Shown: piece after piece, positions 1-64,000 of the stretch
How positions within the stretch are numbered: position 1 is the stretch's first letter
Layout of the letters: every line of letters begins with the position of its first letter
NCBI GenBank assembly: GCA_048634245.1
Contig: JAIWAR010000003.1
Span: 2,401-66,400 of the forward strand
DNA: 64,000 bases
Source: Methanosarcinales archaeon
GTDB taxonomy: Bacteria; Omnitrophota; Gorgyraeia; Duberdicusellales; 4484-171
Direction of reading: 5' to 3'
Notes under the pieces: generated by a model
The model's database searches: none
What the model was told of the DNA's origin: nothing
The model's input: the letters and a program-made list of their open reading frames with translations, nothing else
Position numbers and translations under genes: made by a program

Positions 1-1
1 G

Positions 2-1100
2 GAAACAGTATTTAGGAATAGAGAAGAGCAGGAAAGAAAGTTAAGGAAGGAGATAGAAAGAGCAAAGGATAGAGGAGAAAATACACAAGGAATGGGAGCG
101 ATGAGTCCGGAAGAAGTGACTCGTTTTGTAAACTTTTTTGAGCGGTTGACAGTACATATGCTGGAGGAGATGCCTAAGAGAGCAGATCTGGTATTTGAGA
201 TGAGTGGCGGACATAGGATAAAGAATGTTTATCGTAATGAAAAATATGACGGGGGGAGTGAAAAATCGGATTTAAGTAAACATACAGGATCAGTTAAAGT
301 AACGGGGATAGTCAATGGCGTAGATATACAAAAGGTATTAGAGAAATACAATTTATCAAATATGCCTGCAGACACTGATGAAGAGATAAATGAGTTTAGG
401 GTGGCTTTAGCAGGGGCGATACGAGAAGAAGTGGGCGAAATAGATATCGGGTTGTTGATACCGTATTACCAGGAATATGGTAACGCGCCGCATGTGTTAA
501 GGACAATGATTGCCGGGTATGAGGGGTACTTTTCGGATAAACGAGCAGTGGTCATTGCGGTAGGGACAAAGGCCGCGGGTGAAGCCGGAGAACGAGCGCG
601 AGTATTATTAGAGGAAGAAGCGAATAAGCATGAGGGGAATCTTAATATTATAATTTTACACCTTGATGAAATAGAGAGAGGAAAAGGCCGCGGTTTGAGA
701 TGGGCATTTACGATTGCGCACGCCTTAAGGGCAGAGGCGATATTGCATTTAGACGCGGATTTGTATACAGAGATTAAAGGTGTATCGAGCAGAGAAAAAG
801 CAATTAATTGGAAAGAGTGCCCGGAAGAAAAATTCATGAGTTATATGGAATCACATCGTTTGCGTGGATTAAGCCCCTACTGGATAAAAGCGATGGTGGA
901 ACCGGTACTAGAGAGAGAAGTTGGATTAGTACTTCCGTACTATGTGCGGCCGATATTTGACGGAATGATTACTAAGTTTCTTATGTACATATGGGCTGTA
1001 GTATTTTATAAAGTAAATATAGAGCAGATAATCGCCGGAGATTTTTGTTTGTCAGGTAAGTTCGTGGATATGCTGTTAGAAGATGAGAAATTGTGGAAGG
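2..1100 (+). other. Domain: C-terminal part of a diverged GT-A glycosyltransferase, glucosyl-3-phosphoglycerate synthase (GT81)-like paralog (copy 0, continues upstream of window)
   Basis: Peptide ...IERGKGRGLRWAFTIAHALRAEAILHLDADLY... (nt ~680-770) matches the GpgS core PGGKGxALxxGLxxAxGDIVVFLDADL including the DxD. Downstream layout RY.R....L.Y....Q..G.F..S parallels copies at 2180 and 13690. Confidence 0.4.
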
Positions 1101-4100
1101 ATGAGAATTTCAATACGTTTGGATATGACAATGTTGTGACATCGTTGGCGATAGTGAAAGATTTTAAGATTATTCAAGCAGCGTTGGGAGAGAAATTGCA
1201 TAATGATAGTTCACGGATAAAAGAAAGAGTTATAAATGATAAGCAAATAGAAGAGCTAAAGAATGCTCGCGTTATTTTTGAAAAGAAAACAGGAGAATTT
1301 GAATTTGTGATAAACGATCAAACCGCAATAAAAGCGCGGATACGGGCGTATGTGTATGAACACCCTGAATCGAGTTTGCAGGATATAATATTATTAGATG
1401 AGATGGAGATAGATGGCAGGATTGTAAGGATAAAAGAAGACAATTTACGTCTTATGTTTAAGGAAGTATTCGCAGGAGCACATAGGTTTATGATAGAGAG
1501 GTGCGATGAGCTGGAAGCATTGATGGAAAGCGAGGTAACTAATATAGAGGTAACCGGACCGGAGTATCTACAGCGGATTTTACCGGTACAGATACAGTTA
1601 GATTATGAGAAGGTATTAGCAAAGTTTATAGAAGGGTATAATCTTTATTCGGGGATAATTAGTAATATAGTAAGTAGTAATAAAGAGACTTTTTCAGATA
1701 CGATAAAAGAATTAGTGAAAATAGCCGAAGAGGATCCCGATAATTTTGAATTTACAAATGAGTTATATGCGAAGATATTTCTTAAAGTAGCCGTGAGTAA
1801 ACAGAAAGGTATAGGTGATATAGATTTGGTGTTAGCGATGGAAGTATTATGGAGAGGAAGAGTCGCTTCATTTATAAAGAGAATAAATAAATACGCTAAG
1901 GAAAAGACGGAAGAGTATGGGCCGGAGGAAGCATATGAAATGGCGTATAAGTATTCACAGCATTTAGTAAGCGAACAATTGAGGATGGTAGAGCTGATAT
2001 TAGCACGGTATGCAGAGAGGTATAGAAACGCATTGCGAGAAAATGGGAATAACAAGGCTGCGGTGCGGGGTGATAAGCAATATGATGGTGGCAAGGCAGC
2101 TGAAGACGCAATACGCGAAGAGAAAAGACAAACGCGTTCTGTCTACAATGAGGCAATGAAAACGCCGTTCAAAAAGGCTGAAATTATAGGCAAGGTTGAT
2201 ATTGTTATTGGCATACCCTTTTTTGATGAAGTAGAGACAGTAGGTAATGTATTTAAGAAAGTAGTGGAGGACTTGAAAGAACATCACTCTGACAAGGAGT
2301 CTGCGATAATCTGCGCCGGCGGCCCTTCAGGCAAGCCTGCTCAGAAAGCTTTAAAAATTCTTGAAGGTATTACCCTGCCTTCCAATATAAAAAGGATAGC
2401 CTTTATTCTGCCTATTAGAGGTAAGGGCATAGGAGGAATGAGGCCGGTTATGGAACTAGCTGATATGTTGGGCGCTGAGGCCTGCACTTTCATTGACGCT
2501 GATGAGCGCAAGGTAACTAAAGAATGGGTTTCTCTTATGGTTAACCCCATATTAAATCAGGGATATGACTTTATTTCTTCCCGTTATGCTCGTTATAAAC
2601 ACTCCGCCACAATTACCAATCATCTAGCCTATCTTTTGATTGGAGCAATTTATGGACTAATAGTACGCCAGCCTATTGGCGGAGAATTTGCCCTTTCAAG
2701 AAGATTGATAAAATTATATCTTAAAAATCCTGAAGTCTGGTTTACCAATGTAGGTACTTACGGGGTAGATAATTGGCTTACTACAACAGCTATTGTTAAT
2801 AAGGTGAAAATGGGCGAGGTTGATTTAGGCATTAAAGCGCATAGTTTTAGTGCTTTTCCTAAACGGGGGGGGATGTTTATCCAGGTAACCAGTGAAATAT
2901 TTAGCCAGGTAAAGAAAAATGCGCCTTTCTGGAAAAAAGTAGAAAAGGTTAAGCCTATTGATACTGTTGGCCCGTTGAAGGGGGAAACACCTGAATCTGT
3001 ACCTCAGAAGTACAGGGAGTGGCTTGGCAAGTTTAAGGATAATTTCGAGAAAAATCTTCCTACATACAAAGAGATATTGCCGAGAGATATAGTTAATGAA
3101 TTAAAAATTCTGGTTTATACTGAAAATGAAAACTTTGAACTTAAAGCTTCAGTTTGGGCAAAGATTGTTTATACTTTTCTTCTTCATTATAGTTTTAGTG
3201 AGGAGCCTATAGGAGAAAAATTCTGGGACGCGCTGGTTGCCATATGGCAGGCGCGGGTAGGTTCTTTTATCAGAGAGACCGAAAAAATGAGCCATGAGGA
3301 AGCAGGAGAAGTTATCTATAAACAACTTGAAGAGTTTATCAGCGCAAGAGAGGGATTTGTTAATGAATGGAGAGAGAAAGAAGCAGGTTTTGACGGCGGG
3401 ACAAAAAGTAACGACATAGCGAAACGTCTTTGTAAAATATTCGCAAGTGAGAGTAAGTGGTATAAGTATATTGAAAAAAGTAAAAACAAAAAAGGCATCA
3501 CTGATGATAGGGAAGTAGTTTTGGGAGTAATACCGAAAGGACATTTTGAAGAAACAGACGAATATGACGATATTATTGCTTTGCATGGCGGAACCGGCGG
3601 CGCGTCCTTTGGAAAGTCGGTAGGGTTTTCGGAAGTAGCTAAATTTCTCAGCCAGAAACTTTCAACTGGTTTAGCTATTTCGCCTCACGATACCGGAGGA
3701 GCTTCCCGCAAACTTCAGGATAGAGTAGCCGGAGTTTTAGGCTATATACCTTCACCGGGAGATACGATGAATATTCTTTCCGGATTCAGCTCTTTTTACA
3801 AAAAGCTTATTTTGGGGACAAGGTTTAAAGATGATATTCAGCCTCATGAACTTTTTGTTGATAAAATAACCGAATTGCTTCAGAAGGTAGTTAATATGTC
3901 CGAGGATAAAGTTTTAGTTAAGAGTAATAAATTAACATGTGATTATCTGGAGTTTTACGAAAACAACTATATTATTCACTACAATAAGAATACTCGTATT
4001 TTAACTTTTACGAATACAAAACATAAACCTAACGAAACCAAGAAAGATATAGTAAAGGTAAATTTAAGTACAATAGAGGAATCCAAAGAAATAGAATTCG

Positions 4101-7100
4101 ATGGATTTAGATTTACTTTATCTAATAAAAATAGTGATTTTATATTAGAGGCGCCCTTTTTATTGGATGAAGACTGGGCTTATTTCTCCGCTGCTTTGAT
4201 TAGACTGGCTGGTGTTGTAGATGGATTTAAGAAGAAGTATAACCTTAGTAATCTTTTAGCCGGGGGAAGCATACAGAATTTTCTAATTCTTGGAGCAATG
4301 CTTGATACAGACGCATATAATACTAATAGAAAAACCGTAGATATAGATAAGTATAAAAAAGGCATTTCCAACCTTTGTTATATACTTTGCATAAAAGATG
4401 TTTCTCTTAAAGTGTTTCTTTCTACCTTTGAGGAAGGCACCCTCTACGTTAGGCTTAAAGATATGACTATTATAAAAGGAGGAGTTAACTATCAGCTAAA
4501 AGACGAAAACAAAGATGAGTTAGCAGAGGCAGGTGTAAAAATAGAACACTCGGAAATGGGCGAGTTTGATTTAGATATAAACGGCAGGTCTCTTAAAATA
4601 ATACAAGATATAAACGGAGTGGTTTATCGTAATTATCCAGATAAGGAAGACAGTAAAACTCAGGTTATTTTAACTCTGGGCAATAAGTTTTCTTTAGATT
4701 ATTCTTCGACAAAAGTGAATATAGAAAAAGATACAGAAGGAAATATAAAGATTACTTACGTGCAGAAGGGGAAAAAGCCGTTGACAGAAGATATGGTGAT
4801 AGGAAAAGAGTTTCCCATTATCTTCCAGTCTGAGTTTGAAGACTTAGGAGAAGGTGATAAACATTCTATAGCCAAAGTAATGCTTAATAAGAACAGTGAA
4901 ATTATAGTTACTCTGGATACACGGGGAGAAGGTGTTACCTTTTATCTAGGCGGGGAGGAAGTTGGCATAAAAGGAAGATTGGTTATTGAGCAAACTTGGA
5001 TTACAGAGAGTTTGCACTCAACGGGAATACAAAAGCTCGGTTTTATTAATAAAGCTTCTCCCAGTTATTATGATGAGCTGATTAGAAGGATAGAGAACAC
5101 CAACCTCTTAATTATGGGCCCGGGCAGTTTTTATACCAGCCTTCTCTCTATTCTTTTAATCCCGGAGATAGTTGAAGCATTAAAAAAGAGAATCAAGGAG
5201 GGAAAACCCAATCTTTATATATTTAACCCCTATATGGATAATGAAACTGTAGGTTTAAATAAGATTTCTGAAATAATAGATGCATTTGAGAGGTTTATTC
5301 CAGGAGTAAAGTTCAGCGATTTGTTTAATTACGTATTAATAAATGAATTAGAGGAAATTGAAAAAGATGCCCGTAATGGTGACGATGATGCTTTAAGGGC
5401 GTTAGAGCTTATGGATGAAATGGAGAGTAAACTTCAAGAATCAAAAGGCCGGCAAACTCGGACAGCAGGAGATTTTGCCAAGTTTTCAAAATATTCCCGA
5501 GGGGCTATTAAGTTTGATAAAGAAGCATTGTCTCTTTTATATCGGGATAATGTTAAAATATTTACCATAAAGGCGGCATTGGGCAAAAGAGCAGTACGTA
5601 AGGCTGGTAAAGCAGGAATAGAGGAAACTGTAAGATATGGAGAAGAAAATATTGCCAGAGTGATTGATGAAATTTACTGGATAGAAGAAAGGCTGAAGAA
5701 AGCGCCTAGATATACCAAAGTTCTTAGTGAATATTTTGAAGGTAATGAACCCGAATTAATACGCGAGATCGAGCGTTATCTAAATCAGGTAAAGGGAATG
5801 AGTCATCTTAATGTGATTTCGCAGTTCTTTGATGAATTAGAAGGTAAAAATAGGCAGCAGGGCGGTGATTTAGCAGGAGAATTCTTTGACACGCAGTTAA
5901 TCATATCTAACTTTAAACATACATTAGTCAAATATGATTCCTCTCGGCTTACAGATAAATTACAAAAATCTCTAAACAGTTTTTTAAAGAATAAACACAT
6001 GGTAGTTATTACCGGGCTTAAAATAGAAGATATGGAGAAGTCTTTTATTAACAGAATAGATGAAAATGTACGTAAAAACTTGATTATTGCTGAATGTTCA
6101 GGGGCAATTGTTTGGTATTTTAACAAAAAGGGGGAAAAAGAATTACTTTATTCGATGTGGGATGAAATAAGCGATAAAACTGATTTAAGGATAAAGTGGA
6201 ATAAGATTATAGATGATGCTATGTTTGAATTTAATCTGGATAAAAAATCGGAAGATGCAAAAGGAAATATACTGGATGAAATTACAAAAGTTGATAGAGG
6301 CGCCCAGATTACTTTGGAATTTGCTGAGAGAACTCACCTGAGTTTTGAGTTAAGTTTTGATATTAATAAAAAATTAGACTCTAATTTACCTATGATAGGC
6401 AAAGACGGAGATATGAGAACTCCTGTATGTAGGTATTTTAATACAAAATTTAAACAAAAGAAATTACCTTTAGTTGCTATTAAAGGCGGCACAGGCGCAA
6501 TTAATATAATACTTAAGAAGGTAGAAAACAAGGGGGATATAGTAAGGACAATATTACGTCTGGCTAAAGTTAAAGGAATAATACCTGAAGATAATTTAGA
6601 TGAAGACATTCTTGTTACCGGCAAAGATAATCGTGAGGTTATAGAAGAATTCCCATTGGCACATTGGCTGATGTTTAGGCAGGAAGAAGTACCTTTGGAA
6701 TTAAAAGACAGAATCGACAGGTGGCAGGGCGCTTACGGTGTAAAAGGAGTAGAAGAGTTCTTTGAAAGATTATTAGAAGACAAAAACGGCAATAAAGACG
6801 GCGGCAGCCTTTCCAAACCTGTATCGGAAGGGGTTGTGTTTGACGGGGGGAAGAATAGGAAAGATTTAGATATAAAAAAGCATCTTAGGAAGATATTCGA
6901 AGGCAATTTAGATGAAAATATCGAAAAAAGCGCAAAGAAAAAAGGTATTACCAAAGAAGAAGTAATCTCCGAAAAGACGCCGCCGGAACGAGAAATAAGA
7001 AAACCGGGGCAACCTGATGATATTGTGGCTTTGTATGGCGGTACAGGGGGAAGATTCTTTGGAGAATCGTTGAGATTCTCGGAATTAGTTAATTTTCTTA

Positions 7101-10100
7101 AACAGAAACTTCATGTTCTTTTCGCTATCTCACCTCATGATGACGGGGGCGCTTCCCGCAAGCTTCAAGAAATGGTAGAAAAAGTTTTAGGGTATATACC
7201 TTCACCAGGCGACACAATGAATATTCTTTCAGGGTCCAGCTCTTTTTATAAGAAACTTATCTTAGGAACAAGATTCGCAAAAGACTTAGAAGACCATGAG
7301 ACCTTTACCGATAAGATAACTGAATTTCTTAAAAAGGTAGTGGATATGACTCAGGATAAAGTCTTGGTTGAAGATAGTAAGCTGGTATACACCGGACAGT
7401 TAGAGTTATATGAAACTGTTTATGGCATCGATTATGACGGGGAAAAATGCGTTTTATATTTTGCTGACATAAAAAAGCCGGAAGTAAAGATAGAAGTAGA
7501 ATTAAATAAAATAGAAGAATCTAAAGTAATAAAGCTTGATGGTTTTGATTTTAAATTATCCAGGAAGAATAAGGATAAGTTTGTTTTAGAGGCGCCTTTT
7601 GAATTAGATGAGGATTGGCTGTATTTTTCTGCCGGTTTAATTAGGATAGCGGATATTGTAGATAAGTTTAAAGAGAAATACAATTTAAAGAATTTTCTGG
7701 CCGGAGGAAGTGTCCAGAATTTCATTCTTCTCGGGGCTATGCTTGAAACCGGAGCGTATAGCACCCAAAGAAAAATTGTAAATATAGGTGAATACAAAGA
7801 GGGCATAGTGAACCTTTGCTGTATATTGGGCGTGGAAAATCTTACTGTAGAGGTACTTCTTTCTACTTTTGAACCCGGCACCCTCTACGTTAAATTGAGT
7901 GATATGACTATTATAAAAGACGACACTAATTATCTCTTGAGAGAAGATAACAGGGAGAAGTTAGAAGAAGCAGGCGTAGATATAAAGTGCATTGATACCG
8001 GAAAGTTTGAGTTAGTGGTAAACGGTAAACGGTTTAAAATAAGCGAAAATATAGAGGGAAAGGTTTATCGCCATTATTTTGATAAAAAAGACAGCAAGAC
8101 CCAAGTTGTTATGCCGCTTCAGAAAGAGTTTTCTTTTGAGTATGCTTCGGTAAAGGTGAACATAGAAGAAGATTCCCACGGCAGAATAAAGATTATTTAT
8201 AAGCAAAAAGGTAAAAAAGCTGAGGAAAGAGTTATGAATGCGGGAAAAGAATATTTAGCTGCTTTACCTTCAGAATGGGGCAAATTAGGAGAAAAAGATA
8301 AATATTCTATTGCCAGGGTGATGCTTACTAAAAAGAAAGATATTGTGGTTACCTTGGATACGCGGGGATTAGGCGTTATTCTTTATTTAGGCGCTGAGGC
8401 GCTGAGTATAAAGGGGAGATTGGTTATTGAGCAAACATGGATTACAGAAAGTATTCATTCCGCAAAGATACAGGAACTTGGTTTTATTAATAATGCCGCT
8501 CCCCGGCATTACGAGGAGTTGGTTGAAAGAATAAAGAAAGCCAAATTTTTAAGTATGGGGCCGGGCAGTATTTATACTAGTCTTCTTCCTATTCTTTTAA
8601 TTCCGGAGATAATTGAGGCCTTAGAAGAAAGAACTAAAAAACACAAACCCAGCATTTTTATATTCAATCCTTATATGGATAACGAAACAATAGGTTTAGA
8701 TAAGGTTTCTAAAATAATGGAGGCATTTGAAAGGTTTACAGGTAAAAAATTCAGTTCTTTATTTAACTTTGTAGCTGTGAATGATTTAGAAGAGATTAAG
8801 AAAGAAGCGCAGAAAGGCAGGGAAAAGAGCAGGAAGTTATTAGGGCTTATGAACGAGACGAAAAGTAAGCTTAAAGCATTAAAAGGAGAGGGAAAACAGG
8901 TTCGTACAGGAGCGGATTTTGCTAAATTTTCTAAATATTCTTGTGGCCCCATTGAGTTTGATGAAAAAGCCTTAGCGTCTTTGTCTGCAGGCGGAGTCGA
9001 GATACTTACTATAAAAGCAGAGCTGGGTGAAAGGCAGGTACGCAAGAAAGGAAAAGCAGGGACAGAAGAGGCAGTAACATATGAAGGACGCGATATAGCT
9101 AAAATAATCGATGAGATATATGGGAAAGAGAAGGGAGTAAGCCGGCTAATAGCTAAAGACGCAATCCCCCCCTACGCTAAAGCTTCGGAGGGCAGGCGCG
9201 ATATGGAGGATGTACGACGAATAACTGACGGCGGCAAGCGTTTTAATGAGGATGATGTTAAGAAGTATTATAAGCGGGGGCTTGGCCAGTTGAATGACGG
9301 TAAGCTTGAGCAGGCACTGAGTTCTTTTTATAAGGCTTTGAGTGTATATAATTTAATATTGAGCGTGGATGCTTCTAAGAGGGAAGATGAAGGATTAAAA
9401 GAACTGTGTTCAAAGAGTGAACAGAAGATTAGTTCTATTGAAAGGGGCGGGAAAAATGGATTGGAAGGATTTTTTCTTCATCGGGTCAATTCTCAAAATG
9501 GCCGGCTGTTTAAGTCGGATAAACCGGTTAACTGGATAAACGGGCATAAAAAAGGTATTTGGCATGCTACCGCGCAGGTTCTTGTTATAGATCAATCCGG
9601 CCGTATGCTAATTCAGGTTCGGGAGGATATGGAAAGAAAAAAAGACCTTGCGGCAAGCGGGCATCTAAAGCCGAATGAGTCATACGAAAAGCAGGCTCTT
9701 CGGGTGATTGATGAGACTCTCTTTTCACCAAAGGAAGACTCTTTACGGCCGTTGCTTGAAGGGCGAAAGGTAGGCCGCAGGGATTTTGAAGGTGAGTCAG
9801 GGTGTGATGATTCTAACACTTTCTATTCAGCTTCAAAAGAAGAGCGGAACCTCGAGTATTGCCGGTTTTTTCTATATATCCTTAGTGCTGAAGAATTGAG
9901 GGAAATTGAAGAGGAAATTAGAAGTGAGAGTGACTCAATGTTTAGATTTCGTCCCCTTGAGCAGTCATTAATTGAATGTATTCAAACTCGACCCGAACAG
10001 TTTGTCAGCACAATTCTTCAATTATTCTGCAGTGATTACAATATAGAGCTCGTCAAAATGAGGATTTTGGAGGAACTATTTAGAATTCTTAAAGAAATAA

Positions 10101-13100
10101 GAAATAATCCGGAGTCTGCAAAAACAGAATATGTTAATAGTATTAGAAAATTTGCGGAAAAAGTAATTGAGTGGAGAAAAGACTGGCGAGATTATGGCAC
10201 AACAGATGAGAAATATAAGACAGAAGAGATGATAGAGTCAGAAGATAAGGATGCTTTTGGCAGGCGTCGCGCCCGTGCCATTTCCGAATTAAAAATTTTA
10301 CATCGGCAATGTTTAATACTTGTAACCTGGCAAGAACTCCTTGGTTATTACCAAAACGAAGAAAAACAGTTAAAGTCAGAAAAGTCGTTTTTTTGCGTAG
10401 ATAAGGCTATTGAGCTTATGGGCAGGGTATATGGAAATGAGGCAAAAACAGTTCAGGGGAGAGCGTTATTAAGTATTTTCTTAAGAAAGGGAGTAAAATT
10501 AGAGAATAAACCCGATGGTACTTATTGTTTTAAGAAGGATGGTAAGGTCTTAGAAGGGGTAGCTATTAATGATAAAGACGAACTTGAAATTAGCCCGAGA
10601 ATAAGGAAAGGAATCGATACCATCCGTAAGGGCGCAATTGCCGCGGATATGGATTTGACCACTGCATTTCGCGATGAGAATATAGATACAGAGATGCTTA
10701 ACCATATTAGCCGGCTTATGATGTTAGGAATACGCTACGGAATAATTTCAGCAAATGAATTTGAAAAACAATTTACGCGTTCTGTGACTGAATTTATCCC
10801 TCTAAGGTTATTATATAAGTGTTTTGTTATTTACGCGAGCGGAGCTGGTGTGAAGGCAAAATTTGATCAAGAAGGTAATATTTTACCGGATGAAAAATAC
10901 ACACGGAGTTTCACAGAGGCTCAAGTAGAAGAATTAAACACTTTTTTAACTAAACTTACTTATATCTGGGAAGAAGTAGTAAGGGTTTTGCGGGAGAATG
11001 TAGAAAAAGATGAAGACAAATTGACATTAAATGATATTGAAATGATAGAAAGAAAAATTAAGGATAGATTTAAGAAGAAAGAAATTAAGGATGCCAATAA
11101 GGTTATTTTAGATAAATACCAGGTAAATATCGTAGAGATATTAAACCAAAATATAACGAAGATCCTCCGAGATATAAGTGAAATTTTAAATTCTTCACCT
11201 GAATTTGAAGAAGGAAAGGATGCCAGAAAAGAAGAAAAGAGGTTAAAGTATAAGAAAAAGCTTGAGGCACAATTAGATCTTGACTATTCCGAAGAAAAAT
11301 TAAAAGATACAGGAAATTGGCCGTTTATAGACTTAAGAACAAACATAGGTAAAGATAAGTTAATCCAAATTACTATAAAGCCTATATATCCTGCCGAAAA
11401 ACATATTGCCTCAAAAGAAAATTCCGCAAGAGAAATATTGGGTAACTTAATTATAGAACCGGTGGTTAAGAAAATCAATTCTTTACTTTTAGAAATTCAG
11501 CCGGGACTAGTCCCTATAGAAATCACTTTAGGCGGTTCAACTAGTATCGATTTCGCGAGAAAGGACATTAATAAGAGCATTGCGGCAGAAGATTTGATAA
11601 GAGGGGCAAGACTTGAGAAAGAACGCGATCTTCTTCTTGCCATTGGTGATGAATTTATTTTTACAGGAGTTGATTTCGCATTTCTTAAGACTCCGAAAAT
11701 AACTGTTATTTCGGTTGAAGACACAAAGGACAATAAAGAACGTCAGTATAAAAAAGCCGATAAAAAGAAAATTAAAGCAAAGTGTTTCTGGAGCGGGAAT
11801 TATCCTGAGCTTGGCGGGGTCGGAATTAGCGCTACCTTAGGGATTTATTTAATGCTCGAAGAGTTATACGCCGAAGAAATCTTTCGTTTATTTGAAGGCG
11901 ATAAGGACATTGTTCCTGCAATTCGCAGGTTAGGGCAAAGATTGGAAAAAGGACACTCACAACTAAATACCGCCGACGGCGGACAAATCGAAACAAAACC
12001 CTTAGAGCAGTTAAGCAGTTACAACAAACATAAAGAAAACTTCAAAATTGAATTCGGAACTAGCGGATGGAGAGGAGTAATCGGAAAAGATTTTGATATA
12101 CATAATGTAAGACGAGTAGCCCAGGCAGTAGCCGAGTATTACAATAACTATATAAAACAAGGGATACTGCTGATAGGGTTTGACCCCAGAAAAGGCAACA
12201 GGGAGTATGCTATGGAAATAGCGGCAATAATGGCAGGGAACGGAATACCGGTAAGGATAATCTTAGCAGAACCCACCCCTACCCCGGTACTAGCCTATTT
12301 AACCAATTCCAATCCAAAAATAAGCGGAGTAATCAATTTAACAGCTTCACATAATCCGTACGAAGATGCGGGGCTCAAATTCTCACCATACCACGGCGGA
12401 GCAGCCAACAAAAAAATAACCGGCCAAATAGCAAATTACGCGAATACAGCCGCGGAATATAAAAGCATGAATTATGAAACCGCGGTATCGGACGGGATAA
12501 TAGAAGAATATGAATTAGAAAAAGCCATAGATATATATGCAAATAAATACATAATACCAAAACTAAAAGAAATAGGTGCTTGGGATACAATTGTAACCTA
12601 CATAAAGAAAGACAAAGAATTCAAGCTTATCTTAGACCCGATGCAGGGAACAGCAGTAAAATACATGGAAGCAATCTATGACCAAATGAGTAAGGAAGCA
12701 GGAAGAAAATTCTATGAAATGATACATACAAACAATAAAGATCCGGAATTTAAAGAAGTAAAAGGAGCACCAAATCCGACAGAATCAGAAAATATTCAGC
12801 CATTATTGAATATGCTGGTTGGAAATAAAAATGTATTCAAATTGGCAACTGATGGAGATGCCGATAGATTCGGAATAATAGATTTTGGAGGAAAAGAATT
12901 GTCAGCCAATGAAATAATGGCAATGCTGGTTTACTTCTTGCATGATAAAGGATTCAAAGGAGCGGTAGGCAAGACAGTAGCTACATCAAACTTTGTAAAT
13001 GCTATAGCAGAATATCTAGGAATAGAGTTGATAGAAGAGCCGGTAGGGTTTAAATGGTTTGTAGCCAGAATAATGGATGAAGGGAAGAAATTCATCGTAG

Positions 13101-16100
13101 CCGGAGAAGAGTCGGCTCATGTAGGTGTAGGGCCATTCATGGAATCATGGGATGACGGGATAGCCATAGGATTAATGTGCTTATGGATGGTTGCGGATAC
13201 AGGAAAGAGCCTTACAGAGTACAGAGAAGAAATAGAAGCAATAATTGGCAAAAAATTCTATTACAAGAGAGGAAAAGTAGATTTAACAGAATCTTTGAAG
13301 AAAAAGACTGAAAACTTTATAGATAATGTAAGAGAAGAGCAGAAAAAGAAAATTCCTTTAGACAAGATGACAGTAATTAAAGCTTTAAAGAATCTCGGGC
13401 TAACACAAAAAACGGTATCAGTAATAACATCAGACGGATTAAAAGTAGTATTTGAGAGTGGAGATTGGTTTTGCATAAGGTTATCAGGTACACAGTTTGT
13501 GTCCAGGTTGTATACGGAAGTAACTGTGATAGAAAGAGAAAAAGACTTAGTATCTCTTGGAAATCAATTGTTTGAAGCTATTGATCGGCAGGGCGTACAA
13601 CGGGTAACTGACGGCGGGTTGTTAGAAGTAAATAAAGAGAAAAGACAAATCCGTTCTACCTACAATGAAGCAATGAAAGCGCCGTTCAAAAAGGCTGAAA
13701 TTATAGGCAGGGCTGACATTGTTGTTGGTATACCCTTCTTTGATGAAGTAAAGACAGTAGGTAATGTATTTAAGAAAGTAATGGAGGACCTGAAAAAACA
13801 TCACCATGGTAAGAAGTCTGTGATAATTTGCGCCGGCGGCCCTGCAGGCAAGCCTGCTCAGGAGGCTTTAGAAATTCTTGAAGGTATTACTCTGCCTTCT
13901 AATATAAAAAGGATAGCCTTTATTCTGCCTATCAGAGGTAAGGGCATAGGAGGAATGAGGCCGGTTATGGAATTAGCTGATATGTTGGGTGCTGAGGCCT
14001 GCACTTTCATTGACGCTGATGAGCGCAAGGTAACTGATGAATGGGTTTCTCTTATGGTTAATCCCATATTAAATCAGGGATATGATTATATTGCTTCTCG
14101 TTATGCCCGTTATAAACACGCCGCCACAATTACCAACCATTTAGCCTATCCTTTGATTGCAGCAATTTATGGAAAAGCAGTACGCCAGCCTATTGGCGGA
14201 GAATTTGCCTTTTCAAAAAGATTGATGAAATTATATCTCAAAAACCCAAAGGTCTGGTTTACCAATGTGGGTACCTACGGAGTAGATAACTGGCTTACTA
14301 CAAAAGCTATTGTTAATAAGATGAAAATGGGCGAGGTTGATTTAGGCGTTAAAGCGCATAGTTTTAGTGCTTTTCCTAAGCGGAAGGGGATGTTTATCCA
14401 GGTAACTGGTGAAGTATTTAGCCAGGTAAGGGAAAATGAGCGTTTCTGGGAAAAAGTAGAAAAGGTTAAGCCTATTGATATTGTCGGTCTATTGAGGGGG
14501 GAAACACCTGAATCTGTACCTCAGGACTACAGGGAGTGGCTTGGCGAGTTTAAGGATAATTTCGAGAAAAATCTTCCTGCATACAAAAAAATATTGCCGC
14601 AAGACGTAGTTAACAAATTAAAAATCCTGGCCTATACTAAAGATGAAGAGTTTGAACTTAAAGCTTCAGCCTGGGCAAAGATTGTTTATATTTTTCTTCT
14701 CCATTATAACTTTAATGCGGAGCCTATAGGGGAAGAATTCTGGGATGCGCTGGTTGCCATATGGCAGGCGCGGGTAGGTTCTTTCATCAGAGAGACTGAA
14801 AAAATGAGCCACGAGGAAGCAGGAAAGGTTATCTATAAACAACTTGAAGAGTTTATAGAAGCAAGAAGAGACTTTGTTGATAAATGGAGAGAGAAAGAAA
14901 ATCTTGATGGTGGAGTATCTTCAGAGTCAGATAGTGTTGAATTCGAAAGAGATTTTATATCTTTGAAAAGGAATTTTATAAAAAAATCGCAAAAGAAAAT
15001 TAAAACAGTAAAGAAGGAATTAGTAACTTATAAGCAAAAATCAAAAGAAACAGGTATTGGAGTAATGTGGTTCTCGACAAATTACGAATTTTACAAAAAA
15101 CACTTTAAAGAAGTGTCTTCTGAATTGAAAATGATTAAGAAAAGAGAGTTACCCGATCATGGGAAGAGAGTATATTTAATTGCTAAAGAATTTATAGAGG
15201 AGTTAGGGCTAAATCCTTTATCAGTAAAGGAGTTAACAGAATTTTTAAATAATCATGCTCAAAGACTTGAGCTTAATTTAGCAGAGATAGAGAGTTTCCC
15301 TACAATGTTAAAGCTATCTATACTTGAGGTATTTATTACCAAGTGCGATGCTCAAATTATCAAAGATATGGCAATCAGTGAAGCTGACAGCTTATTTAAA
15401 AATACAATCGATAATACGAAATTTATAAACATCATTGATTTCCCTTCTTTTATAGGTGATATGAGTATAATTGACAGTGTTTTGAAACAAGATTCGACTT
15501 ATTTGTATATGGATGCTGAAACACAGGATAATTATAGAAGGACTGTTTACGATATATCTCAAAAAGCAAAGGTTTCTGAACAAACGGTTTCCCGTAAAGC
15601 GTTAGAATTGTCTTTGTCGTATAAAATAAGAGCGCCGGATAAAATTGATACATATTATTATGATTTTAGACCGGGGTATATCGGATATTACCTTATAGAT
15701 AAAGGGAGGGAAGAATTAGAAACTTTATTAAGCATTACTCCTACTATAATCGAATCGGCTAAAAATTGGATTTATGAACATCGCAGCTATCTTTATTTAG
15801 GGGCTATTTTTAGTATAGCAATTCTTGAAACAGCGGCAGTATTATTTTATTTGGCGCTACTCGATATTCACCCTGTTACGATAGCCTTGGTATCTTTGGC
15901 ATTTTTCTTTGTTTTCAATGATGTAGCCGCGCATCTTATGAATAATTTAATGAATAAATTTGCAAAAGTTCGAAAACTTCCCAAGATGGACTTCTGGAAT
16001 GGCGTGCCGGAAGAATACAAGACATTAATAATTTTTAATGTTCTTCTAATAAGTAAGCAAAATGCTCAGGAGTGTATTACGGCTGTTGAAAAGACATTTT

Positions 16101-19100
16101 TGGATAATGTTGATAGATATATATCTTTAGGGATTTTAGGAGACTTTCCCGAATCCGCTGAGGCGCATTTATCGGTAGAAAATAAAGAAATAATGGCTTA
16201 TGTTGAAGAAAGTATAAGCTCATTGAATGATAAATATCAATCCAAACTAGGGTATTCTCCTTTTTATCTGTTTATTCGTAAAAGAACATGGAATGAAAAA
16301 TTCAAAAAATGGATGGGTTGGGAAAGAAAAAGGGGAGGGCTTATAGAGTTGAATCGCTGGCTTAGGAATCCTCTTGCGAAAACTAATTTTATAAAGATTA
16401 TCGGAGACAAGAAAACTATAAGAGGGGCCAAATATGTAATTACTTTGGATGAGGATATTGAGGTGCCAAAAACAATAGCTAAAAGATTCGTTGAGATTAT
16501 GGCCCATCCTTTAAATAGGCCGGTGATTGACCCCGATAAAAATATCGTAGCGCAAGGATATGGGATGGTATATCCATGGTTGGGCATAATACCGGCTTTT
16601 CGTGAACATAAATCTTCTAGGACATTATATAGACAAGTTGACCTATGGCAGAGAGGACAAAGGGATATAGGAGTATATAAGTATGCTTTTCCTGATATCC
16701 ACCAGTATATTTTTGATGAGGGAACATTTACAGGAAAAGGGATTTATGATGTAGAGGTATTTCAGTCTATCTTGGATAATCGGTTTCCGGCTGACCGTCT
16801 TTTAAGCCACGATCAAATCGAAAGTTTTTATATGAGGTCTGCTTTGGCAACAGATATGGTATTGTTAGAGGGAACTGTAGGGGATGCTTTAAATGACTAT
16901 AAACGCAAAGAGCGCTGGACAAGGGGTGATTGGCAGGATGTCTGTTGGATGTTTGGAAAAATCCCTGCGAGAATTGGGGACAAATTGTTTGCAGAATATA
17001 ACCCGGTATCTTTTTATAACAAATGGAAAATATTCGATAAGGTGCGAAGGACTTTTATCCCTCAGAGCCTCCTGTTTCTTTTAATTTTTGGATGGTTTAC
17101 GCCGCAAATACCGGTTATAGCCTGGACTTTATTTGTTTCTCTCCTTGCTGTATTCAATAGAATACCCATTACCCTTAATCCTATAGCCTGGAAACATTTA
17201 ATCCCAAGAATTTTCTTTTTTGCTGCATTCGATATGAGTTTGCTTGTATACTCTGCATACCAAAATATGAGTGTTATGAAAACTATCTTTGGGAAAAAGC
17301 TGATTACCAATCCTAACTTAGATTGGGTTTCTGCTTCCGAAGCAGGAAAGTACAAAGAAACAAAAACATTGAAGGGGATTTTGAATTGGGCGAAAAGGCC
17401 GCTTATATGCGTATGGTTAATGAATATAGCTTTATATATATTTAATCCTCAGGCCTTGGTTGTTTCCCTTCCTATTTTAATCTTCTGGTCAATCACACCT
17501 TTTATGCTTTATAGATTGAGCGGCCCGGAATTTCCCAGCTGGCTTTCCTTATATAACAAATTATGGTATTTGGGTTGGCTAATGCGGCCCAAATGGGCAG
17601 AGGATAAACTGAAGAGAACATTACTTAGTGCTGACGATATAGAAGACGGTCAAAAAGATTACCTGCGAAATGTAGCATTTGATACCTGGAGTTGGTTTGA
17701 GAGATATGTTAATGAGAAAGAGAATTGGTTGCCGCCGGATAATACAATATATAATTCTGCGGATGAAATTGCCGATTATACTTCACCGACGAGTATTGGG
17801 TTATATCTGGTATCCGTTATTTCTGCTTATGATTTAGGGTTTATTTCTAAAGATGAGGCTGTGAGGCGCATAGAAAATACTTTGAATACAGTGCAGAAGT
17901 TAGAAAAATGGCATGGCCACCTTTTTAATTATTATAATACTCGTACTCTTGTCGTGACGAGACGGTATATTTCTGTAGTAGATAGTGGAAACTTTCTTGC
18001 CAGTTTAATTGTTGTGGTTCAGTTTTTTCCTGAGAATAAAATGTCTAAAATAGCTTCGGCTTTATTAGAAGAAATGAATTTTGCCCCTTTATATGATTTC
18101 GAAAAAGGGTTTTTCTATACCGGATATGACCAAGATGTTCAACATTTAACTAATAGTTACGACACATCAAGGCCTCATTTTACGGCTCTAGAGGAAGAAA
18201 TATCCCAGAAGTTTACTATTTCTTACTATGATTTATTAGCGAGTGAAGCGCGGCTGGGCAGTTTTACAGCTATAGCTAAGGGAGATATACCTGATATTCA
18301 TTGGTTTAACCTAAAAAGGCCTGTTAGTGATGGAGCAAATAAGGTTATCTTAAGCTGGGGTGGAACGGCATTTGAGTTTTTAATGCCGCAACTTTTTATG
18401 AAAGAAAAAGAAATTGCTCCCTACTGGCTGGGATTAAATAACTTAAGAGCAGTTGAGGCTCAGATAGAGTATGCAAAGAAGAATACATTACCTGCTTGGG
18501 GTATTTCCGAGTCCGCTTATCCTGTAGTTACTCCCGGTGGCAGATATTATTATAAAGCCTTTGGAACGCCTAGCCTGGGGATTAAATATCTCACTTCTGA
18601 TGAAAAAGCGAAAAACATAATCGCTCCTTATGCTTCAATATTAGGTGTGGAATTTGCACCTTTGCAAGTTGTCAGCAATCTTATTAATTTAGAAGGGGTA
18701 TCGGCGAGAGGCGAATACGGATTTTATGATTCTGTTGATTTAGATGAAGGTGAGGTGAGTATATCGTATATGTCCCATCATCAGGGGATGAGTTTGATTG
18801 CCTTAAATAATTATTTAAATAAGGGGATTGTAAGAGAAAGATTTCATTCTCATCCTTTAATTAGTAATGTCGAAAATCTATTAGCTGAGGATTCGCTATT
18901 GGAAGATAAATTTAATATGCTTAATTTAAAGAGAAATAGAATATTTGATCAAAATACTTTTCCTTCCGAAGCAAACCTTTTAAGCAATAGAGCCTATTCC
19001 TTATGGGTTACGAATAAGGGCAACGGGGCCAGTAAAATGAGTAAAGAGCTATGCGGAGACCCTAACTTTTTTGTTACAAGGTTTAGAGATGATCCCCTAA

Positions 19101-22100
19101 AAGACTGGGGCAAATATTTTTATATTAAAGATGAAGATAGCCAAAAGGTTTGGTCTTTAGGGTTCGATCCTTTAAAAGAAAACCCCGACAGTTATGAAGT
19201 TATCCATAATTTTCATTCCACGCAGATTATGCATAAAAAGGAAGGAATAAAGATAGAAGCAAAACTTTTTGTGCCCAACGAAGGCAGTTTAGAAATCTGG
19301 CAGATAACTTTGCAGAATGAGGGGAAGGGAGAACGAAATTTAAGCGTTACAAGTTATCTGGAGTGGGTATTAAATAATATAGAGTTGGATATTAATCATC
19401 CTTTTTACAATAGACTATTTATTAAGACTACATATGACCCTTCTTTAAAAGCTATTTTTGCAGAGCATGAAAAAACAAATGTTTTGGGATTTCATTCTGT
19501 AAATATTGAACCTTTTGCTTTCGAAACTTCCCGGCGCGATTTTATCGGTAGAGGAAGAAACCTTGATTCTCCCCAAGCTTTGGCTAAAGGCCTGTCAAAT
19601 TCCCAAGGATATACTTTAGATGCCATAGGTTCTTTAAAGGTGGATATAAAACTCTTAGCGTTTGAGTCTAAGACGATCATTTTTACGATAGGCGCGGTTA
19701 ATGACAGGGAGGAAGCAAAGCATTTAATTACAAAATATACAGATTCCTCAAATGCCTATAAAGCCTTAAGAGATAATTCTTTTGCAATCTGGAAACATCT
19801 TTACAATTTAGGATTAAGTTATAGGGAAAGAGAAATAATAGCGTCTCTTGCTTCAAAATTAATTTATAGAGACGTAAATTTACAAGGTGATATTCAGGCC
19901 AGGATATCTAATCGAGGGGGCCAACCAGAGTTATGGAAGTATGAAATTTCAGGTGATTGGCCGCTTATCTTATTTAAAATTTCCTCGCTTGATAGAATAA
20001 AAGATGCAATGATCCTTATTAAAGGGCAGGGGATATTAAAGGATAAACTCTTTACGACCGAGCTATTGATTTTAAATACTTGTAAAAATGATAAAGAAAG
20101 AAATGAAATTAATTTTATTTTGGATACCTTACTTCCCCAGGGAGTATTTATTTTAAATGAAATAGACATTCCGCAAGAGGATTTATGGCTTCTGGAATCC
20201 CGGGCAAGAGTAGTCATTAATAAATCATTAGAAGCTTCTTTTGAAGGTACTAAAGACGGAGGTAAGGCATCTAGCGGTTATTTTACAGAAGATGGAAAAG
20301 AGTTTATTATCACGACACCTTTGACACCTCGCCCCTGGGCACATATCTTAGCCAATCCTGAATATGGGACTTTAGTTACTAACTCAGGGGCGGGATATTC
20401 CTGGTTTATGAATGCTCAGCAGAATAGGATAACGCCTTTTGCTCCAGACGGCGTAACGGATGATTCCAGAAAGATACTTTACATACGAGATTTAGATACT
20501 AATGAGATTTTTTCTCCCACATATAATCCGTTTAAAGATTCTGACAATCTCTTGATAAGATACGGGTTAGGATATGCTGTTTTTGAGAAAGTCAAAAACA
20601 ATATATCTATTCAGCTGACAGTCTTTGTGCCGCAGGATGAGCCTCTTGAGATTTGGATTTTGAAGTTGAAAAATTTAGGGAAAGAGAGAAAGAGGCTGGC
20701 CGTTACTAATTATTTTGAGCTGGTTTTAGGAGATACTCCTGAGAATACCAGATATAAAGTTTTATCTTATTATGATAAGACTTTGGAGGCGTTGCTGTTT
20801 AGCAACAAAACAGGTAATTTTAAAGATGCGATAGCATTTTCTTCCCTAAATTTAAATCCGGTTAGTTTTGAGACTGATAGGCAGAGATTTATAGGAGTAA
20901 ATAGGGATTTAAATAATCCCGAAAGTATTGAAAAGGGGGAGTTATCCGGATCTCAGGGGATTAATGTCGAGAGTATCGCTAGTCTTTTGGGAGAAATAGA
21001 AATAGAACCTTTTGAGGAAAAGGTAGTTGTATTTACCTTAGGCGAAGCGCAAAGTTTTGATGAGGCAGCAGCACTTATAGGAAAATATAAAGATACGGTT
21101 AAGGCTGAGGAATCTTTAGAAAATACAAAGTCTTACTGGTTGAATCTTCTTGAATCATTCAAAGTTGATACTCCGGATAGAGAATTAAATATTATGGTGA
21201 ATTACTGGCTGAAGTATCAATCAATTGCATGCCATTTATGGGCACGAACCGGATATTATCAGTCAGGGGGAGCAATAGGGTTTAGGGACCAGCTACAAAC
21301 CAGTTTGATTGGTCTTTATACTGATTCTGAAATAACCCGAAGACAAATAATTCTACATAGCGCGCATCAGTTTGAAGAAGGGGATGTTCAGCACTGGTGG
21401 CATCCGGAGAATAATTTGGGCGCACGCACCCTTATTTCCGACAATCTACTTTGGCTGGCTTATGTCTTATATCATTACACAACAGCCACGGGTGATTGGT
21501 CTATTTTGGATATTGAAGTTCCTTATTTAAAAGGAAGATTATTGGAAGAAGGAAAAGAAGGTGATGTATTTATCCCTGAAATCTCTGATAGAAAGGATAC
21601 GATTTACAAACATGCCTTAAAGGCTATTGATTATGCACTTAATAGATTTGGGCCGCATGGTTTACCTTTAATCGGCGCGGGCGACTGGAATGATGGTTTT
21701 AGTAATGTTGGGATGAAAGGACAAGGTGAAAGCGTCTGGCTTGCCTTTTTCTTATATGATGTATTAGTAAAATTTTCTAAAATAGTTGAGGCAATGGAAG
21801 GAAAAGAAAGAGAAGAATATTATTTAATGAGAGCCGAATCACTCAGAAAGGCAGTTGAGGAATATTGTTGGGATGGAGATTGGTACGTAAGAATTTTTGA
21901 TGATGATGGAAATGTTATTGGCAGTAAGGAAAGTGATGAGTGGAAAATAGATTTGATCCCTCAAGCGTGGGGAGTGATTTCAGGAGCTGCGGATAAAAAG
22001 AGGGTAATAAAAGCGATGGAATCAGTGGGGAAATATCTTATTAAGGGCAATTTAGTACTTTTAAGCACTCCGCCTTTTGAGTATACAAATTTGAATCCGG

Positions 22101-25100
22101 GAAGGATTAAAGAATATCCTTCCGGTGTGCGTGAGAATGGAGGGCAATATACACATGCAGCTACCTGGTTAGTGTTAGCGTTGTCTCTTTTAGGAGAGAA
22201 AGAGAGAGCTTGTCAAACATTTAAAGATTTGCTACCGATAACCCATGATCCAGATATATACGAAGCTGAGCCGTATATACTTGCCGCAGATGTGTATGGG
22301 GTAGGGCATTTAGAAGGAAAAGCAGGTTGGACGTGGTATACCGGGGCTGCAGCCTGGTTGTTTAGAGCAGCAGTTGAAGGAATGTTGGGAATAAGATTAG
22401 AGAATGGAGAAATATCACTGAGTGGTTCTTTACCAAAACAGTTATCTCCTACTAAAGTGTTTCGAAAGGGAGAAAAAGACATTGTAAAAAAAGACGGGGG
22501 TAATAAATTTGATAAGGACATTTTTATTAAAGATATAAATGGGAAAAATTTAAAACTCATTGGGTATGTTTTTAGAGATTCGAGGGATATTTTTGACGGC
22601 GGCAGGACAGATGGAGGAAAGGATATTAATCTTATCATAGAATTTCTGATTATTTTAGAAAGTAAGCTCACTGATTCTAACGGGAATGTCCAGCAAGCTG
22701 TTGTTAGGGCCTTAGCTAGCGTATATCCGGAACTAATCCAACAAGAGAAAATGTCTTTATCCGCTTTAGAAAGCAAGCTTACTGATGCTGATCGGTATGT
22801 CCAGCAAGCTGTTGTTAGGGCCTTAGCTAGCGTATATCCGGAACTAATTCAACAAGAGAAAATGTCTTTATCCGCCTTAGAAAGTAAACTCACTGATTCT
22901 AACTGGGGTGTCCGGCAAGCTGCTGTTAAGGCTTTAGCCAGCATATATCCGAAATTAATCCAACAGGGGAAAACCCCTGATTTATCCGCCTTAGAAAGCA
23001 AGCTTACTGATTCTAACTGGGAGGTCCAGCAAGCTGCTGTTGAGGCCTTAGCCAGTGTATATCCGGAACTAATCCAACAAGGAAAAATGTCTTTATCCGC
23101 CTTAGAAAGTAAACTTACTGATGTTGACTGGCGTGTTCAGCAAACTGCTGTTAAGGCTTTAGCCAGCATATATCCGAAATTAATCCAACAGGGAAAAACC
23201 CCTGATTTATCCGCCTTAGAAAGTAAACTTACTGATGTTGACTGGCGTGTTCAGCAACCTGCTGTTGAGGCCTTAACCAGCATATACCCGGAACTAATCC
23301 AACAAGGGAAAATGTCTTTATCCGCCTTAGAAAGCAAGTTTATTGATTCTAACTGGAATATCCAGCAACCTGCTGTTAAGGCCTTAACTAGTATATATTC
23401 GAAATTAATCCAACAGGGAAAAACCCCTGATTTATCCGCCTTAAAAAACAAGCTTACCGATGCTGACTGGCGTGTCCAGCAAGCTGCTGTTGAGGCCTTA
23501 GCCAGCATATACCCGGAACTAATTCGTCAAGGGGAAATGAGTGATGAAGATTATGAAAAGTATGAATTGTGGAACGAGGAGAAAATGCCTTATCAGGAGG
23601 AAGTGATTAATGCATACCTTGCTGCGTCTGATCCTCGGATATTCATAACTTCTTTAAAGCAGAAAGCAGAGATAGCAGTAAACAAAGGGTTTGATTATAA
23701 AAATTCAAAGCAGTGCTGGTTTGCCTTTGTGGGAGTAAGGATAAAAGGGATAGACATAAATTGGGAGGAATTTACCAAGAGGATGGAAACTTTGGTAAGA
23801 TTTGACCAGAAGCACCCAGGCTATTTTAACTATCTTTTTACCAAAGTAAGAGGATTAAATATACTTGAAGTTAGCGCTGAAGGCATAAGGCAGACAGATG
23901 TAAGCAGTGTGGATAAAGAGGTTTTAACCAATAATGTTGAGCAATTGACACAGATAAAGAAAAAGATAGACAGCTTAACCTGGCTTAATGAATCTTTCCC
24001 GAAGGATAAGAAATTGAATCTACGCAACTTCTACTACCAGATAAAGAAGCAGGAGGTTTTAAAGCAGGGACAAATAAGGCAAAACGACAGATTCAGGGTT
24101 GAATTTCCTTCCCAAGAAGAAATGGAAGCTGAGATTAAGAATAACAAAAAACAGTTTTACCGTATAGCTTTCGAGTTAACCTACGCCAGGCTGGGTAACA
24201 GGCAAGAGCGGGGAAAATACCTTAAGTTGATAAGGGATTTAATAGTCAGCGATATACTTGAAGATGAAACTTTGCGAGTCCAGATGCATTCCTCCGACTT
24301 AGAAACAAAAATATCCGCCTTTAAAAACTTTTATGAGGACTACAAGAATCACCTTCCTGACTCTTCAGGAATAAAGGTAGGAAGCATAAAGGGATTAAGG
24401 GAGATGTTTGAAAATCTTTCCCAAAAGGTATATGAAGAATTAGCTAAGGTAACAGTAGTAAAAAAACAAGGTAAGGAAACCTACCACTTAATCCCCGCAG
24501 GATTTTTGGCCGTATTTAGAGGTAGAGCCGGTATACTTGACTGTTCTTTTGATGAAGATAAAGGCACTCCTTACACTCGGGCAATGCATGAGGATACTCT
24601 TTACTATTTTGTGTATAAAGGCAGAGAATTAAAGGGCTATATGGGGTTATGCTTGGGTGAAGCCAAAGATGGAAGGAAAATATTAACCGTAGACACCATG
24701 AATTCTCCTTCTTTAGACGGCAAGGAATTGTTAACCAATCTATTCAAGGAGTTAGCTGAAATAGGCGGGCAATTAGGCTGCTCCGGTATTGCTTTACCTG
24801 TTGTCTTAGAACCTTCGTTTAATTTTGATAATGAAGATACGATTTCGACGATGACGATTTATCAAAGAGCTAACAGAATAACTCTTAGGCCGGTTCACAA
24901 GGAGAGCTGGCAGAAATTTACTGATATGTTTGGTGAAGATACCTATAACAGCATAGAAAGCGGCTCCTTCAAATTACTGGATATCGTTATACCGGCTGTT
25001 GCAAGAAAAAGTAGTCAGCGAAAAGACCAAGAGAAAAATAGTAAGGTTAAGTCTGATTTAGGTGATGATGAGCTTGATGGTGGTGGTAAAGAAGAGATTG

Positions 25101-28100
25101 AAAAAATTAAGAACATTCTTCTTGATAAAGAGGATGTGGATACTCAAGAGCGGATTGATGCAATGAGAGATTTAGCTGATATTGGTACTCCCGGAGCTAT
25201 AGATGCATTGGCAACAGTACTTGATGTAAGAGAGAATAAACGGTTAAATAGCGATGAGCAATCTCCTTATTATAAAACAGAATCTGCAGATGTGATTGAA
25301 GAGTGTATCAGGTTACTAGGTAATTCAGGAGATTCTCAAGTAGTAGAAAAGTTGATGCGATTTCATGTGTGGCGTAGCTCTGATATTGGCCATAACCATA
25401 AAAGGTTTAGTATAGAAGGCGAAGTAGCATGGGAAGCTGTTTTTAAGGGGCTACTGTCATTGAGTAAAAAACCCGAAATAATGTCGGATTTAATAAAGTT
25501 GTATTATGATTCTAATAAACCAATTGTTCGCTCAATGATATTTGGAATAGCTAAACGTGATATTATTAAGAATCAGGAAATCGCGGAAGCACTACGTTTG
25601 AGAAAAACATTGGGAACTAAGATTAAGATAAAAATCAGAAAAATTATTAATCGTAAAATAGAAGCGTGTGAAAATTTTATTAAGTATCATTTAACTCAGT
25701 TTAGAAAAGTAGTTAGGAGTTTTTTACAGAATAAGCGGAAAATACATTTATTTTCTACCGGGACAGCGGATTATATTTTTTACCCGGAAGCTCATAATTT
25801 GGAATCTCAACTCTTTAACAAAATTTCATTGGAAGAAGTAGATGCGGTTATACTTGAATCAGGGAATGCTAATTATAGAAGATTATTTTATTCGGTTATC
25901 CGCGAAGATTCACAAAACGGTAATCTTATAGAAAGACTTAAAAAGTTTAATACCCCTACATTTTTTGTAGGCTTGCCGGATTATACATGGTTTCGTTATC
26001 ATCCGCTAAGTAATTTCTTGATATGCTTTGCCGTAGAGATATTTCAGATGGGCTTGCCTTTCTTGTTTTATTTTCTTTCTTGTGTGTTTATTCCCGGGTT
26101 ATCATGGTCAGGGAGTATAGGGTATATCTTGTTGTTGCCTTTTTGGTTATCAATCATCTCAGCGTTTAATCTCTTTAGTAAAAAAGCATTATTTATAAAT
26201 AAGTACCTTTCCCTTATTGCGTTTTACGGAAATTATGGGAATTCTTCACTGGTAAGTGCAGTATTAGCGAGAAAAACAGATGAATATATTGTTCCTGAGA
26301 TGAAGAGAAGAATTGGCAGAACTCCGACTATTGTGATATCTTACGGTGCTCACCATGCAAATATTGTAGTTTATTTGAAACATAAATGGCTTAGAGACTT
26401 TGTGATAAAATTTCATAGCGTATTTTGGAGAAATTTTCCGATAGATAAGAGATATCTTACAAGAATTGGAGAGCTTGATTTTTATAATAATTGGTGTGAC
26501 GAGTATGAAATGTCAGGAGTAAGCAATTTAAAAGAAATCAACGACGGCGGCAGGGGATTAAGAAATAAGTCATGGGTTTCAGGTTCTATGTCACAGGTTA
26601 CAAAAAGCTTTGCGAATTTTGTCAGCGAGTATGGCATTCTTTTAGGAGTGATTGATGTATCCTCGGGGATATTTGCTTTTTCTGCGATAGGTATCGCATT
26701 AGCAACTATGTTGCTTAATGGTATCCCATTTGCTGCGATATTTACATTAGAGAATATATCAACACCATTATTTATTGCTTTAGCAGTAATTTTAATCGAT
26801 CAAATCAGCAAACTAGTGGCAGTATGTAAGGAAATACATGAGATAGCTGTTAAGCAGATTAATATTCCCGTAACTTTAGGTATTTTTGCCGGAATAGTAC
26901 TTTTTGTTTCTACCTTTAAGATACTCGGAATTTTTGGCTGTATTGGGGGGGGGTTAATATTAGGGGGACTTATAAGCAATGTAGCAATTGATCTTATGGT
27001 TAGGGGAGGGTCAATAGACTGGATTACTGATCCACTTGATAAGGACAAAGTGATGAATATTGCGGATATTGCCGGAGTTACAGGGATGTTGTTGATAGGC
27101 ATAGGATCAATCTTTGGATTGTGGAGTTTAAGATGGGAGATAATCAAATTATTATCTAATGTGGAATTATATATGATAGTCAGTTTTCTCACCGGCGTTT
27201 TTATAACCTTAATAGTTAATTATAAACTTAAAAAGAAAAACAAATCAGGAGATGAAAATATCTTTTCAGAGCATACGGATGGCGGGAGTAATTATGGTAT
27301 TGTTAATGCGGTACAAAGAGGTTTACAAAAATTTAAGGGTGTAGTTAGTAAGGAAGAAGATACTGTATCTTCTGATAGGATTCAAGACGTTAGAGAATTT
27401 ATTAGAAGTTATTCCGATGATGAAAATATTTTGGGTATAGTTGTTTACGGCAGTGTAGCTGAAGGAACTGCTGTGTTAGCAAGTGATCTTGACTTTTTGG
27501 TAATAAAACAAAAAGGTGATACATTTTTAGCTTATGAGGAGAAAGATATGGAGTTCGTTAGACAGATGAAAGAAAAATTTAGTTATATAGAGCATTTACC
27601 AGGAGCGCCATTAATATTGAATTCATCTATCGATAAAGAACCATACCAATCCTTGGATGCCATTTTAATGTTATATTTTGTACCCTTTGAGACAATCGGT
27701 GCAATATTGTTAAATGGCCGTGAAGGAAGCACTTGTTTTATCGCTAATTGGCAAGTTATAGCCAGAAATCAAGAATTAGAAGATTTTGTTACGAATCTAA
27801 TTCAAGAAAGGATTAATTTAATAATTCAAAATGAGGAGAAAAAATCCAAAGAACAAATAAAAAAAGGCGACAGTGGCAGAGCAAAGGATGGTGGTGAGGA
27901 ACCTTCACTTGATATTTCTAATCTTTTCTCTGACACGATATTTAAGCATTTTAGCAGAGAAGATTTTACTAACCTTGCCTCGCAACTGGCAGAGATACAG
28001 GAAAGATTTCGTAAAGATATTATTTCTTGTTTGACAGCAGAAGGCCGGAGAGTATTAAGTCAATCCTGGCGTGAATGGGTTATTTCCTGGATTGCCGGGA

Positions 28101-31100
28101 TGAGTGATGAGGCAATTGATGTTGTTTTAGCTAAAGGCCGAACAGAGGAAGAAAAAATAGCTATTTTATTGAATCCTCTAGAATTCATAGATAAGAACCC
28201 GGTAATTGAACGCATGATAAAGATTGCCGATGATGTGCGGGTAGAAGGCATAGAAGCCTGGGTGCATATAGGAGTAGGCGGGTCAAAACTGCCTACGGAA
28301 TCAGTGGTGAATCCGCTTATTTCTTCGGAACACAATTTACTTACCCGTGAATCCCGGGGTGAGGTGCCAAGGATATTCTGGTCAGGCGACAGCTTCTCAC
28401 CGGAGAAGCCAACGGCTATCTTAAAAGCCTTAGAGGATTTAGGTATATTGTTTAAGACTAAGTTTAATGTTATCTCCAAGTCCGGAACAACCGGTGAGCC
28501 GATATACTGTTACCTTATCTACCGTGCCTATTTACAGGAGCGCTTGAGAGATTTGAGTATAAGGTATAAAGAAGAAACAGTTACAGAAGAAGAGCTTAAC
28601 CAGATGGGTTTAACAATCAAGGATATCACTCCGATCAAGGATGAAGAAGGGGAAGAATATTTCCGGACTGGAAAATTCTTTATTGCTACCACAGGATTTG
28701 ATAAAGGAAGTGCTTTATTTAAGCTGCATCACCGCGGCAGAAATGAAGAAGAATTAAAGAATTTGAAAGATCTCTACGCAGGAACAGAATTCGATCCCTT
28801 CTATGCCATACTACCGGTACCTGAAGGAATGGGCGGAAGATTCTCCGGATTTTCAGCAGTAGCTTTATTGCTTTTGGCAGTGGCCGCGAATAAGAATAAA
28901 AATCAGACGTCGTATTCACAAATAAAAGAAGCAATGTTGGGAGTAGAAAAAGCCTTAAAACGGATGTTAGATGAGCCGGTAGAAGATTTAGGGAATAATC
29001 CGGCTAATATTGCCTTTACCAATGCGGCTGTCAATTATATTGCTGAAATTGAAAAAGGCATGCGCACGCTTATTGTATATTATTATGACCCGGTAAGCGG
29101 GATGATATTACCTATACATAATGAGATACATGCTGAGTCAGTAGAGGAATTCGGAAGAGGCCTACATATTAATACTGTGGTAGGCTCACCATATAATCAC
29201 ACCGGATTAGAAGGAATAATTGCCGGAAGAAGGGATGTAATAGTACGTCTTGTAATGACCGGAAAGTATAACAAGGAAGAGAATCCTGTTGTTCCGAAGA
29301 GGAGCGGGATAGGAGGAGAAGTAGCCTCAGGTGCGGGCTTTAGTTTAGGCACAATCCAGAATATATCCTGTATATCTACAGGAACGAGCTTGACAAACCC
29401 GGTATTACCTGATGGCAGCCGTCCGAAAGACAGAAACGGCAGAGAATTAGGAGGCGTTCTTAATCATATTCAGGTTATACCCCAGATAAATGTATTTAAT
29501 ATATTTGATTATTATTATACTTTAGCTACAGAGATTGCTGTATACGGGCGGTTATTAAGGTTGGATATTGAAATAAAAGAAGACGGGGCAATAGTAGATT
29601 TAACTTATTTACAGCCTTGGGTTGTAGGGTATAAAGAGGAAACAAGGGAGAATTTGGCAAGGTTAAGAGCAGTAAAATTATTGAGAAATGGAGAAAATGC
29701 CGACGGCGGCACCCCCACCCGAATACTAGTCAGCGCGGCAAATGCTTTGATATTCCGGTCAGGAGGTTTTTCAACCTTTGTAAACAACTATGACCCGGAA
29801 GTGGAATTAATAGCATTTAAGAGCCTTAGCGGGGCTAAAGGGTTAAGCGCGAAACAATTTGTAAGTCAGAACTTCCGGTTAAAAGGGCCATTTAGCGAGT
29901 ATGAAGTTAAAGGCTTACATTTAGGTAAAAAGGTCACAATAAATAATCTCAAAATAGATACTTTAGTTATACCTGAATCCAAAGATTTAAACCGTCCGGA
30001 ACAAGTTATACTTTATTTTGGCCCTGAAACAGCCTGGCCGGAAGTGCTCAAAGCCTTAGAAGGGAAGATAGACATAGCCGTAGAATACGGCCCGGGAAAA
30101 GAAGCAGGAGGCAAATTCCAGCCGGCAAGGATAAAGTTATTCATAGAACAAGGCCTACGGGTAGTATGCGCATCACCGGTAAACAAAGAAGGAATCAAAG
30201 AGATGTTAGCAGGATTAGGATATGACCCTGATCAGGCCTTTAAAGAAAGTCTATACGCGGTAAACAGAGATATAGTAGATGAATCTGTATTAGTGGTAGA
30301 CACATTATCCTGTACATCAAATGCGATGCTGGGAATAATCTGGGCCTTACAGAAAGCGATTGGCATAGACACAGGCACAGGTTTTACCATACATGCAGCC
30401 ACGCCTTCAAACAGTGTATTCCCCTCAGTTAGCGGCAGAGACCGCAGCCTGTTAGACTCCTTAAGAGGGGAACCGATAATAGACAACATGCAACCGGCTT
30501 CTACAGGAGCAGCTAAGAATCTTTTTAAGATACTACCTGAGTTAGAAGGCCGCTTTTTAATAAAGGCCTACAGGGTAGGCACATACAGCGGGTCTTCATT
30601 CTTAATAGATGTAGTATTAAACAGGAGCGCCGGTTTAGAAGAAATCAACGGAAGCCTTAAAGATTTTGCAGACAACAAATCCGGAGGGGTAGTTAAATAT
30701 TGGCAAGGCATACCGGGAGTAGATGAGAATCCGCTTACCTCGAAATTGATTGTAGGCTGGCCCTATGTATCCATAATAGACGGGCTATTAACAGAAATGA
30801 TAGGTGATAGAAGAGTAGTTATCCAAGGATTGTATGATAATCAGTCTGCAGCGCCCGGGCAGATGCTTGGGCCTTGGGCTACGTGGTTAGGGAATGTAAG
30901 TAAAAGAGATGGAGGAGAAACCGACGGGGGCCTGCGTGAAAAATCTCTTGTAAGATTTAGGATTTTATCCGGCGCGTTTTTTTACCCGCGTTCAAAAACG
31001 CCTATAGCGTTGCAGAGAGATAAATTCCTTCAAAGGTTTGCGTTATCCGAAGAGACGGGTAGTATTTTAAAAGAAGAATATATTTGTGCTTACAGAATAT

Positions 31101-34100
31101 TGGAGCAATTGGGATTAGCGCCGGCATTGGATGAAAATAAAAAGAATGAGCTTATAAAAAGAGCGATAAATTCCACCATAGAAACAACTTATTTAAGCTC
31201 GCCTGCTTCTTATAATTCCCTTTATGATTTGATAAGGATATCTAAGCCGTCTTATTCAGGCGAGTCTTTAATTTTGCTCAGGATCTTTGCGGTTCACGAG
31301 TTTGTGCATTATTTAATCAAACACAATTTTACCTTAATAAAAAAGGCCTATCTTGCTTCGGTAGTAGCTAACCTGAGATATATAGAGCTAATTGGCCTTG
31401 AGAGTAGCTATAAGACTCCTGTTTTAAACGGACAGTTATTACTAAGCTCTGCAGGAAAAAGAGCAGTAGACTTAGCTGCGGTTGATTACGGCCGCCATAT
31501 TGCCGGCCTTATACCGGATTTATCAACTCAGAGAGAGATGATTTTATGTGAGGCTATAAAGCAATCTCTTCCTATTTGGGAGCAGTTATTATTTGGCAAA
31601 GCACTTGTATTGTATTCTAAAGCAAAAATAAGTTTTCATAAGATATTGGGCTTATATCCGGAATATCCCTGGTCATATTTTCAGGGAGCAGCTGAGGCGG
31701 GTTTATATTTAGGTACAGGAAAAAAGAATATATGCGGTGTAGAAGGCATAGACGAAAATCGTGACGGCAGCAGCAACGAAGTCACAAGGTCATCAGTTGA
31801 GGAGGTTTTTGACGAGGAAGTAAATAAGGAGAGCGCGAATGCCGATAATGATTTTCATAAAGCATTTATGGCGTGGAGAGAAAATTTTATTGTTCTACGT
31901 TCATCCTCAGAAATTCATGAACGGATGACTATAGAAGAAAACAAAAAAAATCATATAGTGGTTGGTTTATATAAAGTGTGGGAAGCTGGAGCAATTATAA
32001 GAGAGGGTATAATTAAAAATAGGAAGCCGAAAGATATGGCAGATTATGTTGAGTTACTTCTTAAGGAAGCTGCTTTAGAAAGAAAAGCGGGAGGGAGAGA
32101 TGATAATTATAGAGAATTAACAATATTATCAGAAAATTCCTTAGAAGTCGTTCTAATGGCAATAGAAGCTATAAAAGAAAAAATCCCAGTAAAAACTATT
32201 AACGATGAAGGTATTAAAGATTTTGTGGATTCGATTATACCAACTGAACTAAGACTTACGATAGAAAAAGTATTATCCCGGTCTTTATTTAATATAGATT
32301 TAAAATTAAAGGGGCTGCCTAGCTTGGAATTAGAAGCTGCTAAGCCTTGGATAAAGGAATATTTATCTTTTGGCGAAGAAGACGCGGTATCCGACCCGCG
32401 GGTTAATATTAATTTTACAGATAGAGTTAAATTATTAGAAGAAAGGGAATCATTCCTTTCTGATGCCGGCAGAGGCTATCTTATAAAATTGCAGGGTTCG
32501 ATAAAGAAAAAGAATTACAGACTTTTAGAAAAACTTAAGAAAGATTTTCCTTCCGTTAATAATCCTCATCTTGATTATTTCAAACCCCTACAGATAGGAA
32601 ATAAAACAGAACTAAAAGCTATAATTGAAAACTTGTCTGTTTTGCAAATTACTAAAGGATGTTCTCACGGTTGTAAAGGATGTTACTATAAAGCAGGCAA
32701 ACCGGTAAAAGCGATGCCATTTTACCGCATAATTCAAATTTTGGCAGCAGCTAAAGATCTAACTAATAACAAAATGATGAGTCGGGATATTCTATATAAG
32801 AATGGTATTGTACCTTTAATACTCTATCGCGATAGTGAAATGTTTGATTATTACGATCCTATTTATGATGCTGATGCGGGAGATGTTATGGCGGCAATTC
32901 TCGAGTATCATCCTAAACAGACAATTGGTATAACAACTAGAGGATGGTATTTGGGCGATCAAATAGGCATGAGAGCGGCAAAAAAAGTAGCGGAGCTGAT
33001 GAAGGATAATTCAATTTATATTAGATTTAGTTTAGACTTATATGATACTAAAAATAATTTATTCCAGTATATACGCCGTATGGTTAGAGTATTAAGTATA
33101 TTTTCAAAAGCAGGGTTTTCAAGACAGCAAAAGAGTATTATATATTCTTATGGAATTAACGGGGCTGATTTTGAGGCTATTTCCAGAATAGTCAATCTGA
33201 TAATATTTCTCACCTCAATAGATATATGTGAAAAAGAAAAGCGTGTTCGTCTGCCGCCTATAGGGATAAATAGCATGTCTTTTGAGAAATATGGTGGATT
33301 AAGAGAGTCTATTGATTCTTGTATCACAGGATTTGATATTATGCCGAATGGTCAAATTTCAAAAGGCGAAATGTCTGTTGATGGACAGTTAAAACTGATA
33401 GAGAAAAGGCTTTGGCAGTCAGAGGAGGCTATAGATATAACCCCACTTCTTCCTAGAAGAATTAAGTCTAAGTGTGAAGTAGAACCTATAATACTTGACG
33501 GCAGCAGAACGGAGGTAGGGCCACAGGCCGCAATAAGCTGCAGGTCACAAGCCATAAATCAGGAAGAGATACAAGATATTATTGTCTGTGACGGCGGGGA
33601 ATATAACGCGGCGGGAATTATCCCTGATCAACGTGCAGTATGGAGTCAAGATAAGAAGGCGGAACAGATTACGCCGCACGAATTTGCTAAGGCGATTCTA
33701 AATGATATACCAGAAGGGACAAATATTCTTTCTCTCGGATGTGGGAGGAAAGGTTTAGACGAAATGCTTTTGGCAAGAGCAGGACATCATGTCGTTGCTA
33801 TGGATTTTATAGGATCACGTATTAACGAATTGAAGGAAAAGATTAAGGGAGTAAAGATAGAGAATCTAGAAGCCAAGATTCAAGATATTGCTGAACCTTT
33901 CGATTTTTCAAATGAGTCCTTTGACGTAGTTTATAGTCATCTAAAAGCAAAGAAACCTTCCTTCCAAGACGGCGGACGCGGGCACAAGTCAATAAATAAT
34001 ACTGATGAAATTCCGCTTTCACCGTATGCTAAGTCAAGATTAAGCTTGCTAGGAACTTTTCTTCTTATTGTCTTTATAGGCTTTGGATTGCCCTTCACTT

Positions 34101-37100
34101 TGTATTTGCTGTATGTTCACTTAATGGAAAATAAGTTATCTTTAAATTTCAATACTTTTCTGATAGGTATACTTGTTGCCATCCCATATCTTTTTGGGAT
34201 TATTCCTTATATTTCGATGAAAATAAATGAAAAGAGGGTTGACGAAGAAAACAGAGAAGATTTCAGACAGTCGTTGGTTGTTAAAAAGGTACACGAAAAA
34301 ATTTTAAAGAATGGAGCACAGTTAAATACGCCAATACAGGGAGTGCAAACAGTAGAAAAGAATATTGCGGGGGGATGGGGTTTACATGAAGTAGAGTCAC
34401 AATTCGACCAGGTGTCGTGGGGAAATGTTAAAGGAGAAATTGAAGGGACAATTTATGGTATTTTTGGAGAGAAGTTTTCCGGGGATGTAAATGCGGATTT
34501 CAGGTCGAAAACTACACCAATACTGGATGATGAGGCAATATTTTTTAAACTTAGGAAAGATGATCAAGTGATAAGGATTATTTCTCCCAGTGTCGGGATG
34601 ATAGAAGCAGTAGTAAGAGAATATGTGAATAATTTGGCAGATAAATATCCCGAGGGCTCTCATACGAATATAGCAATAAAGGCAATGGCAGACGGCCCTT
34701 ATCCTATTACGAGGAATTTAAATCAGTTAAATCCTGCTTATATCCAGGATACTTTAAAATTGCTCAGTAAATCAGCTGATGACGAGCTTATTTCAGGGCG
34801 TTTTGTCGGGGTGGAAGCCCTTCCTTCTTCAGAAAAAAGGAATATATTCTGGGGTATCAATATCTTGCTTGAAAACCAAGAAGAGGGATTGGTTAATCAT
34901 CCTTTGTTTCCGGTTAATACGCTCCGGTCAATTTTTGAAAGACTTACGCCTTTATTTCCTAAGGGGAGTGAAGACGCAGAGTTAGACGCCCCGTTTGAAC
35001 GATTGCTGTCCGTAGGGAAATCAGAACATGACTATGATAAAGAACAAAGCGGTGTAGAAGGCATAGAGGAAAATAGTGACAGAGACAAGAGTGATAAAGA
35101 TGGAGGTGAATTCAATTGTGCAGAATTTAGTGCGATGGCAAAGATACTTAAAGAACAAGGAGTAAGGGGTGAATTTCATTTGAAGATTATTTTAAGATAT
35201 AAGACTAAAGAAGAGCTGGAAGATAGGGTCGCAGAAATTCTAAAAGTAATAGAAGTGATAGAAAAGTCAACCAGTATACCAGATTTTAGAATGTCTATGT
35301 CAAGCCGAGTCGCCATCCTCAAAACTTATCTTAAAAATAATAAAAAAGAAATATTCCCAGAAACCATTGTTTCCGGGCCGGTTATGGATAATTTCATAGA
35401 TGTTCTGAAGGGAAGAAATGAGTATCAGCAAATGAAAACAATTTCTGATGGCAGAGAAAGGACTTTGGAATCAGATGTGGGGATGTTTACTGTAAGTGAT
35501 TATAATGCTTTACAGAAGGAAGCTGAGACAAAAATTCTTCGTATATTAGAGAGAAGAGGGCTACGAATATTTAGGGAAATTGATTCTTCAAAGCAGCCAA
35601 GCGGCATTATGGATTGGCATAGAAAGTACATTTATGAATTCCTTGATAACTTTAATTTTCACGGCGGAATAAGGCTATTTTTAACGGGGGGACAATTTAG
35701 TGATTGTATTCTTAAAGCTTTCAGTGCCGCTCTTTTCTATGCCCTATATAAAAAGAATACGCCTATTCATATTATTTTAGTTGAAGAAGCTATAGCCGAT
35801 GGCGATAATCCCGGAATTAGAGAGGATTGTTATATAGACCTTATTAAGCAATTAAAGCTTAATTCAATTATTTTTGTTGATGGAGCAGTTGAGAGAGAAA
35901 ACAGGTTATATCCTGATAAGAATTTTGCTGTTGTAGTTTCTTTTTATACCACAGTGGATGAGTTTGAGAAATATTATCCGAACCAGCTTTGTTCATTGGA
36001 GGCGGATAATTATCAGATTATTAGGGATTTACTGGAGGAAAAGGAAATCCCTCAGAAAAAATCTGACGAAGTAATTGCTCATTTGGTAAGAATTACAGAA
36101 ACTACAGGGATAAGTCAGCTTCAGGCCATTACCTTTTTAGTTAAATTAATTACTTTCAAGCCGGTCTCAAGAGATATTAGCAGCTATAATGATTTAATCT
36201 TTGCGATAGAGCGAGCCGGAGAAGTTGTTGTTGGTGCTGTTGAAACCGTAGATAGTTGGTATAGACTGCAGGCGATTACTGCTTTAGATGAATTCTTTTC
36301 CTATGATTGGGTGTTAAAGCATATTAAAGGTTTGGATGATTTGCTTTCTGTGATAAAAGAAGTTAGAGATACGACTAAGGGGTCAGGCGAGTTTCAATTT
36401 GAAGCTATCGCTGTTTTAGGTAAATTAATTACTGTCGGGCCTAGTGCAAAAGACAGTAAAAACCTTGATGATCTGCTTTTTAGAATAAAGAGTATAGGAG
36501 ATGCGGTTGACAATGCTACTAGATCCGCGGGTGAATTTCAAGCAGAAGCTATTATTATTCTGTTTGAATTTATTAGTTCAGAATCTGTTTTGCAATGCGT
36601 TGGAAATTTTAGTGAATTGCTTTTTGCTTTGGACCGTATCGAAATATATATAGGCTATAAACAAGATTCGCAAACAACAAAAGCATTAGAAGATATAACT
36701 GTAAGTAATGTTTTTAATCCTGAAAAGTTAGAACATACAAGCAATTTCAGGCCGGTTGACTGCAAACAAGGAATAACTAATGCTCGTATTAACAATGACG
36801 GTGGTATAGAAAAGGCGGTAATAAAAGGCTATGAAAATATAGAAGAAAAAATCAAACCGCTTGTGCTTGTTATTCTGGATGGTTGGGGGTGTTCAAAGGA
36901 GCCTTTCGGTAACGCGATTGCGCAAGCCCAAACGCCTAATTACGATAGATTAGTAGAAAGCTGTCCTTCGACTATTCTTAAGGCCTCGGGAGAGGCAGTA
37001 GGTTTGCCTGCCGGTGTGATGGGGAATTCTGAAGTGGGCCATTTGAATATTGGCGCAGGATTAATAGTTCCTCAGGATGTATCAATAATTAATGCTGCCA

Positions 37101-40100
37101 TTGAGGACAATACTTTCTTCTCCAATAGTGTTTTAAAAGATATTACTATACATCTTAAGGCTAACCCCGGAAGCAGCCTTCATATTATGGGATTAATATC
37201 CGATGCGGTTATTCATTCCAGCATGGATCATCTTCTTGCTTTATTAACATTCGCTAAGAATGAAGGATTAGAGAGGGTATATATTGATGCTATTACTGAC
37301 GGAAGGGATTCTGACCGGGAAAGCAGTCTGCAGTGGATAGAAAATCTTCAGGAAGGGGCGAATAGAATCGGCACAGGAAAGATAGCAACGGGTATAGGGA
37401 GGTCTCGTCCTATGGATAGGGATAATAATTGGGGGGTGATTAAACCGGCATATAATTTGTACACTCAGGGAATAGCTGTTAACCGGGAAAAAGACGCCTT
37501 AACTGCTTTAAGAAAATCTCATGACAGAGGAATAACCGATGAATTCATAGAACCGACAGTAATAATTGGTGAAAATGGTGAGCCTCTGGCAATAATTAAG
37601 GATAATGATGTAGTTATATTTTTTAATTTCCGTGCTGACCGGGCCAGGCAGATAACCCGGGCTTTTATGGACAAAGATTTTAAAGGATTCAAACGTGAAA
37701 TTCAGCCTAAAGTTAAATGGGTTTGTATGACTGAGTATGATGAGACATTTTATCAGTTTGATAATCTTTCGGTGATGTCCCCGCCTCAAAAACTTGCTAA
37801 TACTTTGGCTGAGGTCTTGTCGAAAAATGGGCGTAGGCAATTGCATATTGCCGAAACACAAAAATTCGCGCATGTTACTTTCTTTTTCAACGGAAGGGAA
37901 GAAAAGCCTTTTAGCGGCGAAGAACGAATTCTTATCTCTTCCCTCAAAGACATCACCTTTGATAAAGCACCGGCAATGTCTGCCTATGAAGTTACAGAGG
38001 AGTTGATTAAAGAAATGCGAAATTATGATGTTTCCATAGTTAATATAGCCAATGCTGATATGGTAGGCCATACCGGAGTTTTGGAAGCAACTGTTACAGC
38101 AGTAGAGGTAGTGGATGAATGTGTAGGAAGGATAGTGGATGAAGTTGAAAAACAGGGCGGCATAGCTCTTATTATCGCTGACCACGGTAATGCTGAAGCT
38201 ATGGTTACGAAAAAAGGTAAGTCTCTTACTAAACATACTACAAATCCTGTGCCTTTTATTTTGGTGGATTCGCAGGGAACTTTAGGCAAAGTAGAGTTAA
38301 GAGAGGGAGCTTTGTGCGATGTTACGCCGACTATGTTAAAGATTTTAGGCATAGACCAGCCAAAAGAAATGACTGGCAGGAGTCTCATAATAAAAGCTGA
38401 CGGGGGCTGGGAGGTGAAGATTTTTGAGTCTGATGAAGAGCGTGATTGGGTAGCACTTAAAAAGTCGGATATCTCTAAGAGATTAATAGGAGAAGCCGAG
38501 GATTATGGTGATGTGCCAGACAATTTTATGTTTTTTATTCTTGTAGGAGACAGCAAAGCACATGGAGGAGCAGTAATTAATATAGAACATAGGCTGGGTT
38601 TTGAGGTTAAGTATTTTGATATTTTTCCACAAAGACAAGGTTTAGGAAGAGTACTCTGGAAACATATAGCAAAGGAGTTGCTTAAGGAGAGGTTTGAATA
38701 TGGGTATGTTACTCCCGAAGATAATAATGCAAGAAAGTTTTGGTTAAAACAAAAATTTTACGAAGTTAAGGGTAGAAGCTCGCTATATATTGATAAGGCA
38801 GGTTTAGAATATATAGCCTTCGGAAAAGGCCTTTTAGATAATGATTCTGCCGTATCTAAGGAAGTGACTTGTCGTGACGGAGGCACAAAAGAAGAGATTA
38901 TATTACTTTCTTCAGCAGAGACGGCTAATTTAAGGATTGTAGAAAAAGAGGAATTGATTCCGGATGCTATGGCCTTTATGGGGAAAGACTTTCGCGGGCA
39001 AAAGGGCTCTCTGGCCGTATTAAAGGAGTTGGTAAAAAAGGGCCTTGTGGCATATAACGGCCCTAAAGGGAAGGGTATTCAGTTAACTGAAGATGCCAAA
39101 GAGCTTTTAGATGCGGGTAAAATAGGAGAAAAAGTAGAGAAACCGGAAAAGAAAAGAATAATAAAGAAGGATATTTTTCTCTCTACAGCAGAATGGATTG
39201 TGCTTAATAAGGTGAGATTGGGATTAGGTTGTACTTTGAATGATTTTACCGGAGGTTATCAAGATGGAGCAGAACTACTCATAGAGAAAGGCCTCTTAGA
39301 GATTAGAGACGATGGTGTTTTAAAAACTACAGAATTTTATAAAAAATTATCTCGAGAAGGAAGAATTAAAAAGGAAACAGAAAAAAGCTCTAGGCCAGCC
39401 TGGACTATAAAGAGAGAAACTGCCGGGGTTAAGGTGCCGAGTAAAAGTATTTCTAAAAGTGAACTTTTTGGGGAATTTGTGAGGAGGGTAATAGAAAACA
39501 TCAACGGAGGGGAAAAGAGAGAAGGAATTTTTAAAGGAATTGAGAGAAAGGATTTAGGATATACCTCAATAAGTGGTTTCCGTAAGGCAAAGATAAGAGT
39601 CGATGCTTTTTTAGACGATATTATATTTGATTCCTATAATGATGAGCCGGTTTTAGCGGAAAGCATTAACCCTAAAAATATTATCCCTGTAAAGAAAGCT
39701 AAAGCGTTTAATGAGTTAAGGAATAAGGTAGTGCAGGAAACACTAGATGGAATGAATGGTTCTGAAGTTAGCTTAAGCGGAATATTTTGTATCTTTACGC
39801 TAACTTTATGGCGCAATATTTCTCGCAAACGAAAAGGAGGCAGTTTTGATATTGCTGTAGCCCCTTTAATCACAAAGGAAATCGTAGAACAACTGGGGTA
39901 TTCAGCAAAAATAATGCAGAAGAAGGGGCGTTTATATATTGTAGTAATTGACAAGAATAAAGGGAAAAAATATAGATTTGCCTTAAAAGAGACATTTGGG
40001 ATGAACGAGTTTCAAAGGGCGAGTTATATATCAGACGTCAAACACCGGCTATCTCTGCCTGAGAATGATTGCGGGAAAGACGGCGGCAAAGAATCGTTTG

Positions 40101-43100
40101 ACGCACAGGAAGAGTGGCTATCTTCTCTGCTAGAGAAGGTAAAAAACGGCAAAGCAGTTATTGCCGGCCTGGGAGCGACTTCCTTGCCGGATAAAGAGCA
40201 AGGTAAACCCATAGGTTGGGCATTGGCCTTGTTTTATCGTTTAGCCGGCAAACAACATTTAATTATCGGTTCATCTTCTAGCATTGGGAAAGCGCTTGAT
40301 GCGAAGAAATGGATTGAAGGTAATTTTAAAGAGCAAATAGAGAAATCTATAGATACAATGATGAATGAAGATGCGGCAAAAGCAGCGAATATAGTGGTGA
40401 TAGGCGTGCCCGCCCAATATACTCTTTCGACTTTAATTGAATTAAAGAATAGCGGCTTAAAAAATAAATTAATATGGGTATGCGGAGTGCCGATGCGAGA
40501 GCCGGAAGACTGGATAACCAGCAGAAGAAAGGGGAAAAAGGTGAAATTTAGATTTTATGAGAAGCCCTCTGAATATCTTGTTGAATATTTGCGGGGCAAT
40601 GAAGAATATATATCAAAATGCTCTGAGTGTGAATCTATGGGGGAAGTAATTGCGGTTATTATGGAAGGTACAGGCAACGTGGTAGTAAACGCCGGCAATA
40701 ATATACCGGCATTTAAAATGGGAAGAAAAGATATTCTTCCTTACGAAGTGGAAGTATGTACTGATAATGCTGCGGCCGGGCAAATAGTTTCTCGGTTACT
40801 TAAGATGGTAGATGAGAATTTAGAGCCGGTTATACATAAATTAAGCTATAGTTACCGGATGGAGTCAAGAACTCCCTGGTATGCGATGTATCCTGTGCTT
40901 TTGAAATTAACTATTGAGCAGTTTGAAAAGTTAAGAAAAAAAATTGGATTAGTACATTTTGAGCGCTCAAGAAGAGTTACTTTTAGAAGAACAAGAGGAT
41001 TGCTTAAAGAGTTGGTTGGTTCTGAAGTTCAATCTGCTAAAAGCCCGAAGCGGTTTGAGGATGGGGGAAGAATCAGCATTAAAAATAATCAAGCCTGGCA
41101 GCAATTAAAGGACGGAGACCTCTCCGTGGTTGGATGGCACCGTTCGCTGCTAGGTCTGTTTTCTTTTGCGGGTAAACAACTACCCGAATATTCAGCACTT
41201 TTATTCTACACTCCGCCGAAAAAAGAATTAATAGCTATTGTAGCTTTGCTGTCCTTACCAATTATTTTTGAATATTTCCTAGCCTTCTTACCTATATATG
41301 GCTTCCCTTTGCAAATTATAGTTCTTGTGGGACTTTTTAATTCAGCACCTAAAGAAGGCAAACCCAAGAATAATGACACAAAAGGGTGGAAAGAAGCGAT
41401 GGGAGAATTAAGAAAAGATTTTATACAACGAGAAGAAAATTTAAAAGTTGTAATGGAAACTGAATTTAATAAGAAAATAGATGATTTGAGGAAAGATTTT
41501 GAAGAAAAGACCGCAATAGATTCAGGTATTAGGAATGAGATGAATTATGCAGATTCTAGTAAAAATGAAAATTATGAAACTGCAACTATAGAAGTGCTTA
41601 TAAAAAAGGCAGTAATAACAAATGGTGTAAGTTATTTTGTTAATAATGTAAATAATTTTATAGATTTATTTATAGATATTATTGCAGCGAGAAAGAACTT
41701 TGCTAAAGACGAACATATTTTAGGCGCGCTTAATAATAATATAAGCGAGAGGATAGAGGGTAGATTACGTAAGCCATATAATTGTTTTCTCGATTTTTTA
41801 GAAAGTCAATTTCTTGTAGATAAAATTATTAAGATGTTAAGTAAATGCAACAAGGTTAGAATAGAAGAAGTCAACGGTTTTAAATCAGCAATTGTAGAAT
41901 TAGGAGCAACCAGCAAAGCCTATAATAAAATTAATAAAAGAAGAGGCATAAAGAGAAGAATGTATCTGTATAAGATGAAATTGAAAAAGGAAAATTTAGA
42001 AAATCTTCCTGCCGGCTCAATGTTAATTTTGGAAGACAAGAAAAGCAATCGTTTTCACGCAGTTCGTTATGTAGAATTTAAGAATAATAAAGTTGAAGTT
42101 ATCGATAGTGACCCTGTGAGCCATAAACAAGGACCAAAAGAAATAGAAATGAAGGATATTTTAACCGACGAAAACGGAAAAATCATTGTTGTTACTTTTG
42201 AAGAATTAAGTAAAGAAGACATTGATGGCCTTGAAAATTTTGAAGGAGACGGTATTTGGGTTTATGGAATTGCTTCCAGTGGTGCAGCTAGTGAAGGGTC
42301 AACCGGTAGTGGAGCAGCTGGCAGTAACGCTGATAGCTCTTCAGGAAGTGCGGATGGCGGAACTTTGGACAGCGGTGGAATTGGAAGCGGCCTTCCTCCC
42401 AGTATTACAGGAAAAAGCGTAAGTAGTTTATTGGTGAATAGTAATATTTTTGACGGAGGATGCGTTACGAATAATCTTAATAATATGGCGATGTCGCAAA
42501 ATACCTTTTTGTCATTGTCCTTTTCCGACTTGAACGGAGGATTGCATAGAAATAATGGTTTAGTCCTTGCGTTCATACCTGTTGGTATTCCGGCCAGCGG
42601 TGGAAGAATTTTAGCTAGAAATAGTGCTAATGTTGATGGCGGTAAGCGCAAAGGCGGCCTAATAGATCAAAAAAGAGCGGGTAATATTAAAGAGGATGAG
42701 TCGGAAGCCCAAGTTTTGCTTACAGAGTTAATAATAGAGTGTCGAAACAGAAGAATTATTTTGCCGGAAGAAAGAGAAGAAGTTATGGCTAAATTGAAAG
42801 ATTCAGAGCTTATAGGACAGGTTTGTGACTTCCAGAGACATTTTAAAGAAGCCGGGTTTCCTGAACAACTTGCTTCGGTATTTAGTTTAGGATTAGTATT
42901 TACTCCTAGTTTTAAGAGTTGGATATCTCATTTAAATGAAATGGATGAAAAGCATAAAGAGGATAGAGATCTAGATAAACTTAAGAATGAGTATTTTACT
43001 AAAAAGAACCGGATTATTAGCATTGTTGTCGAGAAACTAAGAATATTTCTTGATGAACTTATTCCTATTACCGATATGGTAAAGGCTGAAGCAATCATCA

Positions 43101-46100
43101 ATAAAGAGGGAGCAGCTTTAAAGAATGCTTTGGGTAAAGGGATTACTTTGGCTCGTGTACTAAATGATTTAAGGGCAGGTAGGGTATATTTATTTTATAA
43201 TGTTTTTGAAAATAAGATAAGGATTTCGGATAATCCGGGCATGGGTAATCCGGATGAAATATTTGAATATATAGAAAATGAGATTTTGACGAAAGAGTTT
43301 TACGAAAAAGTCGAAAGAATAATAAGTTCTGTTTTTTCCGAAAAGCCCTATGAATCTTCTTTACCAAAGGCATGCAGCCGTGAGCTGATAGAAAAATTTA
43401 AGAAACGGTTAACAGAGGAATGTGGAGAAGCCGGAAAGAATGCAGCGTCTTTTCTTCCGGATAAATTTTCTGTATCTCAAGAATATGGAATTTTAATGAA
43501 ATCCATAGAAGGAAGCGCTATCAAAGAACAAATAGAAGATATAGTCGGAAAAGATAATGATTTAGCGGAAGAAATATTTGAAAGCTTAAGGTTTGCCGAT
43601 GATTTGCGAGGTTTTACAGCTTTGGTGAATAAGCTGAGAAAAAAGAGTAAGGTTTTAAAGAAAAGGCAGATATCTCAGCTAAATGCGCTCAGTAGTTCGC
43701 TTAGAATGTATCAAGATGCTAAAGCGCATATATATATTAAAGTTGCTGTTGAGTGGTTTATTAATAGGGTGAGAGAACTAAACGGGCTCGCGATTGTTAA
43801 GCAGGAAGATGTTTTTAGCGCTTTAAAGAAAGTTTTTATTAATAATTTGGATATAGAAGAAATGGAAAAAGAAGGATTGTCCCTAGATGAAATTCGGAAA
43901 GTTTTATTGGAGAGCGGTAAAGTTATTTCAATACTTTGTTCTCCTAAGGATAAAAGAATTATGAAAAGGTTGGAAGTTTATATTATGTCAGCATCATTGG
44001 AGAAGATAGAAAAAGAACTTTCTCCTGAAGCTAAAAAGGCGATTGATCAGGTTTACGAAGGAGAGATGTTTGAGGGTAGATTAGGCGTTTCCTTAAAAAA
44101 CATATTTAACAAAATAGACAATAATGGATATTCTCCCGGACGCAATGAAAAAGATAATTTGAATAGACAAAGAGAAGAAAATCCCGCCTTGCTGGATAGA
44201 TATGACTCTCTGCGATTGATTGTAAAAGCTTTTAAGGAAATTATAGAGGATAAACTTTCCGGAGATAATGAAGATAGAAAACCGTATAAGTTGTCTGCGG
44301 AATTTTTGAGGCGGCTAAAAGATGACCTGTATGTTAAAGATCTACCTTACCCATTAGAAGATATTGAAAAACAACAAGTTTTAGGAGAAGTAATCATTTA
44401 TTTTGTTGCTGTGTGGGAAGAATTATGCAATTTAGGGTTTAGGGAGAAAGAGATAGAAAAGATTATTACCCGTATTCGGCCGGGGGAGGTTAAAGAAATT
44501 ATAAAAAAAGGAGTAGATAAAGAAGAAATCATCAGTATTTGTTTAAAGCCAAGAGGAGAGATACAAGAAGCATTGGCTAATATAGATGAAATAATAGAGA
44601 AGCAGAGAGCAGAAGAAGAACGAAAGAAGCTGGAAGAGAAAAAACAAAAAGCGTTAAAAGAAAAAAGGCAATTGAGAAAGCAAAAAGCATTAAAAACGCG
44701 TAAATCATTCAGAAGGCAAAGAAGGCTGGAAGAAGAGGCGAAGATAAAAAAAGCTCAAGAAGAAAAAGAAAAGAGGGTAGCCGCAGCAGAAGAGATGATG
44801 GATGAATTTAAAAAAGTTAAAACCAGAGAAGTGGCTAATGTTATCGATAGAATGAGAAGCAAGAAAAGCTATAGGGAAATGAGTACTAAATTAGTAGAGA
44901 TTTTTGGCAAGGAAGAAGCAGTTGAGAGGATTAAAAAGGCTATAGTTGAAATAATCGGGCCTTTTGAACGTAAAAAAGCTCGGGGTGTTAAAGGCAAGGA
45001 AATAGCGAACATAAAGAGAAACTTGATAAATAAATGGTTAATTGGTATCAGTATCGATGATATCGAGGAAATTTTAGGCAAAGATAACCGGTTATTAGAA
45101 CAATTACTGGATGAAGTTTTCGATATTTTTGTGGAGATTGAATCGGGAGAAAAAGTATTTTTCTTCAAAGATAAAAGTGAAGAATTAATAAGAAGTATTG
45201 GCTTAGAAGAATCCATAGAAGAATCAATATTGTCCCTAAAAATAGAAGAAAGGGAAAAATTCGCTAAACAGTCAGACAGAGATTTATTCTTTGATTATCT
45301 TACCAGGATTAACGAAATTATGAGACAAGACAAAAGAGTTGCTAAGCCAAGAAAGATAGAGCCTAAAATTAGAAACAAATCAGATGCTCAATTATCATTT
45401 GAAGATATACAAAAAAACTTTCAGAATGACATAGATGGCATGAAAGATTTACCGGAAGATATTATCGGCATTTTAGAGTCTGTTTTTGGGCAAATATACA
45501 TAAGATTTGATTTATTTTCTATCGGGACTAAAACCAAGGTTAAAGATATTGACGATATGATATATATGTATGAGAGCGGGGTAAGGGATCTTCTAAACAC
45601 GCTATACAAAAAATTAGAAGAATTAGAAGAATTAGAAGAAATAGACGCAACGAATAGAGAAAAGATTATATTAGTAATAATAAAATATTTCTTTTTTGAT
45701 GAATTTCCCCAAGGAGTCAGAAAGGCTAAGCCGAATATCAAGCAGAAACATAGGGGTAAATATATTCATGAACACTTATTAGAGGGAATAAAAAGATCGT
45801 TCGGACATTATTTTAGTGATGTTGTTAAAGCCGAAGAAATAGCAAGTCAAAAAGATAAAGGAAAGACGAATAGTGCTGGGGAAAACGATGGTGGGAACAG
45901 GGAGAGCAGAGGAATCCCATTTAAATTACCTGCTGATTTAGTAACTGTTTTAAGATTAACTAACTTGGGATTTTTGGGATTATTGATTAAAGACAATGGA
46001 GAGGTAATAACTGATGGAGGCATGGCTCAAAGAATAGTTTTGAATCCGACAGTGAGCGAAATAAGGAAGACGGTAGATGATTTTATAGAACAGCGAAACG

Positions 46101-49100
46101 TAAGTATAAAAAGAATGCTTGAAAACTTTTTGTATAATGGGGCAATGCGTGCATCAACCAGCAGCGGGAAGGAATACAGCTATGACGGCCGTCACTGGCC
46201 TAGAGACAGCGGTATAGCGGTAAGAGGAGTAGTACGATTATTACGAGAATCATTACGATTATATCAGCAAACAGATGACCCTGAATTAAGAGCTCAATTA
46301 AAGGTGAGAATAGAAGAACTTACCGAAAGAATAAGAAGGTATATCGAATTCACAAAACTAAATCAAGAAATAGATCGAGACTTAGGAGAGCCAACATTTT
46401 TTACTGAGAATGGAAAAGCAGATACAACTACCCCCTGGGCTAGGCCTCAGAATGACGGTCCGGCATTAAGAGCTATGGCCCTCATAGATTATGTTTGGCT
46501 CCTCATAGAGCAAAAAAATATAGAAGAGGCTCTAGATGTCTATCTTGTAATCAAAAAAGATCTGGATTATTTAGCTAAACATCAACAAGATCGCTGTTAT
46601 GATTTATGGGAAGATCTGACCGGATATCATTTTTGGACAAGAATGGTACAAAGAAGGGCATTGACCATGGGAGCAGCATTGGCAGATGATTTAAAAAAAG
46701 ATGATGCGGAAAAGTGGGAACAAGCAGCGCAAGATTTGGAAGGTGCAATTGACAAGCATTACGATCGTTTAAAGAAATACATAGTTTCTACATTAAATCG
46801 TGGTAAAGAAAAACTGAACAAAACAGTGGATCTTGACTCGTCAGTAATCGGTGCAATCGTAGAAACAGTAGATTTCAAGGATAAGTTTATGGGAGTTGAT
46901 GATTATCGAGTTATGATGACGGTGCTGAAATTAGAGGAAGAGTTTCGTGACCTTTATCCCATCAATAAAGAATGGATAAAAGAAGGTAAGCTAGGTATGG
47001 GAATCGGCAGGTATCCTCAGGATACCTATGATGGGAACGGCCAGGGAGGAGGAAATCCCTGGTTTGTTGCTACGGCTTGGTTTGCGCAATACTACTCACT
47101 TCTGGCTTTAAAATTTATAGAATTAGGAAAGATTGAAATAACTTCTAATAACATTTCTTTTTTCCGGAACATAGGAGTTGATATTTCTCCCCAGACCGTA
47201 AGTGAAGGCGAGGAACGTTTTAATGAAATCATTGAGCAGTTAAGTGATGTTTCTCAGGGCTATTTAGACTGGATACTTTTTCATATTCCAGAAGATGGTT
47301 CAATGAGCGAACAAGTTAGAAAGGCAGGAGTACCTCAAGGTCCGGAAGGTTTAACATGGTCTTATCTGGAATTTATACGAGCTGTAGATATATATGAAGA
47401 ATTGATTGAAGCTAAAGAACGGTTGGCATGGAGAACATTAGTCAAGCATGCTTTGGATAATTGTGCATTGAGCTCAAAGGAAGGATATTGGAATGAGAAT
47501 CCTCCTGATGATTTTGGTACGTTCATTCAGTTTTTAAAAGGACAAGGCCACGATGGAGTGCTAAATAATATGTTATGGCTAATAGAGGTAGATTTTAGTC
47601 TGTTCTTAGAGTATAAAGGGATTACCGAAGAATTTTTACCGAAAGTCAATGATTTATTTGAGCTTGATTCTAATTATATTATCGCAAAGGAGAAATTCTC
47701 TGAGTATGCAAAGATTATCATGCATTGGGGATATTATGTTCCTTTTTATGCAGATAGAGATGTAGGAATTGTTTCTATAGATGAGATAACAGCGATAGAT
47801 AGAGAAATTCCTATAAAAAAGTTATTTGATCATCTGGAGAATAATAATGACTTCCTTGTTCCTAAAGACCCGGAGACCGTTAAAAAGCAGATAGGCGAAG
47901 CTGGATTGAATGATGCGACGCAAAGAATGTTAAACATTATAATGACAGATTTATATACGGCCAGGAGTTTAAAAAAGTTAAAAGATATTGGAGGGAAAAT
48001 ATCAGAAATAGATATATCTAGTGATTTAGAAGCGCTTTTAGATGCCAATTCAAAGTATTTAACAGAAACAAAGCCGGAAGATTTAAAAGATGAAGAAATA
48101 AAAGATATTATTAGAAACGTTTTAACAATTCAGGAGATACGTCATCTTGATGCCGAACATATTATTTTTAAGCAGTGCGCTAATTTGCTAAAGTTGTTTT
48201 ACAAATTAGAGGATAAGAAAAAGGTGAAGCAAATTTTTTATGAGGGATTAAAAGGCCTGAAAAAGAACTTGCTTGAATTTGAGAATTTAGGCAGAGCTCT
48301 TTTGGTAAAGGGGCAGGTTGTCATACCCGGATTGAGCGAGGAAACAAATGAGCAGATATTATCTAAAATCAAAGAGATGTTTAGGCGAACAGCAAATGAT
48401 GAAAAAATAATGCTTTCTTTTTATACTCCTCAATCCTTAAGAGAAGACATTCAGGAAAAAATAGAAACTAGTTATGAGCTTAAGGTGGATAATGAAGGGG
48501 AATTGGAGTTAAAGAGAACAAAATTTTTAGAAACGGAAGAGACAAACGTTTGGAAGGATGTAGAGGCAATAGAAGAGTTAAGAAAATTAGGCTTTGTAGG
48601 GGAGGATAATTTGATTGTAGCAGAAAAAGGAGACGGGGTTTTTGGAGATATTTCTATGCTGTCTGTTGTGGTTAATATCTCTCTAAAACAGTCTTCTCCT
48701 GACGTAAATGACGGGGGGAGGATAAAAGAAAACTCCATTCAGTCGACGAATATCGAAGGAGTGGAGGGAAATAACGGATTTTACATCCCATCATATATGG
48801 TATTTCAAATAATAAAGCTGATGAGAGAATGGAATAATTCGAGCACGGAAGGGAACGTTCCGTATGATAAGAATAGCAGTTTTATGGATGGTGCAAGTAA
48901 GTTTTATCGTTCAGTGCAAGATAAAGTGTCTTTCTCGTTCGATAGACAAAATAAGGAGATTTCTGATGGAGGTAGTATGTTCTCCGGCAAAGTTGCTAGT
49001 TTTGAGAAAGATAAAATAGGGTATGAATCTTATTTCATGGAAAATGATGGGGCGCAACATCTTAATGAGTTTTTTAATTTCTTGATTATTTTCTTACTCG

Positions 49101-52100
49101 GTTCGACTAATATTACCACCAAAAAGATTAAAAGCTTTCTGGAAATGCCTTTGGCAGCAGGAAATAACATATTAGGAATAAAACATAAATCAACCTTAAA
49201 TTTTACAGTTAGGCATAAAAATATTGATTTTATAGATGATTTTATGGATTGGCTGGCAATGCGAATCACATCTCCTCCTATTGTTTATAAGATAATAAAG
49301 TTATTAGATACAAAGATGAAAAATCACCAGCCATCAGCATCCCCATATTTATTATATTTAATTAATACAGCTTTAAATGTTACCCCAGCAAATGCGAAAC
49401 GGCAAAAAACGTTAGATGTTTCTTTAGATGGGGGAAGCGTAGACGAAGAGGATTGGGAACTTATGAGCGAAATAGATGGGAAAATAACCCACATCTTGCT
49501 GTCTTTGACAGGGTGGCAGGATTGCTGTCGCATATGGGAACATCTTAGAAGCACAGATATGCAGACAACTGTAGCATATAATAAAAAGTTTGGCTTGAAG
49601 ACTTTCCTTCTCTGGCTGCTTAAATTAAGATATTTGAATAGGCTTCAATTAGTTAGTAGCGATAGGGAAGTTTCCTGGTGGATGCAGGATAGGGTACATA
49701 TTTTGATTAATAAGAAAGGTAAAAAGAAGATTGTTTTAAATCGGCCCATTGAAGATCTTGTCTCAGATTACGATGTAGTAAAAACGCAGAACGATCAGAA
49801 AATATTTGAAAATAAGGTTTGGCTTAATAAAGGGTTTGAAATAGGTAAAGATGAGGGATACATAATTGAGTTGATACAAGGAGGCAATTTGATAGTCGGC
49901 GATGAACATATTTTTGTTGGTCCGGATGTTATTAGCCACTTAATGAGGAGTTCTCGTGTTAAGAAAGACTTAATGCCAATAACCGCAGAAGGCCAGGATG
50001 CCGAAGTAGAATTAGAACTTGTAAGATCGTATTTTATAGAAAAGTTGACTCCAATAAGCGGCGGAAGGGAGATTGTTTTTGTTGATGCAGTTAGTGATTT
50101 AGATAAAGACTTGTGGCCGGCGCCAAGAGGGCATTTGGATCATTATTTTTCATATTTAGGAGATAATACAGTAGCTATCGCCAGCCCGCGATTAGCAGAA
50201 CAAACCGATTTTGTAAAAAAATTACACAAAGATGGTTTTAAGTATTTTTATCCAAGCTTTGAAAGTATGGTAAAGAGTCTTTTAGAAGGTGCTATTAAGT
50301 TATTAGGGGAGGAAGCCTTTGTTGATAGATCACTAGATGCAGTTGCCCTTTATATGGAACAGAATGGGTTTAAAGTAATTCGTATTCCTATAGTCTCTAT
50401 GCTTTATCAAGACACAGATAAATACAGGTATACATTACCTCTTATGACTTATAACAATATTCAATTAGAACAATGTTCTAATGGAGTTAAGAGAATCTAT
50501 ATGCCTATTTATGGAGATAATTCAAAATTAGGTAAAAAATATGGCGTAGAAGAAATTAATGATTTGGCAGCGTCTATATATGAGAAAGAGGGTTTTAAAG
50601 TAGTAAGGATAGGGGGGTTGGGAGATATTAGCATGCATGGTGGGTCTTATAGATGTTCGTCGAAAGTATTAGCAAGAGAAAAAGATATAAGCCAAGACGG
50701 CGGGAATGTACAAATTTTTACAGAAAAGGAATTAGTTGAGCAAACCGATGTGGTACGTGAGTATTGTAAAAGGATAAAAGAGCTTCTGACAAGTGAAAAT
50801 TTAGAGGAGAAAGTTGTAAAGAAGATAAAAGAAGAGGTCCCAGGCCTTACGGCGGTCAACGGTGTCAGAGAACCTAAAGAAAGATTGTTTGCATTAATGA
50901 ATGGAGTAGCAAATATTGCTAAAAAGGCCGCTGGTGTTAATAGGAAATTTGATATGGCTCTTTATCCTTGTAGTGGCGCTGATATGACAGCTATTGTACC
51001 ATATTCTAACCGGATTGTTACTATTAGTAATAGTGACCTTTTCAACAAGGAAACGGAAGATAGCAATATTATAAAAAATTGGTTAGAAATAGGGATAGAA
51101 CTTAAATTTACACATGGAATCTATTGCTCAAGTCAAATAATAAGTTTATTTGACTATGCAAAGGAATTAGCCCTATTGGGAGTGGATTTAGATTCATTAC
51201 ACATAACTGAAAATAAGAAAATAAAGGAGGATGTTGGGTATGCTGTAGTTACGAGGGCATCCAAAATAACAAGTGAGTTTACTATTGGAGATAGAAAAAT
51301 TACCCATACACATTTTTGCTATACACTTCCACAGAAGTTTGAAGAAACTAATGAAATTGATGTTTTCGTAAGAGATGAGTTGAGCCAATTGATGAGAGAT
51401 AAAGAAAATATCGTTGTGCTTTCAAAAGCTGGAGCTACAGGGTTATTTGGGCAAGATATAGCCACAGATGCCCTTTATTCTTTGTTTCCTTTCGATAATA
51501 CAGTTATTGTTTCCGATTATGATGAGCCTTCGGTTTTACAGCGGGTGGATAGAACCGATACTAGATTAGTAGATTTAAAGAGTCCTGCTATTACTGAGGG
51601 GCTAAGGTCATTACAAGATGAAAATCCTGCTCCGGATGATTACTTGGATTCGGCGTTTTTAAACTATGGGTATGCTAAAGAATTAACATCGATTGATATT
51701 TGGAGGGTTTTACCCATGCAACTTGTGGTAGTTGAGGGTGTGGAGAAGAAAGAGACTGAAAGTAATAATGAAGGATTTGTCGGAAAGATGGATGGCGGAA
51801 CAGAAAATAGATTTGCAAGCGAAGAAAAGAAAATGAAAGAGCAGATTCTAACTATCGCCTCTGATGATTTGCGGGAAAAACTGTTGGAAGAAATATCTGC
51901 TTTAAAGAGTAAGCACATAAAAGCAATGGTATTACGAAGTGAAGATAGGAAAAAAGAATTAAATGACTTAACAGAAAAACTATCTAAAAGAATTAACCAA
52001 GCTATAGAAATAACAGCGGTGATTGATGAATTTAATGTGATAGAGAAGAATTTAGTGAGAGAGATAGAGATTGTGGCTTATCGATTTGAGAATATAAATC

Positions 52101-55100
52101 AACCTAATATATTTTTAACAAGAAGGAACCTTCGTGAAATGGTTGATCGCTTGGAGGATATTTATAATAAGTTGAATTCTATCACGCAAGAAAATACGGA
52201 TTTTGTCTTTGACGAAGTCTTATTTAAAGAAATAGAAACATTGATTAATAATATAAAAAATTTGTGGTTACGAAAGAATAATCTGTTTAAGCTTATAAAG
52301 GAAGCTTCTTCTATATTAGCGGCTTATGACAGGGAGTGGGACGATTACAATTTTATTGAGACTTTTAGAGCTCAGATAGCAAAGATAGACTTAGAAGGTA
52401 CTGAAGGATTTGTAGGTAAAGTTCAAGCGTATTTACTCAATCCTTTAGAAAAAAAATACAATAAATTCGTGAAGTATAAACATAGAATAATATCAGAAGA
52501 AGAACCATCGCTTTCTAGAAGTGATACAGAGATGGAAGAACAAGGTGATGTTACGCAAGCAAACAAAAAGCGGGAAACGAATAAACCGACAGAAGTGGAT
52601 AAATTGTTAGAAGCAATTATACAAGAAGATAACGCGGCGTTGGGTGATGATATTGTTCCGTTCGTGAAAGAAGTTATTTCGGAACACCCAATGAAGAAGA
52701 TAAAAGTGTTGTTCGCGCCGCAAAGCATGAAAGAGATGAAAACACGGGGAAAATACCGCATCCTGCATTCATCAAAAAATAATTCAGAAATTTCTCCCAA
52801 ACAGTTTTTTAATGATATCCGTTGGACAAATAATACCCGGGAGAAAAAGCATAATAAACATGTAATAGATTTGAAAGAATGGCCGGAATATTTAAGCGAA
52901 GATGATTATGGCCAGCGTCTTGAGGGAATTATTCCCTATATTCAGTTAGCATATAAATATACAGATAAATATACCAATTTTGAAATATGTATCATTTATG
53001 TTAGAGACTTGAACGGATTTTACTTTGATGAGATCATTGTCTTGCGTCGTCCTGTTGGTGAGGAAGCATATATGGTTACAAGCTTCTACCGTTCGAAAGA
53101 TAATCTAAAAAAGGTGAAACAAGATATGGTTAGGATTGCAGAAAAGGTATATACGTCAGATGATTTTAGCTTTAAGCAGCAAGTATTGGTTTTAGATAAA
53201 AATAGAATTATAGAGTTAAAAGACAGGATATATCTTGCCAGAATCCTTAAGAAAAAGAGTAAACTGGCTTTGACAGAGAGAAATAAAGTAGATAAATGGT
53301 TAGATGAGGTAATACGAGAGTTGGAACAGAGAGGGAAACATAATTACCAATGCGGCAAGTTTGAAGATAGTTTGCACTATAATGATATATTAGCCCAAAT
53401 TTTTAAGGGATTGGGGCAATATGACTCCTTACTAAAAACTCTTATACAGAACGCGGTAGTCAACAGTAAGTTGGGAAATGTTGAGAAGGGCAGATATTAT
53501 AACGAGATGATCGTAAAATTAAGTAAAAAAGTGGGTGATCAAAGAGCGTTGCTCCGGTCATTAAAGGTATTGTCCGATCTCTATTGGAAAGGTGGTGATC
53601 TGGGAATGTCCGCTTGCTGTAAGGAAAGAGTCGGTGATTTATTAAAAGCGGCAGGAGACAGAGAAGAAGCGTTTAAGTGGTATAGATGGGCTGTGTTGAC
53701 ATATCGTAAAACAAAAAATTTTGAAGCGGCAAATAATTGCAATAAGAAAGCTTCTAAATTGCGTAATGGTTTTGACAGCGTTGTTGGACGTGATGGCGGC
53801 AGGGATAGTATATCATTGCCTTTGCAAATAAAACTGTCGGAATTGATGATTGAACGGCTAAGATTAATGGGCAATCTTGAGATGATAATAACGGCGATCA
53901 TCATGGATATAGATAAAACTGTTACTGCTTCCGGAACGGCAAGCCTTGAAGGATTAAACCTTGAACAAATTGTCCAGGCATTAGAAATGGAAATTCCTGT
54001 CCTTTTAATCAGCGGTAGTCCGTTCTATAGCAAAGAAAGTCTCACCACGCATCTTCAAGGTGTAAAGGACGAAAAACATTTTGACTATACAGGCGAAGAC
54101 TTAAAAACCCGGATTGCTGAACTAATCCAAAATGTGATGAAGGCTAGAGGCAAGGGGCATTGTTTAGTAAACCTTACAATTAAAGGGATTTCAGGAGCTC
54201 AAACAATTACTTTTAACAGAGACGGAACATTTCAGTTAGAGAGCAAAGAAACACAAACCAAACATTTGAGCCTAAATGAACAAATAGATTTTGTTAAGGC
54301 AATGAGCACAGGGTATTTAATGCAGCTTTTTGAAGAAAGGATAATTGATATTAAAGGCCGTAGAATAGAAGGGATTGGCTATGTAATCGAGAGGATTAAT
54401 AAGGCGGAAAATGTTTTGGAAGTAAAAGAAATATTTGAAAACTTTGTAAAACCAAAGACAAACGCGCATATTTGGCTTTTTGATGCAGATTTTACACTTA
54501 TTTTTCATAAGGAAGAAATTAATGCCGAAGAAGCATTTAAAAAAGCTTTTCAAATTCTTAAGAGTAAGGGGTATTCGTTTGAGGATGATCGTTATTTTGC
54601 TAGTTTTGGTGACAATTTTGTTAAAATTAGTCTTTATAATAAGGCTGTTGAGGCAAAAAAGTGGATTGAAAATATTCAGGGAGAGGGAATCATTATCGGA
54701 ATAGGCGATTCAACATTAGATGATTTCTTATGGAGAATTACAGCAAAGCTTTATCTATCTTTCTATTTAGGCAAGGCGAAAGATGTAGAAGAGCATCCTT
54801 CCGTTATCGTTGTTCAAGATACAAAAGGTAGAGATAACGTTGGTTTTGGGGCTACGGGTATAATCTTGAAATGTCTTTTAGATGCAATGAGAGATAAATT
54901 ATCTTGTCGAGAATTGTTGTTCACGCAAGAAGATTGGCCAGAGAATTTAGTTATCATTAATAAGTGTTTGGACGGAGGCATGACGCAAAGATTGGAGTTA
55001 AAGAGAACAAAATTCTTAGGAACGGAAGAGACAGATGCAGGGTATGAGTCTTATTTTATGAAAAATGATGGGTCGCAACATCTTAATGGACTTTTTGATT

Positions 55101-58100
55101 CCTTGATTATTTTCTTGCTTGGTTCAACTAATATTACCACTAAAGAGCTTAAAAACTTTCCGGAAATGCCTTTGGCGGCAGGAAACAATTTGTCTGGCCT
55201 CAAAAAATCAACATTGGATTCTACAGTTATGCATAAAAATATTGATTTTATAAGTGCTCTTATGAAGTGGCTGGCAATGCGAATCATGTCTCCTCCTGTT
55301 GATTGCCAGACAACAAAACTACCAGTCACAAAGACATGCTCTGATACCCTTGTGGGCACAAGCGGGTACAGGCAAAGTTACCAGCTATCGGCATCCCCAT
55401 ACCTAGTATATTTAATTACTAAAAATCTGAATATTACTTCGGTCAAAATCGACGAACGCAATGCGCTAAAAAATGACGGAGGCAGCGCAAGTATTAATAA
55501 GGATATTCTATTAAAGGCATTTAGAGAGCAGCTACTTATAGATTCAGTGCAAAGCTCAATGCTAGGCGCAGATAAAGAAAACAGAGAGGTTTTTGAATCT
55601 TCCATAGAGGCTTTAAAGCAAAAAGAGTGGAGAGTATGTTTTGTAAATTTAGGAGGAGCTGAAGTAATAAAATTTGAAGTATTTGGAGAGGCGGTTGTAG
55701 ATTTTAGTGATATAGAACTAATTTATAAATCTGGAAACCAAGATTATACAAATTTTGAAAAAGCCAAAAAAATGTTTAATATTGTATATGATTCTCTTAC
55801 TAAAAATATGAATTTAGATGAATACTCTCAACAAGGAATAGATATATTTCTTGGTCAGAATATTGCTAATTTATTTCAACACGTGCGTGGAATTAAGGGA
55901 AGTTATGCTATGTATATGGCAAAAGAGGTTGAGGCTGTGAACGGTCTGAAAGGGGTAAGGATTATAGCAATTGACACAGGCGGCGGATTCAAACATTTAG
56001 AGGGACATAAGAGCTTACATGAGTCAGTTATTGATGAGGCGTTGATTTGGCAGGGTTCCTATTTTTGTAGAAGCGGTGGTGGAATGTATGGTGAAGGCTT
56101 GAATTATTCTTTGGCGATGAGTGAGGTTTTTAGGATAGTGACACAAAATGAGATAGCAGTATATCTACATCCAGAAAGAGGCAGGACCTTTATCGGCTGC
56201 AGCGAGTATTTTCCTCTTGATGATCGGATATTTTATGCCAGGGGAGAAAATTTAAGAGTAAAAGGCACCTTGATAGATGCTGTATTTATAGCGAAAGGAG
56301 ACAATAAGACGTCAACAGACTGGAATTCTATGATAGCAGTGTTGATAGCTGAATCTTATATTTTTTATAATAGAATAGCGGATGTTGAAGCATTGCGGAA
56401 ATTCTCCGGCGTGACTAATAGAGTAGATGGTTCCTTAGATGGGGGGAGAAAGTGTAGAACCGAAGATAAAGTAAATATTGCTTCAGGAACCTGGACCGAG
56501 GAGTGGCATTTAGAATTAAATAAAATGATAGAAGTACTTATCGGAACAGATGAGGATGTAACAGATAAGTATAACCAGGAAGAGTTGATTAAAGAGTTGA
56601 AAAGTGTTCTGACTAATCTAATGTCAGTTATTCCTGAAAAATTAAAAGAAAACATTGAAAAATCTTTAAAAGATAAAGATCCTTCGTTGACAATAGAGAA
56701 ATTAATCGGTTCTTTGGATAAGATTTTAGACAAACCTGAATTTAAGTTCTTCTTTTTAAAACCTCTATACGGAGATGATGTATTCAGATTTATGGGCAAA
56801 AAAGATGGTAAAGACGTTATCTTGACCGCTCAAGCTCATTTTGGACATAATAAAACCAAAGGAGATAAAAGAGAAGAAAATGTATATATTTCCAGTTTGC
56901 ATTTTGACAGTCTTGCAAAATCAGAGAAATTAGGCCTTATCACTCACGGAATGATACATCTTGTATTAGGTAAAGGAGAAGATACCCATAAGTTGGCGGA
57001 ATTGTTTAGATTGGGAGTCGATTATAGTTATGATAAAGAAAATTTAGATTTAGATAAGGTTAAGAATCTTTTGAGAAATTATATGATTGCGAAAGAAGAG
57101 TTAGCTCAAGCCATAATCGATGAAGAAAGAGAAGAGGCGTTTGATAAATATAATAAGTTCAAACAGATTATTGATAATATAAGTAAATGTGATGTTTCAA
57201 CCGGAACTTTATCTCTAATCATTTTTGAAGAAATTGCTCCTAAAGTCGGTCCTGTTTTAGCGGAAATAATCTCTAATATAGGTTTTGCCGGAAGAGATAT
57301 AAATCAAAGAGGCATACTTATGGACAGGGTATTTTCTAAGTTTGGTATAGAGAGAATACTTTCCAACTTAGTTTTTGATAATATAAAAAGCCTTCCTTTG
57401 GAAGAGATGAGGAGTAATGATTATATAAGAGATATAATTTATATGATTTCTCAAGCTCTGGCTGAAGAAATAAATATTATTTCTAATCCCCAGTGGCCTG
57501 ATTTCATGAGAGAGTTGATCGATAAAGTGCTTAAAGAGGTAACGGATGCGTTGTATGATGATGACCCGGCAAGAAAATATTGGTTCGATAAGTTAACTCA
57601 GGATATTTTACCATATACTATAGAAAACCTTGTTCCTGAAGATTATTTTAAAAAAGGCATGTTCACCGAAAAGAAAGAGTATATTATAGGTATGATATTT
57701 TCTCTTAATAAAACAATAAGGGCACAAGGAAGCCAAATTCATGAGTTAGGAAAAATATTTATAACCTCGGATTGGAATCGCCTGGAGACAAGAGCAACTT
57801 TAATTCATGAGCTTGTTCATCATTTAGCCGAACTTGACCAAATAAAAATAGAAACGGGTTGGGAATTCATTACTTTTGCCATTGACCTTTGTGAGAAGAT
57901 AATTCATTTAAGAGATGGGGATATTAAAGCTGCTGAAGATAAGATCCAGGTTTATTCCCAAGGCCAGGTTCCTTTTTATAAAGAATTATATTTAAAAGGA
58001 AAGGAAATTTCGCAAAAAGGAGATTCCGCGTATATCCTTAAACCTCATCAATCCGAAGAAGCAAGAGGGTACTTTTCTATTGATTTACTTATAATAGAAG

Positions 58101-61100
58101 CGATAAGCTTTTATGAAAGCAGAGGTGTTCCGGTAGATTCTTTAAGGAGATATTTACGCAATAAGAATAAAGAATTAAATTCCCCTTTTGAACAAGAACA
58201 GTTTTATCGCGACCAGTATTCATCACAAATGGTAGCGAGCCTTATGCTATCAGGTATATTTATGGACGAATATGAAAAACATAAGATTCATCCGGTTAGG
58301 ACTATGACTGATTACTTCTCTGAGCTGGACCAAATATTCGGCCCGCCGAATGAAACAGATAAGATATGGATAGAAAAAGAACTTATACCGGAGTTGGAAG
58401 CTTTAGCCCAGCAATTATTTGGGAAAAGAGTTACTCTGGAGGGGTCAAAGGTAACGGACAGAATAGGTTTATGGTGGGCTGAGGCAGACCGTTGGAGCGG
58501 AACTATTTATTATTGGCCGTTTACGATATATCCTAAAATGAAGGATGATCTAAACAGGGATTCTCATCGGAAGAATGCCAGAGAGCGGGGAATCGGCAAC
58601 CTTTTATTGGCTTTATACAGGTTTATGTATACTAAAGATGAAGATATAGAGAAAGCGCATATTGAATGTTTCGGGAGAAAAGAATTTAGTATTCTTTGGG
58701 ATACTTTATTAATTTCTAGAGCGGTATTTACCGGATTACCGGCAACTCAAAGAAAGGTTAAAGCAGATAAAACCCTTGGTGAATATGTGGAAACTCCTTC
58801 AATGATAGGAGATGTATTTAAGGAGAAATATAATTTAGGTAATAAAAAAGTGGAAAAAGAATTGTTTAAGTCCTACCCTCTACACCTGCAATTTTTAGAT
58901 TCAATACTTTATAGATGGAGCCAGTATGATTCAGAAACAAAGATTCTTGATGATCCAAGGGCTGAGGCCGGCAGTTTGATGGATAAGGCTGTAAGAGATA
59001 CATTTGAGAGCTGGGTTAAAGTAATGTTCCAAGTTGATAAACATTCAAATTATGAAGATCTTTATAAGATTCTTACAGAAGAAATTTGGCCGGTATATAA
59101 AGAGTTGTTTGATAAAGATGTGGAAATAGAGAAGAACAGGAAATTAGTCCAAAAAATGGAGGATGAAGAAAAAATAAACCCCGGAGATTTTGATTTGAAT
59201 AATTTAGATAAAGAGCAAGAGAAATTTTTAGAAGATTTGTTTAATTCATTACCGGAAGAGATTAAACAACAGATTTTACAGCAGATAGAAGATGAATTAA
59301 ATAGTTCTTCTTTAGATTCTCAAGGCAGCCATGGCGAACAGGGAAGCCAATCCGGGGGAGCTAAGCCTCAATCCGGGCAATTCGGAAGCCAAGGGAAGCC
59401 GGCTAGCGTTGAGGAACTGGCTGAAACTATGGATGATCTAGAAAATACTGTAAAATCAATGGAAAATCTTTTAGGGAAAATATCTGATACTGCTGATGAA
59501 ATAGGTGATGGTGCTTGTAATATAGGTAATCAAGTCCAGTCTACAGGAGAAAATGAAGATGATAAGAATATAGATGAGATTACAGGTAAAACCGATGATT
59601 TGAGCAATAAAGGTAAAGAGTTAGGACAAAAAGGTGAACAATTAGCTGAAGGAACAGAAGGGGTAAAGAATAGTTCTTTTGAGTTAGATGAAAACCTGCC
59701 TATATCGGGTATGGGTTATGATATGCAGGAAAAAGCTTCGGAGTTAAATGCGGATACTAAGGGGATAAAGGAGAGGATTGAAGAATTACAGGAAAAGCTT
59801 AATGAACTCAAAAAATTAAGCCAAAGGTTGAATAAATTTAGGGATGAAGGAGCAGACCATACTCAGATAAATCAAATTGGTGAGGCTATAAAAAATCAGG
59901 CAGAAAGTATAAAAGAAACCACTTCAGACATTAAAGAGGGAAGTTCGGATACGGGTGGTTCTCTTGATGAATTAAATAAAGAAATAAAAAAACTGTCCCA
60001 GCAAGTGAAGGATTTGGAAGATTTTGGTAAGGATGTTACACCTCCGCAATCTTCTTTACCAGGAAAAGATCAGCCGAAAAGTGAAGAAAGTACAGATAAA
60101 GGAGATCAAAATATGGGAGATAATTCGGCTGCCGAATCCGGAACAGGTAATGATCAACGCAGCAGTGACAGTTCTGGTAGTGAAGGTTCATCTCAAACTT
60201 CTGAAGTTGAACAAAGCCCTGATGAACCCGAATCCGGAAAAAGTTCCGACTCGAAATCTTTAACTCTCCCTTCAGATGGAGATTATACGGGTTTGGAAGA
60301 AATAATTAAAAAAGGTGAGAAAGTTTCAGCTCCCCAAGAAGATAAGTATCAAGATAGAGAATTTGAAACGGTTGTTGATGATGAATGGCTGAAAGCATTA
60401 GAAATGGAAGAGTTATTAGCTGAATGTGAAAGAACAGGACTAAATGAGGAAGAGTTAAAGGAATATAAAGGATGGCTGGATTTATTGGGAGAAGATTTAA
60501 TAGATTCGATGATTGAAATAGCTAAGGGGTTAGTATTACCGGCAGAAGATGTAGAAAAATTTTATGCTCCTTATACCGGAATCTTAAAGAAACCGATTAA
60601 AGGAGTTTTGGGAGGTAAACCTTTTATAAAGAGAAAAGAAACTAAACCCACGCCGGTTAAAATTACTTTGCTTATAGATAGAAGCGGAAGTATGAGCGGC
60701 GATAGAATACTTTATGCTAAGTTAACGATGATGTTATTGCTATTAGTATCGTTTGCTGTAAATGAAGAACTTGAGAAAATGCGGTGGCCGTTAATAGAGT
60801 TTGAAATAGGCTGTTATAATGCTGATTCTGATTTGTTTATAAGTCATGAGACGAGTATCGAACTCGGTGAAGATAGAAAAGAAAGGCTTATTTATGATGC
60901 AATAAAGAAATTAGAAGCTACAGGCTGGACAGATGATAAAAAGTCTTTGGGTGAATTTGTTACCCGTTTGAAAGAAAGCCCGGAAGTCGCGGGAGCGGAA
61001 GAAGAAACAAAGAGAATTTTATTTTCAATAGGTGACGGGAATGTGAACACTCAAGAGAAGGAAGGTATAAGAGGAGTATTGGCCTATAGTTTGGAAAATC

Positions 61101-64000
61101 ATATAGAGGTTTTCGGTATAAGTGTGGGTGATAAAGAAGCAATGCAGACTGTTCTTAATGCTTTTGGAGAAGAAAGAGCCGTTCTTCCTGAGAATCCGGA
61201 TTTAAGTGATTTGCCGGAACGTGTATTAAAGAAGTTTGCTGAAATTTTAGCTCCGCCGAATCATGAAATATCCTGGGATCAGATACTTTCTGACGGCGGG
61301 GAGGTGGAAGAAACTGGAGAACTCAGAGAAACCGGGTACCGACACTTTTTCTATCAGGAAATAGGGGGGAAAGACTATTTGGTATGGCAGAAAGAAGACG
61401 AGAGTGGGCATATGCACAAACTAATGTGGCAGAGAGGCCAGGGTGGTCCGAATGTGCCGGATGTAATAACCATAGATGACGATGAAAACGAACAATTGAT
61501 ATTAGATATATTACAGGCATTATATATCGAAGGGGTGGATTACACATCATATTCAAAAGACGGCAGATACTATTTAAGGAAGTTTGGTAAGAACAGAGTG
61601 GTATTGATGGAAAGAGAAGATTCCAAAGATTGGGTAATAAGGAAAGAATTCAGGATACAGAAAGAACCGGCTAAGAGCAAAGAAGAAGACGGGTACAAAA
61701 TATTTAAGAACAAGAATATAGAGTGGCGTATAAATAAAGAGAAGAAATTAGATTTAAGAGTCGGAGAAAACAAATGGGTTCAGGTAATAGGAAATAACGG
61801 AGGATTTAGTGAATATTTAGAAGTAGAATACGATGCTAAAGAAAAAGGGTATATGATATTTGATTCAATAAGCAAAAGAATAGTAATAGCAAGAAGTAAA
61901 GAAAGGGCAGATGAATTGCATATTATATGTGATATAAAAGTAGAGAAACTTAAAAGTTCGGAAGAGTGGGAAGGAAAGATAATTAGGCTGATAGGGTATA
62001 CCGGGTTAGGAAAAGATGAAATATTGAGAGCGGCCGGGCACCTCATGAATGAAGAAGAATTTTTTGTGGCTGGCAATTATGATATGGAACCGGAAGACTT
62101 TTTTGAGTATCAGACTTTAGGAATAGAGGAAGGGTTAACAACAGGACATTTATATACAGTAGTAAATAAGATATTTCATAACGGAGGCTGGGGAGTCATA
62201 GATGAAATATCCAAGATAAAACCTAAAGTATTGAGTGTTTTAAAGACATCGATAGCGGCCAAAACACATCAGAGATGGGTAAAGGATGATAAAGAAAAAG
62301 GAGGAGAGAAATTAGATACAATGGCAAACCATTCAAGAGCGCGGTTAATCGGGACATTGAACCAATTGATTGCCGGAATAACGGGAGCGGGATATTCAGA
62401 CCAGGCAACACAGGACAGATTAAAAGATATACCTTTTGTATGGAGGAAACCGAGTTCAGAAAAGAAGCTGCAATTTGAGTTAGCCATGAGGAAACTGAAA
62501 GAAATCAGGCCGGAATTAGAAGACGAAGAATTAGATTCCGAAAAAGAAAGGATTAGAGCAATAGTAGATGTATTGGTAGATGTAGCTTGGCCGATGAGAT
62601 TAGCGTTTGCCGGATATGATGCGGAGCAGGTAGCAAAGTTCACAGAAGATGACTTTAAGAATTGGGATAAATTATTAAAAGACGCGACATTCGCGCCTAA
62701 GACAAAAGCCGGAAAGAATTTAAAGAGAGCGCCGAGTCCCAGGGTGATAGGGAATATTGTACAGCAGGCGATAATGTTCCCTAAGCTTTGGGAAAACGAA
62801 CCCTGGACAATAGTAGAAATGTGGTTCAACCTTTACGCGGATGACCTAAAACCCCAGGAAAAGAAAAGACAATCACAGGCAATAAAAACTCAGTTTGAGA
62901 ACCCGGCTCAAAGAGGAGGAGATAACGGTATAAAGAATAAGGATGATCTCCCAGCAATAGAGTTAACCTTAGAATCATTTAAAGTAGAAGGAGAGTATCT
63001 GATAGTTACCCCTAAGAAAGTAGAAGCCAACGGAGAATATGTAGAGTATTGGGACCAGATAAAAGTATGGATACACCCGGATTCCAGGGAATACATAGAA
63101 CAATACGGATTACCGGAAGAAGTACACTACTGGTTAGGAACTCAGAGCATATATAACAGCAGGCAGATGTATTTAGCCTTACAAGTTAGAGCCTTAGGAA
63201 AGAGCCTTATATTTGTAGGTAAACAAGGGACAGGAAAAAGTGTATTAGCTGAAACTATAGGTATACTGTTAGACGGAGAAGAAGTTCCTCAAATAGAAAT
63301 CAAGAAAGATACAGATAAAGAAGAATTGACATTTAAGCCATATTTAAGAGGAGCGATATCAGGGTTTGATTACGGGCCTTACGCTGTAGGGGTGAGAGAT
63401 CATAAGACAGTGATATCAGAAGAAACTACCCAAGGCCAGCCGGGAGTAATCGGAGTAAGTAACGAAGCTATAGAAAGACAGTTTATGGTGCATCCTGACG
63501 GGACAAAAATAGGGAAAGAAGGAGACGGAAGATTCGGGGTAATTCATGCAATAAACCCGCCCGGTAACACCAGGTTTTCAGTAAAAGCATTTAGCGACGA
63601 ATATATAGAACGGCACGCGGTATTATGGTTTGAGACATCGAGCCCGGAAGAGATGTACAATTACCTGTTACCGGTGTCAGAAAGGAAAGGAATAAGAGTT
63701 AATCCGCGGATAATCGGAGAAAAGTTAAGAGATGCCGACGGAGAAATAGCATTAGTAAACGGGCAGGAGAAATGGATAGGATTAGTAGGTATGGTCCAGG
63801 ATTTATTGATAAAAGAAGAGACCAATCCTTTAGATAAAAAGTTACCGTTACGAATACCTGGATACAGAGCATTAAAGAGCTTAATAAAAGATATGCGCAG
63901 TTACTGGGAAGTAAACGCGGCATTTAGTAAAGATCATAGGCAGGAACTGTTATTAGATAAATTTTTAGATAACTTTGTAATGGAAGGCAGCCCGGAAGAA
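2..64000 (+). CDS. Single giant ORF, partial at both ends (at least 21,333 codons in window); multi-domain mega-protein
   Basis: Manual translation in phase 2 (codons at 2,5,8...) gives continuous protein-like sequence with no TAA/TAG/TGA across the window. The ORF track lists no plus-strand ORF in phase 2 (an M-to-stop ORF would have to appear if any stop existed) and lists none in phase 1; all six listed plus ORFs start at coordinates divisible by 3. Canonical enzyme motifs occur in this frame throughout (see domain features). Confidence 0.9.
2090..3380 (+). repeat. Dispersed internal duplication, copy A (~1.3 kb; partner at 13620-14900), covering the GT81-like domain and ~160 aa downstream
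   Basis: Near-colinear protein identity, EEKRQTRSVYNEAMKTPFKKAEIIGKVDIV... versus NKEKRQIRSTYNEAMKAPFKKAEIIGRADIV..., through ...EEFISAREGFVNEWREKE versus ...EEFIEARRDFVDKWREKE. Antisense artefact ORFs 2341..2550 and 13858..14067 are near-identical (MGLTIRETHSLVTLRSSASMKVQ...). Confidence 0.8.
2180..2900 (+). other. Domain: GT-A fold glycosyltransferase, glucosyl-/mannosyl-3-phosphoglycerate synthase (GT81)-like, copy 1
   Basis: Motifs IVIGIPFFDEVETV (cf. GpgS LPALNEEETI), RGKGIGGMRPVMELADMLGAEACTFIDADE (GKG...DAD motif), IGGEFALSRRLI (cf. LGGEYAATRELL), DLGIKAHSF (cf. NLGVRAH). Confidence 0.6.
3500..5700 (+). other. Module A of a tandem duplicated ~2.2 kb unit containing a YvcK/CofD-family (UPF0052, gluconeogenesis-factor/2-phospho-L-lactate-transferase-like) fold with large insertions
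   Basis: N-terminal DIIALHGGTGGASFG ... AISPHDTGGASRKL (nt ~3570-3720) and C-terminal LIMGPGSFYTSLLSILLIPEIVEAL (nt ~5110-5190), the hallmark GPGSxYTSxxPNLLxP-type motif of YvcK/CofD. Confidence 0.5.
6960..9140 (+). other. Module B of the tandem duplicated YvcK/CofD-like unit
   Basis: DIVALYGGTGGRFFG ... AISPHDDGGASRKLQ (nt ~7020-7170) and LSMGPGSIYTSLLPILLIPEIIEAL (nt ~8550-8630). Colinear with module A over ~700 aa (e.g. LGYIPSPGDTMNILSG identical in both; TFEEGTLYVRLKDMTIIK versus TFEPGTLYVKLSDMTIIK). Confidence 0.55.
9460..9900 (+). other. Domain: NUDIX-hydrolase-like
   Basis: GIWHATAQVLVIDQSGRMLIQVR followed by SGHLKPNESYEKQALRVIDETL, approximating the Nudix box Gx5Ex7REUxEExGU (variant). 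Confidence 0.35.
11260..11720 (+). other. Domain: HAD-IIB (Cof/sucrose-phosphatase-type) phosphatase-like, probably degenerate
   Basis: C-terminal block GGSTSIDFARKDINKSIAAEDLIRGARLEKERDLLLAIGDEFIFTGVDFAFLK resembles the HAD-IIB SIDI..GVSKGxALxxL....eeviAfGDsxNDxxML block, but the ND dyad is replaced by TG. Candidate motif I is PFIDLRTNIG (second Asp replaced by Arg). Confidence 0.3.
12040..13560 (+). other. Domain: alpha-D-phosphohexomutase (phosphoglucomutase/phosphomannomutase family)
   Basis: FGTSGWRGVIG (N-terminal), active-site TASHNP (nt ~12340), metal-binding loop DGDADR (nt ~12850), sugar-binding GEESAH region. Order and spacing typical of PGM/PMM. Confidence 0.8.
13620..14900 (+). 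repeat. Dispersed internal duplication, copy B (partner of 2090-3380)
   Basis: See copy A. The nucleotide strings are visibly near-identical, e.g. ggcataggaggaatgaggccggttatggaa occurs in both copies. Confidence 0.8.
13690..14420 (+). other. Domain: GT81 glucosyl-3-phosphoglycerate-synthase-like GT-A domain, copy 2
   Basis: IVVGIPFFDEVKTV, RGKGIGGMRPVMELADMLGAEACTFIDADE, IGGEFAFSKRLM, DLGVKAHSF. Confidence 0.6.
15790..17600 (+). other. Domain: multipass-membrane glycosyltransferase region, cyclic beta-1,2-glucan synthase (NdvB/ChvB/Cgs, GT84)-like
   Basis: Hydrophobic helices (LGAIFSIAILETAAVLFYLALL, IALVSLAFFFVF; later FLLIFGWF, LFVSLLAVF, ICVWLMNIALYIF, LPILIFWSI). GT-A core YVITLDEDIEVP (DxD-like) and the processive-GT motif KRKERWTRGDWQ (QxxRW-like) at nt ~16900. 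Confidence 0.5.
17650..22450 (+). other. Domain block: NdvB-like C-terminal region with two GH94-type N-terminal beta-sandwich repeats and a GH94 (cellobiose/chitobiose-phosphorylase-like) (alpha/alpha)6 catalytic barrel
   Basis: Twofold internal similarity: KYFYIKDEDSQKVWSLGFDP...LEIWQITLQNEGKGERNLSVTSYLEW (nt ~19100-19380) versus KILYIRDLDTNEIFSPTYNP...LEIWILKLKNLGKERKRLAVTNYFEL (nt ~20470-20740). GH94 hallmarks TPRPWAHILANPEYGTLVTNSGAGYSWFMNAQQNRITPF and GAGDWNDGFSNVG ... VRENGGQYTHAATW ... GWTWYTGAAAW (nt ~21670-22370). Confidence 0.6.
22655..23530 (+). repeat. In-frame tandem repeat array: ~8 PBS-lyase-type HEAT repeats, period 111/114 nt (37/38 aa)
   Basis: Repeated SKLTDSNGNVQQAVVRALASVYPELIQQEKMSLSALE / SKLTDSNWGVRQAAVKALASIYPKLIQQGKTPDLSALE units. 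The nucleotide repeats are directly visible (e.g. ccagcaagctgctgttaaggc..., tatccgccttagaaag... recurring). Confidence 0.8.
25980..27230 (+). other. Region of multiple predicted transmembrane helices inside the giant protein
   Basis: Hydrophobic stretches FLICFAVEIFQMGLPFLFYFLSCVFIPGL, IGYILLLPFWLSIISAF, GILLGVIDVSSGIFAFSAIGIALATMLL, PLFIALAVILI, ITLGIFAGIVLFVSTFKILGIFGCIGGGLILGGLI, IAGVTGMLLIGIGSIFGLWSL, LYMIVSFLTGVFITLIV. Confidence 0.5.
27340..27700 (+). other. Domain: minimal nucleotidyltransferase (Pol-beta superfamily NTase)
   Basis: NILGIVVYGSVAEGTAVLASDLDFLVI (nt ~27425-27505) fits hG[GS]x9-13Dh[DE]h. Confidence 0.5.
28000..29500 (+). other. Domain: glucose-6-phosphate isomerase (PGI)-like
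   Basis: WVHIGVGGSKLPTE (PGI signature 1-like, GIGGSxLG) at nt ~28260; PEGMGGRFSGFSAVALLLLAVAA (PGI signature 2, G-G-R-[FY]-S) at nt ~28820-28890; downstream conserved GLHINTVVGSPYNHTGLEG region. Confidence 0.65.
29600..30900 (+). other. Domain: glyceraldehyde-3-phosphate dehydrogenase (GAPDH/E4PDH family)-like, catalytic Cys and His present
   Basis: LSCTSNAMLGIIWAL (cf. ASCTTNCLAPLAKV) at nt ~30307; TIHAAT (cf. TVHAIT); STGAAKNLFKILPELEGRFLIKAYRVGT (cf. [28 protein letters not shown]); YDNQSAAPGQ (cf. YDNEFGYS); upstream IDIAVEYGPGKEAGGKF...RVVCASP resembles the NAD-domain segment IDVVVESTGVF...KVIISAP. Confidence 0.65.
32560..33300 (+). other. Domain: radical-SAM-like (CxxxCxxC cluster motif)
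   Basis: LQITKGCSHGCKGCYYKAG at nt ~32650-32690 (C-x3-C-x2-C preceded by a Gly-rich loop). Confidence 0.4.
33600..34000 (+). other. Domain: class I SAM-dependent methyltransferase
   Basis: Motif I ILSLGCGRKG (nt ~33725), motif II HVVAMDFIGSRI, motif III-like FDVVYSH. Confidence 0.55.
34030..34230 (+). other. Two predicted transmembrane helices
   Basis: LSLLGTFLLIVFIGFGLPFTLYLLYV and FLIGILVAIPYLFGIIPYI. Confidence 0.4.
36090..36650 (+). other. ARM/HEAT-like helical repeats (~4 units)
   Basis: Recurrent GxxQxxAIxxLxKLIT units: GISQLQAITFLVKLITF, YRLQAITALDEFFS, GEFQFEAIAVLGKLITV, GEFQAEAIIILFEFISS, each followed by a (N/D)(L/D)DDLLF-type segment. Confidence 0.35.
36850..38395 (+). other. 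Domain: 2,3-bisphosphoglycerate-independent phosphoglycerate mutase (iPGM/GpmI), full length
   Basis: PLVLVILDGWG, GNSEVGHLNIGAG (phospho-Ser site), HIMGLISDAVIHSS, AITDGRDS, FFNFRADRARQ, AETQKFAHVTFFFNGR, IANADMVGHTG, IADHGNAE, all in canonical iPGM order over ~510 aa. Confidence 0.85.
38480..38800 (+). other. Domain: GNAT-acetyltransferase-like (weak)
   Basis: YFDIFPQRQGLGRVLWKHI resembles GNAT motif A (Q/RxxGxG/A); flanking beta-rich segments. Confidence 0.25.
42270..42420 (+). repeat. Low-complexity Gly/Ser/Ala-rich linker
   Basis: GIASSGAASEGSTGSGAAGSNADSSSGSADGGTLDSGGIGSG. Confidence 0.6.
44580..44800 (+). repeat. Highly charged Lys/Glu/Arg-rich segment (predicted single alpha-helix or coiled coil)
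   Basis: EKQRAEEERKKLEEKKQKALKEKRQLRKQKALKTRKSFRRQRRLEEEAKIKKAQEEKEKRVAAAEE. Confidence 0.6.
46080..47150 (+). other. Domain: GH15 (glucoamylase/glucodextranase-type) (alpha/alpha)6 barrel-like
   Basis: GRHWPRDSGIAV (cf. the WxRDSA motif), TPWARPQNDGPALRAMALIDY (cf. glucoamylase GRPQRDGPALRATA), CYDLWEDLTGYHFWT (cf. DLWEEV...FFT), GNPWFVATAWFAQYY. Confidence 0.65.
48505..49370 (+). repeat. Dispersed internal duplication, copy A (partner at 54985-55430), interrupted by a ~460 nt insertion (48560-49015)
   Basis: LELKRTKFLETEETN ... GYESYFMENDGAQHLNEFFNFLIIFLLGSTNITTKKIKSFLEMPLAAGNN...HKNIDFIDDFMDWLAMRITSPP versus LELKRTKFLGTEETDAGYESYFMKNDGSQHLNGLFDSLIIFLLGSTNITTKELKNFPEMPLAAGNN...HKNIDFISALMKWLAMRIMSPP. 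Antisense artefact ORFs 49030..49269 and 55051..55359 (and 49324..49554 / 55378..55605) share sequence. Confidence 0.7.
49880..50680 (+). other. Domain: possible guanidino-group-modifying enzyme (amidinotransferase/agmatine-deiminase superfamily)-like fold (weak)
   Basis: C-terminal GDISMHGGSYRCSS resembles the GGGxxHC catalytic-Cys motif of agmatine/arginine deiminases. Internally repeated GFKVIRIP... / GFKVVRIGG... modules suit a pentein propeller. Confidence 0.25.
53400..53780 (+). other. TPR-like helical repeats
   Basis: LKVLSDLYWKGGDLGMSACCKERVGDLLKAAGDREEAFKWYRWAVLTYRKTKNFEAANNCNKKASKL with W/Y-LG-Y-A-F spacing typical of TPR. Confidence 0.35.
53890..54750 (+). other. Domain: HAD-superfamily hydrolase-like
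   Basis: Motif I IIMDIDKTVT (DxDxT) at nt ~53895-53925, motif II-like LLISGSP, motif IV IIGIGDSTLDDF (GDxxxD) at nt ~54690. Confidence 0.45.
54985..55430 (+). repeat. Dispersed internal duplication, copy B (partner of 48505-49370)
   Basis: See copy A. Confidence 0.7.
57780..57850 (+). other. HExxH motif (possible zinc-metallopeptidase-like site)
   Basis: ATLIHELVHHLAELD. A second His-rich helix GLITHGMIHLVLG lies at nt ~56940. Confidence 0.25.
59280..60280 (+). repeat. Low-complexity acidic, Ser/Gly/Glu/Asp-rich disordered region with an embedded helical heptad-like segment
   Basis: SSLDSQGSHGEQGSQSGGAKPQSGQFGSQGKP...; ...ELQEKLNELKKLSQRLNKF...; ...SEESTDKGDQNMGDNSAAESGTGNDQRSSDSSGSEGSSQTSEVEQSPDEPESGKSSDSKS. 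Confidence 0.5.
60650..61200 (+). other. Domain: von Willebrand factor type A (vWA) with MIDAS motif
   Basis: VKITLLIDRSGSMSGDRI (DxSxS MIDAS) at nt ~60664-60710; downstream Rossmann-like alternation and GDGNVN (T/D-containing loops). Confidence 0.6.
61900..62450 (+). other. Domain: AAA+ ATPase, MoxR/dynein-midasin (AAA_5)-type, with degenerate Walker A
   Basis: IIRLIGYTGLGKDEIL (GxxGxGKD, S/T replaced by D) at nt ~61981; Walker B HNGGWGVIDEISK at nt ~62184; sensor-like ARLIGTLN. Confidence 0.45.
63150..63700 (+). other. Domain: AAA+ ATPase, MoxR/midasin (AAA_5)-type, canonical Walker A
   Basis: SLIFVGKQGTGKSVLAETIG (nt ~63205-63260); downstream GVIHAINPPGNTRFSVKAFSDEYIERHAVLWFE, the characteristic ATxNP/arginine-finger region of AAA_5. 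Confidence 0.6.

What the first reader, a model, noticed from the sequence alone, without database searches (positions are those of the whole stretch)
2..64000. Entire 64 kb window is one stop-free reading frame: a giant gene encoding a protein of more than 21,000 aa
Phase-2 translation of the plus strand has no stop codon across the window and reads as bona fide protein throughout, with recognisable enzyme motifs from nt ~700 to ~63,500. The ORF track corroborates this: no plus-strand phase-2 ORF is listed, so no in-window stop exists. In AT-rich DNA, where stops arise every few dozen codons by chance, a 21,333-codon open frame can only be maintained by selection. Both ends are truncated, so the real gene is larger. 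Giant genes of this scale are known from a handful of lineages, notably Omnitrophota and related CPR-adjacent phyla, where products of 30,000-85,000 aa are reported. This one combines complete metabolic enzyme domains, membrane segments and midasin-like ATPase/vWA modules, an unusual mix.
Basis: seen in the sequence. Interest (0 to 1): 0.95.

Follow-up and report, generated by a model that had tools for sequence, protein, structure and literature searches.

The report
Giant Omnitrophota gene punctuated by Asp-Gly-Gly
The whole 64-kb window is an internal piece of one giant bacterial gene of a kind already known from Omnitrophota, but it is built from about 34 protein-sized modules separated by a strictly kept Asp-Gly-Gly signal, which suggests it is made as a polyprotein and cut into ordinary enzymes.

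Summary
Observation confirmed. Plus-strand frame 2 (nt 2-64000) has no stop in 21,333 codons; the other five frames have 656-2343 stops. Its closest relatives are open-ended ORF fragments from Candidatus Omnitrophota MAGs. Its content (sugar-metabolism enzymes, radical SAM, methyltransferases, HEAT/TPR, membrane units, AAA_5) matches the published 'Archaeovorin' and 'multi-enzyme metabolic cluster' giant genes, so the gene is a new member of a known kind.

The tripeptide DGG occurs 44 times against 6.2 expected. It is spelled with 23 codon combinations and never falls inside a Pfam domain. It divides the ORF into 34 units of at least 100 aa (median 462 aa), and units that could be compared match free-standing proteins end to end. 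EGG is absent (9.1 expected). Six other Omnitrophota-type long-ORF sequences show the same punctuation (pooled: DGG 124 vs 10.8; EGG 2 vs 16.9). DGG is kept even where linkers, neighbouring units and unit order differ.

My best reading is a polyprotein cut at DGG by a Gly-Gly-type endopeptidase. That step is inferred (about 0.55). No protease was found in the window, and cleavage itself is untested. I found no report of this motif in the literature I could search.

The parts
2..64000 (+). Single stop-free reading frame of 21,333 codons, open at both window ends; an internal part of a giant gene
   Evidence: 0 stops; 656-2343 in the other frames; homogeneous codon usage, GC 0.32-0.44 per unit
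248..61300 (+). 44 Asp-Gly-Gly tripeptides. D-codon starts at nt 248, 2084, 3392, 6797, 6842, 7142 (inside a CofD-like core), 9227, 11975, 13610, 14906, 20255, 22493, 22595, 22610, 25076, 26543, 27278, 27887, 29702, 30908, 30923, 33590, 33968, 35099, 36797, 38399, 38876, 40079, 41060, 42353, 42452, 42635, 45887, 46013, 48710, 48965, 49427, 50696, 51791, 53792, 54971, 55475, 56438, 61292
   Evidence: 44 observed, 6.2 expected, P 6e-23; 23 codon spellings; block shuffles give at most 17; EGG 0 vs 9.1; 0 of 44 inside Pfam envelopes, P 1e-4
2..256 (+). Unit aa 1-85: C-terminal tail of a P-loop nucleoside/nucleotide-kinase-family unit, ending in DGG
   Evidence: 40-47% to the C-termini of free-standing genes in L001-L003; the L001 homologue is 360 aa, PRK09270-type kinase, next to a mannosyl-3-phosphoglycerate phosphatase gene
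257..2092 (+). Unit aa 86-697: distant GT2-like paralogue of the next unit (26%)
   Evidence: no Pfam or NCBIfam hit
2093..3400 (+). Unit aa 698-1133: GT2 / glucosyl-3-phosphoglycerate-synthase-like glycosyltransferase
   Evidence: 92-96% coverage of free-standing proteins of about 415 aa; best hits are Omnitrophica fragments at 47-48%
3401..6805 (+). Unit aa 1134-2268: CofD/YvcK-like domain with a large insertion, plus a C-terminal extension
   Evidence: CofD, E 4.5e-15; 57% to unit 2284-3078
6851..9235 (+). Unit aa 2284-3078: CofD/YvcK-like paralogue; holds the only DGG inside a conserved core (aa 2381)
9236..11983 (+). Unit aa 3079-3994: unit containing a HAD (Hydrolase_3) phosphatase-type domain
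   Evidence: E 8.8e-6
11984..13618 (+). Unit aa 3995-4539: complete phosphoglucomutase/phosphomannomutase (domains I-IV)
   Evidence: (spans residues 39-543 of a 546-aa PGM chain)
13619..14914 (+). Unit aa 4540-4971: second copy of the GT2 unit (83% identical to aa 698-1133)
14915..20263 (+). Unit aa 4972-6754: membrane-anchored N-terminal and middle part of a cyclic beta-1,2-glucan-synthase-like protein (TM helices, DUF3131, glycoamylase-like domain, GH94 supersandwich)
   Evidence: (PDB 8rf9 Cgs, E 0, 3 stretches)
20264..22501 (+). Unit aa 6755-7500: GH94 phosphorylase (supersandwich plus catalytic domain)
   Evidence: E 1e-114; aa 6758-7507 span residues 4-781 of an 820-aa cellobiose phosphorylase and Cgs residues 2032-2767
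22619..25084 (+). Unit aa 7540-8361: HEAT-repeat unit; contains a 111-nt tandem array at nt 22655-23539
   Evidence: HEAT_2, E 1e-32
25085..26551 (+). Unit aa 8362-8850: HEAT-like N-terminus followed by about 2 TM helices
26552..27286 (+). Unit aa 8851-9095: polytopic membrane unit with a sub-threshold signal-peptidase-II (Peptidase_A8) match
   Evidence: 6-7 hydrophobic segments; E 3e-4, 21.3 bits, cut-off 25
27287..27895 (+). Unit aa 9096-9298: nucleotidyltransferase (Pol-beta-type) unit
27896..29710 (+). Unit aa 9299-9903: divergent glucose-6-phosphate isomerase
   Evidence: E 3.8e-18, far below the equivalog cut-off
29711..30916 (+). Unit aa 9904-10305: GAPDH-like unit (only the catalytic domain is recognisable)
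   Evidence: (87% to the L004 unit, which follows DGG in the same register)
30932..33598 (+). Unit aa 10311-11199: radical SAM unit; HExxH at aa 10432
33599..33976 (+). Unit aa 11200-11325: short SAM-methyltransferase unit (126 aa)
   Evidence: Methyltransf_25, model positions 1-71 of 97
33977..35107 (+). Unit aa 11326-11702: unit with two TM helices, conserved in L004
35108..36805 (+). Unit aa 11703-12268: orphan unit
   Evidence: no family
36806..38407 (+). Unit aa 12269-12802: complete cofactor-independent phosphoglycerate mutase (iPGM)
   Evidence: aa 12285-12798 align to residues 4-511 of the 511-aa chain 1ejj, E 1e-150
38408..40087 (+). Units aa 12803-12961 and 12962-13362: two orphan units
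   Evidence: no family
40088..41068 (+). Unit aa 13363-13689: NADPH-dependent F420-reductase-like unit
   Evidence: npdG, E 7.5e-15
41069..42643 (+). Unit aa 13690-14120 (two TM helices, an orphan domain and a Gly/Ser/Ala tail), followed by two short DGG-bounded spacers (33 and 61 aa)
   Evidence: the C39-like idea was not supported
42644..45895 (+). Unit aa 14215-15298: 1084-aa orphan unit
46022..48718 (+). Unit aa 15341-16239: GH15 glucoamylase-family unit with a C-terminal extension
   Evidence: E 3e-60
48974..49435 (+). Unit aa 16325-16478: 154-aa unit, paralogue of aa 18327-18494 (56%)
49436..50704 (+). Unit aa 16479-16901: agmatine-deiminase/PAD-like unit (weak); shared with other DGG-class giants and with free-standing proteins of 400-450 aa
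50705..51799 (+). Unit aa 16902-17266: divergent class I SAM-methyltransferase-fold unit; the last 25 residues before DGG are unstructured in the model
51800..56446 (+). Units aa 17267-17933 (weak TPR), 17934-18326, 18327-18494 and 18495-18815: mostly orphan units
56447..61300 (+). Unit aa 18816-20433: HExxH at aa 19269, a coiled coil, one TM segment and a sub-threshold VWA
61301..64000 (+). Unit aa 20434-21333 and beyond: AAA_5 (MoxR/dynein-type) ATPase modules; runs off the window
   Evidence: E 9e-20, 2 stretches

Best explanation
The window is an internal 64-kb piece of one giant gene from an Omnitrophota bacterium, of the 'multi-enzyme metabolic cluster' / Archaeovorin-like type. What is shown: the ORF is a string of at least 34 protein-sized modules (median 462 aa) plus 8 short spacers. 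The modules that could be compared correspond end to end to proteins that are free-standing elsewhere. The modules are separated by an invariant Asp-Gly-Gly tripeptide set in linkers that are otherwise variable. The motif is constrained at the protein level and is conserved in related giant genes even where module order differs. The near-cognate tripeptide Glu-Gly-Gly is purged from the ORF. What is inferred: the ORF is translated as a polyprotein precursor and cut at or next to DGG (by analogy, after Gly-Gly) by a Gly-Gly-type endopeptidase encoded elsewhere in the gene or genome. Cutting would release cytoplasmic sugar-phosphate and glucan-metabolism enzymes (PGM, G6P isomerase, GAPDH-like, iPGM, GH94, GH15, GT2, HAD and others) and separate membrane proteins as ordinary-sized products in fixed stoichiometry.
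For: Giant ORF.

Omnitrophota origin and class: closest relatives are Omnitrophica/Omnitrophota MAG fragments at 47-70% identity; published classes with the same domain set.

DGG as a delimiter:
- 44 observed vs 6.2 expected, by far the most enriched tripeptide.
- 23 codon spellings, and the GAC bias is largely a general Asp-before-Gly context effect.
- 0 of 44 DGG lie inside Pfam envelopes, against 12 of 76 other GG dipeptides.

Units equal whole proteins:
- iPGM aligns to residues 4-511 of a 511-aa chain, with DGG two residues after its end.
- PGM spans 39-543 of 546 and GH94 spans 4-781 of 820.
- The GT2 unit covers 92-96% of free-standing proteins of about 415 aa.
- In the HMMER search each unit hit on its own, with match ends at the DGG positions.

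Conservation across genes:
- L004/P0097 has DGG at all three boundaries although linker lengths, the downstream neighbour and unit order differ.
- P0230 29 vs 1.2, L006 ORF1 14 vs 0.4, P0275 18 vs 1.2, P0234 10 vs 1.2, P0224 6 vs 0.3.
- Homologous units are bracketed at equivalent positions in 5 of 6 cases.
- DGG also brackets the HAD and racemase domains in L006.

Signs of a recognition site rather than a hinge:
- EGG 0 vs 9.1 in the window (0 of 1000 shuffles) and 2 vs 16.9 pooled, P 7e-6.
- Before D, Phe and Lys are enriched and Glu and Ile are depleted; after GG, Lys is enriched.
- Tandem sites lie 5-61 aa apart.
- The linker before one DGG is unstructured in a confident model.

Literature: C39 double-glycine peptidase domains recur in Omnitrophota giant proteins, and cleavage has been proposed with the cleavage points stated to be unknown.
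Against: There is no direct evidence of cleavage.

No protease that could do it was found in the window:
- There is only a sub-threshold signal-peptidase-II-like unit and two bare HExxH motifs.
- The C39-like reading of unit 13690-14120 failed every test.
- No JAMM motif is present.
- No C39 domain was seen in the five DGG-class relatives examined.

The canonical double-glycine leader features are absent. Only D-G-G and weak preferences at -1 and +1 are conserved.

DGG is dispensable at some boundaries. P0001 and P0002 lack it at the GT2 boundary, and P0234 lacks it around its PAD-like unit.

The DGG at aa 6752 splits a cyclic-glucan-synthase-like enzyme that works as one chain in other bacteria.

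If the cut is directly after GG, about 40% of the new N-termini would be Lys, Arg, Leu or Trp. These are destabilising under the E. coli N-degron rule (my own knowledge).

The 2026 preprint reads such proteins as uncleaved chains anchored in the inner membrane.
Confidence: 0.55

Rival explanations
1. The product is an uncleaved giant scaffold. The whole chain stays intact as a membrane-anchored multi-enzyme assembly, and DGG is a hinge or a docking/recognition motif (for a chaperone, insertase or partner protein) between modules, not a cleavage site.
For: Hydrophobic segments come mostly in pairs or larger clusters within units, which could keep the soluble modules on one side of the membrane. 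The 2026 preprint favours a reading of a TM-anchored chain with the domains on the cytoplasmic face. HEAT and TPR scaffolding units are present. No protease was identified. Some boundaries in relatives lack DGG. A Cgs-like enzyme is split by a DGG.
Against: A passive hinge does not need an invariant D-G-G. No EGG, NGG, DGS or DGA substitutes are enriched. A hinge also gives no reason to purge EGG from the rest of 21,333 aa, or to have tandem DGGs 5 aa apart. Obligate oligomers such as GAPDH and G6P isomerase would be hard to assemble inside one chain (inference from general enzymology).
Confidence: 0.3
2. DGG is a footprint of how modules are acquired or shuffled (a recombination or insertion scar), with no function of its own in the protein.
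For: Unit order differs between the window and L004, with DGG at the breakpoints. Intragenic duplications of whole units exist. GH94 is free-standing next to a DGG-class gene in L007 but is a unit here.
Against: The nine nucleotides are not conserved: there are 23 spellings. A DNA-level scar would therefore have decayed unless the amino acids were under selection. EGG avoidance and the preferences at -1 and +1 are protein-level signals.
Confidence: 0.06
3. DGG codons act at the RNA or translation level, for example as internal Shine-Dalgarno-like GGNGG sites for re-initiation or as ribosome pause or skip sites, so that the units are made as separate chains without a protease.
For: GGAGG occurs in 10 of the 44 sites, and GC-rich codons (GAC, GGC) are over-used at DGG.
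Against: Start codons are not enriched after DGG (median distance to the next Met is 44 aa, against 37 at random). Most spellings are GGC-GG or GGG-GG rather than GGAGG. The GAC bias also holds for Asp before any Gly (44%, against 20% elsewhere). There is no conserved upstream nascent-peptide context like that of 2A-type skipping signals.
Confidence: 0.04
4. The ORF is an artefact: a chimeric assembly, or an artificial in-frame joining of separate genes.
For: The source contig could not be found in the genome or metagenome collections. Read-level support cannot be checked.
Against: Zero stops in 21,333 codons. Uniform composition and codon usage. Independent public contigs show the same architecture and the same delimiter. 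Giant ORFs of this type have been closed with long reads in the literature.
Confidence: 0.02

Closest known systems
Omnitrophota giant genes of the 'Archaeovorin' type (West-Roberts et al. 2023, bioRxiv 10.1101/2023.11.21.568195)
   Same: A huge single ORF in Omnitrophota. It carries HEAT repeats, glycosyltransferases, TPR, methyltransferases and glycoside hydrolases, plus glycolytic-enzyme domains including PGM/PMM and glucose-phosphate isomerase, and many TM helices. Those authors already proposed post-translational cleavage.
   Different: The hallmarks at the gene termini (N-terminal C39 or S8 peptidase, SecA-DEAD domain) and NUDIX were not seen in this internal window. The paper states that the cleavage points are unknown. 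The DGG delimiter found here is not mentioned there or in any other paper I could search.
'Multi-enzyme metabolic cluster' class of very long Omnitrophota (Gorgyraeia) proteins (Nielsen & Lui 2026, bioRxiv 10.64898/2026.06.07.730766)
   Same: Many distinct Pfam families tile the chain and none dominates. [quoted passage not shown]
   Different: That paper interprets the proteins as intact TM-anchored chains, and its text contains neither 'motif' nor any form of 'cleav-'.
Viral polyproteins and polyubiquitin-type precursors cut after Gly-Gly (African swine fever virus pp220/pp62, adenovirus, coronavirus PLpro LXGG; ubiquitin fusions) - from my own knowledge
   Same: Several finished proteins are encoded head to tail in one ORF and separated by a short Gly-Gly-containing signal. 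Cognate-like sites are avoided elsewhere.
   Different: Here the host is a cellular organism, the cargo is metabolic enzymes and membrane proteins, the scale is more than 21,000 aa, no embedded protease has been identified, and cleavage has not been demonstrated.
Double-glycine leader peptides processed by C39 peptidase domains of bacteriocin exporters - from my own knowledge, plus for C39 domains in Omnitrophota giants
   Same: Gly-Gly immediately before the presumed scissile bond. C39 domains recur in Omnitrophota giant proteins. In two relatives a DGG lies shortly upstream of an annotated start, like a leader.
   Different: The conserved amphipathic leader with hydrophobic residues at -4, -7 and -12 is absent, and Asp at -3 is not a known C39 determinant. 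No C39 domain was found in the window or in the five relatives examined.
Uncleaved multi-enzyme fusions (eukaryotic AROM and CAD, fatty-acid synthase; cyclic beta-1,2-glucan synthase Cgs/NdvB)
   Same: Consecutive pathway enzymes sit in one polypeptide. Units 4972-7500 match Cgs itself.
   Different: Those fusions have no invariant delimiter and comprise 2-8 activities, not 34 or more unrelated modules.

Membership tests
Omnitrophota giant gene (West-Roberts 2023; Seymour 2023) | A single ORF longer than 20 kb (Seymour) or longer than 90 kb (West-Roberts) | tested here: met
   At least 63,999 nt are open and the ORF is truncated at both ends. This passes the 20-kb criterion. The 90-kb criterion cannot be judged from a 64-kb window.
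Omnitrophota giant gene (West-Roberts 2023; Seymour 2023) | Encoded in an Omnitrophota genome | tested here: met
   Indirect. The best hits of the GT2 unit (47-48%), the iPGM unit (70%) and the DGG-class relatives are all Candidatus Omnitrophica/Omnitrophota MAG proteins. No marker gene is available and the source contig was not found.
Archaeovorin type | [quoted passage not shown] | tested here: inconclusive
   GT2 x3, methyltransferase units, GH94, GH15 and radical SAM are present. The only peptidase is a sub-threshold Peptidase_A8. NUDIX was not found in the window. The rest of the gene is unseen.
Archaeovorin type | HEAT and TPR repeats and glycolytic-enzyme domains | tested here: met
   HEAT_2 at E 1e-32 and weak TPR. 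PGM/PMM, G6P isomerase, GAPDH-like and iPGM.
Archaeovorin type | N-terminal C39 or S8 peptidase near a signal peptide; SecA DEAD/preprotein-binding domains; C-terminal TM anchors | not testable with these tools
   The window lacks both gene termini. None of these domains occurs inside it.
Multi-enzyme metabolic cluster class (Nielsen & Lui 2026) | At least 10,000 aa, with many distinct Pfam families tiling the chain and none dominating by copy number | tested here: met
   21,333 aa with more than 20 distinct families, each in 1-3 copies.
Polyprotein (viral sense) | Proteolytic release of the individual units | not testable with these tools
   Only sequence signatures are available: the delimiter, EGG avoidance and unit completeness.
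Polyprotein (viral sense) | A processing protease encoded in or with the precursor | tested here: not met
   None was identified in the window. It may lie outside the window.
C39 double-glycine substrate | Gly-Gly at P2-P1 | tested here: met
   44 DGG sites.
C39 double-glycine substrate | A conserved leader with hydrophobic residues at -4, -7 and -12 upstream of GG | tested here: not met
   No positional conservation beyond D-G-G and weak preferences at -1 and +1.
Midasin / MoxR AAA+ with VWA | AAA_5 ATPase modules | tested here: met
   AAA_5 at E 9e-20 with two stretches.
Midasin / MoxR AAA+ with VWA | Six tandem AAA modules and a MIDAS-containing VWA domain | tested here: inconclusive
   Only two AAA stretches are seen before the window ends. 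VWA scores 18.1 bits against a cut-off of 23.8 and lies upstream of the ATPase unit rather than after it. PDB gives no midasin match.

The most novel reading that the evidence does not exclude
A clade of Omnitrophota expresses dozens of ordinary cytoplasmic enzymes and membrane proteins, including core sugar-phosphate metabolism, as cellular polyproteins of tens of thousands of residues. These are cut at a three-residue code (Asp-Gly-Gly) that is kept at module boundaries and purged elsewhere. In effect, operons would be replaced by virus-style polyprotein expression in a free-living or episymbiotic bacterium. Other lineages may use other delimiter codes.
Probability: 0.5. Interest if true: 0.85.

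Novelty: new member of a known kind. Interest (0 to 1): 0.66.

Why it matters
Giant Omnitrophota genes are known, but it remains an open question whether their products work as single megadalton chains or are processed. The 2023 study says explicitly that the lack of known cleavage points blocked both structure prediction and interpretation.

A strictly conserved delimiter at module boundaries that is avoided elsewhere gives concrete candidate cleavage points. This has three practical consequences:
- Existing proteomes can be re-searched for termini at DGG.
- Giant ORFs can be split in silico into foldable, annotatable units.
- The puzzling prediction of 'extracellular' glycolytic enzymes could be explained.

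If cleavage is confirmed, this would be a polyprotein strategy for cellular metabolism on a scale not known in any cellular organism.

Tried and rejected
1. Finding the source contig. A protein-pattern scan of GTDB representative genomes, a profile scan of JGI metagenomes and an exact 61-mer scan of the same collection all failed. The gene's true ends therefore could not be reached.

2. A C39-like peptidase in unit aa 13690-14120, suggested by a Cys...His...16 residues...Asp spacing recalled from memory. There was no Pfam hit even at E 10, no homologues, a single-sequence AlphaFold model with pLDDT 42, and no PDB sequence hit at E 10. I dropped the idea.

4. JAMM/MPN+ motif scan of the window and relatives: nothing found.

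5. DGG as an RNA-level or Shine-Dalgarno-like signal, or as a marker of internal starts: not supported.

6. The GAC/GGC codon bias at DGG as a separate signal: mostly a general Asp-before-Gly context effect.

7. The 'midasin-like' annotation: only AAA_5 holds.

8. Embedded RNAs, tRNAs or introns in the ORF: none found.

9. Reading the original V. archaeovorus paper (Kizina et al. 2022): it is not held in the library.
Full report
**Observation.** The plus strand read from nt 2 contains no stop codon in 21,333 codons. The other two plus frames contain 2343 and 2093 stops, and the three minus frames contain 1245, 656 and 1396. No other frame is open for more than 774 nt. GC is 37%, the coding strand is purine-rich, and GC skew is positive throughout. 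The frame is open at both window edges.

**Is it real protein?** Yes. Pfam, NCBIfam and PDB comparisons find unrelated, well-known families all along the frame:
- three GT2-type glycosyltransferase units;
- two CofD/YvcK-like units;
- a HAD domain;
- a complete four-domain phosphoglucomutase;
- a cyclic beta-1,2-glucan-synthase-like region followed by a GH94 phosphorylase;
- HEAT repeats;
- a nucleotidyltransferase;
- a divergent glucose-6-phosphate isomerase;
- a GAPDH-like unit;
- radical SAM;
- SAM methyltransferases;
- a complete cofactor-independent phosphoglycerate mutase (E 1e-150 to PDB 1ejj);
- an F420-reductase-like unit;
- GH15;
- weak TPR;
- AAA_5 ATPase modules.

Most units score far below NCBIfam equivalog cut-offs, so they are divergent members and their exact substrates are uncertain. 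Codon usage and GC are homogeneous across units. No tRNA, Rfam family or other feature interrupts the ORF. The only tandem DNA repeat is a 37-aa HEAT repeat array.

**Where it comes from.** The source contig is not in the GTDB representative genomes or in the JGI metagenome collection. The closest relatives of independent units are all from Candidatus Omnitrophica/Omnitrophota MAGs:
- the GT2 unit at 47-48% (P0001 and P0002);
- the iPGM unit at 70% (P0097, from GCA_023143035.1);
- long multi-unit proteins MCX5702574.1 and MCX5708745.1.

The P0097 contig is open in frame over all of its 949 codons, so it is itself a fragment of a giant ORF. Giant ORFs are a documented trait of this phylum: more than 20 kb in most Velamenicoccia genomes, up to 85,804 aa and 147,155 aa. 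The published 'Archaeovorin' description lists HEAT, GTs, TPR, methyltransferases, GHs, and PGM/PMM and GPI domains. The 2026 'multi-enzyme metabolic cluster' class lists sugar metabolism, radical SAM, signal peptidase II, F420 oxidoreductase and HEAT/Adaptin-N scaffolding. Both fit the window. The 'unusual mix' is in fact the hallmark of the class. 'Midasin-like/vWA' is only partly borne out: AAA_5 is solid and VWA is sub-threshold.

The tripeptide Asp-Gly-Gly occurs 44 times against 6.2 expected (P about 6e-23). It is by far the most over-represented tripeptide, and shuffles that preserve block composition never exceed 17.
- It is spelled with 23 different codon combinations, so the constraint is on the amino acids.
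- The excess of GAC is largely a general Asp-before-Gly context effect (44% against 20%).
- Start codons are not enriched downstream.
- No other residue within 20 positions on either side is conserved in the window, and the flanks are only mildly polar.
- None of the 44 DGGs falls inside a Pfam envelope (18.6% of the ORF; P 1e-4). Other GG dipeptides fall inside at the chance rate, 12 of 76 against 14.2 expected.
- Forty-three sites cut the ORF into 34 units of at least 100 aa (median 462 aa) and 8 short spacers of 5-85 aa.
- The 44th DGG (aa 2381) lies in the conserved core of a CofD-like unit.

**Units are whole proteins.**
- The iPGM unit aligns to residues 4-511 of the 511-aa crystallised enzyme. 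DGG lies 17 residues before and 2 residues after the aligned block.
- The PGM unit spans residues 39-543 of a 546-aa chain, and the GH94 unit spans residues 4-781 of an 820-aa cellobiose phosphorylase.
- The GT2 unit covers 92-96% of many free-standing proteins of about 415 aa.
- In an exhaustive HMMER search with a four-unit stretch, every hit matched a single unit, with match ends at the DGG positions. Hits included free-standing proteins of 330-450 aa as well as long fragments.
- One DGG (aa 6752) lies at a domain boundary inside what is a single 2,799-aa cyclic glucan synthase in other bacteria. The delimiter therefore marks module boundaries, and not only former gene boundaries.

**The delimiter is conserved in related giant genes.**
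- In L004/P0097, DGG stands at all three boundaries. This holds although linker lengths differ, the unit after iPGM is a different one, and the unit order (iPGM, GAPDH-like, TM unit) differs from that of the window.
- DGG is the top tripeptide in P0230 (29 vs 1.2), P0275 (18 vs 1.2), P0234 (10 vs 1.2) and P0224 (6 vs 0.3), and it is equally over-represented in the abutting ORF upstream of P0230 (14 vs 0.4).
- Homologous units are bracketed by DGG at equivalent positions in 5 of 6 comparisons.
- DGG brackets the HAD and racemase domains of L006.
- Pooled over seven ORFs there are 124 DGG against 10.8 expected.
- Other long Omnitrophota-type proteins (P0221, P0236, P0239) lack the motif, and some boundaries in relatives lack it. 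It therefore defines a subclass.

**Signs of a recognition site.**
- Glu-Gly-Gly is absent from the window (0 against 9.1 expected; no shuffle out of 1000 fell below 2) and nearly absent from the pooled set (2 against 16.9, P 7e-6).
- NGG, DGA and DGS occur at expected rates.
- In 122 pooled sites, the residue before Asp is enriched for Phe and Lys and depleted of Glu and Ile. The residue after Gly-Gly is enriched for Lys.
- Tandem sites 5-61 aa apart occur repeatedly.
- In two relatives a DGG lies shortly upstream of an annotated start codon, like a leader.

A passive hinge explains none of this. A site read by a protein does.

**Mechanism.** What is shown is a modular giant ORF with a selected tripeptide delimiter that is avoided elsewhere.

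What is inferred is that the delimiter is a proteolytic processing site and that the ORF is a polyprotein. The analogy is with precursors cut after Gly-Gly: viral polyproteins, polyubiquitin and double-glycine leaders (my own knowledge). The inference draws on three points from the literature. C39 double-glycine peptidase domains sit near the N-termini of full-length Omnitrophota giant genes. They form one of the largest architecture clusters among long Omnitrophota proteins. The authors of the 2023 preprint already suspected cleavage but had no cleavage points.

Processing would also resolve their puzzle of glycolytic enzymes being predicted as extracellular. It would allow oligomeric enzymes to assemble.

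I put about 0.97 on the delimiter being real and selected, and about 0.55 on proteolytic cleavage.

**Arguments against cleavage.**
- There is no direct evidence of cleavage.
- No suitable protease is present in the window. The candidates are a sub-threshold signal-peptidase-II-like unit and two bare HExxH motifs. A C39-like idea failed all tests, and there is no JAMM motif.
- No C39 domain is present in the relatives I could examine.
- The canonical double-glycine leader is absent.
- Some boundaries lack DGG.
- Many would-be N-termini are Lys, Arg or Leu.

**Rivals.**
- An uncleaved scaffold with DGG as a hinge or docking motif (0.30).
- A recombination scar (0.06). The lack of nucleotide conservation argues against it.
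- An RNA or translation-level signal (0.04). The codon variety and the lack of start codons argue against it.
- An assembly artefact (0.02). Independent contigs with the same architecture argue against it.

**Novelty.** The gene is a new member of a known kind. I found no mention of a DGG delimiter, of any inter-module motif, or of the word polyprotein in connection with Omnitrophota. This covers the three Omnitrophota papers I read and full-text searches of the library. The original V. archaeovorus paper could not be read, so prior description cannot be excluded.

The value of the finding is that it turns an open question, whether these giant proteins are processed and where, into one that can be tested with existing proteomes and simple constructs.

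Noticed in passing
window 22655-23539: Tandem array of 7.7 copies of a 111-nt (37-aa) HEAT repeat at 81-86% identity, inside the HEAT unit. It looks like a recent repeat expansion.
   Followed up: no
window 2093-3400 vs 13619-14914; 3401-6805 vs 6851-9235; 48974-49435 vs 54980-55483: Whole units are duplicated within the gene: GT2 at 83%, CofD-like at 57%, and a 154-aa unit at 56%. Duplication therefore works module by module.
   Followed up: partly
window 7142-7150 (aa 2381-2383): This is the only DGG inside a conserved domain core ('SPHDDGGASRK' in a CofD-like unit). The paralogous unit reads 'SPHDTGGASRK' at the same place. As I recall, DDGG is the family's own conserved motif, so one copy may have mutated away from the delimiter.
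   Followed up: no
window 3401-9235: In both CofD/YvcK-like units the N-terminal GGTGG and D(D/T)GG motifs lie about 450 residues before the Pfam-matched part (model positions 133-260). The domain therefore seems to be split by a large insertion.
   Followed up: no
window 33599-33976: The methyltransferase unit is only 126 aa long. Its Pfam match stops at model position 71 of 97, just before the next DGG, so it may be truncated or degenerate.
   Followed up: no
window 29711-30916 vs L004 1759-2520: The GAPDH-like unit is 87% identical to its L004 counterpart over 233 aa, but it carries about 150 extra residues before the shared C-terminal 'MLGPWA.WLGN' tail. Only the catalytic half resembles GAPDH by sequence.
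   Followed up: partly
window 36806-38407: After the Omnitrophica fragment (70%), the next-best iPGM relatives (52-55%) are from Methanococcoides/Methanosarcinaceae archaea and Firmicutes. Methanosarcinales are the reported prey of V. archaeovorus, so gene transfer is conceivable but untested.
   Followed up: no
P0232, P0238, P0257, P0236, P0221: Long Omnitrophota-type proteins without DGG show other recurrent inter-module elements: 'SSSP/ASSPL' (P0232, P0238, P0257), 'AAPAAP' (P0236), and a repeated 'GLSGWWLAAGIG' membrane anchor (P0221). These may be alternative delimiters in other lineages.
   Followed up: partly
L006 9929-10101: Two giant ORFs (at least 3367 aa and 7888 aa, both DGG-punctuated) abut in different frames with about 170 nt of overlap. 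This looks like a frameshift within a single gene of more than 11,000 aa, either an assembly error or programmed.
   Followed up: no
L005 132-260; L006 33612-33884: DGG occurs in the open frame shortly upstream of annotated start codons ('...GKADGG|EAIAKE' before P0275; '...KELDGG|DRKYTNW' before the 251-aa gene after P0230). This hints at short DGG-terminated leaders or mis-called starts.
   Followed up: no
L005 17794-25938: In the same Omnitrophota MAG, the neighbouring genes fuse FBP aldolase, PFK and a GAPDH domain (1828 aa), and PPDK (more than 1361 aa). They have N-terminal hydrophobic segments but almost no DGG, so this is a second style of multi-enzyme fusion beside the DGG class.
   Followed up: no
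L007 5049-7550: A free-standing 833-aa GH94 phosphorylase gene lies just downstream of the 3' end of a DGG-class giant gene, whereas in the window GH94 is an internal unit. The same enzyme can sit inside or outside the giant ORF.
   Followed up: no
P0230 C-terminus (L006 ~32900-33592); P0234 aa ~4864; P0275: DGG-class relatives embed various protease-type units: an Rce1-like CPBP intramembrane protease as the last unit of P0230, an archaemetzincin (Peptidase_M54) in P0234, and a weak transglutaminase-core hit in P0275. No protease family is common to all of them.
   Followed up: partly
window 41069-42643: Unit 13690-14120 ends in a Gly/Ser/Ala low-complexity tail, followed by three DGGs within about 100 aa. 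This is the densest cluster of delimiters in the window.
   Followed up: no

Follow-up and report, generated by a model that had tools for sequence, protein, structure and literature searches.

Glucosylglycerate synthase-like glycosyltransferase units in a giant multi-enzyme protein of Omnitrophota

Introduction

Giant multi-enzyme proteins of Omnitrophota that combine phosphohexomutase (PGM/PMM), HAD, radical SAM and HEAT domains have already been published (West-Roberts et al., 2023, bioRxiv 10.1101/2023.11.21.568195; 2026 preprint, 'multi-enzyme metabolic clusters', 10.64898/2026.06.07.730766). Both surveys are Pfam-based and list no transferases of the Ggs, GpgS or MGS type; they describe the cleavage points of the giants as unknown, and neither study reports a delimiter motif. 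A precedent for glycosyl-glycerate enzymes in one chain is provided by the bifunctional MpgS/MPGP fusions (NF011072), which comprise two domains of the MpgS and MPGP types in a total of about 694 aa, neither of which is found in the protein described here.

Among the free-standing enzymes, the glucosylglycerate synthase Ggs of Persephonella marina (EC 2.4.1.268) uses ADP-glucose and D-glycerate as substrates. Fernandes et al. (2007) are reported to have found that its acceptor is D-glycerate and not 3-phosphoglycerate, so that Ggs would need no phosphatase. The mannosylglycerate synthase MGS of Rhodothermus marinus (PDB 2bo4, 2y4k) and the actinobacterial-type GpgS belong to CAZy families GT78 and GT81, respectively, and to our knowledge the acceptor used by the characterised relatives Ggs, MGS, GpgS and MpgS is always glycerate or 3-phosphoglycerate.

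Results and Discussion

A giant open reading frame of Omnitrophota type

The whole stretch of DNA that was analysed (64,000 nt, referred to as the window) is traversed by frame 2 of the + strand without a single stop, giving 21,333 codons with both ends open, whereas the other + frames contain 2,093-2,343 stops. Pfam domains of frame 2 are spread over the entire window, and this ORF of at least 21,333 codons holds at least 18 distinct domain types together with clusters of TM-like segments. Its nearest relatives, at 77-87% identity, are fragments from Candidatus Omnitrophota MAGs at NCBI. The ORF is thus of the Omnitrophota giant multi-enzyme kind in its length (a single frame of more than 10,000 codons), its many unrelated enzyme domains, its TM segments and its origin, and like the published giants it mixes PGM/PMM, HAD, radical SAM, methyltransferase, HEAT, AAA_5 and glycoside hydrolase domains. 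The 5' part, nt 2-14,905, would represent the first nine visible units of such a protein, a chain that appears to consist of whole-enzyme-sized units with the tripeptide DGG between them:

2..64000, + strand: giant multi-enzyme ORF, Omnitrophota type (stop-free frame 2, Pfam domains throughout, Omnitrophota relatives)
2..247, + strand: last 82 aa of an upstream unit that is truncated by the start of the window, ending at the DGG at aa 83
248..256, + strand: DGG delimiter (aa 83-85) between the upstream tail and unit A
257..2083, + strand: unit A of the Ggs-like glycosyltransferases (aa 86-694); a divergent copy that joins a GT-A core to a helical C-domain and carries two insertions (about 33 and about 70 aa)
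2093..3391, + strand: Ggs-like glycosyltransferase unit B (aa 698-1130); BLASTP match to Persephonella Ggs, conserved residues, fold
3401..6796, + strand: CofD/YvcK-like unit 1 (aa 1134-2265); Pfam CofD, E = 1.7e-15; motifs GGTGG, HDTGGASRKLQ and MGPGSFYTSLL
6851..9226, + strand: CofD/YvcK-like unit 2 (aa 2284-3075); Pfam CofD, E = 4.6e-16; aligns with unit 1
9236..11974, + strand: HAD-IIB unit (aa 3079-3991); about 460 N-terminal aa come before the fold itself, which covers about nt 10630-11720
11984..13609, + strand: alpha-D-phosphohexomutase (PGM/PMM) unit (aa 3995-4536); four Pfam domains, motifs, PDB matches
13619..14905, + strand: Ggs-like glycosyltransferase unit C (aa 4540-4968); duplicate of B, conserved residues
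2084-2092, 3392-3400, 6797-6805, 6842-6850, 9227-9235, 11975-11983, 13610-13618 and 14906-14914, + strand: further DGG delimiters (tripeptide count)

The truncated unit at nt 2-247 has no match in Pfam, NCBIfam or PDB. The two CofD/YvcK-like units, which escaped the preliminary description of this DNA, occupy 40% of the region and are 59% identical to each other (dN/dS 0.19). TM-like clusters begin at aa 5263 and continue downstream, and before aa 5263 no hydrophobic TM-like segment was found except for core motifs; we infer a soluble region confined to one side of the membrane, most likely the cytoplasmic side because its enzymes use nucleotide-sugars and sugar phosphates.

Structure and conservation of the glycosyltransferase units

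Three paralogous GT-A domains had been proposed at nt 2-1100, 2180-2900 and 13690-14420. Three paralogues are indeed present, but their extents are those listed above: each has two domains, a GT-A core and a helical C-domain, over about 430-610 aa rather than one domain of 240 aa, and nt 2-247 belong to the end of a different unit and not to the start of copy A, the GT-A core of which begins at about nt 425. Units B (aa 704-1163) and C (aa 4543-4999) share 80% amino acid and 86% nucleotide identity, and the identity of A (aa 142-409) with either of them is 24-31%. Judged from this similarity, unit C is a recent duplicate of B; it would be a lineage-specific insertion, since an 82%-identical Omnitrophota relative (fragment P0124) runs from the PGM unit into a different module.

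The GKG and DAD motifs and a downstream metal-binding His are present in all three units (GKG at aa 227-229, DAD at 251-253 and His400 in A; 807-809, 832-834 and His947 in B; DAD at 4671-4673 and His4786 in C), as the proposed GKG...DAD core requires. The accompanying IGGEF motif holds for B and C, which read QPIGGEF, but not for A, which has QIIAGDF. A set of 44 positions is shared by at least 95% of 40 free-standing family members; B keeps the conserved residue at 42 of them, C at 42 and A at 33, and the 11 losses in A cluster in the loops TITN and RQPIGG, which have become MITK and EQIIAG. After the metal-binding His, the family sequence K-I-H-D-x-K-D-P is replaced in the Omnitrophota subfamily by K-A-H-S-F-S-x-F, and because of this altered motif the acceptor specificity in Omnitrophota may differ.

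Relationship to Ggs, MGS and GpgS

By BLASTP, unit B aligns with a Persephonella protein of 417 aa annotated at NCBI as 'glucosylglycerate synthase Ggs' (P0170), the alignment covering 406 aa with 34% identical residues (E = 2e-72). For unit A, the core is 31% identical to the same Ggs (E = 4e-31) and the helical part is matched at E = 1e-4, so that homology runs end to end through the GT-A and helical C-domains in B and both domains are detected in A. Full-length homology extends over a family of proteins of about 415 aa (254 matches, E about 1e-66), relatives are encoded at over 590 genomic loci, and tblastn with unit A matches all 83 free-standing loci. Units B and C (429-433 aa) have the two-domain architecture of the P. 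marina Ggs and share its GKG, DxD, TITN, RQPIGG and K-x-H residues. Ggs, however, is a free-standing protein that carries KIH(G/D)xKDP after the metal-binding His, whereas here three copies, with KAHSFS in B and C, are embedded in a polypeptide that exceeds 21,000 aa and has no GpgS-type unit. In a neighbour-joining tree (230 core columns, without bootstrap support), B and C lie inside the Ggs-like family beside Omnitrophota fragments and A is basal, with all three apart from the GpgS_Meth type and from the GpgS of M. tuberculosis and M. hassiacum.

The AF2 model of unit B (pLDDT 91) has as its best Foldseek match MGS (2bo4/2y4k; E = 1e-15, TM(target) 0.75-0.79, 403-411 columns). MGS is the top match over both domains (about 405 columns), whereas GpgS, with which comparison had been proposed, fits the GT-A core alone (about 265 columns). 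The likeness to MGS is nevertheless one of structure, as sequence identity is only about 17% and the Pfam model MGS_GT (PF21969) scores 18.3 bits on unit B, below the gathering cut-off of 27, with no match to A or C. A close match to GpgS, as had been claimed, is an overstatement: the GT units have no above-threshold match in Pfam, a single-sequence PDB search gives E = 0.7, and identity is 19-25% to the GpgS cores and 16-25% to the GpgS groups over the core columns of the tree. In sequence-profile searches of the PDB, the best matches are to mycobacterial GpgS (E = 3.7e-12), then MGS (E = 7e-9), then MpgS, and the match to MGS extends into the helical domain.

These comparisons support the assignment of the three GT units to the glycosyl-glycerate synthase superfamily. 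Their best explanation, which we hold with moderate confidence, is that they are one-step, Ggs-type glycosyl-glycerate units within a giant Omnitrophota multi-enzyme protein.

Acceptor and pathway

The gene neighbourhoods of the free-standing family members are glycosyl-glycerate gene clusters: among 83 loci, GpgS is a neighbour at 25, an MPGP-family phosphatase at 18, GlgA at 12, a MOFRL glycerate kinase at 8 and a GalT-like gene at 5. At a Persephonella-type locus (L081), a 77%-identical Ggs homologue directly adjoins the GpgS gene, and in Nitrosophilus alvini the family member is clustered with both GpgS and an MPGP-family phosphatase.

The GT units could also glycosylate something other than glycerate (a small metabolite, an intracellular or periplasmic glucan primer, or the giant protein itself), their neighbours being co-resident modules of a shuffled carbohydrate-metabolism polyprotein. 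This we consider unlikely. The altered segment after the metal-binding His and the remodelled acceptor loop of unit A would fit such a role, as would the 12 loci at which GlgA directly adjoins a free-standing relative, and the next units 3' of the region (TM helices with DUF3131/GH144, and GH94) are beta-1,2-glucan-type machinery. Module order also varies in close relatives. A non-glycerate acceptor is, however, at odds with the full-length homology to Ggs, with the retention by B and C of 42 of the 44 conserved residues, and with the acceptors of the characterised relatives.

The preliminary description had instead assembled GpgS, a HAD phosphatase (GpgP) and PGM into the entry pathway of glucosylglycerate and MGLP synthesis, in which the GT units would be GpgS or MpgS acting on 3-phosphoglycerate, the HAD unit their cognate GpgP or MpgP, and the phosphohexomutase the source of the donor, all fused in one two-step system. 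Several of its elements stand. The HAD-IIB unit and the phosphohexomutase do lie within one polypeptide with the GT units, the HAD-IIB unit 1 kb upstream of PGM, and both the iPGM that had been reported and a GAPDH-like unit are found downstream in the same ORF. The phosphohexomutase, placed at 12.0-13.6 kb, is intact, with PF02878, PF02879, PF02880 and PF00408 (PGM_PMM_I-IV) all above their cut-offs at nt 12047-13529, the motifs TASHNP, DGDADR, GEESAH and RLSGTQ (Ser, metal, sugar and phosphate loops) all present, and PDB matches to 1tuo (E = 1.6e-40) and 2z0f (E = 3.9e-34); it falls below all NCBIfam equivalog cut-offs that would indicate a preference for Glc, Man or GlcN. The HAD-IIB domain described as degenerate at about 11.3-11.7 kb is also real (Pfam Hydrolase_3, 29.1 bits against a cut-off of 20.9; Rossmannoid core with type-IIB cap in structural comparison), but it spans the longer interval given above and its catalytic motifs DMDLT, SANE, GGSTSID...K and GDE are intact and, in the forms DMDxT, S(A/G)NE, GG.TSID...K and [GD]DE, invariant among 12 homologues.

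Despite these elements, and despite the mycobacterial GpgS profile match, the two-step scheme is quite improbable. The GpgS groups (4y6n, 7pdo, NF010496; the Methanococcoides/Persephonella type, NF040724) share with the units a retaining GT-A core, DxD, the metal-binding His and GKG, yet only the GT-A core aligns and the clades are separate. The GpgS equivalog NF010496 (PRK13915), the only NCBIfam match, gives 40.7 bits for B and 46.7 for C (E = 1e-10 to 2e-12) against a cut-off of 262 and does not match A, and NF040724 (GpgS_Meth) matches none of the GT units; these scores and the separate tree clade speak against a GpgS identity. In HMM alignments the GpgS segments GGRVTE and RAHRNR correspond to ATITN and KAHSFS in B and C, the arginines not being conserved; in M. 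tuberculosis GpgS these residues would be those that bind the phosphate of phosphoglycerate. The HAD unit has no family HMM or profile match to MpgP/GpgP (TIGR01486, HAD-SF-IIB-MPGP), failing every MPGP test, and is best described as a sugar-phosphate phosphatase or mutase, not demonstrably GpgP. The frequent MPGP-family neighbours of the free-standing relatives are otherwise explained, since 14 of the 18 loci that have one also carry a separate, bona fide GpgS, which accounts for the phosphatase without the Ggs-like gene; in these free-living genomes GpgS is a distinct gene beside the Ggs-like one, and the neighbouring GpgS score 335-348 bits on NF040724. A Ggs-type route is a plausible replacement.

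It is very unlikely that some or all of the GT copies have lost catalysis, whether as structural or regulatory modules or as duplicates in decay. Unit A does deviate at 11 of the 44 conserved positions, and between B and C (dS 0.25 overall) dN/dS is 0.38 for the GT-A core and reaches 0.6 for the helical half, but it stays below 1 throughout, indicating purifying selection, the 64 kb contain no stops or frameshifts, and inspection of the catalytic residues finds the DxD, metal-binding His and GKG Lys kept in all three units. An artefact of assembly (a chimeric contig) or of annotation (separate genes wrongly joined into one ORF), in favour of which nothing was found, is hardly conceivable, as a stop-free frame of 21,333 codons is impossible by chance or by joining normal genes and the same module types and delimiter recur in independent Omnitrophota contigs.

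In the one-step, Ggs-type reading, the GT units each consist of a retaining GT-A domain (DxD, metal-binding His, GKG lysine) followed by a helical domain, with an MGS-like overall fold. We infer that the most probable reaction of B and C is the one-step transfer of a hexose from an NDP-hexose to D-glycerate or to a closely related small hydroxy-acid, and the neighbouring phosphohexomutase would provide hexose-1-phosphate. Unit A, with its remodelled acceptor loop, probably acts on another acceptor or serves a non-catalytic function. The HAD-PGM order is repeated in P0124. The GT-HAD-PGM neighbourhood, on the other hand, is not conserved, since close relatives have SIS or other modules after HAD and P0124 is without unit C; these modules may be adjacent through shuffling and not because they form a pathway. 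The 64-kb window yielded neither a recognisable NDP-sugar pyrophosphorylase, for which the preliminary description had advised a search, nor a module that would form glycerate.

DGG tripeptides between the units

The tripeptide DGG occurs 44 times in the giant ORF, compared with 6.2 expected occurrences and a maximum of 14 in shuffled sequences. None falls within the mapped domain spans (11 expected) with the exception of one CofD active-site copy (aa 2381), which sits in the motif HDDGGASRKLQ of CofD/YvcK-like unit 2 and is not a delimiter, and the DGG sites lie 5-35 aa from module ends. This distribution suggests that DGG may be a candidate processing or hinge site. It is possible, and we propose it tentatively, that the 64-kb ORF is a polyprotein, in which enzymes of the kind encoded by separate genes in other bacteria are made as one chain and released or mechanically uncoupled at DGG. 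If so, Ggs-like transferases, PGM, a HAD phosphatase, iPGM, GH94 and GH15 would be among these enzymes, each of the three Ggs-like units would be an ordinary soluble enzyme with a stoichiometry set by the gene, and DGG (with 'SSSP' in other lineages) would be the missing cleavage map of the giant Omnitrophota proteins.

Implications

The arrangement had been thought undescribed, which does not hold for giants with PGM and HAD or for MpgS/MpgP fusions, both already known; it does hold for the Ggs-like modules, which were missed by Pfam and are a new detail in the known Omnitrophota giants. Pfam-based surveys of these proteins overlook whole enzyme classes, as illustrated by three complete Ggs-like transferases in Pfam-blank sequence. 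The DGG tripeptide makes the question of one chain versus cut units directly testable, through peptide termini at DGG in metaproteomes, and offers a practical rule for dividing the giants into units for structure prediction and expression. Reassignment of the pathway from a two-step GpgS/GpgP to a one-step Ggs-type route would alter the choice of substrates, and the Omnitrophota giants would be tied to glycosyl-glycerate chemistry, in a compatible-solute or glucan-primer role, beyond the degradation of prey walls.

A stop-free frame of joined enzyme modules

Frame 2 of the plus strand is free of stop codons over all 64,000 nt (21,333 codons), as against 2,093 and 2,343 stops in the other two plus-strand frames, so that the region considered here (nt 2-14,905) lies inside one giant gene that overruns both ends of the window. 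The GC content is ~37% and the GC skew is positive throughout. Pfam analysis of the frame returned many unrelated enzyme domains, which are listed together with the three glycosyltransferase (GT) units A, B and C.

Modules of frame 2 (plus strand)
nt 257-2083, +, GT unit A
nt 2093-3391, +, GT unit B
nt 3401-6796 and 6851-9226, +, two CofD/YvcK-like units (CofD, twice)
nt 9236-11974, +, HAD unit (Hydrolase_3)
nt 11984-13609, +, phosphohexomutase unit (PGM_PMM I-IV)
nt 13619-14905, +, GT unit C
within nt 14915-22492, +, 1,780-aa unit with DUF3131 and Glycoamylase (GH144)
within nt 14915-22492, after the 1,780-aa unit, +, GH94
frame 2, +, HEAT repeats (internal tandem repeats at nt 22655-23542)
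frame 2, +, NTP_transf_2
nt 29711-30907, +, GAPDH-like unit (Gp_dh_C; C-domain alone detected)
nt 30932-33967, +, radical SAM and methyltransferase units
nt 36806-38398, +, iPGM, a complete unit bounded by DGG
nt 46022-48709, +, GH15
nt 61988-62419, +, AAA_5

The two CofD/YvcK-like units are paralogous (59% identical, dN/dS 0.19; about 57% over ~760-aa CofD-containing stretches in the self-comparison), and both carry the canonical GGTGG, HD(T/D)GGS and GPGSxYTS motifs as well as a large insertion. CofD-like modules also occur many times over in the related giants L084 and P0139. The N-terminal partial unit (82 aa) found no match in Pfam, NCBIfam or the PDB; any likeness to a P-loop glycerate kinase C-terminus would be tentative and is not used here.

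Leaving aside core motifs in the CofD and HAD folds, no TM-like hydrophobic segment occurs before aa 5263, and the whole of nt 2-14,905 would thus lie on a single side of the membrane. TM-like segments first appear (aa 5263-5837) in the 1,780-aa unit straight after unit C, which also holds the DUF3131 and GH144-type domains and is followed next by a complete GH94 unit, a combination that recalls the machinery for making or turning over beta-1,2-glucan. At aa 7552-7847, the HEAT-repeat unit contains internal tandem repeats of ~37-75 aa that are 64-80% identical. A TM-rich, DGG-bounded unit at nt 26552-27277 (aa 8851-9092) gives a sub-threshold match to signal peptidase II (Peptidase_A8, E 2.8e-4, 21.5 bits versus a cut-off of 25) and is a possible embedded membrane peptidase.

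The glycosyltransferase units are of the Ggs type

Self-comparison of the window aligns aa 704-1163 with aa 4543-4999 (units B and C) at 70-87% identity over the aligned segments, and aa 142-409 (unit A) with both other copies at 24-31%. A tandem-repeat or low-complexity origin is ruled out, the copies being units of 430-610 aa that lie up to 11 kb apart. Units B and C arose by a recent duplication and remain constrained (core dS 0.20, dN/dS 0.38; helical half dN/dS 0.60).

The preliminary description, which had correctly recognized three GT copies, a HAD domain and a PGM domain (with boundaries that are corrected here), was mistaken in calling the former ‘closely matching’ to GpgS, since a direct Pfam scan of the GT regions yielded nothing significant (the sole trace being MGS_GT at 18.3 bits versus a cut-off of 27), nor did a single-sequence PDB search (GpgS 3ckj at E 0.7). 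Detection succeeded only with profiles built from homologues. Database searching with unit B retrieved 254 of these, nearly all of which are free-standing ~415-aa proteins whose matches span 85-90% of unit B (E about 1e-66), and some of which JGI names ‘glucosylglycerate synthase’; the closest matches were Candidatus Omnitrophica fragments (47-48% identity). The free-standing Ggs-type enzyme comprises 415-417 aa, and units B (433 aa) and C (429 aa) correspond to it end to end. The one-step reaction of Ggs takes ADP-glucose and D-glycerate. In CAZy, GpgS belongs to family GT81 and mannosylglycerate synthase (MGS) to GT78.

Searched against the PDB, a profile of 43 family members matched mycobacterial GpgS over the GT-A core only (E 3.7e-12), Rhodothermus MGS with an alignment reaching into the C-terminal domain (E 7e-9), and Rubrobacter MpgS (E 8e-5). 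For the AlphaFold model of unit B (pLDDT 91), Foldseek ranked MGS first (E 1e-15, TM 0.75-0.79, about 405 columns), while GpgS covered only about 265 columns (E 1e-8); the likeness to GpgS is limited to the GT-A core, and MGS is the better match over the unit.

The NCBIfam GpgS model scores only 41-47 bits on units B and C, against a cut-off of 262. A search begun from an Aquificota member, whose result list overlaps that of unit B, retrieved ‘glucosylglycerate synthase Ggs [Persephonella]’ (77% identity, on a 1.93-Mb contig), to which unit B is 34% identical over 406/417 aa (BLASTP, E 2e-72) and with which both domains of unit A align (E 4e-31 and E 1e-4). In a neighbour-joining tree of 230 core columns, calculated without bootstrap, B and C group with Omnitrophota fragments inside the Ggs-like family and A has a long branch in basal position, with both GpgS types outside the family, contrary to the placement first suggested. 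Most of the 44 positions that at least 95% of the free-standing members share are kept (42/44 in B and C, 33/44 in A, where the losses include TITN to MITK and RQPIGG to EQIIAG), and GKG, DAD and a downstream His are retained in all three units. Taken together, the GpgS scores, Ggs homology, tree and conserved residues place the GT units in the Ggs type and not with GpgS.

Ggs-like genes are widespread: species representatives in GTDB hold more than 590 such loci, among others in Desulfobacterota, Nitrospirota, Planctomycetota, Aminicenantes and Aquificota. The ~415-aa gene of free-living genomes commonly adjoins a distinct gene with 335-348 bits on the GpgS model of the Methanococcoides type, and also an MPGP-family HAD phosphatase (213-228 bits on TIGR01486); the GpgS gene is present as well in 14 of the 18 loci with this phosphatase. 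At one locus (L001), a mechanosensitive channel gene is flanked by two Ggs-like paralogues.

Neighbours of the Ggs-like gene at 83 loci
GpgS-type gene, 25/83
MPGP-family phosphatase, 18/83
GlgA, 12/83
MOFRL glycerate kinase, 8/83
GalT-like gene, 5/83

The HAD and phosphohexomutase units

The HAD unit scores 29.1 bits on Pfam Hydrolase_3 (cut-off 20.9) and displays motifs I (DMDLT), II (SANE), III (GGSTSID...K) and IV (GDE), all four invariant in a 12-sequence alignment, and its AlphaFold model (pLDDT 90.3) has structural matches in HAD-IIB only; the HAD assignment therefore holds. Its attribution to the MpgP/GpgP family does not, because no NCBIfam MPGP model matches at E<=1 and a profile of the 12 sequences, compared with an MPGP alignment, gives E 0.15, the single-sequence comparison being likewise non-significant. 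The fold is as compatible with a mutase role as with a phosphatase role. Exhaustive searching with HMMER brought up just 30 relatives, which with few exceptions lie within other giant-protein fragments. In most other giants (P0125-P0134) a NUDIX-box domain (GHLxxGExxxxAAxRxxxEExG) precedes the HAD module; the equivalent ~460 aa here (nt 9236-10630) gave no NUDIX match.

The phosphohexomutase unit is complete in its four domains and four functional loops, and Thermus PMM/PGM structures match it with E-values of 1e-40 to 1e-34. An NDP-sugar pyrophosphorylase, for which a search had been suggested, was not found in the window at E<=0.001, in the unassigned parts of nt 2-14,905 at E<=1, or in ten further unassigned units at E<=0.1, and no glycerate-forming enzyme is recognisable within the window. 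Of the glycosyl-glycerate toolkit originally envisaged, the PGM and HAD-IIB units and a plausible chemistry of that type remain, without the GpgS family or the GpgP-type HAD subfamily.

A DGG delimiter between modules

The tripeptide DGG occurs at 44 sites in the window versus 6.2 expected (shuffles: mean 5.9, maximum 14; Poisson p 6e-23), while the near-cognate EGG is absent (0 versus 9.1 expected). None of the 44 sites falls inside a mapped domain span, where 11 would be expected; the DGG at aa 2381 is part of the CofD motif HDDGG and is not a delimiter.

DGG sites, nt 2-14,905 region (plus strand)
nt 248-256, 2084-2092, 3392-3400, 6797-6805, 6842-6850, 9227-9235, 11975-11983, 13610-13618, 14906-14914

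The sites hug the module ends, at distances of 24 and 28 aa for PGM, 19 and 15 aa for iPGM, 24 and 35 aa for GH94, and 29-32 and 9-11 aa for units B and C. The 45 units delimited by DGG (median length 399 aa) correspond to whole free-standing enzymes.

A shadow of an internal Shine-Dalgarno GGAGG does not account for the motif, as all four Gly codons are used, which points to selection on the peptide, and the first Gly is encoded by GGA less often than in the background (10/44 versus 37%). Likeness to the classical double-glycine (C39) leader site is a loose analogy only, there being no conserved hydrophobic pattern at -4, -7 and -12. The codons are nonetheless G+C-biased for a 37% GC gene (GAC 26/44 versus 22% background, p 1.6e-7; GGC/GGG 61% versus 42%), which may reflect a translational pause or nucleotide-level signal. 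DGG may be a processing site or a hinge. For the published giants, West-Roberts et al. (10.1101/2023.11.21.568195) take peptidase domains as a hint of processing and give the cleavage points as unknown; a literature search found no paper tying Omnitrophota to a polyprotein.

The more distant giant gene L084 is also enriched in DGG (12 versus about 1.9 expected). P0125 and P0128, giant-protein fragments from other lineages, have SSP/SSSP instead (11 versus 0.5 and 8 versus 1.1 expected, respectively), and the between-module motif thus appears to be lineage-specific.

Module order among relatives

The claim that such a fusion had not been described was overstated, as PGM/PMM, HAD, radical SAM and HEAT domains are already on record in giant Omnitrophota proteins (10.1101/2023.11.21.568195; 10.64898/2026.06.07.730766), although transferases of the Ggs, GpgS or MGS type appear in neither paper. 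A scan of genome contigs returned only free-standing relatives at <=35% identity and no orthologous giant gene; unit B had no match in a metagenome scan, and a repeat with a subfamily alignment again found only relatives at <=35%. Conservation of module order was consequently assessed on short Omnitrophota fragments only.

The close fragments all derive from Candidatus Omnitrophota MAGs and are 80-87% identical to the window in the HAD unit, yet different modules follow the same DGG junction: PGM and then an unrelated module, without unit C, in P0124 (82%), a SIS domain in P0121 (80%), and another module in P0123 (87%). P0121 and P0123 share a locus-tag prefix, which implies at least two HAD copies in one MAG. 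DGG stays at the junctions even where the next module differs, and the divergent order after the HAD unit, compared with nt 9236-14905, indicates that modules have been shuffled at the delimiters; the GT-HAD-PGM adjacency is not a conserved cassette.

Follow-up and report, generated by a model that had tools for sequence, protein, structure and literature searches.

How does a bacterium handle the product of a gene that strings complete enzymes together over tens of kilobases, and if such a product is cut into working pieces, where do the cuts fall? The giant genes of Omnitrophota are among the longest described, and published work asks whether their product acts as one chain or is cut, while stating that the proteins cannot be divided because the cleavage points are unknown. 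The window analysed here, that is, the whole 64,000-nucleotide stretch of DNA, raises this question because a single reading frame extends through it and the tripeptide Asp-Gly-Gly (DGG) recurs along that frame. The preliminary description had counted about 45 occurrences of DGG, encoded by short GC-rich islands in AT-rich surroundings and concentrated at module junctions, and had read them as a conserved inter-module punctuation motif, leaving undecided whether it served as a hinge or turn, a processing site, a target of a modifying enzyme or a nucleotide motif used in module shuffling.

We first examined whether the motif is enriched beyond chance. Frame +2 (nt 2-64000, forward strand) contains no stop codon in 21,333 codons and is open at both ends of the window, whereas the other five frames contain 656-2343 stops. 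In this frame, DGG occurs 44 times, against 6.2 expected from composition and 9.3 from a first-order Markov model (Poisson P = 5.7e-23), and is the most enriched of all tripeptides, the runner-up having P of about 2e-5. Three thousand global shuffles yielded a mean of 6.1 (sd 2.5, maximum 16), and shuffling within 60-residue blocks a mean of 6.4 (maximum 16), so that chance and composition are rejected under all four null models. The order of the residues matters, with GDG occurring 5 times and GGD 3 times, whereas NGG, SGG and AGG are found at expectation. At the nucleotide level, GAYGGNGG occurs 44 times in the coding frame, once in another forward frame and never on the reverse strand, and the description of the sites as GC-rich islands is correct. 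The observation itself is thus confirmed.

We then asked whether the sites coincide with domain boundaries, a point on which the interpretation had been staked beforehand. None of the DGG lies inside the 15 Pfam envelopes (3915 residues), where 8.1 would be expected, and eight of the 9 domain ends that reach the end of the Pfam profile have a DGG within 40 residues on the outer side (null mean 0.71; 0 of 20,000 permutations reached 8). Some details of the preliminary description did not hold. No vWA domain was detected, and the HAD domain that had been placed after a DGG does exist (Hydrolase_3, about aa 3546-3734, E = 8.6e-6) but lies about 470 residues after the nearest upstream DGG. Furthermore, about 13 sites lie in unannotated sequence with no verifiable junction, and some apparent junctions lack DGG, for example after aa 1907.

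All sites lie on the forward strand and are identified here by amino-acid position. DGG 83 (nt 248-256) marks the seam between the kinase-like and first glycosyltransferase (GT)-like modules, with DGG at the aligned position in one related protein, P0003, and AGG in another, P0001. DGG 695 (nt 2084-2092) precedes GT-like module 1 and is conserved in the related protein P0002 (DGG 395), where a methyltransferase follows instead. GT-like module 1 (aa 704-1130, nt 2111-3391), the start of a paralogue block, is equivalent to a whole free-standing protein of about 415 aa and is duplicated at aa 4543-4968 (nt 13628-14905). DGG 1131 (nt 3392-3400) is the seam between GT-like module 1 and CofD-like module A; it coincides with the end of one paralogue block and the start of the next, and the free-standing homologues of about 415 aa end here. 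DGG 2266 (nt 6797-6805) and DGG 2281 (nt 6842-6850) form a pair 15 residues apart, the former in the linker before CofD-like module B and the latter at its start, aligned with DGG 1131, with homology starting at F-DGG. At least one site, DGG 2381 (nt 7142-7150), is probably incidental, being internal to a conserved domain, where the window reads SPHDDGGASRKLQ and the paralogue SPHDTGGASRKLQ. DGG 3076 (nt 9227-9235) lies at the end of CofD-like module B, for which paralogue homology ends at aa 3061.

The sites bracket whole, protein-sized enzyme modules (PGM/PMM, GH94, iPGM, GAPDH-like and GH15). The PGM/PMM module (aa 3995-4536, nt 11984-13609), a complete four-domain enzyme (PGM_PMM I-IV) to which phosphoglucomutases in the PDB align nearly end to end, lies between DGG 3992 (nt 11975-11983) and DGG 4537 (nt 13610-13618). 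PGM_PMM_I starts at aa 4016, where residue 24 of PDB 2z0f aligns, so that its residue 1 would fall at about 3993, whereas PGM_PMM_IV ends at 4509 and the second GT-like module starts at 4543. The end of GT-like module 2 is marked by DGG 4969 (nt 14906-14914), aligned with DGG 1131 and with no homology beyond it. The cellobiose-phosphorylase-like GH94 module (aa 6755-7497, nt 20264-22492; Pfam E = 2.9e-136 and 3.4e-114; PDB 8ho9 residues 4-781) lies between DGG 6752 (nt 20255-20263) and DGG 7498 (nt 22493-22501). Residue 4 of 8ho9 aligns at aa 6758, 4 residues after the DGG, the Pfam GH94 supersandwich starts at 6776 and Glyco_hydro_94 ends at aa 7463. A doublet, DGGRTDGG, follows at DGG 7532 (nt 22595-22603) and DGG 7537 (nt 22610-22618), the latter 15 residues before the HEAT array, which starts at aa 7552. 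DGG 8359 (nt 25076-25084) has no independent boundary evidence. DGG 8848 (nt 26543-26551) precedes a cluster of hydrophobic, TM-like segments (aa 8878-9072), and DGG 9093 (nt 27278-27286) follows this cluster, 35 residues before the nucleotidyltransferase domain. DGG 9296 (nt 27887-27895) lies between the nucleotidyltransferase (NTP_transf_2 ends at 9197) and a PGI-like module (similarity at aa 9402-9521).

The GAPDH-like module (aa 9904-10302, nt 29711-30907; Gp_dh_C and GAPDHs of the PDB) starts at DGG 9901 (nt 29702-29710) and ends at the doublet DGGETDGG, formed by DGG 10303 (nt 30908-30916) and DGG 10308 (nt 30923-30931), with Gp_dh_C ending at aa 10274. In the related protein P0151, the same module (87% identity) also starts right after a DGG but follows iPGM. 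DGG 11197 (nt 33590-33598) lies between the radical SAM (ending at 11063) and methyltransferase (starting at 11238) modules, and DGG 11323 (nt 33968-33976) between the end of the methyltransferase (11314) and a module with two TM-like segments (11349 and 11386). DGG 11700 (nt 35099-35107) has no independent boundary evidence. The iPGM module (aa 12269-12799, nt 36806-38398), a complete enzyme that aligns with free-standing iPGMs and with residues 4-511 of the 511 of Geobacillus iPGM (PDB 1ejj), lies between DGG 12266 (nt 36797-36805), with the Metalloenzyme domain starting at 12285, and DGG 12800 (nt 38399-38407), 1-2 residues after the position (aa 12798) at which the last residue of 1ejj aligns. 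Both sites are conserved in P0151, where a different module follows the second.

Downstream, DGG 12959 (nt 38876-38884) has no independent boundary evidence, DGG 13360 (nt 40079-40087) lies 43 residues before an F420_oxidored-like domain (a weak Pfam hit), DGG 13687 (nt 41060-41068) precedes a TM-like segment at aa 13743, DGG 14118 (nt 42353-42361) lies in a Gly/Ser-rich unannotated stretch, and DGG 14151 (nt 42452-42460) and DGG 14212 (nt 42635-42643) follow. DGG 15296 (nt 45887-45895) and DGG 15338 (nt 46013-46021) form a pair 42 residues apart before the GH15 glucoamylase module, the second at its N-terminus: Glyco_hydro_15 starts at 15364 and residue 30 of PDB 27xj aligns at aa 15366, so that residue 1 extrapolates onto DGG 15338. 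DGG 16237 (nt 48710-48718) has no independent boundary evidence, and a protein search with the unannotated region aa 16237-17266 returned no hits. A duplicated module of 150 residues (aa 16335-16480 matching 18342-18496) starts at DGG 16322 (nt 48965-48973) and ends at DGG 16476 (nt 49427-49435), its second copy being delimited by DGG 18324 (nt 54971-54979) and DGG 18492 (nt 55475-55483). The remaining sites are DGG 16899 (nt 50696-50704), DGG 17264 (nt 51791-51799), DGG 17931 (nt 53792-53800), DGG 18813 (nt 56438-56446) and DGG 20431 (nt 61292-61300), the last of which lies 229 residues before the AAA_5 ATPase domain. Overall, the iPGM, PGM, GH94, GH15 and GT-like modules match free-standing proteins almost end to end, with DGG at or within about 15 residues of their termini.

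The closest relatives of the encoded protein (57-87% identity) are fragments of the metagenome-assembled genome GCA_023143035.1, one named ‘Candidatus Omnitroph...’, whereas more distant ones are named ‘Candidatus Omnitrophica bacterium’; no marker gene lies in the window, and scans of genome and metagenome contigs returned no further relatives. Four fragments of the related genome carry 12 DGG against 1.4 expected and keep them at the same seams, but the modules are re-ordered, inserted or deleted exactly at DGG. For instance, a 1015-residue cassette lying exactly between DGG 10308 and DGG 11323 is missing from P0151, in which ETDGG is conserved and the sequence then continues with the equivalent of aa 11326 onward.

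Is the constraint exerted on the protein or on the DNA? The motif is encoded by 23 of the 32 possible 9-mers, with variation confined to synonymous positions, and paralogous and orthologous seams keep D-G-G, with different codons, as the only conserved element of otherwise non-homologous linkers, although the AGG of P0001 shows that Asp is not absolute. The nearest analogue, EGG, is the most depleted tripeptide (0 vs 9.1 expected, and 0 vs 2.7 in the relatives). Gly and Pro are excluded at position -1 and nearly so at +1, Lys/Arg is enriched at +1 and the flanks are hydrophilic (z = -4). Selection on the protein does not by itself explain the GC-rich wobble bases, which reach 0.55-0.64 in the three codons and the next one against 0.32, also in the relative; generic selection for codon accuracy was rejected as their cause, given that invariant catalytic Asp/Gly residues of the iPGM module have a GC3 of 0.32.

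Some other large multi-enzyme proteins use different seam words in the same position. In P0293, which carries a Peptidase_S8 domain, SSS occurs 26 times against 2.9 expected (SSS/SSP seams), in runs that mix the AGY and TCN serine codons, whereas in P0301 G-A-R-L-A brackets the AceK and PGM modules at 9-21 residues. However, several others (P0292, P0294-P0298) show no comparably strong seam word. The use of other words argues for a lineage-specific recognition site rather than a generic hinge.

Taken together, the analysis establishes, with a confidence of about 0.9, that the window is an internal piece of a giant multi-enzyme gene of an Omnitrophota-type bacterium, the product of which is a string of complete, ordinary-sized enzymes and other modules (median spacing about 400 residues) with DGG as the lineage-specific seam between them, that the tripeptide is kept by selection on the protein, not on the DNA, and that DGG-bounded modules behave as cassettes that are duplicated, inserted, deleted and re-ordered. 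What we infer beyond this, with a probability of about 0.45, is that DGG is the recognition site of an endopeptidase of the double-glycine type, cutting after Gly-Gly and encoded elsewhere in the same giant protein or genome, so that the product would be a bacterial polyprotein that is cut, or at least nicked, into individual enzymes, in the way large-virus polyproteins are cut at Gly-Gly-X. In this view, recombination between sites that are all in the same frame and form GC-rich islands in AT-rich DNA would yield in-frame products, explaining the cassette behaviour as a by-product. The order and identity of the residues, their position at natural protein termini, the avoidance of EGG, the lineage-specific alternatives and the free order of modules, as expected if the products act separately, are all consistent with this reading, and the interpretation of the preliminary description is thereby partly supported: the inter-module punctuation motif holds and, among the mechanisms it offered, a processing or recognition site is the best supported, but remains an inference from sequence alone, without proteomic evidence of cleavage.

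Several results weigh against cleavage. No peptidase domain was detectable in the 21,333 residues by Pfam, including at relaxed thresholds, or by a sequence search of the PDB, although the ends of the gene, where C39 or S8 domains are reported in such giants, lie outside the window. The only lead for a zincin-like peptidase in cis, and a weak one, is an HELVH (HExxH) motif at aa 19269 (nt 57806-57820), one of 2 HExxH against 0.35 expected, with a putative metallopeptidase family, DUF6782, scoring below the cut-off (E = 0.13); an AlphaFold single-sequence model of aa 19180-19400 was unusable (pLDDT 39), and the ‘IHPYFF...HELxSH’ mini-module of other giants is HExxxH rather than HExxH. In addition, 17 of the 44 residues after GG (K, R, L, W) would be destabilizing N-termini under the E. 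coli N-end rule, if it applies to this phylum.

Comparison with characterized systems places the locus among, but also sets it apart from, several of them. The giant multi-enzyme ORFs of Omnitrophota, namely, the ‘Archaeovorin’-type giants (West-Roberts et al., 2023; bioRxiv 10.1101/2023.11.21.568195) and the ‘multi-enzyme metabolic clusters’ (Nielsen and Lui, 2026; bioRxiv 10.64898/2026.06.07.730766), share with the window a single ORF of tens of kilobases (here, more than 64 kb) in AT-rich DNA, HEAT arrays, glycosyl transferases and hydrolases, PGM/PMM, radical SAM, methyltransferase and glycolytic enzyme domains and scattered TM segments. None of the C39 or S8 peptidase and SecA-like domains characteristic of the N-terminus of such giants lies inside the window. 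Neither paper mentions DGG: one states that cleavage points are unknown, and in the other the words motif, cleavage, junction, linker and polyprotein do not occur. The seam word and its lineage-specific equivalents appear to be undescribed, no paper in the literature searched linking Omnitrophota giants with a seam motif or polyprotein. In the polyproteins of large DNA and RNA viruses, such as African swine fever virus pp220/pp62 (cut by pS273R), adenovirus ((M/I/L)XGG-X, adenain) and coronaviruses (LXGG, PLpro), several mature proteins are likewise encoded in one ORF and separated by a short site ending in Gly-Gly, with otherwise variable flanks and a word that differs between lineages, but the gene described here is cellular, encodes ordinary metabolic enzymes, is at least ten times longer and carries Asp three residues before the presumed cut, with no cognate protease identified. 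Double-glycine leader peptides of bacteriocin and quorum-peptide exporters (PCAT family) are cut after Gly-Gly by C39 domains, which are reported near the N-terminus of giant Omnitrophota proteins; Gly-Gly is invariant in the 44 sites by definition and kept in the AGG variant, but classical substrates have one N-terminal amphipathic leader with conserved hydrophobic positions (-4, -7, -12, -15), whereas here there are dozens of internal sites without position-specific conservation upstream and with hydrophobic residues depleted at -6 to -4, and no C39 domain in the window. In polyubiquitin and ubiquitin-fusion precursors, head-to-tail units ending in RGG are released by deubiquitinases, but the units here are unrelated enzymes of 125-1800 residues, not beta-grasp domains, with Asp before GG. 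Finally, AROM, CAD and the fatty-acid, polyketide and non-ribosomal peptide synthases also join whole enzymes by short exposed linkers, but these are not known to share a single exact tripeptide, the proteins stay uncut and their module order follows the chemistry, whereas here the order is free between relatives.

Among the alternatives, the one that survives best, although we consider it unlikely, is a passive structural seam, whereby DGG, a helix- and strand-breaking turn with an Asp cap and two glycines, would insulate the folding of neighbouring modules and provide a hinge in a protein that stays in one piece, with other lineages having settled on other breakers by descent. The sites lie in short hydrophilic linkers between folded modules, Gly-Gly is intrinsically flexible, SSS/SSP resembles ordinary Ser/Pro linkers, no peptidase is seen in the window and published topology work pictures these giants as membrane-anchored multi-enzyme scaffolds (10.64898/2026.06.07.730766). 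However, a hinge neither needs one exact word in one exact order nor predicts the absence of EGG or the depletion of adjacent Gly and Pro; G-A-R-L-A is helix-favouring rather than a breaker, and only the tripeptide is constrained in linkers otherwise free in length and sequence.

Considerably less likely is the possibility that the DNA motif comes first, GAYGGNGG being a microhomology or recombinase core site kept in one frame so that recombination between any two copies shuffles, deletes or duplicates modules, with the amino acids as a consequence. The breakpoints at DGG and the GC-rich wobble positions are compatible with this scenario, as is the base after the motif, which is A in 30 of 44 sites. 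By contrast, a DNA signal would also occur out of frame and on the other strand, where the counts are 1 and 0, there is no flanking nucleotide conservation or inverted-repeat signal, and in the recent paralogue pair (79-88% identical) DNA homology stops 9 nt before one motif and starts about 30 nt after the other, with the motif codons differing at all wobble positions, which rules out recombination exactly at the motif in this pair. The mixed serine codon families of the SSS seams also count against it. As the primary cause it is disfavoured, but a secondary role as in-frame microhomology is not excluded. Equally unlikely is a docking or modification site without cleavage, bound by a partner (for example, the HEAT/TPR arrays of the same protein, a chaperone or a translocase) or modified by an enzyme: DGG has the properties of a short linear motif, exposed, with a strict core, variable flanks, lineage specificity and avoidance of the near-cognate EGG, and HEAT and TPR peptide-binding arrays are present in the ORF, but no binder or modifying enzyme is known for D-G-G, three residues with no reactive side chain other than Asp are a poor modification target and nothing in the window points to a partner. 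A translational signal (programmed pause, frameshift-and-stop, peptide-bond skipping or internal initiation), suggested by the strict frame and the rarer G/C-ending codons, as might suit a pause at domain boundaries, is very improbable, because RNA structure around the sites does not differ from controls, stops in the -1 or +1 frame are not in excess nearby (the +1 stops being, if anything, farther away), in-frame start codons, ATG and downstream Met are not enriched, the Shine-Dalgarno-like core GGAGG is found in only 10 of 44 sites and DGG lies up to about 41 residues upstream of the inferred module start rather than 5-10 nt, no upstream nascent-peptide conservation is seen, and different lineages use unrelated words although the ribosome is conserved.

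A strict seam word at the natural ends of recognizable enzymes makes the question of whether these giant proteins act as one chain or are cut directly testable, and gives a practical rule for dividing them into units for annotation and structure prediction. A broader and more tentative possibility is that some bacteria with giant genes express whole sets of metabolic enzymes as virus-like polyproteins, with each lineage having its own seam word read by a co-evolving peptidase carried in the same giant protein, for example, C39 for Gly-Gly and S8 for Ser-rich seams; whole enzymes could then be swapped in and out as in-frame cassettes, and the seam words would give the first residue-level map of how these giants are processed. 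The finding that different lineages use different words, and that modules move as seam-bounded cassettes, suggests a general grammar for how such genes are built and evolve.

Frame +2 of the window contains no stop codon in 21,333 codons, whereas the other five frames carry 656 to 2343 stops, and the whole window is therefore an internal piece of one giant gene. The DNA is AT-rich (35-41% G+C), and the coding strand is strongly purine-rich over the entire stretch (1-64000), with a GC skew of +0.18 to +0.32 and a mostly positive AT skew; more speculatively, such a G-rich, C-poor transcript would offer few Rho-loading sites. The only closed ORFs of 150 aa or more (22213-22776, 37508-38236 and 62269-62829) are all on the minus strand, antisense to the giant ORF, and are probably spurious. 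In the open frame, the tripeptide DGG occurs 44 times, against 6.2 occurrences predicted from composition and 9.3 from a first-order Markov model (Poisson P = 5.7e-23), making it the most enriched of all 8000 tripeptides by about 18 orders of magnitude over the runner-up. Three thousand shuffles never exceeded 16 occurrences, and shuffling within 60-residue blocks gave the same result. The recurrence of this tripeptide, pointed out in the preliminary description, is thus confirmed. The order of the three residues matters, as GDG occurs 5 times and GGD 3 times, whereas NGG, SGG and AGG are at expectation. At the nucleotide level, the pattern GAYGGNGG occurs 44 times in the coding frame, once in another frame and never on the opposite strand.

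Pfam searches revealed two CofD-like domains, a complete four-domain phosphoglucomutase/phosphomannomutase, a HAD hydrolase, a glucoamylase-like plus GH94 region related to cyclic beta-1,2-glucan synthase, a HEAT array, a nucleotidyltransferase, a GAPDH C-terminal domain, radical SAM, a methyltransferase, a complete cofactor-independent phosphoglycerate mutase (iPGM), a GH15 glucoamylase, TPR repeats and an AAA_5 ATPase. None of the DGG lies inside any of the 15 domain envelopes, where 8.1 would be expected, and of the nine domain ends that reach the end of their Pfam profile, eight have a DGG within 40 residues on the outer side (null mean 0.71; none of 20,000 permutations reached 8). Alignment to solved structures sharpens this picture: the last residue of the 511-residue Geobacillus iPGM aligns at aa 12798, with DGG starting at 12800; residue 4 of cellobiose phosphorylase aligns at aa 6758, just after DGG 6752-6754; and residue 1 of a bacterial phosphoglucomutase and of a glucoamylase extrapolates onto DGG 3992 and DGG 15338, respectively. 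An exhaustive protein search showed that the module between DGG 695 and DGG 1131 corresponds to an entire free-standing protein family of about 415 residues, and the median spacing of the sites, 402 residues, is the size of an ordinary bacterial protein. By our tally, at least 30 of the 44 sites have independent evidence of being at a module boundary, one (aa 2381) is inside a conserved domain and about 13 lie in sequence with no annotation. The flanks are hydrophilic (z = -4) and show no position-specific conservation apart from enrichment of Lys/Arg just after the motif and exclusion of Gly/Pro next to it.

Some of the modules have features of their own. The stretch at 17675-22492 (aa 5892-7497) is collinear with the C-terminal half of cyclic beta-1,2-glucan synthase (PDB 8rf9; homologues P0271-P0290 of about 2800 residues), and its GH94 supersandwich is duplicated (aa 6324-6600 and 6780-7049), with DGG 6752 lying between the copies. 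For the iPGM module (36806-38398), the best-scoring free-standing homologues (50-55% identity), apart from one Omnitrophota fragment, include many Methanosarcinaceae/Methanococcoides archaea and Firmicutes, which could hint at acquisition from methanogen prey or neighbours. Clusters of hydrophobic TM-like segments (aa 5264-5809, 8672-9072, 11349-11404, 13743 and 20236) interrupt the chain of soluble enzymes, so that the product is probably membrane-anchored at intervals, and several of these clusters start shortly after a DGG.

The 44 sites use 23 of the 32 possible 9-mers, and comparison of recent internal duplications indicates that selection acts on the protein rather than on the DNA. One pair of duplicated segments, aa 704-1163 and aa 4543-4999, is 79-88% identical; both copies are bracketed by DGG at both ends, and homology vanishes outside the brackets. 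At the DNA level, homology begins about 30 nt after the upstream motif and ends 9 nt before the downstream one, and the motif codons differ at every wobble position. Thus, DGG is a conserved island in otherwise unrelated linkers and not part of the copied DNA. Two further paralogue pairs behave likewise.

The only close relatives available are four short contigs of one fragmented MAG, GCA_023143035.1 (57-87% identity), one of whose proteins is named as Candidatus Omnitrophota. These fragments carry 12 DGG against 1.4 expected, at the same seams as in the window, although one seam reads AGG. By contrast, the order of modules differs. In the relative, iPGM is followed after DGG by the module that in the window starts at aa 9904 (TPTRILVSAANA...), and after the conserved ETDGG, the relative continues with the sequence corresponding to aa 11326 onward of the window, which therefore holds an extra 1015-residue radical-SAM-plus-methyltransferase cassette lying exactly between two DGG. 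Furthermore, where the window has a GT-like module after DGG 695, the relative has a methyltransferase. Modules therefore move as DGG-bounded cassettes. Tandem doublets of the form DGGxTDGG occur twice in the window (22595-22618 and 30908-30931), and similar pairs 2-20 residues apart occur in the relative (DGGSLVDGG, DGGNREELCDGG; contigs L001 and L002), as if two modules each brought their own seam. In contig L007 (1-2848), which encodes the database protein P0151, the annotated start methionine is an artefact, because the ORF continues in frame to the contig edge; the GAPDH-like module of the relative also lacks about 150 residues present in the window (aa 10136-10285).

A search with 5000 residues of the window returned eleven large multi-enzyme proteins (2769-7066 residues), several of which are named as Omnitrophica MAG proteins and all of which share the PGM module. 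None is enriched in DGG, but several have their own overwhelming tripeptide: SSS in P0293 (26 vs 2.9 expected, P = 1e-16; DNA in L004) and in P0291, SSP in P0299, and ARL, as part of G-A-R-L-A/S, in P0300 and P0301 (the latter in L005). P0009, a protein recovered in the exhaustive search, also shows repeated SSSP words by eye. In P0301, the G-A-R-L-A word brackets the AceK module (aa 98-678) at aa 82 and 690 and the PGM module (aa 1627-2159) at aa 1606 and 2168, which is the same geometry as that of DGG here. In the DNA of P0293, which also carries a Peptidase_S8 domain, the SSS runs mix the two unrelated serine codon families, again showing selection on the protein. Some other large proteins (P0292, P0294-P0298) show no comparably strong word; the phenomenon is therefore frequent but not universal, or some seams are more degenerate. 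Several large relatives (P0005, P0059, P0296 and P0300) share an N-terminal domain after a signal-like segment (…IQDLHC.PEVQ…/…IQDAHTNESGQ…), outside the window, which by eye resembles the ChaN/TraB/Tiki-type fold family.

The analysis establishes that the sites mark module seams and are under protein-level constraint, that the word is lineage-specific and that modules behave as cassettes, whereas what the motif does, including any cleavage, is inferred from sequence alone. The preliminary description is partly supported: its core reading, a conserved inter-module punctuation motif, is supported, whereas the mechanism behind the motif is unproven. In our view, DGG is most likely a recognition site for endoproteolytic processing, a tentative reading to which we assign a probability of roughly 0.45. 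First, the units are complete enzymes whose order is free, which fits products that act separately. Second, the word is strict and ordered, and its nearest analogue, EGG, is the most depleted tripeptide of the ORF (2-64000; 0 vs 9.1 expected) and is also absent from the fragments of the relatives (0 vs 2.7); a site read by a specific factor would behave this way, whereas a passive hinge would not. Third, chemically unrelated words occupy the same position in other lineages, which is the pattern of co-evolving protease and site pairs in viral polyproteins. Finally, published work on these giants suspects cleavage, while stating that the cleavage points are unknown. Against this reading, no peptidase is detectable in the window, the ends of the gene lie outside it and could not be recovered, and the upstream amphipathic leader of classical C39 substrates is absent. 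Two HExxH motifs are present (0.35 expected), at 57806-57820 (aa 19269) and 31295-31309 (aa 10432); the first, ...ETRATLIHELVHHLAE, gives only a sub-threshold hit to the putative metallopeptidase family DUF6782 (E = 0.13), and the AlphaFold single-sequence model had a pLDDT of 39, too low to be usable.

Among the alternatives, a purely structural insulator or hinge survives best, but appears unlikely. A binding or modification site and a primary DNA-level role are both, and about equally, improbable. With regard to the latter, the wobble positions of the three motif codons and of the next codon show an unexplained GC-richness (0.55-0.64, against 0.32 for the gene and 0.20-0.43 in the flanks), with GAC at 59% vs 21% elsewhere and GGC at 41% vs 21%, and the base after the motif is A in 30 of the 44 sites. 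The bias is also seen in the related contig L001, and GGC is frequent in one contig of the relative. Invariant catalytic Asp and Gly residues of the iPGM module do not show it, so it is not general accuracy selection, but Asp before any Gly codon also prefers GAC, so part of the effect is a context effect. The bias would raise microhomology between seams and could favour in-frame recombination, which fits the cassette behaviour but remains conjectural. Translational signals are not supported, as no RNA structure was found around the sites and there is no frameshift-stop, start-codon or Met signal.

The gene itself belongs with the giant multi-enzyme ORFs of Omnitrophota type, which have been described previously, whereas the seam word is mentioned in neither of the two papers devoted to these genes (West-Roberts et al., 2023, 10.1101/2023.11.21.568195; Nielsen and Lui, 2026, 10.64898/2026.06.07.730766), and literature searches linking Omnitrophota giants to polyproteins or cleavage sites returned no other relevant paper. 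The closest functional analogues are the Gly-Gly-X cleavage sites of large-virus polyproteins, the double-glycine leaders cut by C39 peptidases, and polyubiquitin. We do not assign the motif to any of these, because the cognate protease and the cleavage itself are only inferred and the C39 leader feature is absent. The seam word turns an explicit question in the biology of the Omnitrophota giants, namely whether the product acts as one chain or is cut, into one that can be addressed by direct experiment.

Follow-up and report, generated by a model that had tools for sequence, protein, structure and literature searches.

Cyclic glucan synthases, GH94 phosphorylases and Omnitrophota giant proteins

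The cyclic β-1,2-glucan synthase (Cgs) of A. tumefaciens is a free-standing polypeptide, about 2,830 aa long, in which an N-terminal domain (NTD), two transmembrane (TM) helices, a GT84 domain, four TM helices, a cyclase, a GH94 sandwich, a Rossmann-fold-like (RFL) region, another GH94 sandwich and a GH94 barrel follow one another. In this enzyme the NTD binds the primer glucan, Y694 on the IF1h loop is the autoglucosylated primer residue, and the C-terminal half acts as a scaffold independently of GH94 catalysis (PMC10901819). The cyclase domain of a related enzyme, TiCGS, catalyzes transglycosylation without hydrolysis when isolated (PMC10834661). The 1,2-β-oligoglucan, cellobiose and chitobiose phosphorylases of family GH94 (8ho9, 1v7v, 5h3z) share the supersandwich and (α/α)6 barrel of the C-terminal third of such synthases, but are soluble proteins of about 800–1,100 aa lacking GT84, TM helices and a cyclase.

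Omnitrophota, described as predatory or host-associated, encode giant multi-enzyme proteins that two preprints have introduced as "Archaeovorins" (West-Roberts et al. 2023 bioRxiv) and "multi-enzyme metabolic clusters" (2026 bioRxiv 10.64898/2026.06.07.730766). The main texts of both make no mention of GH94, cyclic glucan synthase or DGG/double-glycine punctuation, and GH94/Glycoamylase terms find no match in one supplement of the 2026 preprint. The window analyzed here, i.e., the whole 64-kb stretch of DNA, codes for a protein of this class. By six-frame stop count, frame +2 (from base 2) is stop-free throughout, while each of the other frames contains 656–2,343 stops; the resulting ORF spans at least 21,333 aa, with residue i corresponding to window bases 3i−1 to 3i+1. 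Like the described Omnitrophota giants, it exceeds 10,000 aa, tiles phosphoglucomutase (PGM), radical SAM, methyltransferase, glycosyl hydrolase and glycosyltransferase modules (including a GH15 glucoamylase detected by Pfam elsewhere in the ORF), and contains HEAT/Adaptin scaffolds in its interior as well as TM helices at scattered places.

Architecture and conserved residues of the embedded unit

We consider it very probable, judging from sequence, that this ORF harbors in frame a complete and apparently working Cgs/NdvB/ChvB-type unit. The original prediction of such a layout at 14900–22450 is borne out by a domain order identical to that of the A. tumefaciens enzyme (Table 1), the RFL being short. 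Pfam recovers two GH94 supersandwiches (E 3.6e-135), a GH94 catalytic domain (E 1.5e-113) and a Glycoamylase domain (PF10091, E 4e-20) in window 13502–23500. In a phmmer search of the PDB, 8rf0/8rf9 (A. tumefaciens Cgs) align at E=0 over chain residues 267–2767, split into three collinear stretches; cellobiose phosphorylases (E ~1e-93) and the TiCGS cyclase (8wy1, E 1e-80) are matched as well. The boundaries differ slightly from those predicted: a profile of Cgs N-terminal domains places the start of the homology at aa 4993 (window ~14,978), and it runs out at about aa 7487–7519 (window ~22,460–22,560). The unit is ~2,530 aa (up to ~2,560) long and, as had been claimed, the host protein is at least 7-fold larger. 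Domain order, conserved residues, hydrophobic helices, predicted fold, continuous frame and native codon usage are all directly visible.

Table 1. Features of the giant ORF around the Cgs unit (window coordinates)
Feature	ORF aa	Window position	Strand	Basis or remark
Host giant gene, single ORF		2..64000	+	21,333 codons, open at both window ends; Pfam mosaic
PGM module, PGM domains I–IV	4016–4509	12047..13528	+	Pfam; two modules upstream of Cgs
DGG mark	4537–4539	13610..13618	+	Between PGM and GT-A module
GT-A module, ~400 aa, glucosyl-3-phosphoglycerate-synthase-like	4568–4959	13703..14878	+	NF010496, E 3e-12
DGG mark	4969–4971	14906..14914	+	Immediately upstream of Cgs unit
Cgs N-terminal scaffold domain (NTD)	~4982–5260	14945..15781	+	Family profile E 1e-13 and 2e-57; all-helical model
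TM helices 1–2	~5261–5320	15782..15961	+	Hydropathy peaks 2.27 and 2.04; AlphaFold helices 272–297, 302–331
GT84 catalytic domain	~5340–5670	16019..17011	+	phmmer alignment to Cgs, residue invariance, fold match 8rf0/8rf9
Tyr5559, primer tyrosine equivalent	5559	16676..16678	+	Aligned with A. tumefaciens Cgs Y694; Tyr in 120/120 homologues
TM helices 3–6	~5685–5840	17054..17521	+	Hydropathy and AlphaFold; collinear with six-helix Cgs TM domain
GH189 cyclization (transglycosylase) domain	~5890–6300	17669..18901	+	8wy1 match, E 2.6e-77; roles from PMC10834661, PMC10901819
First GH94 supersandwich (GP1)	~6324–6600	18971..19801	+	Pfam and PDB search
Shortened RFL region and linker	~6665–6755	19994..20266	+	120 aa vs median 162 aa
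Second GH94 supersandwich (GP2)	~6780–7049	20339..21148	+	PF06165 full-length match
GH94 phosphorylase (α/α)6 catalytic domain	7045–7463	21134..22390	+	PF17167 positions 1–420 of 420
Remnant of GH94 C-terminal domain, weak match	7464–7531	22391..22594	+	Final ~55 profile positions unmatched; contains DGG 7498
Two DGG marks	7532 and 7537	22595..22618	+	Between Cgs unit and HEAT-repeat module
HEAT/Adaptin-like repeat scaffold module	7545–8401	22634..25204	+	Pfam; directly downstream of Cgs unit

The N-terminal scaffold domain and the central GH189 cyclization domain had gone unrecognized in the original prediction; both are present with their catalytic residues kept. The family NTD profile matches aa 4993–5374 with positions 1–52 and 204–278 absent (~130 positions), the variable part being 40 aa as against a median of 121 aa, and AlphaFold models the domain with a pLDDT of about 64–95. 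The GT84 domain retains D5381, R5444, D5483-x-D5485, the catalytic base D5604 (LSHD) and R5638-W5639-x-R5641, with the predicted QxxRW-like motif taking the form KERWTRGDWQ (window 16907–16936). Tyr5559 sits in a flexible, low-confidence loop (model residues 565–573). The multipass membrane region anticipated at 15.8–17.6 kb corresponds to the two groups of hydrophobic helices in Table 1; one additional hydrophobic or amphipathic helix (aa 5730–5769) brings the count to six plus one ambiguous, and hence the topology with both flanks cytoplasmic rests on homology rather than on a topology predictor. AlphaFold's model of the unit's N-terminal 1,021 aa (aa 4990–6010; pLDDT 79, pTM 0.74) has Cgs cryo-EM structures as its best three PDB fold matches (E 5e-41 to 6e-39, TMq 0.71–0.73), with hyaluronan and cellulose synthases ranking after them (TMq about 0.3).

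In the C-terminal part, the GH189 domain conserves S5991/D5994, the acid/base E6082, E6125, the nucleophile E6170 and H6259/H6260, while lacking the ~120-aa four-helix dimerization insert (70 aa vs a median of 215 aa), which is likewise absent in 11 of 120 stand-alone homologues. The predicted internal duplication of the β-sandwich is evident from the 33% identity of the two copies (E 1e-42), and the RFL between them is the shortest among the 121 sequences compared. The GH94 barrel contains the predicted motifs GAGDWNDG (21674–21697), GGQYTHAATW (22139–22168) and WTWYTGAAAW (22328–22357), with D7096, the catalytic acid D7231 (GDWND) and H7385 (GGQYTH) as its key residues. The GDWND aspartate, whose comparison with Cgs and GH94 enzymes had been suggested as a check, is invariant in the homologues and, together with the GGQYTH histidine, common to the GH94 phosphorylases. 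In contrast to the latter, the domain here belongs to a synthase and the sandwich occurs twice.

All 19 residues checked, with functional roles taken from PMC10901819 and PMC10834661, match the family: 120/120 stand-alone homologues share 18 of them, and 119/120 share the remaining one. Every residue that PMC10901819 names as functional in the A. tumefaciens enzyme is kept, among them Y694, D527, the DxD motif, D739, R773, R776, R586, S1101, D1104, E1300, D2393 and D2528. The module shows 33–36% identity to the 120 stand-alone homologues, and likewise to characterized Cgs enzymes, and lies on a long branch in the tree. Unlike A. tumefaciens Cgs, it is DGG-flanked and in frame within the giant ORF, is devoid of the dimerization insert, has a shorter NTD and RFL, and its extreme C-terminus is unmatched.

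DGG marks, neighboring modules and relatives

Many cassettes of the ORF, the Cgs unit being one of them, are delimited by DGG (Asp-Gly-Gly). DGG is the most over-represented tripeptide of the ORF, with 44 occurrences against 6.2 expected (7-fold; maximum of 15 in 500 shuffles). Only three of the 44 fall inside recognized domains (13.7 expected), and a DGG occurs no more than 30 aa outside 13 of 28 domain boundaries, whereas 5,000 trials of random placement averaged 1.8 such boundaries and never exceeded 9; the largest internal duplications are also bounded by DGG. Two further DGGs lie within the Cgs unit, at aa 6752 (the end of the RFL/linker) and aa 7498. The tripeptide prefers GC-rich, locally rare codons, shows no conserved surrounding context, lacks the hydrophobic −4/−7/−12 pattern of classical double-glycine leaders, and does not occur in several other multi-domain relatives from Omnitrophota. 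It may serve as a linker or mark a processing site.

Upstream, the match of the GT-A module to NF010496 is far under the family cut-off; a homologue search finds more than 1,000 representatives of it at E<1e-10, and a paralogue with 85% aa identity lies 3,839 codons upstream within this ORF (aa 729–1120). The PGM module is 80% identical to two partial Candidatus Omnitrophica MAG proteins (P0128 and P0129), its nearest relatives, whose homology stops at the DGG at aa 4537–4539, with different sequence thereafter. More generally, the flanks of the Cgs unit are 71–80% identical to partial proteins from Omnitrophota MAGs. The codon usage of the module correlates with that of the rest of the ORF at 0.972, within the range of other ORF chunks (0.954–0.980).

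The nearest relative of the embedded Cgs is a stand-alone Omnitrophota protein (P0209; MFH1063243.1, GCA_043805415.1), collinear with it at 52% identity over 2,565 aa and sharing its compact layout, Pfam content and phylum. P0209 differs in that it is a normal gene of 2,678 aa, has a start and stop of its own and a hydrophobic N-terminus, and is flanked by small genes; it has no DGG at the bracketing positions and, where the embedded unit has DGG 6752, its RFL–GP2 linker is 23 aa longer. A second embedded, albeit partial, Cgs (P0210) belongs to an ORF filling its entire contig, in which the Cgs part is preceded by 206 or more non-Cgs residues and by a DGG aligning with that at aa 4969–4971. 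The embedded Cgs is a member of a compact, Omnitrophota-specific Cgs lineage that is also present as a stand-alone gene.

Alternative readings and proposed activity

The change of sequence beyond DGG 4537 in the closest PGM-module relatives might suggest an assembly or annotation artefact joining a normal stand-alone cgs in silico to unrelated sequence. This is almost certainly wrong: one frame is open over 64 kb with homogeneous codon usage, the unit lacks both a start region of its own and a stop (about 50 N-terminal and about 55 C-terminal family positions are missing), the adjoining GT-A cassette has its paralogue in the same ORF, and the independent P0210 contig has in-frame non-Cgs residues and a DGG before its Cgs. 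It is very unlikely that the unit is an inactive relic or scaffold, i.e., a decayed segment kept as structural filler or a glucan-binding platform. The shortened NTD, RFL and C-terminal domain, the lost dimerization insert, the long branch and the catalysis-independent scaffolding known from A. tumefaciens would fit such decay. Against it stand three distinct active sites in which every one of the 19 checked residues for catalysis, substrate binding or priming is retained, about 7.6 kb free of stops or frameshifts, and the confident AlphaFold model; as P0209 is equally compact, compactness is a lineage trait rather than decay.

Highly improbable, too, is a mainly degradative or remodeling role, in which GH94 phosphorolysis and GH189 transglycosylation would be turned on prey or host β-1,2-glucans, feeding glucose-1-phosphate to the nearby PGM module instead of making cyclic glucan. 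The reversibility of GH94 reactions, the PGM module two cassettes upstream, the GH15 glucoamylase and the predatory or host-associated lifestyle described for Omnitrophota are compatible with it. Yet conservation is complete for the GT84 active site and primer tyrosine, neither of which plays a part in degradation, the domains are cytoplasmic by homology with no large-glucan importer evident in the window, and the isolated TiCGS cyclase does not hydrolyze. A different proposal, which we regard as unlikely, treats the giant ORF as a precursor whose cleavage sites are the DGG marks, with the Cgs unit unused while embedded and released as a protein of about 2,530–2,560 aa, near the size of stand-alone P0209. 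A peptidase from another part of the gene, of the double-glycine (C39) type or some other, could for instance do the cutting; the chemistry would be unchanged and only the active species would differ. The abundance of DGG, its depletion within domains and enrichment at their boundaries, the bracketing of the unit by DGG 4969 and 7532/7537 (the front one common to P0210 and not P0209), and peptidase domains of types C39 and S8 in Omnitrophota giants, for which cleavage at cut points called unknown has been proposed (West-Roberts et al.), speak for it. Conversely, Pfam finds no peptidase domain in the window, DGG lacks conserved surroundings and is missing from several relatives, cutting at DGG 6752 and 7498 would split the unit, and DGG, where GC-rich, locally rare codons are preferred, could equally serve as a flexible hinge or folding pause.

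Returning to the reading of a working synthase, low identity, the long branch, the reduced NTD, RFL and C-terminal domain and the absent dimerization insert count against it, as does the failure of Pfam to find a UDP-glucose pyrophosphorylase or a Cgt/NdvA-type ABC exporter in the window. Of the "synthesis or remodeling" of β-glucan originally proposed, synthesis is much better supported, because GT84 keeps its UDP-sugar and catalytic-base residues, the primer tyrosine is preserved, and all soluble domains are cytoplasmic by homology. We infer the enzyme activity, the product and its ring size, its export and any coupling to the PGM module; for the mechanism we draw on homology with A. tumefaciens Cgs. 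The six-helix bundle would hold the unit in the cytoplasmic membrane, its two flanks lying on the cytoplasmic side; drawing on UDP-glucose, GT84 would glucosylate Tyr5559 and lengthen a β-1,2 chain, which the GH94 domain would shorten by phosphorolysis, releasing glucose-1-phosphate, and which GH189 would cut and, through transglycosylation, close to a ring of some 17–25 glucoses. Given its bracketing by DGG, the Cgs unit would act either embedded in the giant protein or after excision from it.

The giant frame and its cyclic β-1,2-glucan synthase unit

Six-frame translation reveals that frame +2 (from base 2) is stop-free over all 64,000 bases, i.e., 21,333 codons, as against 656 to 2,343 stops in each of the five other frames. 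At a G+C content of ~37% this is not a chance occurrence; thus, the window lies inside a single giant gene, whose ORF has at least 21,333 codons, is open at both window ends and passes the size of at least 10,000 aa of the Omnitrophota giant multi-enzyme proteins. Pfam searches recover a mosaic of CofD, PGM, GT-A (three copies), cyclic β-1,2-glucan synthase (Cgs), HEAT/Adaptin and nucleotidyltransferase (NTP transferase) domains, as well as GAPDH C-terminal, radical SAM, methyltransferase, iPGM, GH15 and AAA_5 domains, with transmembrane (TM) clusters scattered along the ORF. With the Omnitrophota giants it shares the enzyme mosaic, the HEAT/Adaptin scaffolds and the TM anchors. It fits the ‘multi-enzyme metabolic cluster’ class of a 2026 preprint (bioRxiv 10.64898/2026.06.07.730766) and matches the sugar-metabolism content of such proteins reported in a 2023 preprint (West-Roberts et al. 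2023, bioRxiv). About 10–12 densely clustered hydrophobic helices lie at 26015–27709 (aa 8672–9236), 3.4 kb 3′ of the Cgs unit; this stretch has no family match in Pfam and may represent a transporter or a further anchor in the membrane. A homologue search with the 2,000 aa downstream of the Cgs module returned HEAT proteins only. Three minus-strand ORFs of at least 150 aa, all within the giant frame, are most likely spurious; one of them (187 aa, 22213–22776) overlaps the end of the GH94 barrel in antisense.

Features of the giant ORF, in window bases or in ORF residues
Feature	Window positions	ORF residues (aa)	Strand	Remark
GT-A domain, three copies	404-1234, 2186-3361, 13703-14878		+	~400 aa; distantly glucosyl-3-phosphoglycerate synthase-like
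CofD/YvcK-like module	8411-8818		+	same giant ORF
DGG examples	13610-13618, 14906-14914, 22595-22618, 36797-36805, 38399-38407		+	
TM1-2		5261-5320	+	
GT84 domain		~5340-5670	+	
TM3-6 and one extra hydrophobic helix		5685-5840	+	
GH189 cyclization domain		~5890-6300	+	
First GH94 supersandwich		~6324-6600	+	
Short Rossmann-like region (RFL)		~6665-6755	+	
Second GH94 supersandwich		~6780-7049	+	
GH94 barrel		7045-7463	+	
GAPDH C-terminal domain	30335-30823		+	same giant ORF
Radical SAM module	32645-33190		+	same giant ORF
SAM methyltransferase	33713-33943		+	same giant ORF
Cofactor-independent phosphoglycerate mutase (iPGM)	36854-38356		+	same giant ORF
GH15 glucoamylase	46091-47386		+	same giant ORF
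Dynein/MoxR-type AAA_5 ATPase	61988-62419		+	same giant ORF

The domains, functional residues, helices, fold and frame seen in the data are those of a Cgs embedded in this ORF. The original prediction of a Cgs/NdvB-like layout, including a duplicated GH94 sandwich and a GH94 barrel, is confirmed, with Pfam, PDB alignments and hydropathy in agreement; the motifs that it named are all found where it placed them, and its interpretation holds. Rather than unrelated families, Pfam finds in window 13502–23500 two GH94 supersandwich domains (PF06165; E = 3.6e-135), a GH94 catalytic domain matched along the entire profile (PF17167; E = 1.5e-113) and ‘Glycoamylase’ (PF10091; E = 4e-20), after which HEAT repeats follow. 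Between them, the two sandwich copies share 33% identity (E = 1e-42). In a PDB sequence search, three collinear aligned stretches cover residues 267–2767 of a chain of the Agrobacterium tumefaciens Cgs cryo-EM structure 8rf9, while the isolated cyclization domain of the Thermoanaerobacter italicus enzyme (TiCGS; 8wy1) matches at 1e-80 and cellobiose/chitobiose phosphorylases at 1e-93 to 1e-78. Helices were expected at 15.8–17.6 kb; hydropathy peaks lie at aa 5264–5310 and 5685–5838 (window 15.8–17.5 kb), with two plus four strong hydrophobic helices around the GT84 domain at positions homologous to those of Cgs and an extra hydrophobic helix (aa 5730–5769) that makes the count six or seven.

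To search for the N-terminal scaffold domain (NTD), a profile was made of the N-terminal 520 residues of 120 stand-alone homologues; it matches aa 4993–5137 (E = 1e-13) and 5130–5374 (E = 2e-57). The NTD is hence present but lacks profile positions 1–52 and 204–278. At the other end, homology to the family profile fades at about aa 7487–7519, with the last ~55 profile positions unmatched. An AlphaFold2 model of aa 4990–6010 built with 30 homologues (mean pLDDT 79, pTM 0.74) displays long helices flanking an α/β GT domain. The top three hits of this model in a PDB fold search are Cgs cryo-EM structures (E = 5e-41 to 6e-39; query-normalized TM 0.71–0.73), with hyaluronan and cellulose synthases as distant fold matches (TM ~0.3). 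The unit has no start or stop at either end, and the frame runs on through the 64 kb.

The functional residues have been defined for A. tumefaciens Cgs (PMC10901819, Sedzicki et al. 2024) and TiCGS (PMC10834661, Tanaka et al. 2024). The former study gives, for GT84, D527, R586, the DxD motif (cited as D624/D626), the catalytic base D739, R773, W774, R776 and the primer Tyr694, and for GH94, D2393, the catalytic acid D2528 and the histidine of GGQYTH; it also names the cyclase residues S1101, D1104 and E1300 (= TiCGS E1356), and the latter study adds for TiCGS the acid/base E1356, E1400, the nucleophile E1442 and H1536/H1537. We compared these using the printed alignments and then aligned the module and 120 stand-alone homologues with MAFFT: at all 19 positions checked the giant protein has the residue typical of the family, and each position is invariant in 119–120 of the 120. 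In GT84, the UDP-binding Asp, DxD, base Asp and RW motif are all present (D5381 = D527; D5483/D5485 = D624/D626; D5604 = D739; R5638–W5639 = R773–W774), as are R5444 (= R586) and R5641 (= R776). The cyclization domain retains E6082 (= TiCGS E1356), E6125 (= E1400), E6170 (= E1442) and H6259/H6260 (= H1536/H1537), invariant in the 120 homologues. GH94 has D7096 (= D2393) and H7385 of GGQYTH, and alignment bears out its expected catalytic Asp, conserved as D7231 (= D2528). Y5559 (window 16676–16678) aligns with Y694, is Tyr in 120 of 120 homologues and lies in a low-confidence, flexible loop of the AlphaFold2 model, as expected for the IF1h loop; by homology, it is likely the autoglucosylated primer. 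Judged by its functional residues against these 120 sequences, the unit shows no sign of decay and appears intact.

A compact Omnitrophota form of the enzyme

The embedded unit is only 33–36% identical to its best 120 stand-alone homologues, and the best 120 matches of a word-indexed search do not exceed 37%. Whereas these homologues are free polypeptides of 2,726–3,282 aa, the unit is part of a longer chain. It further differs from A. tumefaciens Cgs, with its four-helix insert and full-length NTD and RFL, in that these elements are absent or reduced: the insert region measures 70 aa versus a median of 215 (the insert itself being ~120 residues), the variable part of the NTD 40 versus 121 aa, and the RFL region 120 versus 162 aa, the shortest of all compared. 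The insert mediates back-to-back dimerization in the A. tumefaciens enzyme (PMC10901819). Since it is also missing in 11 of the 120 stand-alone homologues, it is not family-defining.

Closer relatives surfaced only in an exhaustive HMMER search with a GT-A plus NTD query and not in the word-indexed search. One, MFH1063243.1 from ‘Candidatus Omnitrophota bacterium’ (hereinafter P0209), is collinear with the unit at 52% identity over 2,565 aa and is encoded by a gene of 2,678 aa with its own start and stop, flanked by small genes on an 83.7-kb contig. Thus, the compact layout is a trait of an Omnitrophota Cgs lineage and not damage. The other, MDD5775253.1 from ‘Candidatus Omnitrophica’ (P0210), is 48% identical to the unit; its ORF spans an entire 4,662-bp contig, with at least 206 in-frame non-Cgs residues before the NTD, and it represents a second, independent embedded copy. 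A scan of GTDB species genomes and JGI metagenomes with module-specific peptides recovered stand-alone Cgs genes only, at 28–45% identity, with no self-match. P0209 (L013:3273-11309) has a hydrophobic, signal-peptide-like N-terminus, which the embedded copies lack. Its gene is followed by one for a response regulator, with PilZ and GAF-HD genes nearby, hinting at c-di-GMP or two-component control.

Two other parts of the ORF also match sequences labeled Omnitrophica. The PGM module (aa 4016–4509), together with its flank, shares 80% identity with P0128 and P0129, both partial ‘Candidatus Omnitrophica’ proteins, and residues 1–304 of the window share 71% with a third protein of this kind, P0200; the best-named match of the HEAT part is from Margulisiibacteriota (44%). 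From the 80%, 71% and 52% identity of three separate parts to proteins that NCBI labels Omnitrophica or Omnitrophota, we infer an Omnitrophota origin for the giant ORF. We also considered recent transfer or a chimera and rejected both: the codon usage of the Cgs module is not distinguishable from that of the remaining ORF, a homogeneity that argues against either, and in a neighbor-joining tree the module has a long branch and joins none of the sampled stand-alone groups, the ‘short-cyclase’ subgroup included. The contig of P0122, a HEAT-repeat relative, also encodes (L012:1-18094) multi-domain proteins of 4,423 aa (metallo-β-lactamase/β-CASP and sigma-70 region 4) and 2,697 aa (APH kinase and HEAT); large fusion proteins are common in this neighborhood of relatives.

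Among the neighboring modules, the GT-A copies match NF010496 at E of about 1e-10 to 1e-12, far under the family cut-off, and these weak NCBIfam matches, together with weak PDB matches, tentatively suggest a glucosyl-3-phosphoglycerate-synthase-like domain. A single-sequence AlphaFold model of the GT-A cassette reached a pLDDT of only 37.6, too low for use. At E < 1e-10 the family counts over 1,000 representatives, most of which are stand-alone and ~400–430 aa long. The iPGM and GAPDH C-terminal modules of the same ORF hint at 3-phosphoglycerate chemistry.

Going beyond the original prediction, the present analysis recognizes the cyclase domain and the NTD, points to an Omnitrophota origin, uncovers relatives both stand-alone and embedded, and describes a division into cassettes delimited by DGG. 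The Cgs family and the Omnitrophota giant-protein class are both known; what is new is their combination in a compact form. The main texts of the 2023 and 2026 preprints mention neither GH94 nor cyclic glucan synthases, and a literature search combining Omnitrophota with NdvB/cyclic glucan returned no Omnitrophota paper among its top results.

DGG tripeptides at cassette boundaries

The tripeptide DGG (Asp-Gly-Gly), present at each of the junctions compared, occurs 44 times in the ORF, as compared to 6.2 expected from composition and a maximum of 15 in 500 shuffles, making it the most over-represented tripeptide (7.1-fold, versus 2.7-fold for the runner-up). Just three of the 44 fall inside the 14 recognized domains, where 13.7 are expected, and a DGG lies no more than 30 residues outside 13 of the 28 domain boundaries; in 5,000 trials of random placement this held for 1.8 boundaries on average and for 9 at most. 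DGG flanks the Cgs unit on both sides, at aa 4969 and at aa 7532/7537, and recurs within it, in the linker between RFL and the second supersandwich (GP2; 6752) and in the C-terminal remnant (7498). That in front of the NTD has an aligned counterpart in P0210 and is absent from the stand-alone P0209. The homology to P0128 and P0129 ends exactly at the DGG at aa 4537 (13610–13618), beyond which these have a different sequence in place of GT-A and Cgs; thus, cassette content differs between closely related giant genes. By eye, their sequence past this point resembles a TIM-barrel and then a SIS domain.

Piecewise BLAST of the ORF uncovered internal duplications, the three largest of which, between modules, begin or end at DGG. 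The GT-A cassette (aa 704–1131 vs. 4543–4969; window 2111–3394 vs. 13628–14908) is duplicated at 85% protein and 90% DNA identity, with similarity stopping precisely at the downstream DGG; a CofD-containing cassette (aa 1131–1892 vs. 2281–3040; 3392–5677 vs. 6842–9121) at 60% identity; and one of ~150 aa (aa 16335–16480 vs. 18342–18496; 49004–49441 vs. 55025–55489) at 56%. As their similarity starts or stops at DGG, these units are DGG-to-DGG cassettes. A HEAT block is also repeated (22661–23092 vs. 23108–23542; 74% identity).

Mixed codons encode DGG, which argues for selection at the protein level. A translated Shine–Dalgarno sequence (GGAGG) or other DNA-level signal was rejected as its source: all four Gly and both Asp codons are used, and a start codon does not consistently follow. 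GC-rich codons are preferred at DGG (GAC, 59% vs. 22% overall; GGC, 41% vs. 22% overall), which could reflect a translational pause at module ends or a preference at the DNA level. DGG is kept in close relatives and some other Omnitrophota fusion proteins while missing from others, and such punctuation goes unmentioned in the main text of both giant-gene preprints. We conclude that DGG marks cassette boundaries in this lineage, where it may act as a hinge, folding pause or cleavage site.

Cleavage at DGG would make the giant ORF a bacterial polyprotein of independently shuffled DGG-to-DGG cassettes, from which a peptidase, possibly of the C39 double-glycine type reported for other giants of the phylum, would cut out single enzymes, among them a membrane-anchored Cgs in free form. 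If true, this would explain why the duplications and the relatives' breakpoints coincide with DGG, and would supply the cleavage points of Omnitrophota giants that West-Roberts et al., who reported a C39-type peptidase in other members, called unknown. However, Pfam finds no peptidase in the 64-kb window, and the DGG flanks lack the classical double-glycine leader pattern; we regard the polyprotein as improbable. As boundary marks, the DGG tripeptides offer candidate module boundaries or cleavage points in giant proteins and frame the question ‘one polypeptide or many?’.

Predicted mechanism and biological implications

By homology, a six-helix bundle would anchor the unit in the cytoplasmic membrane; its polypeptide would both enter and leave on the cytoplasmic side, and so the unit could be spliced into a longer cytoplasmic chain. 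The GT84 domain would use UDP-glucose to glucosylate Y5559 and then extend a β-1,2 chain, the GH94 domain would trim this chain in a phosphate-dependent manner to release glucose-1-phosphate, and the GH189 domain would close the ring by transglycosylation; the PGM, two cassettes upstream, could recycle the glucose-1-phosphate. The activity, ring size and export of the unit are inferred. PGM is frequently fused to the UDP-glucose pyrophosphorylase PF01704 in related fusion proteins from Omnitrophota. Since Pfam finds neither this domain nor a Cgt/NdvA-like ABC exporter in the 64-kb window, substrate channeling is a conjecture.

The topology of Cgs is known from experiment: its soluble domains all lie in the cytoplasm, and its substrates are UDP-glucose and phosphate (PMC10901819). 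The embedded copy would therefore serve as an internal topology marker, which argues for a probable cytoplasmic location of the neighboring PGM, GT-A and HEAT modules. Such a location matters for a disagreement between the two preprints: that of 2023 predicts, with a caveat, extracellular sugar-metabolism domains, and that of 2026 an inner-membrane-anchored, cytoplasmic arrangement.

For the β-1,2-glucan field an embedded Cgs is a surprise, and the compact Omnitrophota form, with no dimerization insert and a short NTD and RFL, is a natural minimal Cgs that could serve cyclic-glucan engineering. Cyclic β-1,2-glucans are host-interaction and osmoprotection factors, best known in Brucella, Agrobacterium and rhizobia, and the Omnitrophota are ultra-small, probably predatory or host-attached bacteria. 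An intact Cgs in this phylum would point to a surface or periplasmic glycan in a predatory or host-attached lifestyle.

Follow-up and report, generated by a model that had tools for sequence, protein, structure and literature searches.

The hydrophobic clusters of this giant protein are probably not a separate design feature but the native membrane parts of five cassettes, in a polypeptide that is a string of about 40 protein-sized cassettes set end to end. This explanation is held, as a whole, with moderate confidence. It includes the view that the window (the whole 64,000-nucleotide stretch analysed here) covers 64 kb in the interior of a giant gene of the 'multi-enzyme' type known from Omnitrophota, an assignment that comes from module-level similarity, the gene ends and neighbouring genes being outside the window. 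The five membrane cassettes would be a Cgs, a ~270-aa hairpin protein, an LspA-like unit, and two cassettes that each open with a hairpin-like anchor (clusters 3 and 4). With an even number of spans per cassette, the chain would enter the membrane and come back to its original side, and the membrane segments would tether the enzyme string, or pieces of it cut at Asp-Gly-Gly (DGG), to the inner surface of the cytoplasmic membrane. Most likely, the chain is pinned repeatedly to the cytoplasmic face, which fits better than a chain woven through the membrane.

Reading frame, cassettes and DGG joints

Frame +2 (2..64000, forward strand, as for all features below) is uninterrupted, with 0 stop codons across 21,333 codons, and each of the other five frames of the window has 656-2,343 stops. 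The coding strand is purine-rich along the whole window. The frame continues past both window ends, and the single giant protein proposed in an earlier note is therefore correct at the reading-frame level. By alignment, each recognisable cassette reproduces in full a protein found stand-alone elsewhere, and the cassettes are connected by short polar linkers bearing DGG.

The PGM/PMM module (12047..13528, aa 4016-4509; Pfam PGM_PMM_I-IV) lies between DGG 3992 and DGG 4537 and is a complete enzyme, its PDB homologues aligning at residues 5-451 of 455. The cofactor-independent phosphoglycerate mutase (iPGM; 36854..38392, aa 12285-12797; Pfam iPGM_N and Metalloenzyme) is also complete, matching residues 4-208 and 219-511 of 511 in PDB 1ejj/1o99, with a DGG 16 residues upstream and another 3 residues downstream. 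The soluble modules between clusters 2 and 3 (27887..33943; PDB and Pfam matches) comprise a PGI-like module (aa 9296-9901; PDB glucose-6-phosphate isomerase, E=1.9e-10), a GAPDH catalytic domain (aa 10112-10274; GAPDH, E~1e-16), and the Pfam-matched radical SAM (aa 10882-11063) and SAM methyltransferase (aa 11238-11314) modules. A GH15 glucoamylase-type domain (46091..47386, aa 15364-15795; Pfam PF00723, E=2e-59, and PDB glucoamylases) starts 23 residues past DGG 15338.

The tripeptide count gives 44 in-frame DGG between 248 and 61300, 43 of them junction-type. Those inside the range of the present finding have their first bases at 14906, 20255, 22493, 22595, 22610, 25076, 26543, 27278, 27887, 29702, 30908, 30923, 33590, 33968, 35099, 36797, 38399, 38876, 40079, 41060, and 42353. 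The 44 observed compare with 6.2 expected (7-fold, z=15.2; runner-up tripeptide 6.4). DGG occurs in linkers only (0 inside Pfam-matched stretches vs 7.4 expected) and brackets PGM/PMM, the GH94 unit, NTase, PGI, GAPDH, MTase, and iPGM within 3-40 residues. Where the enzymes are complete, it follows their C-terminal end by 3-8 residues and precedes their N-terminal start by 13-20. All four Gly codons occur in it. In the related contig L001, DGG is kept in 8/8 cases with synonymous changes and flanks that are 64% identical, and it coincides with the breakpoints where L001 has the same modules reordered. Stand-alone homologues have no DGG at equivalent positions. The invariant DGG at nearly every joint may mark a cut or processing site of these giants.

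If so, the product would be cut at DGG into about 40 ordinary proteins, the clusters would sit in five separate membrane proteins, and there would be no mature multi-cluster topology. This reading is compatible with the string of cassettes but goes further, and is regarded as a real possibility of rather less than even weight. The over-representation of DGG, by far the top tripeptide, speaks for it, as do its restriction to linkers close to the ends of complete enzymes, its invariance in L001 where the flanks have diverged, and its absence from stand-alone homologues. The literature places C39 (double-glycine) peptidase domains near the N-termini of full-length giants and states that the cleavage points of giants are unknown. 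A cut at DGG 11323, 13687 or 8848 would also leave a basic new N-terminus followed by a hydrophobic helix, like a signal-anchor. On the other hand, domain searches of the window found no protease except the LspA-like unit, and the positions upstream of DGG are without the hydrophobic pattern of canonical double-glycine leaders. DGG is not in excess in other multi-module proteins that contain the hairpin family, and it may therefore be lineage-specific. We know of no bacterial polyprotein of such size.

Hydrophobic clusters and their host cassettes

In the favoured reading, native membrane parts within a string of cassettes, each cluster belongs to its own host, and each indeed lies wholly within one DGG-delimited cassette. 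Hydrophobic 19-residue segments (Kyte-Doolittle >= 1.8) are present at all four places claimed earlier, and the coordinates are borne out: cluster 1 at 15791-17515 (aa 5264-5838), cluster 2 at 26012-27220 (aa 8671-9073), cluster 3 at 34040-34213 (aa 11347-11404), and cluster 4 at 41228-41338 (aa 13743-13779). Thousands of residues with soluble domains do separate them, as domain matches to PGM/PMM, GH94, HEAT, nucleotidyltransferase, PGI, GAPDH, radical-SAM, methyltransferase, iPGM, and GH15 bear out. The segments are about twice as many as chance gives (20 vs 11.6 +/- 3.0 in shuffles), and 15 of the 20 lie no more than 60 aa from another one (mean 0.65 and maximum 6 in 300 shuffles), so their clustering is far beyond chance. 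Isolated segments arise by chance at these thresholds in so long a protein.

Cluster 1: The Cgs module (14906..22501; Pfam PF10091, PF06165, PF17167) matches A. tumefaciens Cgs 8rf9/8rf0 over residues 268-2767 (phmmer E=0). It aligns in a single HSP with residues 82-2642 of a stand-alone Omnitrophota protein of 2,678 aa (P0089, 52% identity), and by this alignment equals that whole protein. Its closest stand-alone homologues are from Omnitrophota MAGs. A third DGG is placed in the internal linker of the module (aa 6752). TM1-TM2 (15791..15940; aa 5264-5287 and 5291-5313) have a loop of 3 residues with 0 K/R and flanks with 2 and 5. They align with Cgs residues ~393-457, where the family-mean hydropathy peaks, and are helices 128-153 and 158-187 in the AF2 model (pLDDT ~90). 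Between TM2 and TM3 lies the GT84 glycosyltransferase domain (15959..17041). Its motifs 'TLDEDIEV', 'LSHDQ', and 'RWTRGDWQ' and the primer Tyr in 'GKGIYDV' are conserved in the 8rf9 alignment, and its model matches Cgs and, more distantly, BcsA and hyaluronan synthase. The remaining segments (17057..17515) are TM3-TM4 (aa 5686-5701, 5703-5720), an interface helix (aa ~5727-5769), and TM5-TM6 (aa 5800-5815, 5818-5838), with AF2 helices 553-566, 572-585, 594-636, 657-681, and 683-706. Hydropathy across 39 homologues gives six conserved hydrophobic segments for the family. The AF2 model of the module (pTM 0.83) superposes on 8rf9/8rf0/8rfe with a TM-score of 0.77 and an rmsd of ~4 A. GH94 enzymes are phosphorylases, not secreted hydrolases. 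In Cgs as solved by cryo-EM, there are six TM helices, 76 residues of helix and loop separate TM4 from TM5, and all soluble domains including GH94 are in the cytoplasm (PMC10901819). The 'at least 8' helices counted earlier for this cluster thus become six TM helices and one interface helix.

Cluster 2: Here the earlier minimum of seven is exceeded, with eight hydrophobic helices (2 + 6) in two cassettes. The first cassette (25076..26551, DGG 8359 to DGG 8848) holds at residues ~8567-8840 a complete member of an uncharacterised ~270-aa family with the motif YGAGH...YLKHK.LRD. A search found 86 representatives of the family, mostly of 230-300 aa and without a Pfam match, and metagenome contigs L004, L005, L007, and L009 encode it on its own, in ORFs of 268-278 aa. 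The globular part of the copy has an AF2 pLDDT of 85-97, and comparison of the model with the PDB gave no fold match. The cluster 2a hairpin (26012..26176; aa 8671-8700 and 8706-8725; AF2 helices 129-157 and 167-182) is mid-fold and keeps this position in stand-alone members, which lack an N-terminal signal sequence. Its loop SWSGS has 0 K/R and the flank after it has 3. The hairpin interrupts one globular fold, and both halves of the fold must therefore be on one membrane side. The second cassette (26543..27286, DGG 8848 to DGG 9093) is LspA-like by Pfam PF01252 and BLASTP, and holds the six hydrophobic helices of cluster 2b (26657-27220, aa 8886-9073). The match to Peptidase_A8 covers profile positions 60-141 (E=9.9e-5, 23 bits vs a cut-off of 25), and a bona fide LspA (P0081) is 44% identical across 73 aa. 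Both catalytic-Asp motifs are retained ('GGSIDW' and 'MNIAD'); the AF2 model is unreliable there (pLDDT below 50). By these matches, cluster 2b is a divergent signal-peptidase-II-like unit of four core helices with one extra on each side, and its span count is probably even. A six-span N-in/C-in topology would make the catalytic-Asp loop cytoplasmic, the reverse of canonical LspA, which counts against the preferred explanation.

Clusters 3 and 4: The two helices reported for cluster 3 stand (34040-34213; aa 11347-11370 and 11384-11404; Kyte-Doolittle 2.26 and 2.28). They start 24 residues past DGG 11323 in a cassette that runs to DGG 11700 (33968..35107) and are followed by ~300 aa without a recognised domain. 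Their approximate insertion free energies are -0.7 and 1.1 kcal/mol, and the 13-residue loop has 1 K/R and the flanks 2 and 4. Cluster 4, in the cassette from DGG 13687 to DGG 14118 (41060..42361), is a hydrophobic stretch of 37 residues interrupted by 'LPIYGFP' (Kyte-Doolittle 2.37 and 2.08; flanks with 2 and 4 K/R). The earlier count of one or two is kept: the second half has only 13 residues, so a tight hairpin and one long helix are ambiguous, as is an even span count. Neither cassette has a Pfam match, and for both clusters homologues and structural support were not found, which counts against the preferred explanation; both probably insert into the membrane.

Membrane sidedness

The best reading of the helix counts is even throughout (6, 2, 6, 2, and 2 for clusters 1, 2a, 2b, 3, and 4), and the short connecting loops have 0-1 Lys/Arg vs 2-5 in the outer flanks, a positive-inside pattern. 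Even spans per cassette would keep the sugar-phosphate and cofactor-dependent enzymes all on the cytoplasmic face. The UDP-glucose, NTP, NAD, SAM, ATP, and phosphorylated intermediates used by the modules between the clusters are all cytoplasmic.

The earlier note proposed that, should all helices insert, different enzyme modules would be on alternating sides, for example glycolytic domains inside and GH94 and GH15 outside. The clusters are real, with long soluble stretches between them, and the predictions of West-Roberts et al. for the domains of such proteins are mostly extracellular, some being called unlikely by those authors. Weaving is nevertheless judged improbable. The counts are even in clusters 1, 2a, 3, and probably 2b, the modules directly flanking clusters 1-3 need cytoplasmic UDP-Glc, NTP, NAD, SAM, and phosphosugars, and GH94 is within the Cgs module, whose solved homologue is wholly cytoplasmic save six helices (PMC10901819). 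The alternation and the periplasmic or extracellular GH94 are therefore not upheld. Cluster 4, possibly a single span, could with an isolated hydrophobic segment at aa 20236-20254 enclose an outside region; only GH15 could lie there, and only if both are single spans. Some ~6,450 residues including GH15 would then be outside, which counts against the preferred explanation. TMHMM and DeepTMHMM are reported to disagree on such giant proteins (bioRxiv 10.1101/2023.11.21.568195; bioRxiv 10.64898/2026.06.07.730766).

That the hydrophobic stretches are cores or amphipathic helices of soluble domains is very unlikely. Other hydrophobic segments in the frame clearly are domain cores ('GPGSFYTSLL' in both CofD-like domains, 'GGRFSGFSAV' in the PGI-like module), and the number of segments is only about twice chance. 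However, none of the clustered segments falls within a recognised soluble domain, they are closely paired with outer flanks rich in K/R, and their clustering exceeds chance by far. Cluster 1 is homologous to a solved TM domain, and cluster 2 to LspA and a conserved hairpin family; for these two, the claim of membrane segments rather than buried cores holds. An assembly chimera or stops lost by error, with the clusters in ordinary separate genes, is the least probable of all: the related short-read contig L001 has the same modules in a different order and one in-frame TAA where the window reads TTA, but sequencing errors break frames and would not yield an open frame of 64 kb, one frame of L001 likewise stays open over several module joints with the same DGG linkers, no start-codon or Shine-Dalgarno signal follows the joints of the window, and giant ORFs of like composition are independently reported from curated and long-read genomes.

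Comparison with known systems

Omnitrophota giants: Giants of this phylum are described as 'Archaeovorins' (West-Roberts et al. [quoted passage not shown] Both preprints report many TM helices, glycolytic domains, and the same localisation puzzle, and this giant therefore belongs to an already described type. [quoted passage not shown] Shared by the window and these giants are one ORF that is tens of thousands of codons long, TM helices at ~2% of residues, and the question on which side of the membrane the glycolytic domains lie. In contrast, no SecA-DEAD, C39 or S8 domain is within the window, the gene ends being outside it. A search of public collections for the sequence of the window itself found no entry. 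The DGG joint motif and the cassette shuffling at DGG are features of the window that neither preprint mentions, and the motif appears undescribed in the searchable literature.

Polyproteins and double-glycine processing: C39-cut bacteriocin leaders, polyubiquitin, and viral LxGG sites likewise involve complete units in one frame and short linkers with an invariant Gly-Gly. The window differs in having an invariant Asp at -3 and no leader-type hydrophobic pattern before GG, and cleavage at DGG is here putative.

LspA (Peptidase A8): Like LspA, the unit has a 'DQxSK'-type motif in TM1 and, in its TM3-TM4 region, the two catalytic aspartate motifs. It differs in scoring under the Pfam cut-off, in a missing or very short periplasmic beta-cradle region, in the extra hydrophobic helix on each side, and in a charge distribution that favours the orientation opposite to canonical LspA.

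Cgs: Unlike Cgs, a protein of ~2,800 aa, the module sits within a far longer frame. It also bears DGG where stand-alone homologues carry different residues, both in the linker preceding the GH94 unit and in the C-terminal tail. The domain order (NTD, TM1-2, GT84, TM3-6, cyclase-like, GH94), the GT84 catalytic motifs and primer tyrosine, the six TM helices, and the long TM4-TM5 interface stretch are common to both.

The open frame and its membrane segments

Across the window, frame +2 (nt 2-64000) runs through 21,333 codons without a stop and is open on both sides, and each of the other five frames has 656-2,343 stops. Since frame +2 is stop-free to both ends, the window is an internal part of a single giant ORF. 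It comprises this ORF and nothing else, has no marker gene, and in the ORF listing no ORF closed at both ends exceeds 242 aa. Pfam and PDB sequence searches across the whole frame identify, in this order and all on the + strand, two copies of a CofD/YvcK-like domain (best Pfam-matched stretches at aa 1657-1791 and 2804-2939), PGM/PMM (aa 4016-4509), HEAT/Adaptin repeats, an unnamed unit of about 270 aa, a signal-peptidase-II-like unit, a nucleotidyltransferase, glucose-6-phosphate isomerase, a GAPDH catalytic domain, radical SAM, a SAM methyltransferase, cofactor-independent phosphoglycerate mutase (iPGM, aa 12285-12797), a weak F420/NADP-oxidoreductase-like stretch, GH15 (aa 15364-15795), and after it an AAA_5 ATPase. 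The modules with a solved homologue are matched over the whole protein (iPGM over residues 4-511 of 511, PGM/PMM over 5-451 of 455).

The earlier note had placed four clusters of transmembrane (TM) helices in this single frame, and scans with Kyte-Doolittle (KD) and Hessa-type scales find strong 19-residue hydrophobic windows at all four places. At KD >= 1.8, 20 windows are observed and 11.6 +/- 3.0 are found in shuffled sequence. As this is only a twofold difference, hydrophobicity alone is weak evidence in so long a protein. The plain count was rejected as a significance test, with loose thresholds giving 30 observed versus 29 expected, and a clustering test was used instead. A neighbour lies within 60 residues for 15 of the 20 segments, whereas 300 shuffles gave on average 0.65 such segments and never more than 6. 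The arrangement of the hydrophobic segments is not due to chance. The locations of the clusters are thus retained, while the helix counts become 6, 2, 6, 2, and 2 on the best reading, giving 18 helices and about 370 of 21,333 residues (1.7%).

[quoted passage not shown] In the alignment to 8rf9, the GT84 motifs 'TLDEDIEV', 'LSHDQ', and 'RWTRGDWQ' and the primer tyrosine are kept; the UDP-binding Asp residues, catalytic Asp, and RW motif of GT84 have been named for Cgs (PMC10901819). A cyclase-like domain and a C-terminal GH94 phosphorylase are also present (PF10091, two copies of PF06165, and PF17167 in Pfam), with PDB 8wy1 and cellobiose phosphorylases as further matches. A stand-alone Candidatus Omnitrophota MAG protein of 2,678 aa, whose gene is surrounded by ordinary small genes, aligns over residues 82-2642 in one HSP at 52% identity. 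The best stand-alone homologues are 50-53% identical and named Candidatus Omnitrophota or Omnitrophica, and those of other phyla reach at most 37%. By domain match, the module is a putative producer of cyclic beta-1,2-glucan.

Averaged hydropathy over 39 homologues gives exactly six conserved hydrophobic segments in cluster 1, two before the GT domain and four after it. AlphaFold modelling of aa 5134-5900 gave a structure (pLDDT 81.6, pTM 0.83) that superposes on 8rf9/8rf0/8rfe with a TM-score of 0.77 and an rmsd of about 4 A. In the solved Cgs there are six TM helices, TM4 and TM5 are separated by a helix/loop stretch of 76 residues, and every soluble domain, including GH94, is in the cytoplasm (PMC10901819). 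The match, the six conserved segments, and the published topology together indicate that cluster 1 comprises six spans and one interface helix and has both flanks in the cytoplasm. The K/R pattern agrees with this, as the three short outer loops have 0 and the flanks 2-5.

Cluster 2 (nt 26012-27220) consists of two separate units. The first is a complete copy (window 25700-26521) of an uncharacterised family of small proteins, with the motifs 'DAIVLETG', 'RSAISAKKIEEF', 'YGAGH', and 'YLKHKxLRD'. An exhaustive HMMER search finds 86 relatives, mostly of 230-300 aa and with no Pfam match, which align with aa ~8567-8840 from their first residues to the last conserved motif. Members occur as stand-alone ORFs in metagenomes, where a first scan gave no match and a second, with the family alignment as query, gave seven short contigs only, all with stand-alone copies. 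The family has no Pfam family, and its confident AlphaFold model has no significant PDB fold match. Its proteins are without an N-terminal signal sequence, and their fold is interrupted midway by an insertion of two hydrophobic helices; pLDDT is 85-97 in the globular part and 60-75 in the two helices. Because both halves of one globular fold must share a side, the insertion is a hairpin.

The second unit (window 26657-27220) resembles signal peptidase II (LspA). It matches Pfam PF01252 Peptidase_A8 at E=9.9e-5 and 23.0 bits, below the cut-off of 25 and at profile positions 60-141 only, and its NCBIfam scores are far under the cut-off. A BLASTP comparison with genuine LspA shows 44% identity across 73 residues. 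The catalytic Asp motifs of the TM3-TM4 region are kept, with 'GGSIDW' and 'MNIAD' in the giant versus 'GGVIDW' and 'MNIAD' in bona fide LspA. Canonical LspA has four TM helices and a periplasmic beta-cradle after TM1, whereas this unit lacks most of the beta-cradle, with only about 20 residues between the putative TM1 and TM2, and has two extra helices. As these lie one on each side of the four core helices, the helix number is even whichever reading is taken. The AF2 model of the unit is unreliable. An N-in/C-in orientation is favoured by the K/R distribution, of which a hand count from the sequence and the flanks puts 15 inside and 3 outside; it would invert the LspA core relative to canonical LspA.

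In the membrane picture, clusters 3 and 4 are the least secure. Cluster 3 has two helices of 21-24 residues (KD 2.26 and 2.28) with a 13-residue joint and K/R-rich outer flanks. Cluster 4, a hydrophobic run of 37 residues, is interrupted by LPIYGFP; with only 13 residues in its second half, it could form either a tight hairpin or one long span. Both clusters are unmatched in Pfam, and the word-indexed protein search of aa 11323-13830 gave no homologues for them. That search also missed the iPGM in this stretch, and a word-indexed search with cluster 2 gave no match either; both outcomes are taken as limits of the tool and not as absence. Scans of GTDB representative genomes found no relatives of the cluster-2 region or the Cgs TM/GT region, using patterns of rare-residue words and not conserved motifs. 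One further hydrophobic segment, at aa 20236-20254 (window 60707-60763, KD 1.88), is isolated and partnerless; it may be a single span, or else a helix that is buried or due to chance.

The earlier note had proposed that the enzyme modules are displayed on alternating sides of the membrane. The membrane segments are real, and the alternation is not supported, because the helix counts are even on the best reading and the substrates are cytoplasmic. For the modules flanking clusters 1-3, the substrates and cofactors are UDP-glucose and phosphate in Cgs and, in the others, NTP, NAD, SAM together with a reducing system, or phosphorylated sugars, all of which are found in the cytoplasm. An outside segment would arise if cluster 4 and aa 20236-20254 were both single spans, which would place the roughly 6,450 residues between them, including GH15, outside. 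It is more likely that the chain would dip into the membrane and return, leaving a string of enzymes pinned on the cytoplasmic face. The TM clusters are native membrane parts of recognisable embedded proteins, one with an experimentally solved topology, which argues for tethering to this face rather than weaving.

The DGG motif at module boundaries

The more consequential point is the motif that joins the modules. Asp-Gly-Gly (DGG) occurs in frame at 44 sites (window 248-61300), compared with 6.2 expected by composition and 9.3 by a first-order model. This is 7-fold over composition, with a z-score of 15.2 (next tripeptide, 6.4). One of the 44, at aa 2381, belongs to the CofD family as an intrinsic motif, so 43 junction-type sites remain, such as those with first bases at 14906, 20255, 22493, 26543, 27278, 33968, 36797, 38399, and 41060. 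No DGG lies in the Pfam-matched stretches (3,576 residues), where 7.4 are expected (P ~3e-4).

The sites closely flank complete enzymes. DGG lies 21 residues before and 27 after PGM/PMM, 16 before and 14 after iPGM (3 past the end of the PDB alignment), 38 before and 8 after the methyltransferase, and 21 before and 34 after the GH94 unit. The units between consecutive DGGs, here called cassettes, are protein-sized (median spacing 399 aa), and each TM cluster is wholly inside one of them. All four glycine codons are in use at both Gly positions, and it is therefore the peptide that is conserved. The gene has 37% G+C, and at DGG sites the Asp codon is GAC in 59% of cases versus 22% overall, with GGC favoured too.

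A DGG at aa 6752-6754 (window 20255-20263) lies in a variable linker inside the Cgs-like module, 4 residues ahead of the GH94 phosphorylase unit. Stand-alone Cgs-like proteins have no DGG at the equivalent linker and tail, and their linkers at the aa 6752 place are longer and unrelated.

The most attractive reading of the motif is a candidate processing site. If it is a cut site, the DGG at aa 6752 would part the synthase from the phosphorylase. A canonical double-glycine leader is a more specific form of this reading. C39 peptidases cut after Gly-Gly. C39 domains are reported in full-length Omnitrophota giants, and the Gly-Gly of all 43 junction-type sites lies in linkers outside Pfam-matched domains, as in double-glycine sites. 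Against such a leader, no conserved hydrophobic pattern is present upstream of DGG: the leader positions (-4, -7, -8, -12) are not recovered, no residue reaches 25% at -12 to -1 before the Asp, and the flanks are merely polar. C39, SecA-DEAD-like, and S8 domains are absent within the window (Pfam E<=1e-3), their published position being near the termini, beyond the window. The DGG excess is also absent in other multi-module proteins with a hairpin-family unit. Two of these, P0007 and P0008, were considered as giant fragments and rejected, as they are complete proteins of 2,390 aa and 1,165 aa.

A reading of DGG as a translated Shine-Dalgarno sequence (GGAGG) is rejected, with GGAGG at only about 10 of the 44 sites and all four Gly codons in use. 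So is an internal start signal, as the distance to the next Met is random-like and in-frame SD+ATG pairs show no enrichment downstream of the sites. A general trait of the phylum or of Cgs-like proteins is ruled out by 70 DGG versus 78 expected in 119 stand-alone Cgs-like proteins.

Cassette order in related giant genes

A related 14.9-kb metagenome contig (L001; ENA ERZ25746724 NODE_1729) is 88-93% identical to the window in nucleotides, with counterparts at window 3524-10167, 12026-13595, 16342-22545, and 38412-38839. L001 is open in one frame except for one TAA (L001 7431-7433), where window ~4255-4257 has TTA (Leu). The TAA would split the giant frame into two very large genes, and it may be a polymorphism or an error at 4.6x coverage.

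The cassettes of L001 are the same as those of the window in another order, and the breakpoints fall on DGG, so that DGG-bounded cassettes are units of rearrangement. The PGM/PMM cassette (window aa 3992-4537) lies in L001 between the cassettes ending at DGG 2266 and starting at DGG 2281, and the window has there a mere 12-residue spacer, an 'empty' DGG-x12-DGG. In L001 the Cgs cassette is followed by one related to the cassette at window aa 12800-12959, and in the window by three closely spaced DGGs. Cassette shuffling between related giant genes would explain this mosaic order; an assembly chimera is less likely. L001 is a low-coverage short-read contig, and the order may partly be an assembly effect, of which the conservation of DGG is independent. 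All eight DGGs of the window covered by L001 are conserved, with synonymous changes at five of the six L001 sites. The +/-20-residue flanks are 64% identical with indels, compared with 81-91% for whole blocks. Conservation of DGG while its flanks diverge, together with the synonymous changes, marks it as a selected joint motif. The motif also indicates that these giant genes evolve by cassette shuffling.

Cassettes have also been duplicated within the giant gene, which contains internal paralogues. CofD-like cassettes at window 3389-5677 and 6839-9121 share 53-60% identity, and HEAT units at 22655-23092 and 23102-23542 share 74%. Unnamed units at 3002-3490 and 14519-14998 are 70% identical, and those at 49004-49441 and 55025-55489 are 56% identical.

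A 6.5-kb contig (GCA_028706895.1, JAQTVG010000061.1) is open end to end over 2,169 aa and has PGM/PMM and a hairpin-family module. It is therefore probably a fragment of another giant gene; its DGG count is only one.

It is proposed, tentatively and as a possibility rather than an expectation, that the giant gene encodes a bacterial polyprotein of about 40 complete proteins, five of them membrane proteins, in which the invariant DGG of the linkers is the processing signal of Omnitrophota giants and DGG-bounded cassettes are inserted, deleted, and reordered between related giants.

Comparison with Omnitrophota giant proteins

Giant proteins of Omnitrophota have numerous TM regions, and among their domains are homologues of PGI, PGM/PMM, and further glycolytic enzymes; TMHMM and DeepTMHMM disagree on them, and a predicted extracellular location may be wrong owing to overlooked TM helices (West-Roberts et al., bioRxiv 10.1101/2023.11.21.568195). 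Multiple TM clusters in giant multi-enzyme proteins and the location puzzle of the glycolytic domains are thus already described for the phylum. Cleavage has been suspected, with the cleavage points unknown (West-Roberts et al.). DGG, double-glycine, polyprotein, and linker are not mentioned in this preprint or in a second one on giant proteins (10.64898/2026.06.07.730766), and nothing relevant on DGG or a giant polyprotein in Omnitrophota was found in the papers searched. Both papers leave product cleavage open, and a defined DGG at module boundaries makes the question directly testable. The motif also offers a rational rule for dividing the giants into pieces suited to structure prediction.

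The 2026 preprint describes a 'multi-enzyme metabolic' class with sugar-metabolism enzymes, methyltransferase, signal-peptidase-II, F420-oxidoreductase, and HEAT/Adaptin, and reads a TM-only class as membrane-anchored cytoplasmic proteins (10.64898/2026.06.07.730766). DeepTMHMM on 916 long Omnitrophota proteins assigned about 2% of residues to TM regions in the same study, and the window has a similar 1.7%. Like the known giants, with ORFs of >10,000 codons, the window has at least 21,333 codons and combines many enzyme Pfams (sugar metabolism, methyltransferase, radical SAM) with HEAT/Adaptin. A further mark of these giants would be type II/IV secretion or pilus genes close by, and the window holds no gene besides the ORF. 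The window fits the 'multi-enzyme metabolic' class feature by feature, and what it adds is the assignment of its TM clusters to individual modules and an architecture of cassettes bounded by DGG.
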